A stretch of 63,732 nt of DNA, filler included, from Lenisia limosa (Eukaryota > Protista > Breviatea), in the NCBI GenBank assembly GCA_001655205.1. It is 10 parts of 10 records of this genome, joined end to end, with 100 filler letters (N's around TTAATTAATTAA, not from the genome) between each part and the next. Parts side by side here need not be neighbours in the genome. Positions count along the whole stretch, not along the records: positions 1 to 5,538 come from LPNZ01009731.1; positions 5,639 to 9,749 come from LPNZ01011005.1; positions 9,850 to 17,652 come from LPNZ01008065.1; positions 17,753 to 20,259 come from LPNZ01000486.1; positions 20,360 to 30,065 come from LPNZ01005412.1; positions 30,166 to 39,002 come from LPNZ01004726.1; positions 39,103 to 56,344 come from LPNZ01009085.1; positions 56,445 to 58,572 come from LPNZ01006417.1; 2 more parts are not named here. One strand, 5' to 3'. This document shows positions 1 through 63,732 of this stretch, piece after piece. The first letter of the stretch is position 1. Each line of letters opens with the position of its first letter. Both the position numbers and the translations under genes were made by a program. The notes below the pieces were generated by a model. The model worked only from the letters and a program-made list of their open reading frames with translations, did not search any database and was not told the origin of the DNA.

Positions 1-3000
1 TTATACAGGGACCTCATCATTAACACTAGTCCCCCCAACCTTGTCAACACTCGTTTTCACTTGCCCTTGGAAAGCGGCAATACTCCAGCGGTTCTGGGCC
101 TCAGCTGAAGGCACAGTCACGCCAAATTGGTCCAATACGTCGTACTGAGGGGGGGGGGGAAGTAAAATTGGAAAATTTTGGAAACAAAAAGGCCCAAAAN
201 NNNNNNNNNNNNNNNNNNNNNNNNNNNNNNNNNNNNNNNNNNNNNNNNNNNNNNNNNNNNNNNNNNNNNNNNNNNNNNNNNNNNNNNNNNNNNNNNNNNN
301 NNNNNNNNNNNNNNNNNNNNNNNNNNNNNNNNNNNNNNNNNNNNNNNNNNNNNNNNNNNNNNNNNNNNNNNNNNNNNNNNNNNNNNNNNNNNNTTCTATA
401 CCCACTTTCTCATTATACCTACTTTGTCACTCATGCTCATGATTTGCGATGAGAGGAATTCTATTCTTGAGGGTAATGAGTCCACATAAGTGACCTGAGT
501 CGCCCATTCGTCAGGAGTAGTAGGCACAAACTGTTTGGTTGTTATAATACTACAATATTCATTTTGGGGTTGGGTTATAAGCGGAATTATGAGCAGAAAT
601 GTTGGATAGGGTTATAGCAGAATGATAAATAAAAAGGGATGTGGCTGGCCGAAGCCGTTACCTTCATGTAGCTATATAGGATATGCCTATTATGACCCCC
701 CCCCCTCTCGTTACAATATACATAAAAAACTGGAATTTCCCCCAAAGTTATAATAAACCCATAAATGGCAAAAAAGAAACAAAATAAACAAAAAAAAAAG
801 CCCTCATACCTCAAGTTTATTATAAATGCCCTCAAAAGCCGCCCGAATGGTACGACTCTCTGATGACGCTAAAACAAGTCAAATTAACCAAGTCAGATCA
901 TGAGGCTAAACCAAGTCGAAAGATAGTTCATCATTTCCACCCCCCACCCATATCCCATATGATCTGGACCACTCCATGCGCCAGGCCACTTGCCATATCT
1001 GTTAGTGACCGTTTGAGAGGCGACGAGTCCAGTCTAGAGCGTCAGTAGGGAACTGACAGCACTTATAGCGCAGTTTTGCTGTTCTACATATCAACCCTTA
1101 TGTAGCTGCCCTTATATAGACTAATGGAGCTGAGCTGGTTAGTCCTGTTTACTGAGATGGACTGATAATGTGGAATCCTAATCTGGATACACTATCCACA
1201 ACTCTTGGAATATTGATCCTCAACTCAATAAATTTTGACCCTTACAATCAAAACACTTCAAAACCACTTCAATATGTTCTCAGTTTGTATAGTTATCAAT
1301 ATATCCGAAAAAGACACGTCAAATATCGATATTTTCAAGGATTATAAAAAACTCTGTTTTTTTTTTCAAATCATCAAGAAGGCCAGGGCATACCTAAACA
1401 AGCTGTAGTACACAACAGGAGGGATGATCCTTGCAATTTGCTCAGATACATCGCGATGACGATGTGTACGGGAAACTAGCTCGGATAATGAAGGACGGGC
1501 CGCTGTGAGGCTTTCAATATACTCACCCCTGGTGGCGTTAGAACGTGGTCTTTTTTTTTGATATAATATAACATTGTATTAATATTGTTGACCCCCTCCC
1601 CCTCAGCATAGACTTGGTATGTAGTGTATTATTCATGAACACATCAATGTGGCTTCTTTTGGAAGGTTGGATACAGAGCGTTAAAGTATTAATATGATAT
1701 GTATAATTACAAGACAAACAGCATATTCCTTAACACACCTGTTGAGATGGTGGTCCAGAAGAGCTCTGTAAGGCAGCAAAGATGCCAGGAACCTAATGGT
1801 GTTAACCAAAAAGACTTTCTTGTGTCGAATGATCATACGGCTGACTTGTGAGTCGAAATAATGAACGAAGACACGAGGGTTTATCCCGAGTGTATAATTG
1901 AGACTTGTCGGTCAATTATCATACGAGTGGATATGAGGTATCATATCACTGCGTGGNNNNNNNNNNNNNNNNNNNNNNNNNNNNNNNNNNNNNNNNNNNN
2001 NNNNNNNNNNNNNNNNNNNNNNNNNNNNNNNNNNNNNNNNNNNNNNNNNNNNNNNNNNNNNNNNNNNNNNNNNNNNNNNNNNNNNNNNNNNNNNNNNNNN
2101 NNNNNNNNNNNNNNNNNNNNNNNNNNNNNNNNNNNNNNNNNNNNNNNNNNAAATATCCGTAACGCGGGAATGAGAGCTGGAAAAGGTATGTCTGGCTGAG
2201 TCCGTCCACTCACACACGCTCATCATTCTAAGATGATACAGCGCATATGATATGACATTTCAAGATAATGACCGGGATGAGTTCTGACCGATTTTCTATG
2301 TGAAGAATCGGTGAAGATTTACCTCAGTCACTGTGTAACCATATATTATACTATAACAAATCTCCAAAACCTTAAAGACAAATGCAACAAGCCACCCCAT
2401 TCAGATTGAGCCCAGCCAAACCTTGTCATTCAAGTCGAATGGCTTCAGGCGGAAGTCGTGGTCGGATTCTGAAAGGACATTACAACAGTATAACTGGATC
2501 GACCTAATTTACCCCCCCCCCCNNNNNNNNNNNNNNNNNNNNNNNNNNNNNNNNNNNNNNNNNNNNNNNNNNNNNNNNNNNNNNNNNNNNNNNNNNNNNN
2601 NNNNNNNNNNNNNNNNNNNNNNNNNNNNNNNNNNNNNNNNNNNNNTCGTTCATTGTTTCAATGACCACGTCGATGACGTCACTCGCTTGTGGGTGGTAGA
2701 CCATTTCTGGGGGGTTATATATCTATATTACTATATCATTTAATTTCTGGGGGGTTATATAGTATGTATCATAAGATACAGTAGATAGTATCATATATGA
2801 TATTAAAAAATATATTATCATATGTACATATGTATATATCGATATGTTATTATAGTATATCATATAGCTAGTACATAATATATCGTAGCATATGTATATG
2901 TTTCAAGGTTAATGGGGGTACCCCCCTCCCCACCACTGCGGGCGGTCTCATCAGGGAGTACGACGAGAGAGACGCTGAAGAGGGGTTTGGAGGGTCCTCG

Positions 3001-5538
3001 TAATGTGGCAGGCTGACCGATCATCACCTCCCCTATTTCATGCTGAAACGTTAGAATCTGCTATTTTGTGTAGAAATAGACTTTTTCTAAAAAATCAATC
3101 AAGGCCATCCAAACCATCAGGTTATTAAGGACATTATTTACTTATCCAAAATATTGCCAAATGATGCCCCCACCTCCATATCCTTAGGTCCAGGTTGGGT
3201 TGTGAGGTTGAGTCTTTGGATGGATAGAGAGCGGAGCATAGCGATGTGAACCTGCAACGGTCATATCAGGTTTATGGTGTTTTTTTTTTGAAAAAATCTG
3301 ATTTTTGATATGGCCAATTAATTTTGAATTATATCCTTATACATACACATTATATACTATATTATATACTATATGATATCATATGTCTATGCAGAGAATC
3401 CTCGATATAGGCCATAGTCATAAGACCCACAGCATGTTCGATCATGAGATCTAGGAGAAGATAGAGGCGGCCCTGGTCAAACGGCAACTTCGCAGGAGGC
3501 AAGTCATCCAGAAAGTGGGCTGGAACAGACTATAGGGGTTAAAAGAGAGGGATATATACAGAGATGAGAATTAAAAAAATAAGGTTGGATCTGGCCGAAG
3601 CCGTCCACACCATCACGTTTATAAGAGATAATGGATTATAGTATTATCCCAATCATCTGCCTTACAACTCTGTGTACACAGCTTACTGCGTGCCTCCCCA
3701 ATATATGTTCACAATAATAATAATATATGTATATATCATATATAAAGGAGAGGGATAGCCGGATAAAACCAAAATCACATAATATAATATAATAATTTGG
3801 TATGGCAGAATTGGGACCCCCTCACCTCTCTTTGAACCTTATCCAAGTGGCTGAGAATGGAGGTGATTGTCGAGAGAGCTTTGCGGCTAATGGAAGGAAT
3901 GTGGATAGTTTGAACCTATAATAATGAGAGAAACTTGCTAAATAAATTCAACATACATGTATGATCACCAACTCCCTCCCCCACGCTTTCTATGAATGCA
4001 GTCCTAGCAGCATTATGCAGGGCCTTAAACCGATCGATGCTCACTGCGTCTGTCTGGGCCTCAGGTGACAAGGGGGTCTGGAGGGATCAACGGCGTACTT
4101 AATAGAGGTGTTATAACCCATATATATATTATATGCATATATATAGGTATATATATATCCAGTTTCTATTTCATATATCCAGTTTCTATTTACGATGCCA
4201 TATTACTTTTACTAGGCTTACGGGGGCGGGAGGTAACGAAACAAATCAACACTTTTGGATGAAACGGTTTTTAAATTTCAGTTCAATTATTTTTGAAACA
4301 AAAAAACAAAAAAACAAGGGGGGTGATCCTACCAAAGAAATAGTTTCACATATTTCAGCAGTAAACTGAATGAGTTTCATGAGGGACGGCTGGATCGGCA
4401 GCAGAGATGAAGAAATACTAGGTACGTGAGGGGATGATGGGACTCTTCACAATTCATATGGGCGTTAAACTAGTACAATAGACGACCCATCTTAGCCAAT
4501 ACTATTCCAACACTATCAATCTGTGAATAACAACAATAAGATATCCAGTCCCCCCACGCTGCCCTTGCCTCGGCAAAGCCTGAAAAAGCCTCGAATTTCT
4601 GAGTGCATTTGAAGTCCTCAACTTTGAGAATTGATAGAGGAAAATGCTACAAAATGTGAGGTTGGAATCAATACAATAACTAGGACTTCTCAACGGTCCG
4701 AAAAATACCATTAAAATAACGATATTCTTCGAGGAGTTATCGAGAAATTCAGACTTTTTTAGGATGTGGGGAAGTACTAACAGTAACAGATAACAGAAAA
4801 AAATAACTGTGAAATTAAACGTTTGCTTTATTATTGTTTTAACACAAGAAGCCAAATAAAATATCGTAAACAATGTAAAGAGGTTCAGTTTATTTGCTAT
4901 TTGATTCACGCATCTCTATCTCTATCACAAGCTTCGAATTACTGTACTCTCCTGGCTTCTACTCACTCCCTGTTTGTATTTGTGGCTGCTTTGACTAAAT
5001 TTTCCAGTTTATATTGCAAGTATAGCCTACGCCACGGACCTTTTTCTCAAACTCGGCAGTCATGATTGGGTCACTTTCCAGAGAGTGGACCAAAAGAGCT
5101 TGCTTCTNNNNNNNNNNNNNNNNNNNNNNNNNNNNNNNNNNNNNNNNNNNNNNNNNNNNNNNNNNNNNNNNNNNNNNNNNNNNNNNNNNNNNNNNNNNNN
5201 NNNNNNNNNNNNNNNNNNNNNNNNNNNNNNNNNNNNNNNNNNNNNNNNNNNNNNNNNNNNNNNNNNNNNNNNNNNNNNNNNNNNNNNNNNTATTGGCGGA
5301 TAACACCGAAGGTTAAGAACAACAAAAAACAAAGGTATTGATGATGGTAGCTACGCTTTGTTTTTCCACTAATGGCTACAAATTTATATCCCCGCAAAAT
5401 TGGCTATACCCCCCACCCCCACCCCCCACCTTATGTGGCTCTGCTGAGCTTGGTCAACGAGATCAGATAAATGCTCCTCTCTCACGCCACTCATCCAGCT
5501 GCGCGCCTGCGTACCAAACACCCGGTTGTTCAGACTGT
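1..5538 (-). CDS. DNAH1: Axonemal inner-arm dynein heavy chain (DNAH1-like), N-terminal tail region; multi-exon, partial at both ends
   Basis: Hand-spliced minus-strand exons give ...EEHLSDLVDQAQQSHIR...KPLFSVSLVV...EMVYHPQASDVIDVVIETMN...SLSELVSRTHRHRDVSEQIARIIPPVVYYSLFRLDSSPLKRSLTDMASGLAHGVVQIIWDMASSESRTIRAAFEGIYNKLEFVPTTPDEWATQVTYVDSLPSRIEFLSSQIMSM...YDVLDQFGVTVPSAEAQNRWSIAAFQGQ (last exon seen 61-144). This is collinear with the DNAH1 tail as I recall it (PLFIVDLVL...KPNSIEELAELREWMKGIPERL...YQVMDEFLYNLSSDDFNDKW). Intronic repeat modules are also minus-oriented. Confidence 0.75.
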
Positions 5539-5638
5539 NNNNNNNNNNNNNNNNNNNNNNNNNNNNNNNNNNNNNNNNNNNNTTAATTAATTAANNNNNN
5601 NNNNNNNNNNNNNNNNNNNNNNNNNNNNNNNNNNNNNN
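5539..5638. other. Artificial contig linker (44 N + TTAATTAATTAA + 44 N). Further linker cores at 9794, 17697, 20304, 30110, 39047, 56389, 58617 and 62131
   Basis: An identical palindromic 12-mer with stops in all six frames sits centred in a 100-nt N block nine times. Genes are truncated at these points. Confidence 0.95.
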
Positions 5639-7136
5639 TTTGTGTGAAATTTTACATTCGGTCATTATTTCGTATTTCTATTGGTTTTTATTGATGTCTA
5701 AGTTTTTTGAGGGAAATTATTCAAAAAGTTTATAAAAATATCGGGTTTTATAGGGTTTTATAGGGTTTAGCCGTTCATGCATATATTATATCAATGTGAA
5801 ACAAAAAAACAACCAATAGATTTGATAAATAAGCTGTCATTCCCCCCCCCCCCCCNNNNNNNNNNCGTCAAGACCAATATCGGTAACGCTGTCACCATCC
5901 GTTTTGATGATTTATTTTCACTGAAGGTTATCAAATGGTAATTTAGAAGTGGGCGGAACTTTCGGTTGTTGAGAAATACGTTGCTAGTGAGACCACCAAC
6001 ATCAATGAGGCTTTAAATAGCATGGTGGGTACCAAATAATCATTCAAAGTGAAGAGGGGGGGGGGGGAGNNNNNNNNNNNNNNNNNNNNNNNNNNNNNNN
6101 NNNNNNNNNNNNNNNNNNNNNNNNNNNNNNNNNNNNNNNNNNNNNNNNNNNNNNNNNNNNNNNNNNNNNNNNNNNNNNNNNNNNNNNNNAGATTATTTCT
6201 GTTGTGAACGGTTTCAATCACCTCCACCTCTCCCTTCTTCTTACTGGTTTTTTCTTCTTCCTCCTTCTCCTACGCTTCTTCTTTGCCTCATCAGCTGCCT
6301 TCACCGCCTTCTCCTCCTCAATTTTCTCCTTCCTCTTCCTCCTTTCTTCTAGTCTTCCGTCTCGTTCATTGAATCCGTTCTAGACAGTTCGTTATCCGAG
6401 GTATCAAATGTTCTATTGATCCGAATTCAACCGCCCAATTAAATTCGAAACCCCCACCCCCGTGGGTGATGTTCTGGTGGTTTCCCCGTTCTCTCTCACC
6501 TCCAGATTGGTCTTGTTGAATAATGTTATTTCAAGAAGCATCCTGGAGTCCTACTCTCCTATTCTCTCCTCTCTACCCCCCCCCCTTTTCTCCTGTAAAA
6601 AATGTCATGGATAAAACGAATATAATCCCCCTCTAAATACTATACCTCATTATTATTTTCGCCTATTTTCTTGTAAATTGTTGCTAACGTATTTTTCTCT
6701 ACAGTCCCAATAATTTTTAAAATAGATCAAAATTATGAAAAACCTACACTTAAAAATCATGACATACATATGTATATCCTGGCCCCAACCCCACCCCCAT
6801 GACAGGTATTATATATGTATGAATATTGAGCAACAAAAGGTGACACAAATGTTGAAAGCTGCTTCAAAAGCCAAAAGCATTTCTCTTTTTGAATTGGCAT
6901 TTTACTTTAAAAGAGATCAATTTTTTGATCCAGCCTTCTTCCTTTTTGGGATAACGTGGTGAATCAATTCACTAAATTAATAGAAATTACAGAAATTAAC
7001 CCATTTTGAATGTAAAATTTCAAATTTCAAAAACACAGACTTGGTAACCACACTAGAAGATGTTGGAAACATTTAATAAAAAAAAATAGGTCAAAAAAAC
7101 TCTAAACATGACAAAAAGCAACAACAGAGAATAAAA

Positions 7137-7470
7137 CTAGTACTTCGTAGAGGCAGCTTTGTTTTCAATGACCGCTTGGCTCCCATTGAGAAGAGGGGTT
7201 TTTGAACCTCTTCCTGAGTGATAGTGTCCCAAGCCACAAGTCACCTGAATGCGGTTCCAACCGAAGGTCTCCTTAACTTGCAGGGTTTTCCACTTGCTGA
7301 TGAAGATTTCAATATTTCACCAAATCTACTCAATAGGGTTAAAAAGAAGACTTTTGATGGTGCTCAAGGAGACATTGACCTTATGCTTCTTAAATAAAAC
7401 ACTGTACCAATAAATGAGAGTATTGGCCAGCTAAGGTACCTGCGACTATGTTGTTGACATATTCTTTCTT
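7137..7470 (-). mobile_element. Decayed Tc1/mariner (DD34E-type) transposase, C-terminal relic
   Basis: Minus-strand translation with stops and frameshifts: FKKHKVNV..S(LL)FNPIE*IW*NIEIFISKW...VAWDTITQEEVQK..SM..QAVIENKAASTKY* (TAG at 7137-7139). This matches the Tc1 end consensus SPDLNPIENLW...AWxxI...SMPxRxxAVIxxKGxxTKY. Confidence 0.75.
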
Positions 7471-7739
7471 GACAAACCTACTTAGAGGGTGATGAAGTTT
7501 ATAAATAATGCTGGAATATTAAGCTCGGTTCATTAATGAACTAAACTCTGATGTCAAATCAAGACACTGTTTGAAAATAAATTAGCAAAATTAATCAGGT
7601 CAATCAACATTCACTAAATTCATTAAAAATGGGGATAGTTGGTTATTTAGTGAATGCATTCACCTAATAATCCCCAAAAGGAAACTGGCAATAGAAGAAT
7701 AAAAAAGCTGTATATTGCCATTAGATAGTTTTTTTTTTG

Positions 7740-8460
7740 AAGAAATATGATTGGGCTTTCAAACGGCTTAAAACATTCGTGTCAGAGTTACCAGTTTTGT
7801 CAAAGCTCCGACATCATTTACAATTAACCAGCCACATCAAAACTCCCGGACAGCTTGGGATTGCCATAAAATCATCATACCCCTTTGTATTCGAAAGTAA
7901 TTTCAATTTCATCAAAGTATGAAACGCCTGCTTCACATATTGCCGAGTCAAAACCAAATTAAGCCCAAGGGCCCAAATACTACAAAACCATTATAAAAGG
8001 CCACATTCAAGGAATAAATGGCAACTATCCTGGAAAGTTTACCTTTGTAGAAAGTGCTATTTGAAGCATATTTCGCTCAAAATTCACTATTACATAGTCC
8101 AAGCAAAACCCGGAACCAATTACTCCGAGGGGTGCAAATTTTGTTTCTTAACACTAAAGAGGGTGTGAGATTCAGAAAAAAATATATGGTGAAAAGGTAA
8201 AAGTGGACGGACCCCGAGAGACCAAATTTATGGATTTTTGACATTTGCTCAAATGTGAAAAAAAAAAAAGTTCGGGAACATTAGGATGTCCAATTCTCTT
8301 TGCGTGTCGAAGCAATTTCAAAAAACACTAACATTGGCTACAACTTCAAGCTGTCCGGGAGTTTTGATGTGTCCGGTGAATTTTGAATGATGTCCAGAGC
8401 TTTGAGATCTCACTCTGTTTGAATGTATAAGACCTTTTGGAATTGTAGATCATTTTCTTA
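7740..8460. mobile_element. Internally deleted TIR element (~0.7 kb) with imperfect inverted arms of ~100 bp
   Basis: 7800-7858 caaagctccgacatcatttacaattaaccagccacatcaaaactcccggacagcttg is the near reverse complement of 8346-8405 caagctgtccgggagttttgatgtgtccggtgaattttgaatgatgtccagagctttg. Weaker similarity extends outward. The interior has faint Tc1-like peptide remnants (SGRTPRD; RVEAISKNTNIGY). Confidence 0.65.
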
Positions 8461-9346
8461 CCGTTTATGATGAGTTGAAAAAAGTTTCTGGCTCACCATG
8501 CTATAACTGTTATTGTCTATCATTACTACCTGTAGTTTCCTACGGTCCGGAACAGTCCAGACCGCTCAAAAGAAACAAGTGAAAAAAAAAAAGAGCAAAA
8601 AGAAGGGAAAAGAACAAAAAGAAGGAAAGAAGAATACCTGAAGGAAAAAAATGAACTCATTTGGGCTTGAACCCTTGGTCTCTATCATTCGCAGCCACTG
8701 TGTTCTGGGAACGTTCTAAAGGGTCATTTTTGAACAAACGTTGGTAAAGATTAATTATCAAAAGGAAAAACAAATGGAGGGAATGATATAAATTGTAGTA
8801 TACCTGCTCATTGCTGTCTATCATTCGCAGCCACTGTGTTTCTGGCCATGTGCGAGGACCAGTCCGCAAGGTATGCGATTATGATGCAGCAGGTTGACAT
8901 TGGTGTGTGTTTTTCATAGTGAGGACCCAGATAAATAGTGTATTTTTCGGTCGCTAACGCGACCCCATCCCATTAACACCATATCATATCTATTTTATGC
9001 AGCTAACTACCAGACCTATTACATTCGGATTAAATCTGAAAAGGAGTGATTTCTGTTTGTTCAGAGACAAAAGAAGTTTAGAGTGAACGCATTTTGCCAG
9101 TTCATTTTTTTTTTTTTTTTCTCTTTCCCTTTTTTTATCCCTTTTAAGTCTCTTATTGTGCCATTTATTAATAATGACCACAACAGACGTCTGCCCCTTG
9201 GGTTTAGCGACTTAGAGACCGCTTAACAGAAGAAGTTCGATGAAGCGCTCGTGATTCATTTTACCTCGCAATCTCAAAACAGCAGCCAGTCTTCCCCATC
9301 TCGGCAGTTACAGCAAGGTAAAGAATAGTCTGAGTTGGTATTTTGA

Positions 9347-9559
9347 GTGTTCAGGATTAGAATAACGATTATCTGCACCATCACAAAGATGTGTTACGTT
9401 GGCCAGACCATCAACTCCGCATGGTGTCGGTTCACTCGCACTGCTCAGGCAATGTTAAGTTTTAGCGTTGTTGGCTCGTGTTTGTTATTGCTTGCTCCCC
9501 GGGCTACAATTTGGGGAGGAGAAAACATCGTAACAGTAGTACTTCGAAATAAGCAGTAG
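9347..9559 (+). pseudogene. Degenerate GIY-YIG endonuclease-like fragment (possibly a Penelope-like retroelement relic)
   Basis: IRITIICTITKMCYVGQTINSAWCRFT followed by a frameshift resembles the GIY-YIG pattern YxIxC...YVGQT...RFxxH. No intact RT is recognisable. Confidence 0.35.
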
Positions 9560-9849
9560 AAAACCCCCCATTATTTGCATTTCCATGACGCCCGAAGAAA
9601 TAATGTGCTGAGGTGAAATTTTACCTGCCAAAACTGGCTCGGCAAAGATCTTCTTCGTCAAAGGTCATAAAAATTAACTCTGGCATTCAATTATGTCGAC
9701 TTTTTTGTTTATTTTTGTTTGGAGTTTCAGATTATTCTGTTCGTGATTANNNNNNNNNNNNNNNNNNNNNNNNNNNNNNNNNNNNNNNNNNNNTTAATTA
9801 ATTAANNNNNNNNNNNNNNNNNNNNNNNNNNNNNNNNNNNNNNNNNNNN

Positions 9850-12800
9850 GGGGGGGGGTAAAACGAAGGACATTTCGATGAAGAATATTGGCGTAGAGGT
9901 GGTTTCTTTGGAAAATTTATGAAACAAAATAAAGAAGTTCAAACTCTGTTGGCTGATAACACATGAGTGTTGATAACAACAAAACAAACTAAGCCCAGGC
10001 CGGGGGAGTAAAACTGGAAAATTTATGAAACAAAAAAAGCCCAAAATAAGTAAACCGAAGGTCATTTCGAAGAATTTGTACCGAATAATCTGAAACAAAC
10101 AAAAAACAAATAAACAAAAACACAATAATAGGAGCAGCCAACCCACCTAGAGGACAGGCGCCGCCGAGGCCTTCTGGAGGAGGTACAGTACCGGAATCGT
10201 ACTTCTGCTCACCTGAAAAGGTAAGGTTATTCATTATTGACTATGTTTTATTAGGGCCCCCAAAAAGACCAAATTTATCGAGAAACCAGCGATAAATATT
10301 GATATTTTACCGGTCTTTTTCGGACCGTAGGTAAGCCCTAAATATGTAATACTGATAATATATTGTATTTGTTCGCTTGAATAAGTGGAAATGTACAGTG
10401 ACCAGGATAAGTCTTCACCGATTTGCTCAATGAATTGTTAACCCCCCACCCACCCTTAACAGTGCCCTTGGTGAAGAAGACGGAAGAGCTCTTCTCGTTG
10501 TCGGGAATTGCGNNNNNNNNNNNNNNNNNNNNNNNNNNNNNNNNNNNNNNNNNNNNNNNNNNNNNNNNNNNNNNNNNNNNNNNNNNNNNNNNNNNNNNNN
10601 NNNNNNNNNNNNNNNNNNNNNNNNNNNNNNNNNNNNNNNNNNNNNNNNNNNNNNNNNNNNNNNNNNNNNNCTGAGGGACGGCTTCCCTAAATCCGAGTTA
10701 ATGGACTTGAGAAAAACTGGGCTACTGTATAAGAATACAATATTATCTCAAACACATACACACACACTATGATAAATATCATCACATAATAATCGAACAT
10801 ATCATATGCAAAATATAACTAAGGCTTCACTTCGTTTCGAAAAAAGACTGGATTTCCCCATAAATCTTCGAAAACTATCGATATTTTGACGGTCTTTTTC
10901 GAACCGAAATGAAGCCCTACAATAACCCTATTAAACCTATTAAACCCACATACAACTCCAATCATATAATTCACACTCATATCATCTTGATTATACCAAG
11001 GGCTTCACTTCGGTTTTAAAAAGACTGAATTTCTCGATAAATCCTCGATAAATACCGATATATTATCAGTCTTTTTCGAACCGGAGTGAAGCCCTAGCCC
11101 CCACACAACAAACACGCCCACCCCAACTATTACGTACAATAATAATATATATATAAAAATAATAATAATAATAAAAAAAAAATAACAAACATATAAGCAA
11201 TGAGAAATGAAAAATAAGGATGTATCTGGCCGAAGCTGTCCACACCATCACGCTTANNNNNNNNNNNNNNNNNNNNNNNNNNNNNNNNNNNNNNNNCATA
11301 ATATATTAATAATAATAATAATAATAATATCCCCCTACAGCAGCCACCGGGAAGTCCCGTCTGAGAGCGGCCGTTACGGTTTGCAGAGTTTCGGTGTTCC
11401 AGACTTGGCCGAGGGATGCGGCTATGGGGGTAAAAGAAGGGGGGAGACAAATTGGACAATTTATGAAACGAAAAAGCCCAAAACCAGCTAACACACAAGG
11501 GTTGATAACAACNNNNNNNNNNNNNNNNNNNNNNNNNNNNNNNNNNNNNNNNNNNNNNNNNNNNNNNNNNNNNNNNNNNNNNNNNNNNNNNNNNNNNNNN
11601 NNNNNNNNNNNNNNNNNNNNNNNNNNNNNNNNNNNNNNNNNNNNNNNNNNNNNNNNNNNNNNNNNNNNNNNNNNNNNNNNNNNNNNNNNNNNNNGGAAAA
11701 TTTATGAAACAAAAAAAGAACCCCAAAATCAACCTCTGTTGGCTATTATTCTTCCCAACCTTCAGCATTCTTGGCAAGAGCAGTATAGGGCAGTCCTCCA
11801 GCAAAGCAGAATGTACAATCCGTGACCTTTCGAGGTAAATGAGTGGGTGTGATAGCAACACTAACATCACAAACAACAAACAACAAACAGTCATGCACTG
11901 GAGGATGGCAGACCACACCATCACGGTTACAAATTCGCCCAAATTATTTGCCTTACAACTCCATGCACATTGATTAGATATAGCAATGAGAAACAAAAAA
12001 AAACAAGGTTTTATCTGGCCGAAGCCGTNNNNNNNNNNNNNNNNNNNNNNNNNNNNNNNNNNNNNNNNNNNNNNNNNNNNNNNNNNNNNNNNNNNNNNNN
12101 NNNNNNNNNNNNNNNNNNNNNNNNNNNNNNNNNNNNNNNNNNNNNCCCTCGATTATTCCATGATAATCCACAACAAAACCTCGATTATTCCACGATAATC
12201 CACAATAAAACCTCCGTACCTTGTTGTCGACGTCAAGAGTGACGGAAAGCGCCCCATTGCAGATGGCAATGTCATCATCAACGCGGCGACCCTGCTTGTA
12301 GAACTGAATGGTCGTATTGTCTGGGGGGGGGGGGNNNNNNNNNNNNNNNNNNNNNNNNNNNNNNNNNNNNNNNNNNNNNNNNNNNNNNNNNNNNNNNNNN
12401 NNNNNNNNNNNNNNNNNNNNNNNNNNNNNNNNNNNNNNNNNNNNNNNNNTTATGAAATAAGAAAGGGCAGATCTTAGGTAGGCTTGATCAGATCCCGATA
12501 TTTAGTAGGGCATTTCCCAGGAAACCAAGTTCTACTTAAGTACTGTATATGTGAGGAATTGATGAAGGAAGTTAGACTAGTGAATCGATCGGATATAGCA
12601 AGAAGCTTCCAGCTCAGCACGGAGGCCCTGGTAGTCCAAGGAATGTCAGCTCTATTTTCATAGTGATAATAGACTGAATGGAGTTCCAAAACACCAGTCA
12701 GCGAGATTATGGATCAGATAGAGGGACTTAACGAAGATAGAGGGTTGTTTCGTGTTTCCAAGGTGGTTTACCCCCCCTTTTGGCCTTATTTGGGCGATTC

Positions 12801-15800
12801 GACCTTTTGTTTTTAATAACTATTCCGCCCTCAAAAAAAAAGTGAGTTATAGATCTAGAAGTTTTTAATAGTCAGTATTTAATTATTTTTCGAAGTATGA
12901 GATATAGGCTGGCTAATGTGAGAAGTTGATGACACAGGGAATTCAGTGAACATTCTTGTGGTTGATTATATTAATAATTACGTTAATGCATATTGTTTAT
13001 AGAAGCTGTAACAGAGAAGGCAATTAACGAATAGACAATGATTGCGGATCTCTAATTTCTTTTTTCTCTCGATATCCTCTCCTCTGATCTGTAGCTGAAT
13101 ATCATCAAGCTGAAGAACCCGTAACCATCTCTAGATGTCGTCTGTCAAGACAATCTATCAATTCCCTGTTATCATTACACACGAGGTTGTTACTGGTAGT
13201 CGCTATGAATATTACATTTATTACAAAGCTTATCTATGTAGCTCCTCAGCCCCCTGACACTTCTCCATTGAAGGCTCCCAATCCCCCTTCTCCAATTAAA
13301 CCACCTCCCAAAATGCCTAGTTTGTAAATATATTATATACTACATGTATACATAGATGTGTTATTTTCTTAACCATTCAGAACGTAACACTCCCCTCGCA
13401 AAGAGCCAAGTTTGTGAATATACTATATGGCTGTTTTTAATTATTTAGAACCTTACATTCCCTATGTCCCCCACGGCCAACCACCACCTCCGCCTCCCTA
13501 GTGAGTCCAATCTCCCTTCTACGTAACACTCAACCCCCTTTCCCAACTCGCAAAGAGCTAAGTTTGTGAATATCAAAGCCAACTCTATTGAGAGGAGGTA
13601 ATTAATTGATGGGGTTCTGTGTGTGTTCAAATACGAGAATTTAATATTTCCAAAATCTTCTTGTGTACGTCTGTTTTGAGTTTTGACACATATTTTTTAT
13701 TAAATCTTTTCAACAACTTCTAATGTGATTAATACTCCCCCCCCCCCAAACCACTTGGCCACGGAACAGTAATGGTTTCAATGATCTCATCAGCAGCAAG
13801 GTCAGTCTTCTTGTACTGGGGAGGAGTAAAGAGGAAATTTTTTGAAACAAAAAAAGAAGCCAAAATCAACTCAGTTGGGTAAATGATAAGGGGGGGGGGC
13901 AATTAAGTCTGGGGAGGAGTAACTGGGAAATTATATATTAAAAAAGAAAAAAAGCCTAAAATCAACTCCTCCATTGGCTATTAACACACGACGGTTGAAA
14001 ACAACAAAACAAGCAAAGCCCAGGCCAGTCTCTTCTTCAGCACTGCATCCCATCACTCCAGTGCAAAACGTGAAATTTATGAAACAAAATAAATTCACAA
14101 TTGTACNNNNNNNNNNNNNNNNNNNNNNNNNNNNNNNNNNNNNNNNNNNNNNNNNNNNNNNNNNNNNNCCCCCCTCACGCCCAGATAGAAGTCCTTTGCG
14201 TTGACGTAGCGCGAGGTCTTGCCATTATTGATCTTGTACACCGCGCGGCATGCCACCATCATCGGCGAAAAGTCGGACGTGGGGCTTCCTGAGGACAGAG
14301 ACGCGGCGATACAGGCCATATTACGTACCTGGGAGTGAATTACAGAAATAGTCGATAAGTCCTTATCCACCTTAGCTCTTATCCACCTTAACTCTTACTC
14401 TTCCCACCTGGTGACCAGCAAAGGTTGAGATAAGGTTCAGAAGGCTCTCAGCGATGTGTGCCTTCTCGGGCTGGGCCTTAATTTTCTTNNNNNNNNNNNN
14501 NNNNNNNNNNNNNNNNNNNNNNNNNNNNNNNNNNNNNNNNNNNNNNNNNNNNNNNNNNNNNNNNNNNNNNNNNNNNNNNNNNNNNNNNNNNNNNNNNNNN
14601 NNNNNNNNNNNNNNNNNNNNNNNNNNNNTTATTATGAGACTTATCCCCCCGCACCTAGTCAGTGTCACGGCACCACCAATTCGAAGGCCCTCAGGGGTAT
14701 CTTCTAAGCCAAGCATTTCAGACACGCGTGCGAGACTGTACGGAAATTAAATTTTAAAAAGATAACATTCGAGAAATTAAATTCAACACAGAAAACAATC
14801 TACAGAATTAATTAGATAAAGTGACCAATCTACGGATTTTTACCTTCAAATTTGTATCAGTATTGCGAAGGTTCACTGGAAAAAGAAGCATGGTAGAGGA
14901 CCACATAATAATCATAAGATATAGCAAACCAGATCCCCCCTCCCCAGCACCTAATAAAGCACTTGTGGTACTTGCCAGCCTTTTTGTCCTCAAAACGGTC
15001 GGTATTTCCCACAATGAGCACGGCGCGGGGGTAGGCATCCTGGGGGGAGGGGGGAGTAAAATGGGACAATTTATGAATTAAAAAAAAGGCCCAAATCAAC
15101 TCTGTTAGCTGACACATTGATAACAACAAAACAGACAAAGGGGTGGGGTTTCCCCCGGGTACCCACCAAGAGGGCAAAAACATCGCGGATGTTCGAGGGG
15201 CTGAACCACTGAGTTTCCTCGTGTTTAGCGTGGAGGTTTGCTGGGGGGTTAAAAAGGGGAAACGTATAGATGATTCGGAACTACGATGGGCCTTATAACT
15301 CTACACACAGCCTTCTATTATTATATACCCCCACCACTCTCCCCCTTGAGATCAAGACATAATACAAGTATAATAATACCTCCCGGTCATACAGTAGTAT
15401 ATTATATTATGATATAATTAGTAGTATCTCAACCACACACCCCCCCCACTAGGCGAATGAGTGGCGAGATACGCCGGGAACCGGAGCTGGTTGCGGCCGT
15501 TGTGGATGGGCACACCGGTAGACTCGGCTGGCAAGTTGGCCTCCTCGATTTCACCAGGTGTTCCACAGGTTCCGCAGACACTGGAGGAGTAAAATGAAGG
15601 AAATTGACAGAAAAATTGAAACAATTCTGGAACAAAAAACCCAAAATCGCAGACACTTGGTGTGAAATGATGATGAGGGTGGGGGGAGTAATATTGGAAA
15701 ATTTTTGAAACAAAAAAGCCCACATCAACTCTATTGGCTGACGACAACACACAAAGGTTGATAANNNNNNNNNNNNNNNNNNNNNNNNNNNNNNNNNNNN

Positions 15801-17652
15801 NNNNNNNNNNNNNNNNNNNNNNNNNNNNNNNNNGCGAAGGAAATAAGGGGAGGTGGGGTAAGCTTCAATCAACAATATGAACTGTAGTTGCATTCCCAAA
15901 AGAGACAAGAACTTTCAGTTCCAAAAGACAGGTTAAATATCGATCTTATGCTTGTTTTAAAAAACCGAGTTATTGATACATTTTCGCACCCGCCCACTTG
16001 CCACAACCGCAGGCAGAAATTTCAGCAGCTTCAGCCTAAGAAAATGAGATTGGGATTTATCCATAATTAGATAAATATGGTATAGTATGTAGAAATGAGA
16101 AAAAATAGGGGTATCAGGCCGAAGCCGTCCACACNNNNNNNNNNNNNNNNNNNNNNNNNNNNNNNNNNNNNNNNNNNNNNNNNNNNNNNNNNNNNNNNNN
16201 NNNNNNNNNNNNNNNNNNNNNNNNNNNNNNNNNNNNNNNNNNNNNNNNNNNNNNNNNNNNNNNNNNNNNAACAAAACAATTGTATCAGGCCGAAGCCGTC
16301 CACATAATCACGCGTATAAGAGATTTTAAATGATTGTATAATATTAATTCACCCAATCATTTACCTTACAACTCTGTACACACAGCTTTCTGCATGCCTC
16401 TATACTATGCACATAATTATATGCATATAGCTAGACAACACATCACTCCCTCTCACGTCATCAGTCGCCTCTTTCTCGGGTTGCTTCTCACCATCTTGCA
16501 CCTTCTTCAGCGCATCCAAGATTGGTCTGGAGAGGGGGATAAACATTAAAATTTTATGAACAAAAAAATCCTGCTCATATGCATCCTCATTTATTACCCA
16601 TATCATTTTAATATATATGTAAGTCTTGACCGATTTGTCATATGATTTCTCAGGAAAATCGGTCAAGACTTATCCCGGTCACTGTACATTGTAAATAATA
16701 TTATACCCACACACCTATATCCGGTACAGCGGCACAGGTTGCCATCAAGAGCATGTTCGATTTCAGCGTCGGAGGGGTGCTCGTGGGTGGCGAAGAGCGC
16801 ATACGCAACGTTTGCTATTCCAGGCGTACAGAATCCACATTGGACGGCGTGGTTGTCGGCCAGGCCTGGGGGAGTAAAATTGGAAAATTTATGAAACAAA
16901 AAGCCAAAGTCTTTTTTCGAACTGAAGTGAAGCCCTAATTATGTATCTCATATATCTGCATATAGCAGCCCACTTTTCCGGATGGGGAGAAGTTCCTTCC
17001 CGATATTGTAGTATATCACATACCTCGGACTTCACTTCAGTTCAAAAAAACCCCTTAAAATATCGAGAGTTTTTGAGGATTTATCGAGAAATTCAGTCTT
17101 TTTTTGAACCGAAGTGAAGCCCTAATGATACCCCTTCTGAGCCCCGCTTTTTTAGATCGGGATACCACCACCACACGCAACACACTGCATTAACTGACCC
17201 ACATTATCAGTCACCCCCTTTTTGGTCTTTATTCGAGCAACTCCCATATTTTATCAGCCCTATTTTGGATGGGATAAAAATCCTTGCCGAATAGTATGTC
17301 ATATCATATACTATGTATCTAATATATCTGCATATATCAGCCCACTTTTCTGGAGTGAAGGACCTTCCCGATATTGTACTACATATCGTAGACCCCCTTT
17401 TTATCCTCAACTTTTCTGGATAGGATGAAGGTCTTTACGGAATATAGTAATACATATACTTGCCCACTTTTCTGAATGGGGTGAAGGTCCTTGCGGGATC
17501 CGAGGGCTTCGACGGTGGTGACAGCCATGTGGTGGACAAGACAAAGGGGAGTCAGGCAGGCATTGCAGGTGCGGATCCTGGGAGAGTAAAATAGAAGAAT
17601 TTATGATACACAGATACTCAAGGGAAGTGGGTACTAAAGGGAAGATAAAATG
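9850..17652 (-). CDS. XDH: Xanthine dehydrogenase/oxidase: 2Fe-2S domains, FAD domain and linker; the Moco domain is lost at the contig end
   Basis: Exons encode [26 protein letters not shown] (17460-17578), [15 protein letters not shown]...[12 protein letters not shown] (16719-16865), [81 protein letters not shown] (12230-12323) and [20 protein letters not shown]. Confidence 0.93.
10254..10338. mobile_element. MITE family 1 copy, TA-flanked on both sides, in an XDH intron
   Basis: TA|gggcccccaaaaagacc...ggtcttttcggaccgtaggtaagccc|TA, with the family's internal ctcgataaat/atcgatatttt core. Confidence 0.75.
10822..10917. mobile_element. MITE family 1 copy (~95 bp)
   Basis: TIR ggcttcacttcgtttcgaaaaaagact...ggtctttttcgaaccgaaatgaagccc, with TA on both flanks. 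Confidence 0.85.
11000..11094. mobile_element. MITE family 1 copy (~95 bp)
   Basis: TIR gggcttcacttcggttttaaaaagactg...cagtctttttcgaaccggagtgaagccc|TA. Confidence 0.85.
12146..12218. repeat. 32-bp tandem repeat (two copies plus a partial) beside an XDH donor site
   Basis: cctcgattattcca(t/c)gataatccacaa(c/t)aaaa occurs twice. Each unit contains the inverted pair gattat...ataatc. Confidence 0.85.
12480..13610 (+). CDS. Possible nested antisense gene fragment (Pro-rich exons) inside a ~1.4-kb XDH intron
   Basis: Plus-strand AG/GT-bounded blocks with compatible phases: [67 protein letters not shown], then [26 protein letters not shown] and [17 protein letters not shown]. No homologue recognised. 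Confidence 0.35.
13909..14070 (-). mobile_element. Intronic 3' module B (Introner-like), long copy in XDH
   Basis: Sense sequence gcactggagtgatgggatgcagtgctgaagaagagactggcctgggctttgcttgttttgttgttttcaaccgtcgtgtgttaatagccaatggaggagttgattttaggctttt...ttactcctccccag. It is stacked on a second copy ending at the real acceptor (13817-13880). Confidence 0.8.
16271..16400 (-). repeat. Intronic module A, copy in XDH. Others at ~3560-3697, 11200-11256, 11905-12028, 16070-16134, 18920-19060 (+), 33485-33530 (+), 61430-61500, and partials at 640 and 2180
   Basis: Sense sequence gaggcatgcagaaagctgtgtgtacagagttgtaaggtaaatgattggg...tctcttatacgcgtgattatgtggacggcttcggcctgatac recurs in dynein, XDH, GPAT, KH and QNG1 introns, always host-sense. 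Confidence 0.85.
16620..16684. mobile_element. MITE family 2 copy (left end truncated)
   Basis: aagtcttgaccgattt...aaatcggtcaagacttatcccggtcactg|TA. The same TIR occurs at 38608-38685 and as a half copy at 10396-10425. Confidence 0.8.
16960..17490 (-). repeat. Decayed tandem copies (~60-65 bp) of an XDH exon end plus donor site, interrupted by a MITE-1 copy (17027-17122)
   Basis: The real junction cccacttttctgaatggggtgaaggtccttgcg (17463) is echoed at ~17408, 17341, 17268 and 16968. Confidence 0.75.
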
Positions 17653-17752
17653 NNNNNNNNNNNNNNNNNNNNNNNNNNNNNNNNNNNNNNNNNNNNTTAA
17701 TTAATTAANNNNNNNNNNNNNNNNNNNNNNNNNNNNNNNNNNNNNNNNNNNN

Positions 17753-20215
17753 CCAGGCCAGGTCTTTGTCGCCAATCACACCACCATCTTCGACATTCTC
17801 ATCCTCCTGCAGCTCATGCCCTTCGCAATTGTCGGTCAGGCCCATCCTGGCTTCATGGGTGCGGGGGTGAGAGTATTTGAGAAAAATTACAATCGGCAAA
17901 CACACATATCCTGAACCCAATAATTCTGGGTAGCTTTTACCATCATTCAATCTTTCTTTTTTACCTCCCTCTTCTCTTTCCGTCCTACAATTATCAATAA
18001 TGTTATTTAGCCTGAGCTGAAGCCCTATATCTTACCTCACAGGATGGTGCCAGAACAACCTCTTCAACGGTTTGAATTGCATTTGGTTCGACCGATCGGC
18101 GCTGAAGGATCGAGCTGTTGTGTCCAAAAAGATCAAGGAGCATATTAATGTGAGGGGGCTCAATATGGGAGAAAGAATTCATTCGGACAATCGCGGACTT
18201 GTTATCAAACTGAAACTGTATTCAATGAAACTAAAGAGTCTTTCTGCATACACTCACCCCTCAGAACCCGAATAGCCACCCGCTTCTCCTGTTCCCTGAA
18301 GGAACGTGTGTCAACAACGAATACTGTGTCATGTTCAAGGTGGGCCCTGAGTGTTGTCGGCTGAGAATACTGAAGGGGTTGCTTGCTTCTTTCTATTGCC
18401 ATATCCTCTTTGTTTCATGACATTTACATACATCTTACATTTAAGATAACTTTTTACGATTTTCAGAAAGGAGCCTTCGATCTTGGCTGCAAAGTCGTCC
18501 CCACAGCCATCAAGTACAACAAGCTCTTTTCCGACATGTTCTACAACTCGAGAGAACAAACCTTCTTCCATCACCTCTTCAAAATTCTGACATCGTATGT
18601 GGAATATGGAAATGAATGAAATGATGATTGGTATAATATTATATCAATCCTATTGGAAGGGCATCACAAAATGTGAATATTATCATACGTAAGGTTGCAT
18701 TTAGCTGAATTGCGGGATTTCAAATATACTGGAACAACACCTTTTATCACCACTTTTCGTTTTGTTACATGTACATAACAAACATTAGTACTTGTGTAGG
18801 CCAACGTATGTCTATTTGAGTAGATCTGACCGTTTTCTAGATGGGCGTGTGTTGCAAACGTTTGGTTCCTTCCAGCTCAGGTGTGTGAATTACTAATTGG
18901 GACTCTGTCCATACTCTTATGGAGGCACGCAGAAAGCTGTGTGCACAGAGTTGTGAGGCAAATTTATGGATGATTTAATATTATACTATAATTCAATATC
19001 TCCTATAAGCGCGATTGTGCAGACGGCTTCTGTCAGATGCAGCCTTGTTTTTTTTTTGTGTGTGTTTCTCATTTATATCGTATTTTGATGATGTTGTCTT
19101 GTTTAGCTGATTGTGATCCTAAAATGTAAGGAATACCCCCTCCTCCCCTGCTGCGGAGGCGACTGCTGGGAGTTTTTTCTTTGTTTTTCAACCCTTTTTT
19201 GGGTTATAAAGTGTCCAACTTTAATCCCCTCAGGAGCGACAGCCTGAAGAGTCGGCAGCGCAATTTGCCGGACGATGCAAGGTCATGATTTGCGAAAAGG
19301 CCCAACTCAAGAACGTGCCCTGGGATGGTTATTTGAAGTTCCTTAAGCCGTCAAAGAAGCATCTGGAGTACCGCCAAAAAATCTTTGCACAAAGTATTAA
19401 ATTACGGTTGGAAAGAAAGGGTTGTAGTTTGACTGATTTACATTATAAGACACATTGAGGGTATCTATAACGATCAAGACTTACGAATGAATTTACCCTA
19501 TCAAGACGTTTTAATAATTTTTACCCATTTATCAGAATGACCGTCACCACTTTAGCATCGACCTATTTTTGTTTATCATTCCTTTTAGAATGGACTTCGT
19601 TGATGATGATGGCGAAAGCGATCCCGAAGAGGTGGCACGGATTACTCAGATCCGATCATGCATGTCGATGAACGACCTTCGCGCGGCCGGTGACATCAGT
19701 AATGATGAAGATGAACCAGACCATTTGGGGTTTGTGGCGCTTTTCAATATACTCATATCGATCAAAAACATATGTGTGTAGACATTAGATATGATATTTT
19801 TTGACATTTAAGGATAATATGATATTGCTATTCTCAAAGTATTGATTGTTTTTAATAGAAATACTGTGTAATATGAACTATGCTGACCTGCACTGTAGAC
19901 ACGTCACGGGGAGTGATGACAGTGAGGGTGACACCTCTCAATCGGCCGGCACACCGTTACTGGTTGGGAAGGGGAGGGGGGGGGGTACTATGGATTTAGC
20001 AACCAATAAATATTTTACAGGGATAATCAGAGAAAATAATGATAAAAGTGGAGCCATTGTTTATGAGCAGGAGGGGATGGAGGGGGGTAAGCTTTATGAA
20101 AGGATTGAGTTATGATGACCAAAGGATGTTCAAAGATTCATAACCTTTCATAACCTGGAATGTCAGAGTAGCAAGTGTCGGGACGGCAGGTATCTCACCG
20201 GTGCAGGAAGCAGTC
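17753..20215 (+). CDS. Glycerol-3-phosphate acyltransferase, GPAT3/4 (plant GPAT9) type, 5'-partial, with an acidic C-terminal extension
   Basis: Exons: FVANHTTIFDILILLQLMPFAIVGQAHPGFMG; CIWFDRSALKDRAVVSKKIKEH; HPLLLFPEGTCVNNEYCVMFKKGAFDLGCKVVPTAIKYNKLFSDMFYNSR; WACVANVWFLP; LKNVPWDGYLK. The HxxxxD and FPEGT acyltransferase motifs are present. Confidence 0.9.
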
Positions 20216-20399
20216 CCACCCTTAACCCCTCCCCCCCAGCATGTTCCCCATGTTCCACGNNNNNNNNNNNNNNNNNNNNNNNNNNNNNNNNNNNNNNNNN
20301 NNNTTAATTAATTAANNNNNNNNNNNNNNNNNNNNNNNNNNNNNNNNNNNNNNNNNNNNTATATATCTGTTTCATTTTAACACAAACTAACAGCACCCT

Positions 20400-22210
20400 A
20401 CACTCTACTATCCATCTTGTCACAACCTTCTGCAAGAAGGACCACGCAAACCTCTCTGAGGGAATATGCTGTCACAAATCGTTGACGTGTCACACTTACT
20501 TCGAAAATTGGAAGGTCGACTAAAACATAACCAAAGTATTCATAGATGGTGAAAGTCCCAATGAAAAGGTACCCCACCCACAGCTTTCCGAAATATTGGC
20601 CTGTCCGACAAAGACAACCAGAGAGGTGGGCACAACAGAAACAGGCTCTATTACGCCAGTATTGATAGGAGCTAAGTGGTTATTTTTCTGGGCCAAAGCT
20701 TTGGGTTTCACTATTGTACGTACCCCCTTTTTAGCAAAATGAAAAATGTCCTGTATTTGTATACCATTCACCAACTTTCGTCTCTTGGTGGTGAGTTTTG
20801 GAACATCTCAACAAGCTCCTGCTTATGTTTGGTCTTTTCTTCCTCGCTGCATTCAGAAGCAAGCGCATCAAGAAGATTCGCAAATTCAGTCCTTTTCTGG
20901 TCTAAGAGAATAAAATGGATGGACTACTCCATCGTTGGAGTTAATTGAAACCTCCATAAAGAATTTGGTTCGGAAGTTGATACCACACTCTGCCCAAAAG
21001 CCAACATGCATGGGGAATAGTAGAGTCCTTCCTGAGGAGCGAAGTGATGACCGAGTGTGAATGGTTGTGAGGAAGCTGGCTGAGAGTTCGGTTCACGGGC
21101 TTCTGTTGCACTGCAGGAGTAGCTATAATCATCAATACTTGAATAGCGCACTCTGTCTACGGGAAAGAGAAACAATGAAATGGGCAACTTATGAAAACAG
21201 AAAAAAACAAAGAGGGAATTCGTGATCGTTTCTTGCAATACATACTACGATGTAGAAAGCTGTGTGATATACCGTTGAAGAGGGGGGGCGTAGGGGGAAA
21301 ATTACGGGGGGAATTACAAGGTTGGTATCGTAATGTTCTGGAGAGTAACTAACCGCTCAAAGTAATGTTCATATTATCATTTATTATAAATGATCATTAT
21401 GAACAGAGCTAAGAAACACAAAAGAGAGAAAGTGGTAGAAGCTCACCTCTTGGCTGGAAGGCTTGGGTTGTTATTTGAGGAAACGGTTCCTCATCTTGAG
21501 ATAGAATGATATGCGGGTCCGAAGATACTAAAAAATAAGACAAGACCATCACTCAATTGAGTATAGAATCTGAACTACTTTGAAATGATACAAAATTATT
21601 AAATACTTTAAGTAAAGAAAAAAAAAACGCTTCCCCTCTTCAAATGGAAAGCTTACCATTCAAATAAGATGACTGGGGTGTGAGAACAAAGAAGAAAGAA
21701 TAGCATTAGAACAACAAAAGACAAGAGTGGCTGGAGCGGCAAGAGAAGCTGGTTACTGGCTGTAGAGACCAATAGAAGAAGAAGAATGTTGGAATAGTGA
21801 TTGAAGAGGGATAGAAGAATGAAAGGATAGAAGACTGTTGGAAGAAGACCATGCCGGGCTCCACTTTTATAGTGAGAATTATTTTTTTTGAAAAAAAAAA
21901 AAAAGAAAGAAAGAAAGCGAATAATGGNNNNNNNNNNNNNNNNNNNNNNNNNNNNNNNNNNATGTGCCAGCCATAAGCATTGCAATACTAATAAACAGTT
22001 GTAAGTTAAGAAAGAAGGGAGAAGAAGAAGGCTCAAGCTCGAAAACTAGATATCCAAACAAAAAAATCGTTCGTTCCCTGCAGCTGAAGCTGATTTTGAG
22101 CGTGAAAACCAGCTTACAGCCGGGTTGAAACCTTGAGATTCCTGATGAGAGACTGTGCGTGACATTGTAGATGTCCTCCTGAAGTTGTAAGTTCATCAAG
22201 CTGTAATTAA
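20400..22210 (-). CDS. Probable multi-exon gene of unknown function
   Basis: AG/GT-bounded open blocks such as DQKRTEFANLLDALASECSEEEKTKHKQELVEMFQNSPPRDESW and RVRYSSIDDYSYSCSATEAREPNSQ. The model is not resolved. Confidence 0.35.
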
Positions 22211-23329
22211 TCACTCACTTCATGAAGTGGCTGAGTGCTTGGAGAGGTTGGGTTGAAAAATGGAACTAAATCGTTAGTTTATCCGACAGTTACCAAACAG
22301 TATCTGCCATTTTCTCCCCCCTTTACAGGTATCACCACGTTCTAAGGACATTGCTATGTCTTTAAAGGCTCAAAAGAGGAAGCAGTTAATCCGTGTTCAA
22401 CCCAAAGGCCCCGAAAGCTTTGCGAAGTGTAACAGGAAGAGAGCTATAAAGCGCTCTGAGACCTGAGTGGAGTTAACACTTGAAAATGAAAATAAAAATC
22501 ACGTTTTTATAGCTTCCGACGTAGCTTCCGACATTTTCCCCTTCCCTCGCCCCTTGCCTTTCTTGCCCTTCTGTTCCAGTTCTGTTCCTCCTGTCAAAAA
22601 GAATTTTTCGAAGAGATAGATTTATAAGAGATTCGATGATAGTTTGATTAGTTGTAGAGCTCATAACTTTTTTGTTCTGCTTTTATTTGGTGGTTAACTG
22701 TAAATAAGTCAAACACATTGCCTAAAAAAGGAACAGTAATCAACAACAAGTCTAAATCCTTGAGGGTTGAGCGTTGAGCCGAGTTCCATCATCAAGTTGT
22801 TGATCCCAGCATACACAAATGATTGCAGCAATGGAGCGCTTTTTCATGTTGGCGGATAGCGAAAACATCACCCCCTTTGTTCAAAAAGCCTTTTTCTCAC
22901 TGCCTCCTAGGATTTGCCTGTTCATCGGGACAGTTGTGGGCATCTCGCAAATGACATTCACAGCCGAAGGTCCAGGAGTGAAGACTGATGAGGGTTTTGT
23001 ATCCTTTAGGGAGATGGCCCTTGAAAATTCCGAGTGTTTGGTTCAAGGTCGGGTGGAGGCAGGGGTGATCTGGAATATTTAGCATGTGTTGTTTTTTATG
23101 TTTTTTCCGAAATAAATGAGAAATGAACATGAAAGAGAATGCACATCCTTAAACTCAACATCAAACAGTAACACTTAAACAGTAACACTAAAGGATTGCA
23201 TAATTTGAAGGTTCTTGTTTGGAAGTCTTGGCTACGATGAAAATTAGATATCTGATATACTACATGCACTTCATACCAAAAAAAAACCCATTTGAGTTTA
23301 TACTAGGCTCCTATCAAAAACACCACATC

Positions 23330-26010
23330 TCGATCACAACCTTTCAATAACACATTTAGACCTTCGTTTTGACCTTGTGTCGGAACTCCCCGTGCCCAAC
23401 TGTGTGTCATCAACCAACACTTGCTCTCTTGAGTCCAAGAACCTTCCACACGTTAGTACTCTTTTTTGATGGTCAATGTGTATTTCATATATTCTTTTTT
23501 CTTGTTTTCTGAAATCACCTCATAGGTTGCCTATCTTCGTGAACGGGAATGGTGAGTTGCCAGGAAGCCAGCAATCTGGACCTGAGTGTTGTGTTTTTCA
23601 AAAACTCTTTTGGGTTAATGAAGAAATTTTTTATACTCTGGCATTATCACCTCATAGGCTCGCTACAGCTCCACACTCAGTCAATGCTTCTTACAGCCAA
23701 GTTGAGCTTTTCCGGTCCATTGATGATGGTCAAACTTGGACAAGTGAAGGTTCGTATTGTTTTTCAAGTCCATTATCACACTCTTTATTTGGAGATAAAG
23801 TGGGCAGTCATCTTAACCTTTAGGAATTGTGACATCAACCCCTTCAACAACTTTCCGATCAGCTTTGTCTGTCAATGACAATACGGTTGTTGTTGCACTG
23901 TTTGAGGGATTAGTTGGGATTCATTCCCACTTGAAAAGGTTTTCGAAGATGATCGAGAATGTCAGTCTTTTTCACACAAAATGTAACGCTTAATTATTTA
24001 CACTATAGACTCGCCTACCCCCAACCATTGAAGCTATATACCTACATCTCTCAAGATTACGGTGTTACATTTGTGAAGAAAATCGTCCCCTTTGATATGA
24101 TTGGATATGTGGGGAGGGGGGGGGGTAAAACGAAGGTATCTTCGAAATATTTACAAGAGTGATCAACAGGATATTAGCAGTATCATCACTTTCATTAATG
24201 TCTTCTCCAGACGGACAGTTTCCATCTTGCCTTCGACACGTCTCGAAATGAAATGGTCTTTGTTGGATGTCAGCGGAGGCGGGTTTTTTGATGTCACTCT
24301 TTTCCCTTTCTTTCGTATTTTTTACGTATTAGCTGTTTTTAATGACACGAACGCACATTTGATGACAGTGACGCTTGACTCCTCTCTCAACTTTGGAACT
24401 GTCAAACCTCTCACTTACCCTGTTGGCTGGTGGTGATGATAACTAGGTAAATTGAAAGATGCTTGAGATGGCACCATCATGTTATGATTTTCAACCATCC
24501 TTGATAATAGCACAATTGTCACTGTTTTAGCTTTCATGGGTAGTCAAAGGAAACACTTATGAGCCCACACTCTTTGTTGAGCATGGAAAATGGATGGTAT
24601 GATGAGGTATTTATTGAACAACTTTTATGTTCAGCTTTGACAACTTTTTCTAACCTCTAATAGGTTACAGCCCATAGCTTCGCAAAGGCTGTTAATGACT
24701 CTTCAATAGACGTTTCTGGTGGAACTGTTTTCATGTTCGTCAGCTACGACTCTGGTATGCTGTGGGACAGGCATAATGTACTTCTTCTTTATTGTTTCGA
24801 AATGAGTAAGTGGCCACATCGTCACGTGGTATTAATATATCATATTCACTCATTTGTTCATTACCAGTGACTTCTTTGCTGTTTTCTTTGTTTGCTTTGA
24901 TAACCTTCAAGGTGATACATGGAGTAGACATACCATTTCAGATCCTTTTAAGTGAGTGGTTGCGTTTAATCAAAACCTTACCAAAAATCATGATATGCTA
25001 CGTTTTTTTTTTTGTTTTCTGCACATACACTTAATTGATTTAGTCCTTCTTATTCGCCGCGCACCATTTCAAGTGGAAACGGGAAACTCCTTGTCACACA
25101 TACCCCGAGCATTTTTGCGTGGTCAAGTATGATGGGACTTGTGACATTTATGTTGTATCATTTTCGTAAATAAAAATACAAATGTGATTGTAATGATATA
25201 GCGGATGGAGGAAGAAGCTTCTCCTCTGTTGGAGCTTGGGACTACAGCCAACAGTCGACTTTGCTGTCAGGAACCCAGGCTTTTACCCGGTCACGCCCCG
25301 ACCTTGTTTATGGTGTGCGGAGGGGGCATATTGTGAACGTCTTCTGTCTTATCTGACTCTAATAGACGATGAAAATGCGGGAATGGTGAACATCTTAAGG
25401 TCAGCTCCAACCAATGGTGCTCCAAGCGGAGATGGTGGGGGGTATGTTGACAAAGTATTGCCATTTGTCAATTCCATTTTTTTATTATTATTTTTACTGT
25501 ACTTTAGTCTGAAATGATAATTAATTTGAAAATAGATTTGCTGTAACAACTTTAGGCCTCTGGGTGGCTGGCTTGGATGTCGCATCTGGTACTGTTGACT
25601 ATCCAAAAAAGGTCAACCTTCAGCCCGCTTTATGTTTGCTGAACCTTGTGCCACTATTTTTTTCTCTTTTTTTCTTTATTAAATATTTTTATCAAGCTTC
25701 ATATCTGTTTCGCTTCCTCAGATTGTGGTTCTGTTCAGTTGATTACTTAAATATACATCTTACCCCCCCTCCCCAGCCGCTGATGAAATTCCTTTGAATG
25801 TCCAAGGACAACGCTCAGCTAGTAAAGCAACCTGGATCATCACTGTCCCCTATGCTCATACCGTCGGCAGGTTCATTTCAAACCTGAACATTCTATTTGC
25901 AATGTTGACCCCTTCCCCCGTACTTTGTGTGACTCGATTCATTAACTCTTCAGGTTTCAACAGACACGGTCATTTCTTATCGAATCTACAGAGGAGTATG
26001 TCCTCTCTAG
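23330..26010 (+). CDS. BNR/Asp-box repeat beta-propeller protein (sialidase-fold-like), with many short introns
   Basis: Asp-box motifs RSIDDGQTW (~23715), YISQDYGVTF (~24045) and ADGGRSF (~25200) lie in consecutive GT-AG exons. Start and end are approximate. Confidence 0.6.
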
Positions 26011-26189
26011 ACTCCTTTTATTAAATATATAAATAGAAATATTTTCTGTATGAACCTTAAGTATGTATCTCTGGCACCCTGAATAACATTTCGTATAAAT
26101 ATGGTATGCATTAAAATATTATTCATAAGGTGAAGAGCGACCGCAGACCAATTTCAAGGGTGACATAACACATGTATCCACACCGATGC

Positions 26190-26982
26190 TTAACGGTAGC
26201 GACGGAGAGAAAGGGTGTTGTGCTTCTTCCAGACGGCACGACGAGAAGGACGAGCCTTGGAGTGGTTGTGGCCCTTGCCGACGAGACCACGAGAGTGGCG
26301 GCCAGCAGAGGTGAGACCACGGAGCTCACGGTGCTTCATGTGGGTGGCGCAGATCCAGTTGATGCGGGGGTCGCGACGGATGGCACCGTGCTGGGGGTCG
26401 ACAAGGATAACCTCGAAGTACTTGAAGGTACCGTCCTAGACAAACGTGAGGATCTTATCAGAGTGATCACAGAAAAAAGATCATTATGAAATCAGACAAG
26501 AGTGTTATAATACTTACCTGGTTCACCCAGTATGAGTTGAGAACACGGAGGTTACCGCAACGTCTGCCAATACGCTCCTCAGCAACAGAGCGGAGGTTAC
26601 GCTGGAACTTGAGCTGGTTGATACCGTGATGCTTGGGCTTTCCGTAAACGACACCCTTGTAGTTGGGGCGCTTGCGTCCACCACGGCGAACACGGACACT
26701 AAAAATATTACAACCAGCTTATGAAGCGCTTATTTTTGCTAGTTAACTCATGAAATACAGATACAAACCATTAAAAATAGCTAAAAAAGCAAACCGGTAA
26801 ACAACGTAGCCTTGCTTGGCCTTGTATCCGAGACGACGAGCCTTGTCGGCACGAGAAGGACGAGTCAGACGGACGATGGTGGGAAGTTGACGGAACTCCC
26901 AGGCGCGGACACGCATGAGGAAACGCATGACATCGGATTGCTTGCGCTTCCAGAGCTCTTCGAGATACTTGTAGGCACCCAT
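26190..26982 (-). CDS. RPL15: 60S ribosomal protein L15 (eL15), complete. Exons 26982-26795, 26698-26518, 26435-26190
   Basis: [33 protein letters not shown]...[28 protein letters not shown]...[25 protein letters not shown]...[12 protein letters not shown]...[10 protein letters not shown] (TAA). Confidence 0.98.
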
Positions 26983-27321
26983 TTTGTGCTAGAAAAAAAT
27001 GAGACAAAAAAAACAGGCTCTTCTCGATCAGATAACATTATCACCCCCTAATTACTGAAAAACACACCACACAAACCCCACTAACGTTTTTAAAGGGATC
27101 TTTCTCTTGAAAAAAAGTCCATAAAAAGGTCTGCAGTTCAGTTCATAAAATAGTCCGTGAATTGAATTTTCGAATTTAGCGAGATTTATGAAGTTGGAGA
27201 AAACGGCAAAAACACCTTTGACCAACTTAATTAACTTTATTGTGACTTTATTAACTACTGAACACCATATAGTAACAAGGAGAGAAAGAAACTTGCTTAC
27301 AGCAGGTTTTTGTGGGCCAAT
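26983..27321. promoter_or_regulatory. Short divergent intergenic region (probable bidirectional promoter) between RPL15 and CFAP96
   Basis: The two start codons are ~340 bp apart, head to head. No specific motif was identified. Confidence 0.45.
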
Positions 27322-29555
27322 ATGCCTGCTCACCCTGATGTGCAGAATGTAGGCTTGCTAATATTGCTTAACTTACTTACAAATACCAGGAGCTTGGGCG
27401 CACAGGGTATTTTACAGCAACCAGTTTCCTAGGGGCTCAATCCTCAAAAGGTTGGTACTCTCGCTCTCTTTCTCTCGATCTATTATATTATTTATACATT
27501 TGAACCACAATGGACATGGGAAGATGCTAAACTTGTATTTCTCTCTTGACTTCTCCAGCCCAAGTTGCTGGGATTGACACCAGGACCAAAGGTAGTCAGT
27601 TCTCAACCAGCCCTGCCAAGGTCAGTCCAAAAAAATACACTCACAAGGATAGGGGAATTACTTTTGATGAATATGGCATTGCAACACCTTCATGTCTTAA
27701 TTGCCTTTTGCACAAGAAGAAGACTGAAATGTAATGACAATGTAGACTGGAAAAGGGCCGGACTCTTTCTTTGACGGCACCACACCGAGACTTTATGAGG
27801 TATGGGCTTTGGTAGCTAGGATTAATTAATACTGTTTCTGCCGGGTATGAATCAAAGAGGTGTATTCTGCTGTTGCCGGCTTATCATACATCAGGGTGAA
27901 GCCTATGAGGACCAAAAGACCCGTGAGTATTCCGAGCAGAAGTCAAAGAAGAAACTAAACCTTTCTGGACCTTTTATTCCCTCTTCTCCCTCCAAAAGAG
28001 GATCTGGCATTTATGGAACGGTTTGTGACTCTCCTGATTGACCATGTTGCACCATTATTTGCTTTTGTTTCCCAGTCACATTTGCCTTTTTTTGTCACAA
28101 TGTACGTAGATCTCAAAGCCCCCTGAATACATCGCACCGATCGTGGAGAAGAAGCTGAAGAAGGGGGATGTCAAAACTGGCATGTCAAACTTCCTTGGAT
28201 CGGCAACGAAAACCACGGGCTCTGGGTGGGTGAAAAAACGTTGCTTACATTTTTAACTGATGATCTAATTGCCAGGTATCCGAATGGAGGAATTGGAAAG
28301 GATTATGAGTATGTCCCCACCCCATATGAGAGACAACACGAACTGGAAAAGGTAGGCGTATCGGTAGAGTCTTAGTTTTCTTTTATCGCTCAAGTTTGTG
28401 TTTGTTTCTTACAAACCAAATTTGAAAACACTCATTTCAACTTCAGTTTGTATAATTTTTCCCTCTCATAATATCATCCTCTTCCAGCTCCCTTCTTCGG
28501 AAGGGTTTTATGGTGCTGATTCTGTAGAAAGAAAAGATGCAACGCAAGAAGTTGGAAATATCATCGCAGGTTTGTGATATAACGACACTGAATTCTTATT
28601 TCTGCTGAAATCCGTTTTGCTTACACTTCTTTTCCTTGTCCTTTACTCATTACCAAGTTTGCTCATTTTTTTTTTTTCTTTAGCCGTTTTCCCCGCGAAC
28701 CAGAGGAGCAGATTTCTTTGATCCTACCATACACACACTCCAAGGAACAAGTGGGTTGACACTAACAGAGGATCTGGTTTTGTATGGGCTAGAAGTTGTT
28801 ATCTTTTACCTCTTAAGTAGTGTCTGAAATCGAAATTTCTTACATTTGTCAAACAAATTCTTCATTTTGGGCATTTTTCAGTCAAAACCCTTCTAGTCAT
28901 AACAATCGTATGAGAAGCGAGACTCATTTCTCAGCACCTCGAAGCCGAAAGAAGAAGGAGCACCACGTTCCACCCATCACTTCCGAACCATTCCGTCCGC
29001 CTAATAACCCGAAACAGGGTGAGTGATTGGAGGGTATACGTAGCAAAGGAGAGGAGTATGGAGCTTATTTTGCTATTTGCTGTCCCCCATTCCTAACTAC
29101 TTCTTAATGCTTTATTTCCCAAAAACTTCCATTCTGTTATCCTTTTTCATTCTTTAGGTTTAAACTCCACTTTCTCAAAGTTCCCAGAGTACAAAACTGA
29201 GCCGTATTTGGTTGGTGGTACCCTTAACATTCTGTGGATAACTTTTATTACAATACAATACTACCCTCAGTTTAGAGACCAGCGAAGTTCATATTGACCT
29301 TTTAGGACCCCTCAAAAAGACTCAAGAAGTTCACGGAACAGTCCATAAAATCAAAGCCCATTGGACCGGTTGGTGGTGTTCTTTTCGAAACTTCTCTTCT
29401 TTCCAAATATTGTCCGATATCTTGGTGAAATATTGTTATTATTCCTTCAACATTCCCATATTGTTGTTCTCTTTTCACAGCACTAGGGCTTCTTCCCCGT
29501 GGGTTCAGGGAAGAAGGGTACAAGCCCGAGTATTGTGGGTCGAAATGTTATTTAA
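27322..29555 (+). CDS. CFAP96: CFAP96 / C4orf47 (UPF0602) cilia-associated protein, apparently complete, ~13 exons
   Basis: MPAHPDVQNELGRTGYFTATSFLG...FFDGTTPRLYEGEAYEDQK...KLNLSGPFIPSSPSKRGSGIYGT...TGSGYPNGGIGKDYEYVPTPYE...EPFRPPNNPKQGLNSTFSKFPEYKTEPY...FFPVGSGKKGTSPSIVGRNVI*. This is collinear with C4orf47 as I recall it (ERIGLFSE; FVRIFEGEGY; AFLPSNGEKK..GSYYGT; GTGYGY; GTFDPYP). Confidence 0.75.
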
Positions 29556-29640
29556 TGTGTTTCTTTTTCTAATTTATTTCCTCTGTTTTCCGCCATTTGG
29601 ACAACCTTAACAATGCTAAATAGAAATGAACATGGGGGGT

Positions 29641-30035
29641 CTAGCGTTTGCAGCGACGACCTTGGGGAATGGGATGGCGGAGAATGTCGGGCTTCAGCTC
29701 ACGGAGTTTGTGCAGGGCCTGAAGTTGGATAAGTGTTTTAAAATAGGCTTGTTCCATAATGTGAAGAATGTAACGAGGGTTTACTGAGTTGCGCTCGTTT
29801 ACCTGCTCAGCGGTTGGCCTGTCAACAGGGTCGATAACCATCATAATACGGAACAAGTCGTGCCACGGTGAGGGCTAAAACGTCACAACAGTGGGGCAAC
29901 ATTCAACGTTGGGCATTATTTATGTACCTGGGGTGTGGTGGTCATCCAAGGAACAGGCCATGAGGAATCACGGCGGTTTTGGAGGGCACTGCGCATGGAC
30001 TGTTCGTTGATGTAGTCCGCGAAGGGAGACTTACC
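29641..30035 (-). CDS. Ser/Thr protein kinase C-terminal lobe, STK16/NAK-like, 5'-partial
   Basis: Three exons: GKSPFADYINEQSMRSALQN...PSPWHDLFRIMMVIDPVDRPTAEQ-ALHKLRELKPDILRHPIPQGRRCKR* (subdomain XI motif DPxxRPT). Confidence 0.7.
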
Positions 30036-30870
30036 CTATATGGTAAGTTGTCTCAAATGGTGCCANNNNNNNNNNNNNNNNNNNNNNNNNNNNNNNNNNN
30101 NNNNNNNNNTTAATTAATTAANNNNNNNNNNNNNNNNNNNNNNNNNNNNNNNNNNNNNNNNNNNNCAATGAAAAAATTATGAAGGAAAAAAATTATATCT
30201 TCGGCCTGTTTTAACTCGGATGAACTGCCGGTTAAAAATGGGCCGCCTATTTAAAAAGACATTGTAAAATAGGGCGTTCTTCTTATCTTACTTAAAGCAG
30301 ATTTAAGAAGCCAACCCTTTTATTCTCCCATACTGTCTTCCCGCTATTGGGCATGATGAAAATGATGACGGAGAATGACTCAATAAAAAAAAAAACACCG
30401 CCAATTTGAAAATCCAAAGAAGCCCATTGTTGCCTTATTCTGTATCCAGTTCCCTCGATTCAATCAGTCATAGAATCATATATAAAAAATAAACTTCAAA
30501 TGATAATGAAGATTTGCTGTTGGAAATGTGATCTGACGAAGAAGATACCATACTGCCCCTATCGTTCTTCCCACCTCCACATTCGTCGATATTGTGAAAA
30601 ACAGTATCAAGAGAAGGCAGCAGGGCACGCACATCCGCCTCATCACCGTACTGACACACATTTTGGCCGCCTTCCTAAAGAAAACTCCTTCTTGATCTAC
30701 TTAATTTACAGAGAATGCGGTGAATAATCCATAAGGGTTTTATTTATCAAGCATATTTTCAACCAAAAATTTTGATCATATTAATTCGAAAAATTATATC
30801 GAAAACTTTCGAGATTCCTATTTAAGTCAAAAATTTTCACCAAAATGCCCTTTTTAACAGTTTGATCATC

Positions 30871-33800
30871 ATGTCTGACGTTGAGGAACAAAAGGTTGAG
30901 GTCGTTGAGGAAACACCGGTTGTCGAAGAACCCAAGGTGGAAGAACCCAAGGTTGAAGAAACCGTTACTGAAGAGACTCCTAAGGCTGAAGAGCCTGTTG
31001 AAGAGGTTAAAGAAGCTGCTTCTACTGAAGAGGAGACCGCTGCCCCTGTCGAAGAAACTGTTGAAGTTGCTGAGCCTCAAGGTGCTGAGCAGTCAGCTTT
31101 AGCTGATGCTATGGCCAGAGCAAAGGCACTTGCGGAGTCGTTCACAGCTGTAGGATCGTTTCTTCTAAGATTTCTTTGTTTCATCCCCTTTTTTTAGAAT
31201 GCTCCTGATGAGGGTATGCCTTTATGCTTCATGAATGCGAAATCATCATTATTTTGACTGAAGAATCGCTTCTGTGTCGTTTGATAATTTTTTTTGACTT
31301 ATTTTTCTTGCAGCAACCCTTAAGAGGGTCCGTGAAGAGGAACATGCCGAGGAATCAGCTAAGAGAGCTCATGTCGAAGGTAAGTCATTTTTGCTCACCT
31401 CCTTCGACCTTCTTCCACCTCTGAACCGCATTTCATGCAAGCTGATAACATTTTTGGTCGAGTAGCGGCCGATGACAGGTTTTGTTCCTTGAACCCCTTT
31501 GTTGCCAGCCTTTCTGACCGCTATAGCTGAGGTTACTGTCGCTGAACCCGCCATTATCGAGCAAGTTACTGCCCAGCCTCAGATGAACCCCTATATGCCC
31601 CCTCAAGGCGAAGTAAGCTCCTCTAGATTGCATCACGCTGATGATCACTTTCCCCTTTTGGACACCGCGAGCCTTTGCTAACGCTTTAGGAGGTCCCCAT
31701 ACCTGCTGCACCCGCACACGCCCGCCACGGTTACCCCATGTCTCAGAACAACCCTGATGGATCTTGCACAATGACTGTGAGGGTGAACACTGGTTTTTTG
31801 GGATAGCAGTAGACCACTACTGGGGTTTTGTTGTGTTATTATGGGGTTCTTGTTTTCTGGGAATTGATTTAGCAGTTGGGGTTAAATAAAATACAAGTTT
31901 CTTTTAAGTATTGCCCTCTCTCCTTGTTTCAGAGTTTTTATTCCCTTCTTCTCACGGCATCCCCCAGACACTTATATAATCTTGTTGTGATTAGTACCTG
32001 TACGCCAATGTTCTTCATCCCTTAATTTACAGAGTTGATTTGGGCTCTTTTTTTTTCATAAATTTTTCAATTTTACCCCCGCCCCCCCTCCCCCNNNNNN
32101 NNNNNNNNNNNNNNNNNNNNNNNNNNNNNNNNNNNNNNNNNNNNNNNNNNNNNNNNNNNNNNNNNNNNNNNNNNNNNNNNNNNNNNNNAAGGTCCGCTCC
32201 ATCGGACAAACCACCATGACTCAGATCCAAGTAGGGGGTGAGGGAGGTGTTTCTCTCTTTTCTCTTCTCTCTTCCTTTTTTCCCCATGTAGTTTCGAAAT
32301 CCATGATTAAATCCTTTGTATCATAACGAATAAGCATCATAATTAGCCAGATATACATTTAGATAATAAGAATAATATCCATCTCATCATCAGCCATATT
32401 GAGTAAAGACAGCACTGTACAATATTATCATAACCAGCCACACATCGATCCAATAACGATCCCCAGATCAGCCAATCCGAGGGCTCCTTCCAAGAGACCC
32501 GTGAGATCACCATCAGCGGCCAGCCCCAGTGCATCGAGGGCGCCAAGGCTATGATCTTCCAGATCGTCCAGGTATGCCGGGGAGGAGAGGTTGGATTTTT
32601 TTATCCTCGTACACTGACGGCGATAAGTCCTGACACGTTTCACAACAGATAAATCTCAAAATCCGTGTCAGGACTCATCGCAATCAGTTTTCAGAATTTG
32701 AAACATGATGTTTATGGACTGCTTATTTTTTTAATATTAATAACAACAACAAAATAAGAAACTACCTCCAAAAATTCCCTCAATTTTATTCACCCCCCCC
32801 CCAGGAGCATCAGAACCGTGAAAACGGCAGCAGCAACTTCAACTCCGACGGCGGCGCCTCTCGTGACATGCTTGTCGAGAACCAATATGTCGGTGTTATC
32901 ATCGGTGGGGAGGGGTGTTTTTGTACGTTTTTTTTTTGTCTGTGTTTTATAGAACCAACATGTCATTATTATTGGTGGGTTGGGCGGTGCTTCAGATTTT
33001 AAATGCAAGCCAACAAGAGTTATTAGAATTGATTTTGTGTTTGTTTTGTTTTTCATAGTTTTTTTTTTTTTGNNNNNNNNNNNNNNNNNNNNNNNNNNNN
33101 NNNNNNNNNNNNNNNNNNNNNNNNNNNNNNNNNNNNNNNNNNNNNNNNNNNNNNNNNNNNNNNNNNNNNNNNGTGCCCGCATTCTCATTGACCAGGACAA
33201 TTCTAAGGACCCCCGTCCCGTAACCATCACCGGTTGGGCTCTTTTTGTCATATTTGGTCCTTCCAATACTCTTTGATTTATTTGGTACCGCTCTGCTTTG
33301 ATCTTGGTACTCCTTTTCTCTTTGATCAATCTTTATAGCTCATCACTTTAACCATAATTCTGATTTTCCGTGTCATAGACCACAATCATATTTTGTTATT
33401 ATAGCTGATACTTGTAGGACAGCCATACGCAGTAGATATTGCCTGGCAGCTCGTCGAAGGCAAACTCAACGAAATCGTGAGCCACCTTCTATGATCCAAT
33501 ATCTCCTTTAAGCGTGGTTGTGTGGACGGCNNNNNNNNNNNNNNNNNNNNNNNNNNNNNNNNNNNNNNNNNNNNNNNNNNNNNNNNNNNNNNNNNNNNNN
33601 NNNNNNNNNNNNNNNNNNNNNNNNNNNNTGGATACAGACCGACATAAAACCGCCCCCACCCCTCCCTCGGGTCTTTGTGTTTGTTGTTCTTAACCCTCAT
33701 ATGTCGTCAGCCAACGGGTTTCTTTTTTCTTTTTCTTTTTCTTTTTCTTTTTCTTTTTCTTTTTCTTTTTCTTTTTCTTTTTCTCTCTTTATTTTCCAAT

Positions 33801-36461
33801 TTACTCTCCTAGCGTCGTAACAACGGTGACGGTTCCGCCCCGGAACTTGCCCCTCCCGCTGAGGTCCTCGTTGAGGACACCATCATTGGCTTCATCATTG
33901 GTGCGTGGATCTTATTTTATGATTTGTTTTTAAGAGAAATAATATTGGAAATCTAGGGAACAAAATTCGATACCATAAACAAATTACCATAACGCACCTT
34001 CATTTGTTTTCCTCCTCCCCTTGATTTTTATGTCGGCCAACAGAGTTGATTTTGGACTCTTTTTTATTAATTTTTTTTATTGTTATTATTTTTATTATTA
34101 TTATTCATAAATGTCCTATTTTTATTTACTCCCCCTCAGGCCGCGGAGGTGAGACTATTCGCGCCATTTCTCAGGAGGCTGGATGTAAGGTTCAAGTCAA
34201 GGTTGGGGGGGGGGGTCAAGTTATATTGTATGGGGAGTGGTTATTTTCTTGACTGACCTGGGCTCTGTTTTCTTGTTATCAACCCTCGTTATCACCCAAC
34301 AGAGTTGGTTTTGGTTTTTTTTTTGCATATATTTTCCAATTTTTCCGCCGTGGAAATTTCCTTCGTTTTACTCTCCCCCCCCCCCAGGTTNNNNNNNNNN
34401 NNNNNNNNNNNNNNNNNNNNNNNNNNNNNNNNNNNNNNNNNNNNNNNNNNNNNNNNNNNNNNNNNNNNNNNNNNNNNNNNNNNNNNNNNNNNNNNNNNNN
34501 NNNNNNNNNNNNNNNNNNNNNNNNNNNNNNNNNNNNNNNNNNNNTGTAAATTCCGTTAATCATACAATATCACATGATTCTGCATTTATCAATTTTCCAA
34601 TTTTACTCCCCAGACTGCCGGAGAGGCCCGCAACCGCGTCGGCTCCAGCGGTGGCCAGCCCCAATACCACAACGCCCCCGGCTCCGTGCGTAAGATCTAC
34701 CTTATCCCGGCTTCTATGGTCGGTATTCTCATTGGTACGGGGGGCTTGTAGAAGACATATTAATGGGAATTCTCGAGATATTGGCTTCTTCCAGGTTTCT
34801 CACGTGTTGCTCAAGAGTTGAAATATGAGCTTTTTCTTTCTTTCCCCCTTAAAATTTTTTCAATTTACTCCCAGGAAAGGGTGGCGAGACCATTCGTGAA
34901 CTCCAGCAGACCTGCCAGTGCCGCATCCAGATCGATCAGACCGGTATGCCAAGTTATTAATTCCGTTCTTTTTGCTTATCGAATATTGGGGGGAGTAAAT
35001 AGAGAAATTATACTCTNNNNNNNNNNNNNNNNNNNNNNNNNNNNNNNNNNNNNNNNNNNNNNNNNNNNNNNNNNNNNNNNNNNNNNNNNNNNNNNNNNNN
35101 NNNNNNNNNNNNNNNNNNNNNNNNNNNNNNNNNNNNNNNNNNNNNNNNNNNNNNTCTCTCGCTCTCTCTTTTTTTTGTTTTTTTGTTTCATAAATATTCC
35201 GATTTCACTTTCCCCAACACCTCACCATGGCAGGATCCTCTCCCCAGGACACCAACCGTCGCATGACCCTGAGTGGTGCGCCCCATTGCGTCGACGCCGC
35301 CGTGCAGCAGGTCACCCAAAGAATCCAGGCCACTGGCGAAGGTTTGGGGTTTATAACTTTTGTTTTTATAATAGACAGGAGAATATCGATATAGAGCGGG
35401 GATGATTGTGATTTGTCTCTGCATTTTTTTTTTTGGTAAATTTCCCCGGTTCACTCCGTTCCCTCCAGGTGGATNNNNNNNNNNNNNNNNNNNNNNNNNN
35501 NNNNNNNNNNNNNNNNNNNNNNNNNNNNNNNNNNNNNNNNNNNNNNNNNNNNNNNNNNNNNNNNNNNNNNNNNNNNNNNNNNNNCCAACAGCCCGCTTAC
35601 GTAAGCATTTGGATTGTTTTGGGTGTGAATGGTATATTATTCCAAAGGCTTCACTTCAGTTCGGGAAAATATCGATTGTTTTCGAGGATTTATCGAGACA
35701 TTCAGTCTTTTTTCGAACCGAAGTGTATCCCTAAATATACCTGATTTTACATACGATACTATATTCTTACCGGCTTCTCAATTGTTAAGTCAGCAGAGTT
35801 GACACAGGTTTTTTTTTTTTTGCGTAATAATCTCAGGTGAACTGTTTTGATACGTTCTCTCATAATTTTGTTTTGTCTTCCCTGATTCAAAAACAGCATT
35901 TACACTAACCAGAGAGAGAGTTGATTCTAGGCAGTAATATTGTGGCCAGACATCCTTATTTTTTATTTCTCATTGCTATATTTTGTTTGTTTCATTTACC
36001 CCGTACAGGCAGGATACAACATGTACCAGCAGCAACCCCAGCAGGCTCAGGCCGCCGCCGCCGCCGCCCCCCAGGCTGACTACAGTGCCCAGTGGCAGCA
36101 GTATTTCGCCCAACAGGTGGGCTCTCTTTTTCCCAGCGTACATTATTAATGTTTCACTTGGTTCCAAACAAGACTCAATTTCTCGATAAATCCTCGAAAA
36201 CTATCGATACTTTGCCGGTCTTTTTTGAACCGAAGTGAAGCCCTGCCCTACATTATCCATCTGGACTGGACATTCGTTGAACAATCACCAAACAACGCGA
36301 TATTCAAAACATCAGTCTTTTTTCGAACCGAAGTGAAACCCTAGAAATTTACAAAGCACTAATACTTTTAGGCTGCAATGGGACAAACCCCCTCTGTGAA
36401 CGGCGTGGACTACTCCGCCTACTACCAGCAAATGCAACAACAGCAACAGCAGCAGAAGTAG
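30871..36461 (+). CDS. FUBP/KSRP-like multi-KH-domain RNA/ssDNA-binding protein with an acidic N-terminus and a Q/Y-rich tail
   Basis: KH motifs: MLVENQYVGVIIG; VLVEDTIIGFIIGRGGETIRAISQEAGCKVQ; YLIPASMVGILIGKGGETIRELQQTCQCRIQIDQ; TRE/RRMT-IT/L-SG. The tail QADYSAQWQQYFAQQ...DYSAYYQQMQQQQQQQK* matches the FUBP DYSxxWxEYY repeat. Some exons are lost in N gaps. Confidence 0.88.
32612..32689. mobile_element. MITE family 2-related element
   Basis: TA|cactgacggcgataagtcctgacacg...cgtgtcaggactcatcgcaatcagt. It shares the gataagtc(t/c)tgac TIR core with family 2. Confidence 0.7.
33718..33785 (+). repeat. (TTTTTC)n microsatellite upstream of a KH-gene acceptor
   Basis: About 11 tandem units are directly visible. 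Confidence 0.9.
34250..34387 (+). mobile_element. Intronic 3' module B copy in the KH gene
   Basis: tgactgacctgggctctgttttcttgttatcaaccctcgttatcacccaacagagttggttttgg...ttttccaattttccgccgtggaaatttccttcgttttactctcccccccccag ends at the acceptor AG. Confidence 0.85.
35646..35731. mobile_element. MITE family 1 copy in a KH intron. Others at 17027-17122, 36151-36243, 36310-36343 (half), 38110-38191, 44040-44104, 46512-46545 (half), 61062-61126 and 4682-4760 (decayed)
   Basis: aggcttcacttcagttcgggaaaatatcgattgttttcgaggatttatcgagacattcagtcttttttcgaaccgaagtgtatccc|TA. Confidence 0.85.
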
Positions 36462-37167
36462 AGCTGTTTCTTGTTCTGTCTTGTTCTTTCGATTCTATGG
36501 TCTAATGTATTACTATTTTTCTTCCCCCTTCTCGTTGACAAATGTTTCATTTTATGCCAATCCACTTTGTACCTCTCTCTGTGTTTACCTTTCTTGCGTT
36601 TTTATGAGTATAGTTTATCTGCCAAGGGGGTTATCTTTATTCACATGCTAGGGTTGTGCACCTTATTGCTGAAAAGCTAACAAAAATGCGAAATATCAAT
36701 TTCTCAGTTTTTCAGCTAAATCAATTTCAGCCATTACGCAGTGAAGTAAATTCTGTTTGTCAGGTTCAATCCTAAGTCTAGTAGCATCATATCGTACAGC
36801 AGGCTAGACTAAGGGGAAGGCTGCAGCTCTTGGAGCAATGAGCAACTTCCGACGAGAGAGGTCTCCTGTCCCTTCTGTAGGCCTTAATTAAGCGTTAAAG
36901 CGTGTTTATGCATGTTGAAAAGAGGGTTTGTCTTCAATACACTTCGCTGCTCCTCATGGTCTCTCTGTTCCTAATGCTGATTCTGATGCTTATCTAAATC
37001 TGTTTCACAATCTTCTTGCTCTTCACTGTTATTTTTCTTTTGTCATTTGCTATGCTCTGACTCTGCTAACCACACTTTCCGGCCCCATCCATCATTTGTT
37101 TTGTTTTGTTTTTGTTTCGTCTAAAACTTCCCCCACGCCCCCTCGTTTCACCTCATAAACACACACA

Positions 37168-37317
37168 GTGATGGGATGCGGTGCTACAGAAACGACTGGC
37201 CTGGGCTTTGTTTGTTCTGTTGTTCTCAACCCTCGTGCGTTTCTAGCCAAAAGAGTTGATTTTATTCTTTGTTGAATTTTCCCATTGAACTTTCTATTGT
37301 TTCACCCCCCCCCCCCA
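37168..37317 (+). mobile_element. Intronic 3' module B, long copy; the host exon is lost in the following gap
   Basis: agtgatgggatgcggtgctacagaaacgactggcctgggctttgtttgttctgttgttctcaaccctcgtgcgtttctagccaaaagagttgatttt...tttcacccccccccca. Confidence 0.85.
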
Positions 37318-38607
37318 NNNNNNNNNNNNNNNNNNNNNNNNNNNNNNNNNNNNNNNNNNNNNNNNNNNNNNNNNNNNNNNNNNNNNNNNNNNNNNNNNNN
37401 NNNNNNNNNCCGGAGCAAAGAAAAAGGTGGGCGGTGTGAACAGGGATTTGATATTGATGCGCTCGTGTGATGATGAAACAAACTTTGTTTAAGATAGCAA
37501 CCTCTATCATATGCGGCCGTTCAAATTCTGGCTTTTTCACTAATTCTGGTTTTTTTTCTCGTTAATGTTTTGAATTAGAGTATTTTATGTTATTATTATC
37601 AAGTATATTTCTTAAGAATCCCTATTAATCAATAAATAGGCGTCAAAAGGTCTTCACAGTTTAAAATTTGGGCTTCTTAGTGAGCTCAATGCATCGCATA
37701 TATTTTACTTTGACTAGAATTTAAAAACGACTTCTGAAATGAAGTAGAACAAATCACCCCGAAAATGAAGGGTAACCAAAGTCAAGAACATTTTACTTCT
37801 AATTTGGTGAAATAAATACAATATAGTATATACCTATTTTAGTTTTGTTTTTCTCAAAAAGGGTGAATGTTGTAAAAAAAGAGATAAAAAGCAGATTTGA
37901 GAAAACCAGAATTAGCGAAAAAAATCAGAATTTTAAACGGAAGCATATGATTAAACGACAAGACTCCGACACACTTGGGTTAATCCTTCTATCTTTTTTC
38001 AACTTTTCGACATCATTGAGACGTAGGTATAAGTCCTTTGCTACACAGACTCATGTAAAAATGACGGAAATAGTGATATGATATTCGTTGTGAACACGTC
38101 ATAAACCATCTTCAAAAAAGAGCGAAGTTCTCGATAAATCCTCGAAAATTATCGATATTTTACTGGATTTTTTCGAACCGAAGTGAAGCCCTAGTATAAA
38201 TGAAAATTATTTTTCTCTTCTAAACCNNNNNNNNNNNNNNNNNNNNNNNNNNNNNNNNNNNNNNNNNNNNNNNNNNNNNNNNNNNNNNNNNNNNNNNNNN
38301 NNNNNNNNNNNNNNNNNNNNNNNNNNNNNNNNNNNNNNNNNNNNNNNNNNNNNNNNNNNNNNNNNNNNNNNNNNNNNNNNNNNNNNNNNNNNNNNNNNNN
38401 NNNNNNNNNNNNNNNNNNNNNNNNNNNNNNNNNNNNNNNNNNNNNNNNNNNNNNNNNNNNNNNNNNNNNNNNNNNNNNNNNNNNNNNNNNNNNNNNNNNN
38501 NNNNNNNNNNNNNNNNATAGCAAATATCTAATCCCTGTGGATTTACACTGTTTAGGTTTCTCTGTGTGTATTTTGTATCCTTTAACTGTATTTAAAAATA
38601 TATAGGA

Positions 38608-38685
38608 CAGTAATCGCGATAAGTCTTGACCGATTTTCCTTGGAAAATCACATGGTAAATCTGTCAAGACTTATCCCGATCACTG
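38608..38685. mobile_element. MITE family 2, near-complete copy (78 bp)
   Basis: cagtaatcgcgataagtcttgaccgattttcc...aaatctgtcaagacttatcccgatcactg|TA. The CAGTG-type terminus and TA flank are typical of Tc1/mariner derivatives. Confidence 0.85.
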
Positions 38686-38720
38686 TATGTCACTTTTACT
38701 TGTATTATAAGTCATACATA

Positions 38721-38814
38721 GGGCTTCAGTTCGATTCGAAAAAAACTAAATTTCCGATAAATCCCCGAAAACAATCGATATTTTACTGGATTTTTTTCGG
38801 ACTGAGTGAAGCCC
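38721..38814. mobile_element. MITE family 1 copy with TA on both flanks
   Basis: TA|gggcttcagttcgattcgaaaaaaac...ttttttcggactgagtgaagccc|TA. Confidence 0.88.
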
Positions 38815-38837
38815 TAAGCATACATCACAGTTTTCAG

Positions 38838-38957
38838 GTCTCAATCGAGGAAATTGTTGGACTTGAAGATCTGTACAAACCCGAGCATACGGTGGTATCG
38901 TTCTATGACGATAAGGACCGGACGTACATCTTCAACAACAAGGCGGACCAAGAGAGG
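38838..38957 (+). CDS. Exon of an unidentified plus-strand gene (fragments probably span ~36800-39000)
   Basis: ttttcag|VSIEEIVGLEDLYKPEHTVVSFYDDKDRTYIFNNKADQER|gtgcgg, followed by a G-run. Confidence 0.55.
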
Positions 38958-39102
38958 TGCGGAGGGGTGTAATTAGTCTCTATTATGGAGAGGGGGGGGG
39001 GGNNNNNNNNNNNNNNNNNNNNNNNNNNNNNNNNNNNNNNNNNNNNTTAATTAATTAANNNNNNNNNNNNNNNNNNNNNNNNNNNNNNNNNNNNNNNNNN
39101 NN

Positions 39103-40284
39103 ATCCAAAATCACGGGGATTTGCTGTGAGTTTTGTCAAAGACACAAATGTCTATTTCTTTAATGTGACTGAAGATCTTCCTCAAACTGGTTGGTAGGGT
39201 ATCCTTTGAAGTCACATTGAGAAATCACCTCTGTCTTGTGTCTTGGTGTTAATTTTGAAAATACTGTGATCCAATTGGTTGTTCTTTATGTCCATCAGTT
39301 GTCAAGGTTGCCTCCACTATCAGTACAGCGTCGTTTATTCCACGCCTTGGCTGCTCCCCGTGAGTTTGTGTTATCAATTTACAGTTAACGCCCTTCCATA
39401 CTCTCATAGTTTATCCCTGACGTGTCTTTTTTTTTTTTTTTNNNNNNNNNNNNNNNNNNNNNNNNNNNNNNNNNNNNNNNNNNNNNNNNNNNNNNNNNNN
39501 NNNNNNNNNNNNNNNNNNNNNNNNNNNNNNNNNNNNNNNNNNNNNNNNNNNNNNNNNNNNNNNNNNNNNNNNNNNNNNATATTCCTATTATTTTTCACCA
39601 CTCTGCCACAGAGTTTGCGGATACCCCCATCAACTTGCCTGGGACCCTACTGGCACTCGTTTTGCTGTGTCTTTTTCAAGTGGGAGGGGGGGGGGGAGGT
39701 CAACTTAGTTGTTTCCCAATTGGCAGGTTTAACTTAGTAGTGAGTTGGGTGTAATGCTGCTAGGATTCACATGGAGTGTTTTTTATGACTACTAATATGT
39801 ATTATGGCTTTTTTTTACCTGGCTTCGATGTTATGGGTTTCACTTCTCAGGCTGCACGACAATTGGTTTGGTCCGAACCGAGGCCAGTTCATGGACGGTT
39901 GACACGGAAGCCATGTAAGCTGACAGTTTCTTTATTATGCTCTTTGTTTCATAAAAGCGTTACTGTGTAACAGTTTTCAGCTTCAAGTTGTAGATTTAGC
40001 TTATTTCCCCTTGTGCTGTTGCGTTCATTAACCCCTCAGTGGACTCATCAGGGGACCTTTAGGAACCACCCAACCCACAAAATTGCTTTTCGTTCCCAAC
40101 TACAAACGTGGCGCTCTTTTGTCAACAGTGGNNNNNNNNNNNNNNNNNNNNNNNNNNNNNNNNNNNNNNNNNNNNNNNNNNNNNNNNNNNNNNNNNNNNN
40201 NNNNNNNNNNNNNNAGATTTTCTTGTTCATTGTTTTAGGCGTGGAGGTCTGGTCGTGTGAGCTTCGTTCCAATGTACTTCTGAG
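39103..40284 (+). CDS. 3' part of an unidentified gene
   Basis: Phase-compatible exons: SRGFAVSFVKDTNVYFFNV; EFADTPINLPGTLLAL; GCTTIGLVRTEASSWTVDTEA; GLIRGPLGTTQPTKLLFVPNYKRGALLST; AWRSGRVSFVPMYF*. Confidence 0.45.
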
Positions 40285-40588
40285 TCCGCACCCACTCAAG
40301 ACCTATAAGAGGCAAGGTTTTCGTTTCAAGGATGATGGATCAGCTGGCTGTGTAGCCAAAAACCAAAATGGACCAATTCTGTTTTGCAATGGGTCAGTAC
40401 ATTTTTCTGCTCTTCTAGTCAATATCATATGACATCACGTATATCTTTAACCTACTTTATCTGAGTTTGATAGAATCAGAAACCTGTATTGAAATCAGAC
40501 GAAAAACAACGAATGGGCCACTCGCCACGGCTATTTCTCACAAAAAAACAAAACTAAACACAGGAAGCACAACCTTCCTTCAAATAAT

Positions 40589-43500
40589 CTAAGAAACGGG
40601 AGTGATCTGCGCCCCTAACAACGAACTGGTCAAAACAATACAAGCTGAATGGGGTCAGTTATTGTTTTCGAAAGGGATAGAATGATTCACTCAAACACCA
40701 AATGCTTCGACTATTTTGGACAAGGATAACTATCAAAGACTAGATAATCTGACTGACCCCCCACCAATGAAAGTAAAGACAAGGGAGGAATCCAGAGGCC
40801 AAGAATCAACTTCCAGACTCCATGAAAAGAGGTAGCCGCAGAGCAAAGGACCCACGCCACGCCTGAACTGTCAGCCAGTAAATCAATATATGATATGCAT
40901 ATCATATATACAGTAAGGGTTTTTTGCTCGTGGATATAATACGAATGATCCCCATCTAACATTAAAGATGCCGCCATTTGCCCAATTCCATTTACGGAAC
41001 CGATTGCACCGGGTGGGGCTGCGTCAGCGATCAGAATAAAAGATGACGTGAACCTGGGGTTAGTTGTAAAAAACAGGCAGTTTTTGTGATTATATATTTG
41101 TTCAAGAGTGTATATCATAATATGTATGCACGAAAATTCGGTTCAAAAAAACTAATTAACCTCAAAAGCAATGGATGTTTTCCAATCCAAACTGTCAAAA
41201 TCAACTTGCTTACGCCAAGATAGAAGAGAGCTGTTTGATAACAATAAGGGTCAGTAAAGTGGCCCACAGTAGCACGGGCTGATCATGGAACCAGCGCGAC
41301 TAAAGAGTAAAAGTCTGCAGTTGGGTGTTTGAAGAAAAAAAAAGTGAAGAGTATGAATACGCGTTACCTCATTATGTAGGAAATTGAGTTAGTATTCCCC
41401 CTTACAATGGAGCTCTCCAAAGGAATATTTATTTTTATTAAATAATTCAAAGTTACCTCAAGGCAATAACATTTCTGGGCTTCGGAAGCCTCAAACATAG
41501 TCATAACGGACACACTCCCCTCACATAGGCCCATATTGCACAAATGGTGCCAAAAATGGCCGTTCCAATGACAAATCCCTGGAAAGTGAAGCTGAGAACG
41601 ATTTGCTGTTTTTTGAGAAATAATAAGTAATATTGCAAGGTGCATCTGACTGATGGCTCGCTCCTGTACAATAAGATACTTACTAATATGAAAAAGTATG
41701 AATATGATATAGATTATACACTATACCAAAAGGTAACTTTAAATCCAGCCAACCTTTCTTTCTCCCCATAAGCGCTGGAAATATGGATACGCATAGATCT
41801 ACCTAGTTAGAACTGTACAACTCGGAACAATATTACACCATTAAGTTTAGTGATTCAGAAGTGATGGATTGACTACTGCTTAAACCCGCATCCAACCTGA
41901 AAACACAGGGCAAAGGCCCCTGAAACTGCAAAAAGGACTCCGACTGATGAAGACTGCCAGCTTAGTCCACTTGAATATGAGGCAAACGCTGCCAAGAGCT
42001 ATTATCGCATTATCACCTCGCAAACCCTTTCTCAACCGGCGTTGCCGCCCAAACTGCCACAATGTCATTGAAAGCAAACCCACCCATTGCAATAAGAGCA
42101 TATGCGCAGACCGCAAGGATTACAGACTTGAGGGTGAGTGTGAAACAACACAAGGTATCATGTAATATCATAATATATGATATGTAGTATATCATACATA
42201 TACTTTATCATATTATCGATATACTATCATACATAGTACGTACGATTATAAGATTATATATCATATTATATATATATATACTATATATTTTATATACATA
42301 TCGATTATAATATAATTATTATACAACGGCAATAAGAAAATAAAAGGTTGATTACCACCCCAGCACCGATAATTTGATGAGAGAACCAAAGGTGTACTCT
42401 GGTGTCTCGGTTTTGTCGCTCTACAAAGTTGAAAAAGTTGAATCAGTGAATTCACTCTGATAAACTATGTTTATAATATATCATACAGATTTTTTAAATG
42501 CTATATTAACCTTCAAATAGCCCACCCAATGAATAGCAAATTACAGCCAAGGTGCTACTAATTTCAAATCACGACAAGGTTCTCACAGTTGGGCTTTTTT
42601 CAGAATTAACTTGTACTGTTTCAGTTGCTCCCTGTTCTTCAAGGGCTTGGCTCGGGTTAACGGAGAGACTAGGAACAACCGGAAGAAGGGAATTGACACG
42701 TTCAAGCTGAAGCTGGGGGGGGGGGGNNNNNNNNNNNNNNNNNNNNNNNNNNNNNNNNNNNNNNNNNNNNNNNNNNNNNNNNNNNNNNNNNNNNNNNNNN
42801 AAAGCTTCAAATGAACAAGAATCCCTGATACCAGCTTTGCATCCTTCTGCTTCTTTCGGTTCTCAATCCAGACCTTTGCAGGTAAAAAACACATTTGGTG
42901 GAATATGAACAAAGTCATCAAAGTAATGAAATCAAATTGTCGGCCTACTAGGGGTTCTTTCAGGAAAATGCCATCAAAAACGAGTGCAACAGCACATATC
43001 AAAGTGCCAATCAAACAAGGGAGCAAATATGGATACTCGCAAAAGAATGGTGTGTCACTGGGGAAGACACTAGGATGTTGTGTGCACGGTTGTGACATGA
43101 TTCCTCCAATCAGTGTTCCTACTGTAAGTGTGAGAAGTAACCACCGACAGAGCGAATAATAAAGGATTTTGGAGTATTATACGATTCTATCCAGCCCACT
43201 ACACAAACGGCCAAATATAATAGGATTTTACGAAATATGGAACAGTTCTCTTCCAAAAGCTCCTTTAGTGCTACCCCCCCCCCCCAACAGATAAGTCCCA
43301 TTGACCAATTGAATCCAATTAAGGCGAATCCTTTTCCCTAAAGCATGAACATGGTCAATGTGAAACATTATTGGTTTTTCGGATTTATAATTTATAAAAA
43401 CCTCAGAATAAAATATATCACGACATAAGATAGTATACTATATACTACAGTATGTGATATGCCATCAACATAAAAAAAATCTACACGAAAGCAATTAGAT

Positions 43501-44730
43501 AATATATTTTGTAAAAACATACCTTATTTGTTGAATCACAAATTTCAGACAAGTAAGTCTTTGTACACGCTCTAAAAAATGAAATGAATTCATCTCTTGG
43601 GATACAATAGGGCGTCTTTGGATTATTGTGAGGACGTTGACATCCCGTTTGAATAGCCCTCCCCCTCACGACACTCCATTGAGACATCCTGCAAGGAACC
43701 TGAGGAAAATAGCCACGTAATAAGTCTGTGCAATGCCGAAGAAGAAGAGTAGTGAGCCATTCGCTACGAGACCGCACATAATCACAGTTCTGACATTGTC
43801 AAATGATAGTATTGGACACTAAAACAACAGACAGACACTGGCTCAACAACTGGGCAGCTATGAGGATTTAGCAATATTTGTCATTTGTCAAGCTTTATCA
43901 ATGTTCTTCTTTATGATAGTCTGCCTCCCACTTTCTTCCAATTCGGTCAGAGACTTGCCCCCAAAAGTATCTGGAAGATAAAAGGTCAAAAAGGACTAGT
44001 TTGATCGTTTCGGATGGTAGCATTATTCTGTTAGATGATACTTAAATTCGGTTTTGGTTCCTGCAGTCCGAAAAAGACTGTTAAAATATCAATATTTATC
44101 GAGGNNNNNNNNNNNNNNNNNNNNNNNNNNNNNNNNNNNNNNNNNNNNNNNNNNNNNNNNNNNNNNNNNNNNNNNNNNNNNNNNNNNNNNNNNNNNNNNN
44201 NNNNNNNNNNNNNNNNNNNNNNNNNNNNNNNNNNNNNNNNNNNNNNNNNNNNNNNNNNNNNNNNNNNNNNNNNNNNNNNNNNNNNNNNCCGGCAAGCTTA
44301 GCAATTTCATTTTCGTCATCATGAATGTTGAAGTCTCTTATCATGAAGTAGACAAAGGGAAGAAGAACCTTCAAAATGAGACTACACTGCACTGTAATAG
44401 AGCATCTCTGTTAATAAAAGATACCGTGAGAGTAAAGCCGTTAGCTAGTAGGCCAATTGAAAGCAGCACAACAGTACGACGTGGAAGAGGTGTGATTTCA
44501 GGCGACACTACTGAGTTAAACTGATGATGGACATAATTGTTTGGCTGAATGGTAATAAAAATAAAACTGGGCGTGGGGGATGAATTGAAAATAGTTCTGA
44601 ACCTCCCACAACATCATCTCATCATCATAACTGCAATATATTTACCACAACATACCAGTCCCACCATGTTGTGACTGTTCCTCTAGAGTTGATTCTCCAT
44701 TGCCATCATTGCCTCCTTGACCCTGAAAAA
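40589..44730 (-). CDS. Major facilitator superfamily transporter, ZIFL1/DHA1-like (5' end uncertain)
   Basis: ITPLPRRTVVLLSIGLLANG..VLLPFVYFMIRDFNIHDDENEIAKLAG; FFGIAQTYYVAIFLRFLAGCLNG; SQPCTQHPSVF...FCEYPYLLPCLIG; DAAPPGAIGSVNGIGQMAASL; GPLLCGYLFSWS. Confidence 0.85.
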
Positions 44731-45134
44731 ATGAGGAACGTGGTAGAAAAAAGCGAAGGGGTAAAGCCTGCTGGCTGTTCTAAACCTCATTCCAAATACA
44801 TATTATTAACCTAAAGAGAGGGTGTATACATTCAAACACAGTCGGTTGTCACTGAGATCCAAGGTAATTCCAACTTACCAATTCAATTTTGGTATTCTCT
44901 TGCATTATTACGTAACTTAGTATTAGTAATTCATTATGTCATTATAAAAGACCAAAATGACGCACTCCTCTCGAAGAAAGTTCCTCATATAAACACTACA
45001 TGAAGGACTCTGTTTTATTTGAGGAAAGAAACAAACAACATCAGTAACTAGTCGCATGCTATAATGTAGAATATAAAGGAGGTTTCTTGTAAAAATAGGA
45101 AATGGGTAAACCAGCTACTAAAAGGAGAGCAAGA

Positions 45135-48100
45135 ATGGCCAAAGAAGGGAAAACACGCCATCAGGTATGCTTCTGTCCCTTTCTACGATTTTAAAGCAAT
45201 AATAAGCAACTATCAAAAAATACTGATAGCACTTACCCGCCTGCTACCGGCTTGTATTTATTCTACCAGATGTCGTCGATTGGAACGATCATTCCAACCT
45301 CCCCTGCAAAGTAGGTAAAATTGGTCTAGAAGGGCACATCAATTCAAATAACACCTTCTTCAAGCAGCCTTCTTGAGGAACCTTAATTTTATTACATATT
45401 GGCTGTCTTATTTCTGAAAGCAGGTGGATTTTGATATCCCCCGCCTCCATTTCATTGTTGCAGTTTAGTCAAACCCGTCTATGAGCCGAAAAACAAGCCA
45501 AGATTACCCATTGACGACTCTGAATCTAATAATGCAACAAGAGTTGAGGTCAAGGTGTGTGGAGGGAGAGGTTACGAGGAAAATGACGGGGTGTGAGGAG
45601 GTACCTTATGTTCCTTTTTTTTCAAGATATTCTGAAAAGGTACTTAAAAATTTCAACATTACTTTCTCAATTAATTATAGGAAGTCCAAATACATGTGTA
45701 TTGCTATTGAGTTGTTCATTTTTAATAATTATGTTCTTTTTAATACTGAAAGGGTAGAACAGGGATCAATTTATTCACAAGTTGTTCACAAAGCAGAGAA
45801 GTAACAATTATCATCTTTGTCCATTTCAACTGCAATGATGATTTTGTTTGAGGGTCGTGAAGCTTCTCAAACCTTAGCAGTATATACTATTCTTAAATCA
45901 AGTAATCTTTTTTAATAGATTTCTCCATTTTTAACACTTTTCAGCTTCTTTCTGGTTATGGTTGCCATTTCTGTTATCGTCATTGTATTCAGTTTCCACC
46001 ACCTGGAGGGAAACAAAGATTTCATGTTTGACAGTCTTGAGGGGTTTCACTTTTGCAAAAGGCATTTGGACAGTTTTCAAGAGGGTTTTTTTTGACATAA
46101 TCAACATTATTAAAATGATGATGTTGACGCCCGGCTAGATCAATGATTTTTTACGTATATTAATACATATCATATAATGATAAAATAATATGTATACAGC
46201 AGAGCAGTAGCACGGACTAATTTCTACCCTTTAGGATGGGGCAATGCAACACGATTCTGGAGTCCTTAATTGAAGATGTTGGTTCTTGTTATCTTCTTCT
46301 TTTATTCAACACTTTGAATTTGAAGATATATTAATATGGCGGTTTTTGCACCCAAATATTTCCTTGCGCTACTTGCCTGAACTCTATATTTCAATCTTCT
46401 GTTTACCCTTACTCCCAACTTTATCAAACGAGAAGCTCATTTTGTAGTTGGTCAGTAAAATTGGAACATCCATCAAACAGCAAACTGAGACCCTTTTCAA
46501 AGTTAGTTTCTTGGGCTTCACTTCAGAACAAAAACAAGATATATTGATCCCTTCACAGACCTTGTTATAGTTCTGCTCTTTGTGTCAATTGGATAAAGGC
46601 ATTTTAGGATCCTGTCGATGTTTTGAACCGAATGGCAAGTCTACGAAACATTAACTCACTGTCCATCCACCGTAATACCGACGCCGCATTGTCGTCTTTA
46701 TGGGCGTTTGGGGGGGGGGGGNNNNNNNNNNNNNNNNNNNNNNNNNNNNNNNNNNNNNNNNNNNNNNNNNNNNNNNNNNNNNNNNNNNNNNNNNNNNNNN
46801 NNNNNNNNNNNNNNNNNNNNNNNNNNNNNNNNNNNNNNNNNAAAATAACATGGGTAAGACACTTTTTTATTTTCTCAGCACCAATAAAACCGCTCCTTTT
46901 GTCTAAACACGATAAAGATATCAACATGCATCTACGTTTTAATGCGATTGTAGGGTTTTACTTCAGCATAAAGGCAAGATAGACGGAGTTGGTTTCTTAG
47001 GTGAGCAAATTTGGGCGCTTTATTTATCCTCTATTGGTGTGGTACCTTCTTTTTTGTACCCTTTCTCGTTCTTTGTATCATGAGCTCTCTCCCTTTATGA
47101 GTTGACTTGTTTAGAGCACAAACGATTTGCCGGCTATCAGCTGGTCAATGATGAGTACATCCTATGGCTGACATACGCGAACTCTACCACGCCGCCACCA
47201 GGATGCGAATGGTGTCAGCCATCCAACGTGGGGAGGGGGAGACCGGATCCATTTCGATATTATTCAGTCTAGATTCCAACTTTTGACAACGTCTCACCTT
47301 GTAGTCCTACCCGCTGCTCCAGTTTTACAAGGTCGACTACCATGGTAAACCGCTATCGTCCACACCTTTCGCAACGCAAAATTTTGATATGAACGTAAAG
47401 TGAGCTAAGCGGCTTTTGTATTACCCCTTCAGTGTTTCTTCCGTTTTTTTAACGACTTAGTTCTCTCGTCTCTCGCGGTTACCAAGATCCTAAAATGGTG
47501 AGTCTACTTTGCCCTATTTGATCATTACTCCTTCCATTTTATATCATAATCATTTTCCTGGTCACGCTCCAATGAATTTAAGACGCTACAGAAGTGACTA
47601 GTTTAGATTTTTTTTTTGTATTCTATCATGTATAGGTGACCCCCCAAAACCGCGAGCACTACCGAAACCGCGAGTGCTTTTTGAAAATACTGATTTTTAT
47701 TAGTGTTGCCTATAAAAAAAAACTCAAAATTTAACCCTGTAAAAGAGAGATACGTTTTAAAATATAAAATGTTCATTCTTACACTCAGTTCCTTGTTGAA
47801 TCAATAATTGTCTTACTCTTTTAGTGGCCATTGTGACCACATTAAACCAAGTTTCGGATTTTGATTTCAAACTCCCCATGTGGGATTGGGGTTCATTTAA
47901 ACTGCTGCATATATTTAATCACATCTTTTGGTAAAAGTGTATTGATATCCCAGGTCGTACAGACAAAAAGGTCACCTCTTCGAAGTAACACAACTTCAGG
48001 TATGCGTACCATCTCATCTGAAGAGCCATACTGTGTTTTATTGTAAAACCCTAGATATATTTGCTCATTTCCAGACGGCAGTAAATGAGCAAATACGCAT

Positions 48101-50380
48101 GGCCCATTGTGCGACTGCTACCTGCCTGTTGCTGTACAAAACATAATATCAAACAGAAACAATCCTTTGCTGGTGTGTTGTGCCTGTTTTTTTTAAAAAG
48201 TTATCCTGTTTTGTCTCGTCTTTTTAAGCACTTATTATTGTAGAAAGGGTTGCGACCACAGGAGTTTTCCCTTATTGTTGCCCGAACGATTGGCATTGAT
48301 GAAATTGCCACTTCTTTATCCCCTGCTGAAACCACTACAGTTTGCTGGAGAGGGCTGAGGATTATCTTGAAAATAAAACACTATTTTTTATATTATTTTT
48401 TTTTATTTCTGGAGTTACTCTATTCTCACCATTTCTGATATATTGTTGAACTAATGTGCTCTAGATAGTAAATACTTTTATGAGTTCTTTCACCGAAATC
48501 ATTGAAAAGGCTGAAGGATTTATCATTTCGTGAGAGGGTGGAAAAACTCAAAAGTATGTATAAGTATAGTGAAATACTCTTAATTATATGTGACACAAAG
48601 TTCCTTTTAACGGACTTGCAGAATCCTTTAACGGACTTGCAGGGTTATGAACACACGGTTCACAGCTGTGTTCAACTCGCCCGTTGTTCAAAGCGAACAT
48701 GTCGCAAAGGCAGTCGCCGCAGCAATGCATTTGATCAAGAAAGCCGAGAAACTGTCCAGGATCGNNNNNNNNNNNNNNNNNNNNNNNNNNNNNNNNNNNN
48801 NNNNNNNNNNNNNNNNNNNNNNNNNNNNNNNNNNNNNNNNNNNNNNNNNNNNNNNNNNNNNNNNNNNNNNNNNNNGATGATGTAGAGGGGGTAAGGAAGC
48901 AGGATTGAAGCTGGGGATGAAGGCGTGATGATGCAAAAGGTAAAGACTGATTTGGACTTTGTCATTGACTCTTTAGAATGAAATCAAGGGAGTCTCTCAA
49001 GAATTTTCTATGCAGTGGGTTGAGTATATTGAATGCCACATTCTGTGATTTTTTATTCCCTTCAGAATCGGAGTTACTCTTGAACGGGGAATGTCAGGCA
49101 ACATTGGTGAGCACAGAGAATTTTCAAGGAATTCAATACTTGTCGAATATCCCCACCTCAATCTTCAGGAACCCTAACAAATGGCTTCTTTGGTACGCTT
49201 GGCCCCTCAACAGAAGTTGCAATGAGCCTTTGCGCTCTTTGTTCTTACTACAAAGTGGGTCTCTGTATTTTTTCAAAAAAAACCTCAGTGTGGAGTTTGT
49301 GTGTTTGCCTGGGGAAATGTTATGCATGCTGGAGTGACGGGATGCGGTGCTGCAGAAGTGATTGACTAGGGCTTTATTTGTTGTTGTTTTCAACCCTTCG
49401 TGTCTCAAGCCAAAAAAGTTGATTTTGGGCTTTTTGGCTGTTTTATTGTTGTATTTTCCATTTTTACCCCCCTTCCCTCTCCAGGTGAATATTCTGACTT
49501 GTACTCAAGCTGCTCTTCTGTCAAAACGGCACATTCTGTTCCGTTGTGTTGATAAGGTTGGTGTGTAAGTTTACCCTATGTATTGAATGCTGGTACTCTT
49601 CTATAGTGGGTACATTTGATTGCCACTTCTTCCCTTTTATACCCCCCCCCCCTTGCAGGTGAAATACGAGTCCTTCAACGGCCTTATCTACCAGCCTCTT
49701 GGAGCATTATCTTCCCAACATACCATCAAATTAGTGCATAGCTACCACAACCTCCTCCAAGTTTGAAAAAGATACATATCATTGTCCTTCTCTCTACTTT
49801 TGGCAGGAACCCTGCCCAATCATCAGGTTGTTGAAGGTTCTCATTTCGTAGGCCTATTGGGAAGCAGAAGAGGGAACTTTCGACCCACTACTGCAGTCAA
49901 TCATTGACCATGAGGAGGCTTATGGGGAGGTTTGTGCGGGACGCTTTTTCGGAGAATTAGTTGTTAGTGAGTTAATTTGATAGTCATGCTGTTGTTGCTT
50001 TTCAGTATGTTAAAGAATATATCTTATCATATCTTATTGATTACCCATGAGAGTTTTCAAATGATTAGGCAACAGAGTTGATTTTGTGGGTTTTGTTTCA
50101 CCCGCCACACTCTAGGATGGGCCATGCGATAGTTTACGCAAAAGAGTCCAAAGGTTCATTGATTGTCCGCCTCGAGTTGATGGTGAGCGTTGGTTTGGAA
50201 CTTCAGGACCCCGCCAGTTTTTTTTATTATAGCAATGGCATTCAACTGTATGTGGTATTGATTTGAATTCTTTTTGCGTAACTGTTTTGATGAAGTGCCT
50301 CAAACCTTTGGACTATGCGATATCCTTTTTCTCACATTTTAGAGGAGACTCCAGCCACGGTTTTCGGAATGGTGTGTTAG
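45135..50380 (+). CDS. Class III adenylate/guanylate cyclase-like protein, many exons, catalytic motifs apparently degenerate
   Basis: C-terminal exons: FTAVFNSPVVQSEHVAKAVAAAMHL; IGVTLERGMSGNIG; VNILTCTQAALLSKRHILFRCVDKVKYESFNGLIYQPLG; DGPCDSLRKRVQRFIDCPP. These follow the order MAFWNAP/IGIGIHTG..GNIG/R.LD.V.VKG..IYEL/DGPS..L..R of this family. The N-terminal exon model is uncertain. Confidence 0.6.
49333..49484 (+). mobile_element. Intronic 3' module B, long copy in the cyclase gene
   Basis: gagtgacgggatgcggtgctgcagaagtgattgactagggctttatttgttgttgttttcaacccttcgtgtctcaagccaaaaaagttgattttgggc...tttttaccccctttccctctccag|GTG. Confidence 0.85.
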
Positions 50381-50616
50381 GTACAGTAGGGTAAATATTT
50401 ATTTTTTTAATTATTTATATTTTCTTTTCAATGTAAAGAGAATTTCGATTGCTTCTCAATGTTGAGGTTCATAATTGAAAATCAAGTCAGTCGTCTTATT
50501 GTGAACAAATCTCTCTCATTCAGGACCAGATATACTATATCATATCATATATTATGAAATATTACTATTATATATTGTTACATAGTATATGACAGAAGGA
50601 TTAGGAGGTCTGCAAG

Positions 50617-53600
50617 CTAAAGAAGAGGAATTCCAGTTCCGGGCATGGCCTCGATATTGCACTAGATTGTGATGATGTGCGTGCTTCTCTTTCAAATAAG
50701 AAAAAGATCTGTCCCTCACTTCATTAACACAGTTGCAGCCCCCCCCCCTCACTTCATTAACACCTCGTTTGATTCGGAAGAAGCCGTTCTCACCCCAGTC
50801 GCTACCCCATGCTACGGATATTAGTTTTTGAGATTCTGAACAGTAAAATAGCTTGCAGTGGTGTAGAAGTCTCACAAATTCTAGGGTTATGTCTTCTATA
50901 ATTTGCAAGGGTTTACTGGATTGATCTTACGTTGCGAAATATGTCGAAATTTGAGATCAATTCGAAATGAAGACCCCCCCCCCCCAACAGTTGGCACATG
51001 TCCAGTATTTGGTGTCACCTTGCTGCCCCCATCCAACAACTCGAACGCAATGTCCGCCTGTATCGTCAGTGAGTGAGTGAGAGGTGGGGGAGTGGGATGA
51101 GAAAAGGGGTTAGATGGAACAATTAATCACACCCAACAACAAACACAGTAATACTGTACAGGAAAATATTCACACTTCTGGGTTATTATTTCACAAAAAA
51201 AAAAGTCATCAAAAGAGAAAAAAGAAAACTTATGTCGGGAAATATCAGGAGGGGGGTAGAAGAGATATCAGGAGCTTGAGGGATTATAAGCAAAGAATGG
51301 TATAAGCGCATATCATATTCATTACCAAGGGCCTCGTTTGTGGTTCTACTGTAAACGCCTGTTTTATAAGTCATCAGATCCTTGTAAACGATAAAACAAA
51401 GCTCCAGCGGTCCGTTCAGCTCAATATCGGCCTAAGGGTAGGTCATTAGCAGCTGAAGTAGAACATTAAATTGGGATGTAATTATAAAAATACACATATC
51501 GATATGGGATGTCAATACTAATGAGATATTTCTGGAATTATAGGGAACCCAAAATGGATAAAACACCACCCACCATGATATCTTCCTCATCAGCACCAGG
51601 GGTGTAGACTTTACTGTAGCGGAAGCGTCGGATTTGAGAGTCATCACCGGGGCAATAGTCCACACAGGTGTCGTCCGCTTCTTCGTAGGGCTGACACGCG
51701 CCTGATGATACACCAAAGTCACGCAGATGGTAGTGTGCGTAATCTGTAGAGTTAGACATGCTACGCAGTGATTATGATACTAGAGATAAATTTCTCTATT
51801 TAGAACATTTGTTTATTGTCATCTTTCTTTTTTCTATGATACTATATAGCTAATACATATAATAGTACATATGCTAATACATATAATAGTATACATATAA
51901 AATATAATATTATATAGTATATAGTATGTATCTTACCTCCCCCAAATCACCATCAAATCCTCCCTTGCAGGAATTATCACGCGGGTCGCAATTCAAAATG
52001 TCTTGAACAGAGAGGTCTGTTGCAAAGCTTCCTGGAACAATGAAACCCCATTCCAGAGAAGTTACATGGAAAAAGGGTACCATTTTGGAGGATTTGTGAC
52101 TATTGGATAAAATCAACTTTAGTCGCAAAATGACTCTCCCATTGTTCGTTGCGAAACAGTCTTCTTTGCTTTCACAAGCTTTCAATATCATAGTCTTTTT
52201 CTTTGTTTCATAACCTGCCCCATACCTTGAGATGCGATGCAGAAGCGATCGGTCATTGAGTTGACAGCTCCAAATGCCCTAAGACTTGAGTACATTCCGG
52301 AATGCAATAAAGAACAATTCAATACTAAAGCGGCACACATATTAAGATGAAGAAGATATTCTTCACCCCTACTCACCAGCAAGATCCACACTTGCCTTGG
52401 TCTCTGATTTTAGCAATAGAGCTACACTGTGGCCATTCATATCGGGCGTCAAAATGGGGACTTGGAGCTGAACGCCGCAGTTGCATAGATGACTGGAATT
52501 CTGGAAGAGTAAAATGGAAATGTCTGAAAAAAAAGAATATCTCGGGGCAAAATAGAATTTTGGATATTCATCAAGGTAAGCCTGGAGAACTGAAAGAAGC
52601 CACTATCATTTACACTTTTTTGCCACATACCAAAATTGGCTGTTCTTCCATTCCAGCCAAGAAGTCTCTTGGCATCGGCAATGGAAAGTCCTTCAAATCT
52701 CTTATTGACTCCTAGGGCTTGAGTACTACATCCCATGGTTGTGTTGACAGTGGAGTTTATATTTTGCAAATTTGAAGACTTCTCCTCTGCCCCCCCCCCC
52801 CCCCNNNNNNNNNNNNNNNNNNNNNNNNNNNNNNNNNNNNNNNNNNNNNNNNNNNNNNNNNNNNNNNNNNNNNNNNNNNNNNNNNNNNNNNNNNTGTTCA
52901 CCATCTCGAACTCCTCAAGAGCATCAAACTGTTCGGGAAGATTGGAAAGGACCTATGAAATGAGGTCAAATGGAAAGAGGATTAATCTTAATGAAGGAGA
53001 AATATTAAATACAAGTTGAGAATGTGTCTCACATTCACAATGTGAAAAAAACAAGAAAAAATATATTGGAAAATAATGCCCCCTAGTCCCACATCTGCCT
53101 TGTCTGCAGGCTTGTTGACCTGGTAGCAGCCGTACTATGTAGAAGTGAATAAGTAATGGCTGAAACCATCAACATTTGTATCAGGCTGAACTTGTATATC
53201 TTGAAAAAAGCGCAATAAGAATAAGGATAATCATCATCATTTAAAGTTTCATACCGCGGGCAATGCAAATTCCGTTTCGGAAAAGACAGGTGTTGTGAAC
53301 TTTCCGAAATGCATCCGAATTATGGCACCCTAAATGATTGTGTTTATTGTGATACGCAGTTACAAGAATGCTGGGAGTAAAAAAAACAGGAAACAAGTTG
53401 AAATCATAATGCTAGTTAACTAGATTAAACCCCCCTACTGTAGCCAGTTTGTTGTCGTGAGCAACGGGGTTACCTTGGTTGACATACCAAATACTTGACA
53501 TGTTTCGCTCTGTGATCTGAATGCATCAACCAAAAAGAGATTTGAATCAATATTGGTTTAATAAAACCTTGTACAACAAGGCACGTAAAGCTCACATGGT

Positions 53601-54841
53601 GTTCATAAACGTCGCACCAAATATTGTCCATCTTCTCTTTGTCAGTATTAACTGCATCTTCTTCAACGTGCATGCGAGCAACAGAAACATCTGAAGATGT
53701 TATCAGGAGAACGTATTCGATAGTTATTATGACGTTGTCTTAACCAACGCTGTATTCCTAGTTTTCTCTTCATAAAATAAAGAGCGCATGAATGGATCAA
53801 TTCCTGTTAATTATAAAATGATCGCTCTCGAACTCACCCCCCCCCCCCACTAAAGGCATCGTATTGGCAGGTTCTGCGGTCAAAAAATTCAAAGTCTACA
53901 GCTTGTCCACCAACTACAGCTCCCTAAACGATAGAAAAGGCTCATAAGTGGGAGAATTTCATCAACTTAAATAGTTAACTGTTATGGTGGTGATGGTTCC
54001 TGTCTGATACTATTAGCACGTCCCCCAGCATACTTTGATAATAGCAGCGTCCTTGTTGAGAACATTTTTCTGATTTGTCAATTTGAAATTAATTGCCGTT
54101 TAATTTCACACGTGGAGGAGGTGCAGGAATAAACACCAAAATGTAACAATTCAAAAAAGATATCCTTGTTAGTCAAGAAAACTGATATTTTAAATCCATT
54201 ATAATAATAAAAACCATACAGTGACAATGGTAAGTCGACCGATAATTAGGACAGAATCAGGATTCACATGTGATAGATGAATACATATTACATACTATGT
54301 ACTCCATAGTTTCAAATATTTACACAGCTTAAAGGGGTACAGTTGATTGAAATAACAGCAAACGCCAGCAAACCAGATGGCCTGATATTTTTGTTGACTG
54401 CTGCAGAAACGAATAAGAAAGCCAGTAGCCAGGGTTGGATGTTGATTGTCCGTCAGGCTGCGGGAGGTGGCGGGGTAAATAACTTAGAACAGTTAACTCA
54501 ATTAGCAAAATATTACAACAGCACATGCTGGAAGGATGGGGGAGGATGGAGGCGGGTTGTTTGTAAAACAAACAAAACAATAAAAAAACAACCCNNNNNN
54601 NNNNNNNNNNNNNNNNNNNNNNNNNNNNNNNNNNNNNNNNNNNNNNNNNNNNNNNNNNNNNNNNNNNNNNNNNNNNNNNNNNNNNNNNNNNNNNNNNNNN
54701 NNNNNNNNNNNNNNNNNNNNNNNNNNNNNNNNNNNNNNNNNNNNNNNNNNNNNNNNNNNNNNNNNNNNNNNNNNNNNNNNNNNGGTTACAGACTGCCCAG
54801 CTTAGGAAGCCAATGAAGACGAAGAGGAGTGTTCCCCTCAT
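50617..54841 (-). CDS. Papain-family (C1A) cathepsin B/C-like cysteine protease with a signal peptide and a long N-terminal extension
   Basis: Signal peptide [18 protein letters not shown]; [41 protein letters not shown]; [10 protein letters not shown]; [22 protein letters not shown]; [11 protein letters not shown]...[30 protein letters not shown]. Catalytic Cys, His and Asn are present. Confidence 0.92.
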
Positions 54842-55066
54842 CTTGGTGGATACTAGGTATATATATAACTGGACACCAAACTGACAACTTGAACTTTGAA
54901 CTTGAACTTTGAACTTAAATGCATCAATAATCTGGGGGTGTATACAACCCAGGAAACAGAAGTCTCCGAATATAGCACAAAGAAATCACACACAAACCCA
55001 ACCCTCCTTGGGGTTATATAAAACTACAACAAAAAAAAATAAAAAAATACAAGACGCTTCATTGCC

Positions 55067-56260
55067 TCATGGGCTTTGCGCTGACTCCGCGCTGCTTTTT
55101 CTTTCCTCGTCCATCCTTCTTCTTGCCAGATCATAATCATTCACTTCTCTTCCAATTCTCGTCAATATTCTCTCTTCCATCTTCTTTCTTCTTCCATTTC
55201 CTTGCATTCTTCCAGTATGTGAGTAGTACCTCTTACCACATACCATGCATCTTCTTTTATCTTCTGCGTTCTTCCTTCTTCCTTCTTCATTTAATCTCAA
55301 CTCCCTCTCTTTTCGTTCTTCATCTTCTTCCTCCCCTTTCTTCTCTTTCTCCAAATAGTTGCGGGTACTCATCTTTCTTCTCTTCCTCTTCTTTTCCTCC
55401 ACATATCCATACCACTTCTCTCAGCGACTTCTTCTCAATTGCAGCCTTCTTCCATCTTCTTCTCATTTCTTTCTTCATCAACTTCCTCATTGCTTCTTCA
55501 CCTTTCATTCCCATGCCTGCCAATATGCGGAATACGCCCTGCCAAAAAAGTTACACAAAAAACAAGAAATTTCAACCCTCCGTGTTATTAAGTTTGAATA
55601 ATGTGTATAATCTGAATCTAGTTTTGAAACCTCCGGTTTGGGTTGATATTGCCTTTGGTAATTGTTTGATATGAAAATTGATTGGTTGAGACTTGCAGTT
55701 ATATGAAGGGTTGGGATCTGTTTCTGATGGTCAAATTTTTCTTTTGTTCTATTATCATCTTCTCCATCTCCCGGCCAAGGCGGCTCCCGGCGGCCATCTC
55801 TCACACCAATACTTACTTATTCCCCCCCCCCCTNNNNNNNNNNNNNNNNNNNNNNNNNNNNNNNNNNNNNNNNNNNNNNNNNNNNNNNNNNNNNNNNNNN
55901 NNNNNNNNNNNNNNNNNNNNNNNNNNNNNNNNNNNNNNNNNNNNNNNNNAAAAGAACTAACGATGCTTAAATTATGGAGTGCCGGTTCACGGTCGTCAAC
56001 GGAGAGGCTGATGTCTCTGCGAACGACGAAGACAACTCATCCATTGAAGGCGATAATTCGATGCGATTGGCCGAGAACGTAACCGCATATACCCACAGTA
56101 AACATGATAAATAATAATAGCCCCAAATAGAATTCCAAAACACAGAAGCAAAACTAGGTAAATAAGGGCTGAGTCCGACTTCCTCCATCCTCAGCAAGAA
56201 GTTCTTTGTTCCAACGAAGGAAGTTTTCCACCCAAAGTTGCATGCGTGCCTACAAGGTGA
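55067..56260 (-). CDS. Probable K/E/R-rich coiled-coil protein gene (fragmentary, structure unresolved)
   Basis: The minus strand is purine-rich and gives EEKKRKRRK...EERKERELRLNEE and ARMQLWVENFLRWNKELLAEDGG, with candidate short GT-AG introns. Confidence 0.35.
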
Positions 56261-56907
56261 GGTAAATATTAATGCGTCAATAAAACACAACAGGAGGGAT
56301 AGGGAATGATTTCTTTAATCTCTGCCAATAATGATATTTCCTCANNNNNNNNNNNNNNNNNNNNNNNNNNNNNNNNNNNNNNNNNNNNTTAATTAATTAA
56401 NNNNNNNNNNNNNNNNNNNNNNNNNNNNNNNNNNNNNNNNNNNNGTTCAGTCGTCGGGATAATTCCGCAGGGTAATTTTTCGTATGAAACAGCTCTAACA
56501 TGCACATTTTAAAAATGAGTAAAAAGGCCTGGAATGTGCCTAACCGAGGCTATATGAGTCCAATAGTGCAAAAACTAGACAATGGTGCAGTGCTGGATGT
56601 ACGTACTTGACGGGAAATATGTAAATTTCTCAAATAGTATGTTTAAACCCCAAAAAAATAAAAAATAAATGTTGAAGCCAAAAAGCTCCAAAATTGGAAC
56701 AACCTCGGGAGTCGGGAAAATGGTCATTTAATAAAATTTCTATCCGAGACTAGTTTATATGAAAAACTACCCTAGGAAATTATCCAGAAGGGTGTTTTTC
56801 AAAACTGAACACATGGCTTCGAATTATTGTGAAAAACAAAACAACAACTGAACCACCTTAAGCCGATTATTAACTTTTAAGAAATTTTCCATTCTTTAAT
56901 TCTGTAG

Positions 56908-58370
56908 GTAATCGCCTCAAATATCATGCAGGCAAATGCTATCAAACAAAGCCTTCCAGAAGAAGATCGTAATACGGTTTGTGGGGTTTTCCCGGTTCAG
57001 TTGCCTTGATTTTTTGGTCATACTGCAGATTTGTTCCGGTGCTCGGTTTGGTCATTTTATAGTTATTTTTACAATGTTGTAGATTGAGGTGAAGACTGTG
57101 ATGGGAATGCAAGGGCTTCAGGCTCAGGTAAGCTTGTCGCACTCTGAGGAATTTTAGGAAATTCTTGTTTTGCGTTCCTTTCATTTTACACCTGTAATAT
57201 TTATGATATACTTCTCATTTTTTGTTACTTCCGAAGGTGGTTCTGATTGCTACCACACGAGCAGGGAAAATGGCGCAGAAGAGAATTGAACTTGACAGAA
57301 AAAGAAAAACTGGCTTCTTGACCAATGTATGTTTGGAACTGTGACTGCTTTTATTGCATTTTTGAATCTGTATGATTTCATTCATTTTTTTATTTTCTTG
57401 TCCATGCACCGTTGAGTTGTTTTCAACATATTTATCAACATATGAGATGAATATTTAAAAGCCTTTAATTGCGTTACAATACCTCCACCAACAAAAAAAT
57501 TGAGATATCACCACGCAGATCAAAAACTTCAACACGGCGGTGAGCAGAGCAAGAATCGGAGTAATTGTGTTCGCTGAAGAAGACGCTATTCACGCTGCTG
57601 ACCCCTTCTTCAAGGTAAATATCCGATATACTTGTTTTTATTACTGTTTTTCAAACATAAGAACCACTATGGTAACTCTATCCACCATCTTACAATTTAG
57701 ACATTTGCTGCTAGGCGTCCCAGTATTCGGAAGGTTTCAACTCAAACTTCGGAACCCCCTTAACACTCAGTCGGTTTCGCAGTTTAAAGACAATTATAAA
57801 AAAAGAAACAAATTGAAATCATTGTTTTTTACTACCCATCAAAATCTTATCACCGTTATTACTTTGAAAATTATTATTTTTGCATTAAGTTTAGTGATTG
57901 TTCAATAATAATACCCCCAGCCGAGAAGCCCTATTCCCTCGAGCCGGAAATTACGTCAGAGAGCGTTTCGAGTGCCATCATTGTCGGATACGCGAAGGCC
58001 AAGGAACAGATCAAATCGTCTTCTGTAGGGTGTTTCGACGGTCAAAACTGTGTTAATTTGTTTTGGAAGTTGTTAATGTTAATACTTCATCATATGTCAA
58101 GGATCATATTATTACATATAAATTATTTGTTATACTCCTTGTGATGTTGATTTCTGATTTCATATGTGTACGTAGACTTTATTCAAGAANNNNNNNNNNN
58201 NNNNNNNNNNNNNNNNNNNNNNNNNNNNNNNNNNNNNNNNNNNNNNNNNNNNNNNNNNNNNNNNNNNNNNNNNNNNNNNNNNNNNNNNNNNNNNNNNNNN
58301 NNNNNNNNACCGATGAGTACCCTGTCTTTGAAGAACATGCCTACAAGTGTTCCCGCTCGTTTGGGGGTTT
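56908..58370 (+). CDS. Upf1-like SF1 helicase C-terminus (AAA_12), MOV10/Armitage/SDE3-like, partial
   Basis: IEVKTVMGMQGLQAQVVLIATTRA...ELDRKRKTGFLTNIKNFNTAVSRARIGVIVFAEEDAIHAADPFFK, compared with MOV10 VGSVEEFQGQERSVILISTVRS...[34 protein letters not shown].W. Confidence 0.7.
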
Positions 58371-58672
58371 GGGTTCACTGAATAACATTTCTCTGAAACG
58401 ATTTTGGGGCTAGGAATACCGCCATTATATCAATGTCATCAAATAGAGTATTTAAGCTGATAATTCCGATTGCAAACTCTGCGTATTGATATCGGCAACC
58501 GATGCCAATCCTTGCGTTTTACTGATAATCACTCCGCTATTGAGCTTATCGTCTAGGCCTGCCATCCCCTGANNNNNNNNNNNNNNNNNNNNNNNNNNNN
58601 NNNNNNNNNNNNNNNNTTAATTAATTAANNNNNNNNNNNNNNNNNNNNNNNNNNNNNNNNNNNNNNNNNNNN

Positions 58673-58754
58673 TGGCCCTGGTACCCGGAGGTCCCGGACT
58701 CGACAAGTGGCACCCCCGCGGTGAGGCACATTTTGTTGACGTGTCGTCTGGCGT
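58673..58754 (-). CDS. UBA2: SUMO-activating enzyme subunit 2, single visible exon
   Basis: [28 protein letters not shown] matches UBA2 [28 protein letters not shown]. It is preceded by a module-B acceptor. Confidence 0.8.
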
Positions 58755-58850
58755 CTGAGAAGAGAGGGTAAAATTGGACAATTTATGAAATAAAAAAAAA
58801 GCCTAAAATCAACTTTGTTGGCTAACAACACACGAGGGTTGAGAAAACAA
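58755..58850 (-). mobile_element. Intronic 3' module B copy at the UBA2 acceptor
   Basis: Sense ttgtttgttttctcaaccctcgtgtgttgttagccaacaaagttgattttaggcttttt...ttcataaattgtccaattttaccctctcttcag|. Confidence 0.85.
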
Positions 58851-59299
58851 ACAACATTTCCCTTTTTCGGATCGTAGGGATGCCCGAGTGATTGGTGATT
58901 NNNNNNNNNNNNNNNNNNNNNNNNNNNNNNNNNNNNNNNNNNNNNNNNNNNNNNNNNNNNNNNNNNNNNNNNNNNNNNNNNNNNNNNNNNNNNNNNNNNN
59001 NNNNNNNNNNNNNNNNNNNNNNNNNNNNNNNNNNNNNNNNNNNNNNNNNNNNNNNNNNNNNNNNNNNNNNNNNNNNNNNNNNNNNNNNNNNNNNNNNNNN
59101 NNNNNNNNNNNNNNNNNACAACAAAAAACACAAAAACAAAACAAGCCCGAGCCAGCCTTTGAAGAGTCCCACCACCGCCGCTCAATCACCCAAACGTACC
59201 TGTAAGGCGTTAAAAAAGTAAGGGAAATGTTAAAAAAAATTTGCAATCATAATGCTTAGAGCCGTCCCAAGCATACGACCCCCGAGGGGATCAAAGCTG

Positions 59300-60400
59300 G
59301 ATGGACAGAGCGGACCAGACCAGACTGCAGAAAAGAATCTCAACAGGTACGAACCATATGGTGCCAAGCAAACTGTGACATTCTAAACCATACTGATGCT
59401 GAGCAAAAAAGTAGTAATGGTATCAACAAAAGTGGCTGGGCAAACACACAGCACAAAACAAAACAAAACAAACACATACAGCAAACATTAAAATCAAAAC
59501 AACAGCACAAAAAAAAACAAAAAAACAAACAAGTCAAAGGTTACTTTAAAAAAACTATTAAGCTGAGGGGAATAATAGCACTAGGGCTTTGAAAAAGCTC
59601 CCCTAGTTAATCGTTGAACCTAAACAGTATGACAGACTTGGCGCATCAGGCGGACGCGTCTGGGGTTAACGAAGGGAAATCTGCAGACAGAAATGAAAGT
59701 TTTAGCAATCGCAAGGACACGCTGACGCCTGTGTCCATTAGCAATTAACTTGTGTAAGAGTAATACAGCATAATCCCTGAAGGCGATAATTGACGAGCAG
59801 AGGGGGGGGTAAAACGAAGGAAATTTTGATGAAGAATATTGGCAAGGTACACATTAGGGGCGATTTTGATTTCGGTGGTAGCTGTGGTGTGAGGGGTTGG
59901 GGGGTTGGTAGAAAAAGTGGGGGTTATGTCTTCTGATTTCCAATTTGCCATTGTCTTACTGATTCCTCCCAGGCTGCCTTCCCCGGTAGCGATCCGAGAG
60001 AATTCTGGCAAAGAGCCAAGGACAGAAATGTTCAAACTGCCCGTGAGGGGGGGGGGGGTAAGCATACCACAATAAACTATGGGTGATCAATGCAACTCAT
60101 AATGATAGAGGTGGCTTGGGAAAAACCTCAAGCAAGTCAGTCGTGTGAGAGGGGGTGTTATAATATTATGTGATATACTAGTATGATTGCCAGAGCCATA
60201 GCTCTAAACTGTCTGCATTGAGATACCACCTTTTTCATTTCTCACTTCGACACCGCTTTGTACTAAGCATTACCTACCCTGTTTAGGAGAAATGGACGGA
60301 CTTGGCATGCCGCAGTATTTTGCTATGGAATGCTTCAAGATCACAACACCGACAGAAATGGAATAGGCTGCCCAGGCCGGGCTAACTTAAGTGTTTGTCC
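59300..60400 (-). CDS. Unresolved small gene between QNG1 and UBA2
   Basis: One phase-consistent path reads MALAIILFEHFCPWLFARILSDRYRGRQPGRNQDYAVLLLHKRQRVLAIAKTFISVCRFPFVNPRRVRLMRQ. A minus-oriented acceptor motif lies at ~59800, but plus-strand readings are also possible. Confidence 0.3.
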
Positions 60401-60548
60401 GCGTGTATGGTACTTCGGGGTCGGATTATGCAACATCTGTTCGATTCCAAGTGCGAATAGTCAAAAAAATACATAATACCTCAATTCATATCAGAACGAA
60501 ATCAGTCATTCATAGCCTTTTAGCCGATATTACAAGTTGCCTTCCGCT

Positions 60549-62024
60549 TCAGTAGAACACAGAGCGGGTTTTATGCACAGGCCACTTTTTGTAATTATCT
60601 GGGTTCTTCTTTGCATCATCCCACCTGTTCCGTGAAGAAAGCCAAGAAAAGGAACACCATAATGATGCCTTTTTTTATTTCTCATTTCTATATCATGAAG
60701 CCCCTCACAGGTAAAAGTCAACGAGGATGGCGTTGATCTTGGTATCAACACTGTCGTAAGAGAGACAGCCGGAAGCAACGGCTTCTTCACGCGCGAATCC
60801 AACAACCACCTCCACTGAGTGGATGGAGCAGCCGCGAATTTCACATTCTAGCCTTGAACCAGGCGCAAGGGGCTCTGATGCCTGTGGCGTCAGCATTGTG
60901 ATTATCGGTCAATCGAGGGGGTGCGGAAAGGTTTAAGATAGGTATTTTCTTGCAAGGGGGTCCACCACACTGCCAAGAAGAGCCAGATTTTGGCAAAATA
61001 GGAAACGGTTGGGTTGGGAATTAAAAAAGAAAGCTGGGGGGATACTTAAAAGTGAAACATAGGGCTTCAATTCGGTTTGAGGATTTATCAAGAAATTCTT
61101 TCCTTTTCCGAACCGAAGTGAAACCCTGGATACCCCCCTCCCTCCCAACATGTAGTTTCTGAAGAAGGCTCTCAGAATACGTTATGCATTTGGTTCCAAG
61201 GAGAGCCTAATAAATGAGAAAAAAACTCAGGTGTTAAATCACGTGCACCTCAGCAATTCAGTCTTTCAACCTCTCCACCAATTTTGTCTTTTCATAAGTA
61301 TCCATTATTTTTACCCCTCCCCCCTCCCACCTGAGGCACACGGTAGTCAGCAAACATTGTGATTTCGCCAATGTCAGAAAATTTTCCGTATCCTTCACCC
61401 TAAACAGTAATACACATATCATATCGATATATATATAGCAATGAGAAATAAAAAAAAGAATAAGTAGTATGTCTGGCCGAATTCGTCCACACAATACAAC
61501 AACTGATATAAATCACAGTATGGAAGGACATCTTCAAGTTATAACACCTCTTACGTTGTAAGCAGCCCAGAGATCAGCAACAAAGATCTGGGCTCTTTTT
61601 GCGAAAGTTAAACTGTTACCATTTAGCACATATCTGTCAGCAAAGCAGGGAAAGTCCGTCAACTGAATGCTCAATGCTTTAATGGACGCAATATGACGAT
61701 ATAGTGGTTATCAATATCGAAGTTGTACCATAAGTGTTGGCTAACCAGAGTGTTCATGAGCGCCACAGCAGAACCCTTGGCCGAACTGATAAGTTCGACC
61801 ACTGAACCATTGAATTTGTCCAAAAGCACTTTGCCAACCTGGTGATAAGAAACTGAGAGAAGAGTGGAAATAAAAAACCATTAAACTGTGAAGTATCAAT
61901 TATCATTAAACAATAACGCAAAAGTTGTTTTTTTTAAAAAAATTCCAACCTCATTCATAACTTCTTTCCTTCTCTCTAAAAGAGGTACTTCTTTTGAACT
62001 ATCTGATCGAAAGATATCACGAAC
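60549..62024 (-). CDS. QNG1: Queuosine 5'-phosphate N-glycosylase/hydrolase (queuosine salvage, DUF2419/C9orf64), 5'-partial
   Basis: VRDIFRSDSSKEVPLLERR...VGKVLLDKFNGS...FPCFADRY..FAKRAQIFVADLW...GEGYGKFSDIGEITMFADYRVPQ...ECEIRGCSIHSVE...INAILVDFYLWD...WPVHKTRSVFY* (TGA). Confidence 0.92.
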
Positions 62025-62186
62025 CTGGGGGGGGGGTTAAGCATGGTGCTGTGTTACCAAACATACACACATATGTACACACACACNNNNNNNNNNNNNN
62101 NNNNNNNNNNNNNNNNNNNNNNNNNNNNNNTTAATTAATTAANNNNNNNNNNNNNNNNNNNNNNNNNNNNNNNNNNNNNNNNNNNN

Positions 62187-63516
62187 TTGCTTGAGATTTC
62201 CCAGGATTTCGCCGGTTGTGGAGAGCACGTCAACTGAATAGTCAAGACTGGTCATTGAAGCAAAATGTCGGGATTATTTACTTTCCAAAGATGGAGGGGG
62301 ACTTGTATTGTTAAGGATACACTGAGAAAGAATAGATCGTAGGATGACCTTTTTTTTATCTTTAGCATGAGTAATAATTGTGAATGACCGGCCATCCTGG
62401 AGTATCTTGGGATCCTTACCCCCCACCAGAGCCAGAGCGAAGGAAGTACATTGCAGAGCCCGTGTCCCCCTCCTGTCAGTTTAGAGGAATGAAACTTGCT
62501 TGGAAGGAACTCATATTTTATGGTATTTATGGAAGAGCTTCACTATTGGTTCTAAATACAGTATTTTGAATAATTCTCTATATTTGATAAATATCAAATT
62601 ATGATATGCAACCTAAATAAAGCCCTAGCTTATGGTTTCTCAACTTGTAATGATGTATTTTTTTAAAAATAAAATGAACCAAAAGGCCGCTTACGTTAAT
62701 TATGGTGTCGCCGGCGGCGCAGAATGAAATCCGCAAAAGTGTCACACATCGACGAAGGAAACTGGGATGGTGAGGGGAGGGGTGGAGGGAACTGGGATGG
62801 TGAGGGGGAGGNNNNNNNNNNNNNNNNNNNNNNNNNNNNNNNNNNNNNNNNNNNNNNNNNNNNNNAGAAGTGGTGGAAGACAGTAGAATAACTCGTTCTG
62901 GGGTAATGGTTCTGCGTAAGTAGTATGATGGTTCCTTTATTTGCAGTCAAAGAGCTCTTGCCCTCAATACCTTTCTGACGCGTTTGTAAAGACTGGAACT
63001 TGTGATATGATGGAGGTATGGATCTCCAGAGAGACTTCGTTTTGAATATTGTCTGGCAGGCCAGCTGAAAGAATAAAGAACCAATAGAAANNNNNNNNNN
63101 NNNNNNNNNNNNNNNNNNNNNNNNNNNNNNNNNNNNNNNNNNNNNNNNNNNNNNNNNNNNNNNNNNNNNNNNNNNNNNNNNNNNNNNNNNNNNNNNNNNN
63201 NNNNNNNNNNNNNNNNNNNNNNNNNNNNNNNNNNNNNNNNNNNNNNNNNNNNNNNNNNNNNNNNNNNNNNNNNNNNNNNNNNNNNNNNNNNNNNNNNNNN
63301 NNNNNNNNNNNNNNNNNNNNTCGGTAAGATAAGCGAGTAAGATTAAGATTTGACAAAAATGGAGGACAAGAGAAACAGAAACAAAAGCGGAGATGATGTG
63401 ATATACTAGTATATACAATGAGTGTTCATACCTCTTTGATTGAAGTAATTTTGTCCTGATATCTGCGGTACCCAGCGTCATAATCCTGGATCAGCGCCGA
63501 CACATTACCGACAATA
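62187..63516 (-). CDS. Cyclic-nucleotide-gated / EAG-HCN-like cation channel: S6, C-linker and CNBD; partial at both ends
   Basis: IVGNVSALIQDYDAGYRRYQDKITSIKR; GLPDNIQNEVSLEIHTSIISQVPVFTNASE; SFCAAGDTIINEGDTGSAMYFLRSGSVDVLSTTGEILGNLKQ. Confidence 0.88.
62755..62810. repeat. Short G-rich tandem repeat in a channel intron
   Basis: ggaactgggatggtgaggggagg occurs twice and runs into an N gap. Confidence 0.8.
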
Positions 63517-63732
63517 CTGAAAGGGGTTAAGGGCTAGTGAAACAATAATACACTCTATGAAAATATTTAAGATATTGGTAAACATCTTACATCATAAAGG
63601 TCTATGGTTCAGAGAATGCGAAATATTGTAATAGCATATGATTGAGATTGCGCCAATCTAAACATAATGTATGAATAGGGTAAGGGTGCTGACAAGGAGA
63701 GTACAGGATAAACATCTCTGAGATCTAGGGGA

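Follow-up and report, generated by a model that had tools for sequence, protein, structure and literature searches.

Many introns of Lenisia limosa end in a shared 3′ module, which is probably a ∼155 nt, high-copy, non-autonomous mobile element that captures the acceptors of existing introns. The window, the whole stretch of DNA analysed, comprises 63,732 nt in 10 concatenated contigs of assembly GCA_001655205.1. An earlier, sequence-only reading had described the module as a candidate Introner-like family of common descent. Our analysis supports both common descent and mobility, whilst the assignment to Introners was abandoned, as similarity fails to reach both intron ends.

Detection and distribution of the module

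We built a module profile from 16 window copies, which as seeds match by construction, and set the threshold at 13.0 bits, the best score of 20 shuffles. Seventeen matches on five contigs scored at or above this best shuffle score, with non-seed matches at 33674 (19.1 bits) and 34033 (17.7 bits), and the shared module is thus real. Strong copies lie on contigs 1, 3, 6, 7 and 9, in five genes, bearing out the earlier count of at least five independent contigs. Of 20 coordinates listed previously, 18 exceeded the shuffle maximum of one of three profiles, with 50065 borderline (11.3 bits) and 34845 not above chance (5.9 bits); as two tandem pairs are included, the 20 coordinates represent 18 introns.

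We modelled 105 introns by hand, of which 14 carry a strong copy, 11 a weak one and 80 none; about one in four of the introns examined in the window thus have the module as their 3′ end, in a genome rich in introns. RNA contigs from one run confirmed the module-bearing acceptors at 15040, 15581, 34613 and 35233. The host labels XDH, KH and UBA2 were supported, whereas dynein and cyclase are putative labels assigned from sequence motifs, for which searches gave no match, the dynein exon having none in PDB or Pfam. In searches with exons, XDH matched prokaryotic small subunits, and RPL15 had a best identity of 84 % to unnamed proteins. The copies located with the profiles are as follows (B denotes a variant end).

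13909..14061, minus strand: full-length element of ∼155 nt in host-sense orientation, within XDH intron 14178–13816
13816..13882, minus strand: 5′-truncated copy at an XDH acceptor, with a 10-C run before it
49329..49484, plus strand: full-length element at the acceptor of the cyclase-like gene, starting 74 nt past the donor
37167..37317, plus strand: near full-length element, host exon in a gap; marks the family's left end in other loci
145..198, minus strand: 3′ part at the acceptor of the dynein-like gene, 5′ side gap-cut
9850..10047, minus strand: tandem stack of an A end joined via its C-run to a truncated copy, then a B end; acceptor past the contig end
11422..11513, minus strand: copy ending 15 nt before an XDH acceptor, 5′ side gap-cut
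11695..11747, minus strand: truncated copy reaching a gap
15040..15140, minus strand: truncated copy accounting for 100 nt of a 127 nt XDH intron confirmed by RNA, with a C-rich tract before it
15581..15650, minus strand: decayed A piece and a B end located at acceptor 15581, which RNA confirms
15675..15764, minus strand: tandem copy upstream, lacking the terminal AG and 94 nt away from the acceptor
16866..16908, minus strand: 3′ 43 nt at an XDH acceptor, adjoining a MITE end
24113..24145, minus strand: antisense B end, at the G-run donor (24109) of a gene on the plus strand
32028..32094, plus strand: truncated copy in the KH gene, acceptor in a gap
33674..33812, plus strand: copy with a microsatellite expansion, ending at a KH acceptor, with a C-rich tract before it
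34033..34139, plus strand: truncated copy ending at a KH acceptor; the exon that follows begins at position 17 of Pfam KH_1
34251..34387, plus strand: A copy, then a B end up to a KH acceptor
34585..34613, plus strand: last 29 nt at an RNA-confirmed KH acceptor
35175..35220, plus strand: 3′ part without AG in the KH gene, 13–18 nt before RNA-confirmed acceptor 35233
50064..50099, plus strand: short borderline copy, 16 nt before an acceptor (11.3 bits)
58755..58851, minus strand: copy ending at the UBA2 acceptor; intron at codon 120 of human SAE2, phase 1
59796..59847, minus strand: B end at a G-run, in probable antisense orientation to a small gene on the plus strand (model uncertain)

The copy at 33674..33812 was absent from the earlier list, and a KH copy at 34874 is weak. 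Two MITE families also occur in this window.

Orientation and position relative to the acceptor

Position and strand counts for the module refer to this one window. All 16 strong matches with an assigned host are host-sense (37167 has none assigned), but the earlier statement that every copy is so oriented does not extend to the B end at 24113–24145, a non-seed match of 16.6 bits (shuffle maximum 7.1) lying antisense 4 nt from a donor, nor probably to a second antisense B end at 59796–59847. Antisense A ends seen by eye at 61283–61327 and 34990 fell below the profile thresholds and were not counted. Locking of the 3′ end to the acceptor likewise applies to part of the set: amongst the 17 strong copies, eight reach the used AG and two stop 15 and 38 nt before it, whilst four are upstream tandem copies (two of them 92–94 nt from the AG) and three end at an assembly gap. 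The copy at 13909 retains its terminal AG, but the acceptor in frame lies 92 nt further downstream, indicating that an intact copy can survive away from its target. Another repeat, family C, is host-sense in 11 of 11 cases and 5′-ragged, ending at distances from the AG of 30 to several hundred nt; as it is equally host-sense without being locked to acceptors, the strand bias of the module may be plain selection.

Structure of the element

The element, which makes up the last 30–155 bases of many introns, has a defined left end and a right end consisting of a C-run and AG. A total of 1,848 DNA contigs map onto one 825 bp stretch (14940–15764), where summed depth, which is not a copy number, reaches ∼145,000 compared with 24.9 at unique bases. 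The fixed left end emerged from 128 contigs that run on before 37167, with a T-rich consensus ending in CTGG that matches 14061 and 49329. Ragged 5′ ends, put forward previously as the main variation amongst copies, are thus not the sole pattern, since this left end is common to many loci; the strong matches plus 50064 include 12 true truncations, whereas 145, 11426 and 15683 are cut by N gaps. Full-length copies, which the sequence-only reading had proposed to look for, were found, for example at 13909..14061 and 49329..49484. The left end (CTGG) mirrors the right end (CCAG, then any base), CCAG included, as an imperfect match of ∼9 nt with a variable G/C run.

Copies are old, with a median identity of 70 %. 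A hairpin was significant in one of three full-length copies, and only under RNA parameters (fold z of the copy at 13909, −2.55), and the idea of a conserved hairpin was dropped. Neither strand of the profile consensus contains Pol III A or B box motifs, Rfam gave 0 matches in the window at the gathering score, an exact 22 nt pattern from the 5′ part of the element had 0 matches in metagenome contigs, no autonomous partner was seen in the window, and the two full-length copies for which both flanks exist show no target-site duplication. Five of the 12 true truncations begin just before one AGCCAAC motif; a reverse-transcriptase stop at a branch point was rejected as their origin, as truncations retain this motif rather than starting after it. 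Native branch-like motifs cluster ≤ 20 nt from the AG in window introns, and a branch point within the element is a guess.

C-rich tracts lie ≤ 35 nt upstream of seven of 16 true 5′ ends against a background of 7.2 %, in a test defined post hoc in which two of the seven positives are the C-runs of tandem neighbours; the full-length copies at 14061 and 49329 have no such tract upstream. A C-run is directly fused to the copy at 10002, and contigs from other loci contain end-to-start joints between copies. G-run donors and C-run acceptors both occur in this genome, but they were not associated within introns (p=0.47 for all, 0.23 for non-module introns), nor was the module associated with G-run donors (p=1.0). 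Pairing of G- and C-rich intron ends has reportedly been described in lancelet, a report that our literature search did not find.

Probable insertion into existing introns

In their first 50 nt, module introns resemble one another no more than controls do (median local score 13 vs 12), whilst in the last 50 nt the scores are 26 vs 12. The element begins 26–559 nt from the donor in 12 of 12 introns, and module introns are longer than others (median 258 vs 122 nt, p=0.0002). Target-site duplications, a further check suggested earlier, were not found at module intron borders, where the mean repeat is 1.87 nt in 15 module introns and 1.69 nt in 72 others.

Intron positions were compared with orthologues at one position, in UBA2. 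Among 80 orthologous loci, an AG falls at the codon of the module intron, in the same phase, in 19; 17 of these also have the donor, and none of them contains the module. The same intron-position signature was present in 66 of 150 protein matches, one of them named Microbotryum, and none of the 66 lacked an A-ending codon at −2 (P=1.5e-9). Judged from these sequences, the UBA2 position is old and shared with fungi, such that the module likely inserts into existing introns rather than creating them. In the KH gene, two exons that follow module introns both begin, in identical phase, at KH_1 position 17, which suggests a shared position for these two repeats. Ancient positions were what the sequence-only reading had named as evidence against intron creation.

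In other loci, a majority-letter consensus served as a genome-wide test of flanks. At the 3′ end, the loose-end consensus has 57–73 % G+C with an agreement of 0.36–0.41 (34, 37 and 23 contigs), compared with 20–30 % at two MITE ends and 33 % before the element's left end; in the window, exon starts have 51.5 % and intron interiors 34.8 %. The downstream flanks in other loci look exonic.

Proposed mode of insertion and alternative explanations

Of the two origins considered earlier, the one that survives is insertion of an element at 3′ splice sites, which the element itself then provides. The element would insert into existing introns, at the C-run that precedes the AG of the acceptor, and would then furnish the pyrimidine tract and acceptor of its host. 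We infer that copying is anchored on C-runs, with target-primed copying from an RNA or DNA template somewhat likelier than cut-and-paste. Such copying would yield a fixed 3′ end with 5′ truncation, stack new copies on the C-runs of older ones and give rare antisense copies at donor G-runs, with selection against antisense and mid-intron copies likely sharpening the pattern. As the left end mirrors the right end, CCAG included, a DNA transposon would fit this feature better than target priming. It is possible, although we doubt it, that the element actively targets 3′ splice sites, with a mini-intron RNA copied into acceptor C-runs by a splicing- or transcription-coupled, target-primed process that rewrites the 3′ signals of thousands of introns.

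A fixed 3′ end, variable tract length and absence of target-site duplication could also arise without a transposon, by ectopic gene conversion or templated break repair that overwrites 3′ ends between acceptors, anchored on the C-run and AG. The C-run at 31 of 96 window acceptors, and a private terminal variant common to the tandem neighbours 13816 and 13909, agree with such concerted evolution; we nevertheless regard it as unlikely, as the sharp common left end, its inverted symmetry to the right end and the insertion-like length gain of module introns point to a discrete element. Decayed Introners, which once made whole introns and had their 5′ parts later replaced or expanded by other insertions, would account for a donor-like GT five bases from the left end together with the acceptor at the right end, and for the intron of which 100 of 127 nt are module. 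Compared with human XDH exon boundaries, presumably only one XDH module intron matches, and several may therefore be lineage-specific. Some Introners have a 3′ splice site only (PMC9860276). Yet 5′ ends show no similarity, border repeats are absent (1.87 vs 1.69 nt), the two full-length copies whose exons are known do not use the internal GT as donor, the UBA2 position pre-exists, and in other loci the sequence ahead of the left end is T-rich rather than exonic, making this origin quite improbable. Least probable is an extended, selected splicing signal, a protein- or RNA-binding site that converged or was conserved: five of 12 true truncations start just before AGCCAAC as if a functional unit were kept, but collinear similarity over 100–155 nt, tandem stacks and an antisense copy are at odds with it, 80 of 105 introns do without the module, and so do orthologous UBA2 introns.

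Comparison with known elements

MITEs are short, non-coding, high-copy sequences with inverted ends. The element is likewise short, non-coding and high-copy, and its ends may be inverted repeats, given their imperfect match of ∼9 nt; it differs in being strongly strand-biased, with a 3′ end fixed to the acceptor, truncated 5′ sides and no visible duplication of the target. SINEs and target-specific non-LTR retroposons have a fixed 3′ end, 5′ truncation and insertion into the tails of older copies, all of which are paralleled here; unlike SINEs, the element has no Pol III boxes or tRNA, 5S or 7SL head, and a C-run replaces the A tail. In Alu exonization a repeat donates a pyrimidine tract and AG, whereas this element supplies the acceptor of existing exons and creates no new ones. 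Helitrons, which have 5′ TC and 3′ CTRR ends and insert between A and T, were rejected given a left end of CTGG and a right end of CCAG followed by any base.

Introners and introner-like elements are described from Micromonas, Aureococcus, Symbiodinium and fungi in three surveys (PMC9860276, PMC12130899, PMC11282704), which explicitly filter out secondary insertions; two of them look for similarity up to both intron borders (PMC9860276, PMC12130899). Like Introners, the element is short, non-coding and multi-copy, has a 3′ splice site and imperfect inverted ends, and lies in introns of genes unrelated to one another; strong copies occur in five genes, each on its own contig, against the four or more required of an Introner family. 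Unlike them, its similarity reaches the 3′ border only, it forms tandem stacks, it occupies a pre-existing intron at UBA2, the one position tested, and perhaps a shared position in two KH repeats, and the target-site duplication that marks the borders of many, although not all, Introner families is absent. In the (AC)m-(GT)n introns of fish, repeats at intron ends replace ordinary 3′ signals (PMC4691745), as the element would; those are simple-repeat expansions, whereas here the unit is a complex 155 nt sequence, and G-runs and C-runs do not significantly co-occur (p=0.47).

Implications

A targeted literature search found no description of acceptor capture of this kind. Acceptor capture would also warn that introns alike at their 3′ ends need not be recent gains. 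Secondary insertions are discarded in published Introner searches, which could therefore miss such a pattern in other genomes; it is easy to screen for. Should active targeting of 3′ splice sites be true, the element would be a parasite of splice sites, different in kind from Introners and missed by the pipelines that search for them. If acceptor capture is true, a selfish repeat hides in genes by becoming the 3′ splice signal of old introns, without making new ones, and, having become that signal, can no longer be cleanly deleted; by this route, the splice signals of introns at conserved positions could turn over throughout the genome.

Copies of the element in the window

The element is a repeat of about 155 nt that ends in a C-run and AG at intron 3′ ends. 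Using a profile built from 16 window copies, we found 17 matches above the cut-off of 13.0 bits (the best of 20 shuffles), and results with an earlier 10-seed profile were alike. Position and strand counts come from the window only, whose ten contigs are separated by spacers and contain many N gaps; its 105 introns were modelled by hand from reading frames. Five exon spans between modelled introns, mostly at an unmodelled intron, held no open frame, so a few gene models are incomplete. The host is an intron-rich eukaryote (in one search, the best protein match of the RPL15 exon had 84 % identity).

13909–14061 (−): full-length element copy in the xanthine dehydrogenase gene (XDH)
37167–37317 (+): near full-length element copy
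3560–3697 (−), 16268–16400 (−), 18921–19071 (+) and eight shorter copies: family C, a second intronic repeat of about 150 nt (profile matches)
11004–11095, 36153–36244, 35629–35737, 38101–38192 and others: palindromic MITE with TAGGG...CCCTA ends, very high copy, in introns; presumably hAT-like
16620–16685, 38610–38690, 10380–10430: palindromic repeat with CAGTG ends and TA flanks, in introns; taken to be Tc1/mariner-like
26192–26982 (−): RPL15 gene (protein match)
60552–62050 (−): queuosine salvage protein gene (Pfam)
50700–52960 (−): presumed cathepsin B-like gene
17753–20259 (+): presumed GPAT-like acyltransferase gene
39103–40282 (+): presumed ALADIN-like WD repeat gene

Strong copies (above the best shuffle score) lay in 14 of the 105 introns and weak copies in 11, clustered in XDH and the KH gene's 3′ part. 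The first four KH gene introns (31150–31689) are short and repeat-free and most later ones (31783–36371) are repeat-bearing, which suggests a 5′-to-3′ gradient in repeat load. From the 20 copies listed in the sequence-only reading, 18 passed one of three profiles, whilst 50065 was borderline and 34845 not above chance. Its statement that every copy is host-sense holds for all 16 strong matches with an assigned host, but a variant 3′ end (B) lies antisense at a donor. Similarly, its placing of the 3′ end at the acceptor was borne out in part: eight of the 17 strong matches reach the used AG and two stop short of it by 15 and 38 nt, but a further four are tandem copies lying upstream and the last three run into gaps. 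Acceptors 15040, 15581, 34613 and 35233 were confirmed by RNA contigs (X2, a polyA run used as contigs); splicing uses 15581 and not the copy farther upstream at 15675, which has no AG. Identity between copies is 51–81 % (median 70 %, 48 pairs).

Two window copies share a CTGG start. At other loci, 128 contigs continue leftwards of 37167, and the T-rich consensus of these extensions closes with CTGG; thus, the element has a fixed left end, an imperfect mirror of the right end across about 9 nt. A pattern search allowing one mismatch located the B end five times (0.03 expected). Ragged 5′ ends, as previously described, are real truncations outside gaps, but three apparent ones are assembly gaps; an AGCCAAC motif stands just after the start in five of 12 true 5′ truncations. 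No Rfam family matched the element, no Pol III boxes were found in it, a significant hairpin was present in only one of three full-length copies, and a pattern from its 5′ part was absent from the metagenome contigs searched.

Copies in other loci

In X1, a public DNA run of the same study as X2, also used as contigs, which may be the assembly source and hence is not independent, 1,848 contigs mapped to an 825-bp stretch holding three copies. Summed depth there reached about 145,000 against 24.9 at unique bases; this is not a copy number and therefore indicates only that the loci number in the many hundreds to thousands. At X1 joints, one copy's 3′ end is followed by another copy's start. The element's first 42–49 nt (37168–37216) also occur in tandem arrays at other loci, with summed depth above that of the 3′ half.

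In other loci, the sequence that follows the element's 3′ end is unique (agreement 0.36–0.41) and 57–73 % G+C (majority letters of 34, 37 and 23 contigs), compared with 20–30 % in MITE flanks and 33 % before the element's left end; in the window, exon starts have 51.5 % and intron interiors 34.8 %. These unique, G+C-rich flanks, read from the consensus of some dozens of contigs and not from a census, support a 3′ end locked to acceptors elsewhere in the genome.

Age of the host introns

The sequence-only reading had proposed a candidate family akin to Introners, mobile elements that create introns. Introner surveys demand similarity at both intron borders and drop secondary insertions (PMC9860276; PMC12130899). 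Module introns (those carrying the element), which are longer than other modelled introns, are more alike than controls over the last 50 nt (median local score 26 vs 12) and no more so over the first 50 nt (13 vs 12). In all 12 cases, the element's start lies 26–559 nt into the intron, and border repeats at module introns are not enriched.

Most XDH module intron positions presumably differ from human. The UBA2 exon next to the module intron maps to residues 121–146 of human SAE2. Of the best 150 UBA2 protein matches, 75 are contiguous, nine are unclassified and 66 are frames off genomic DNA; in these 66, homology starts at the same codon and the residues bear the mark of a phase 1 AG. Because the query included translated intron sequence as padding, frames starting at the boundary may be over-represented. 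Four of the 66 frames carry what we take to be an animal-like motif, and one is Microbotryum saponariae. In the public Microbotryum UBA2 model (P0320), residues before the conserved exon appear intron-derived, and a mis-chosen splice site is probable. At the DNA level (80 loci kept of 545 found), 19 of 80 have an AG at this codon, 17 with a matching donor, and 61 are uninterrupted; the position is thus not absent from orthologues, as intron creation had been expected to entail. The module profile matched none of the 80 loci. Two KH exons that come after module introns agree in phase and both begin at KH_1 position 17, suggesting that the intron position predates the KH domain duplications. From the UBA2 and KH evidence, at least one module intron pre-exists. 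With unrelated intron 5′ parts, no enriched border repeats and a pre-existing UBA2 intron, the Introner-like proposal is not supported, and a decayed Introner is distinctly unlikely.

How the element may reach acceptors

For an element of common descent, with fixed ends, strand bias, acceptor position and a pre-existing host intron, we consider secondary insertion into existing introns with acceptor capture the probable explanation. Conversion among acceptors seems unlikely, and a plain extended splicing signal highly unlikely. All 11 family C matches are host-sense with a fixed 3′ end and ragged 5′ ends, yet stop short of the acceptor by 30 to several hundred nt; the host-sense bias can therefore be accounted for by selection.

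Secondary insertion is inferred to proceed by copying anchored on C-runs. A C-rich tract lies ≤ 35 nt upstream of seven of 16 true 5′ ends, compared with 7.2 % of background windows, in a test devised post hoc in which two of the seven tracts belong to tandem neighbours. Direct fusion of a truncated copy to the C-run of the copy before it is seen at 10002, and the antisense B end (24113–24145) lies at a donor G-run, a C-run on the other strand. Against such anchoring, the imperfect inverted ends fit a DNA transposon, and copy 13909 keeps an AG 92 nt off target. Neither a target-site duplication nor an autonomous partner was seen in the window. A G-run stands just after GT in 39 of 97 donors and a C-run just before AG in 31 of 96 acceptors; their co-occurrence was not significant in window introns. 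Many assembly gaps start at donor G-runs or acceptor C-runs.

Introners and transposons in introns are well known (PMC11282704). In the accessible literature searched, no paper was evidently about an element that provides existing introns with their acceptor. Active targeting of splice sites by the element is doubtful; if true, it would be categorically new.
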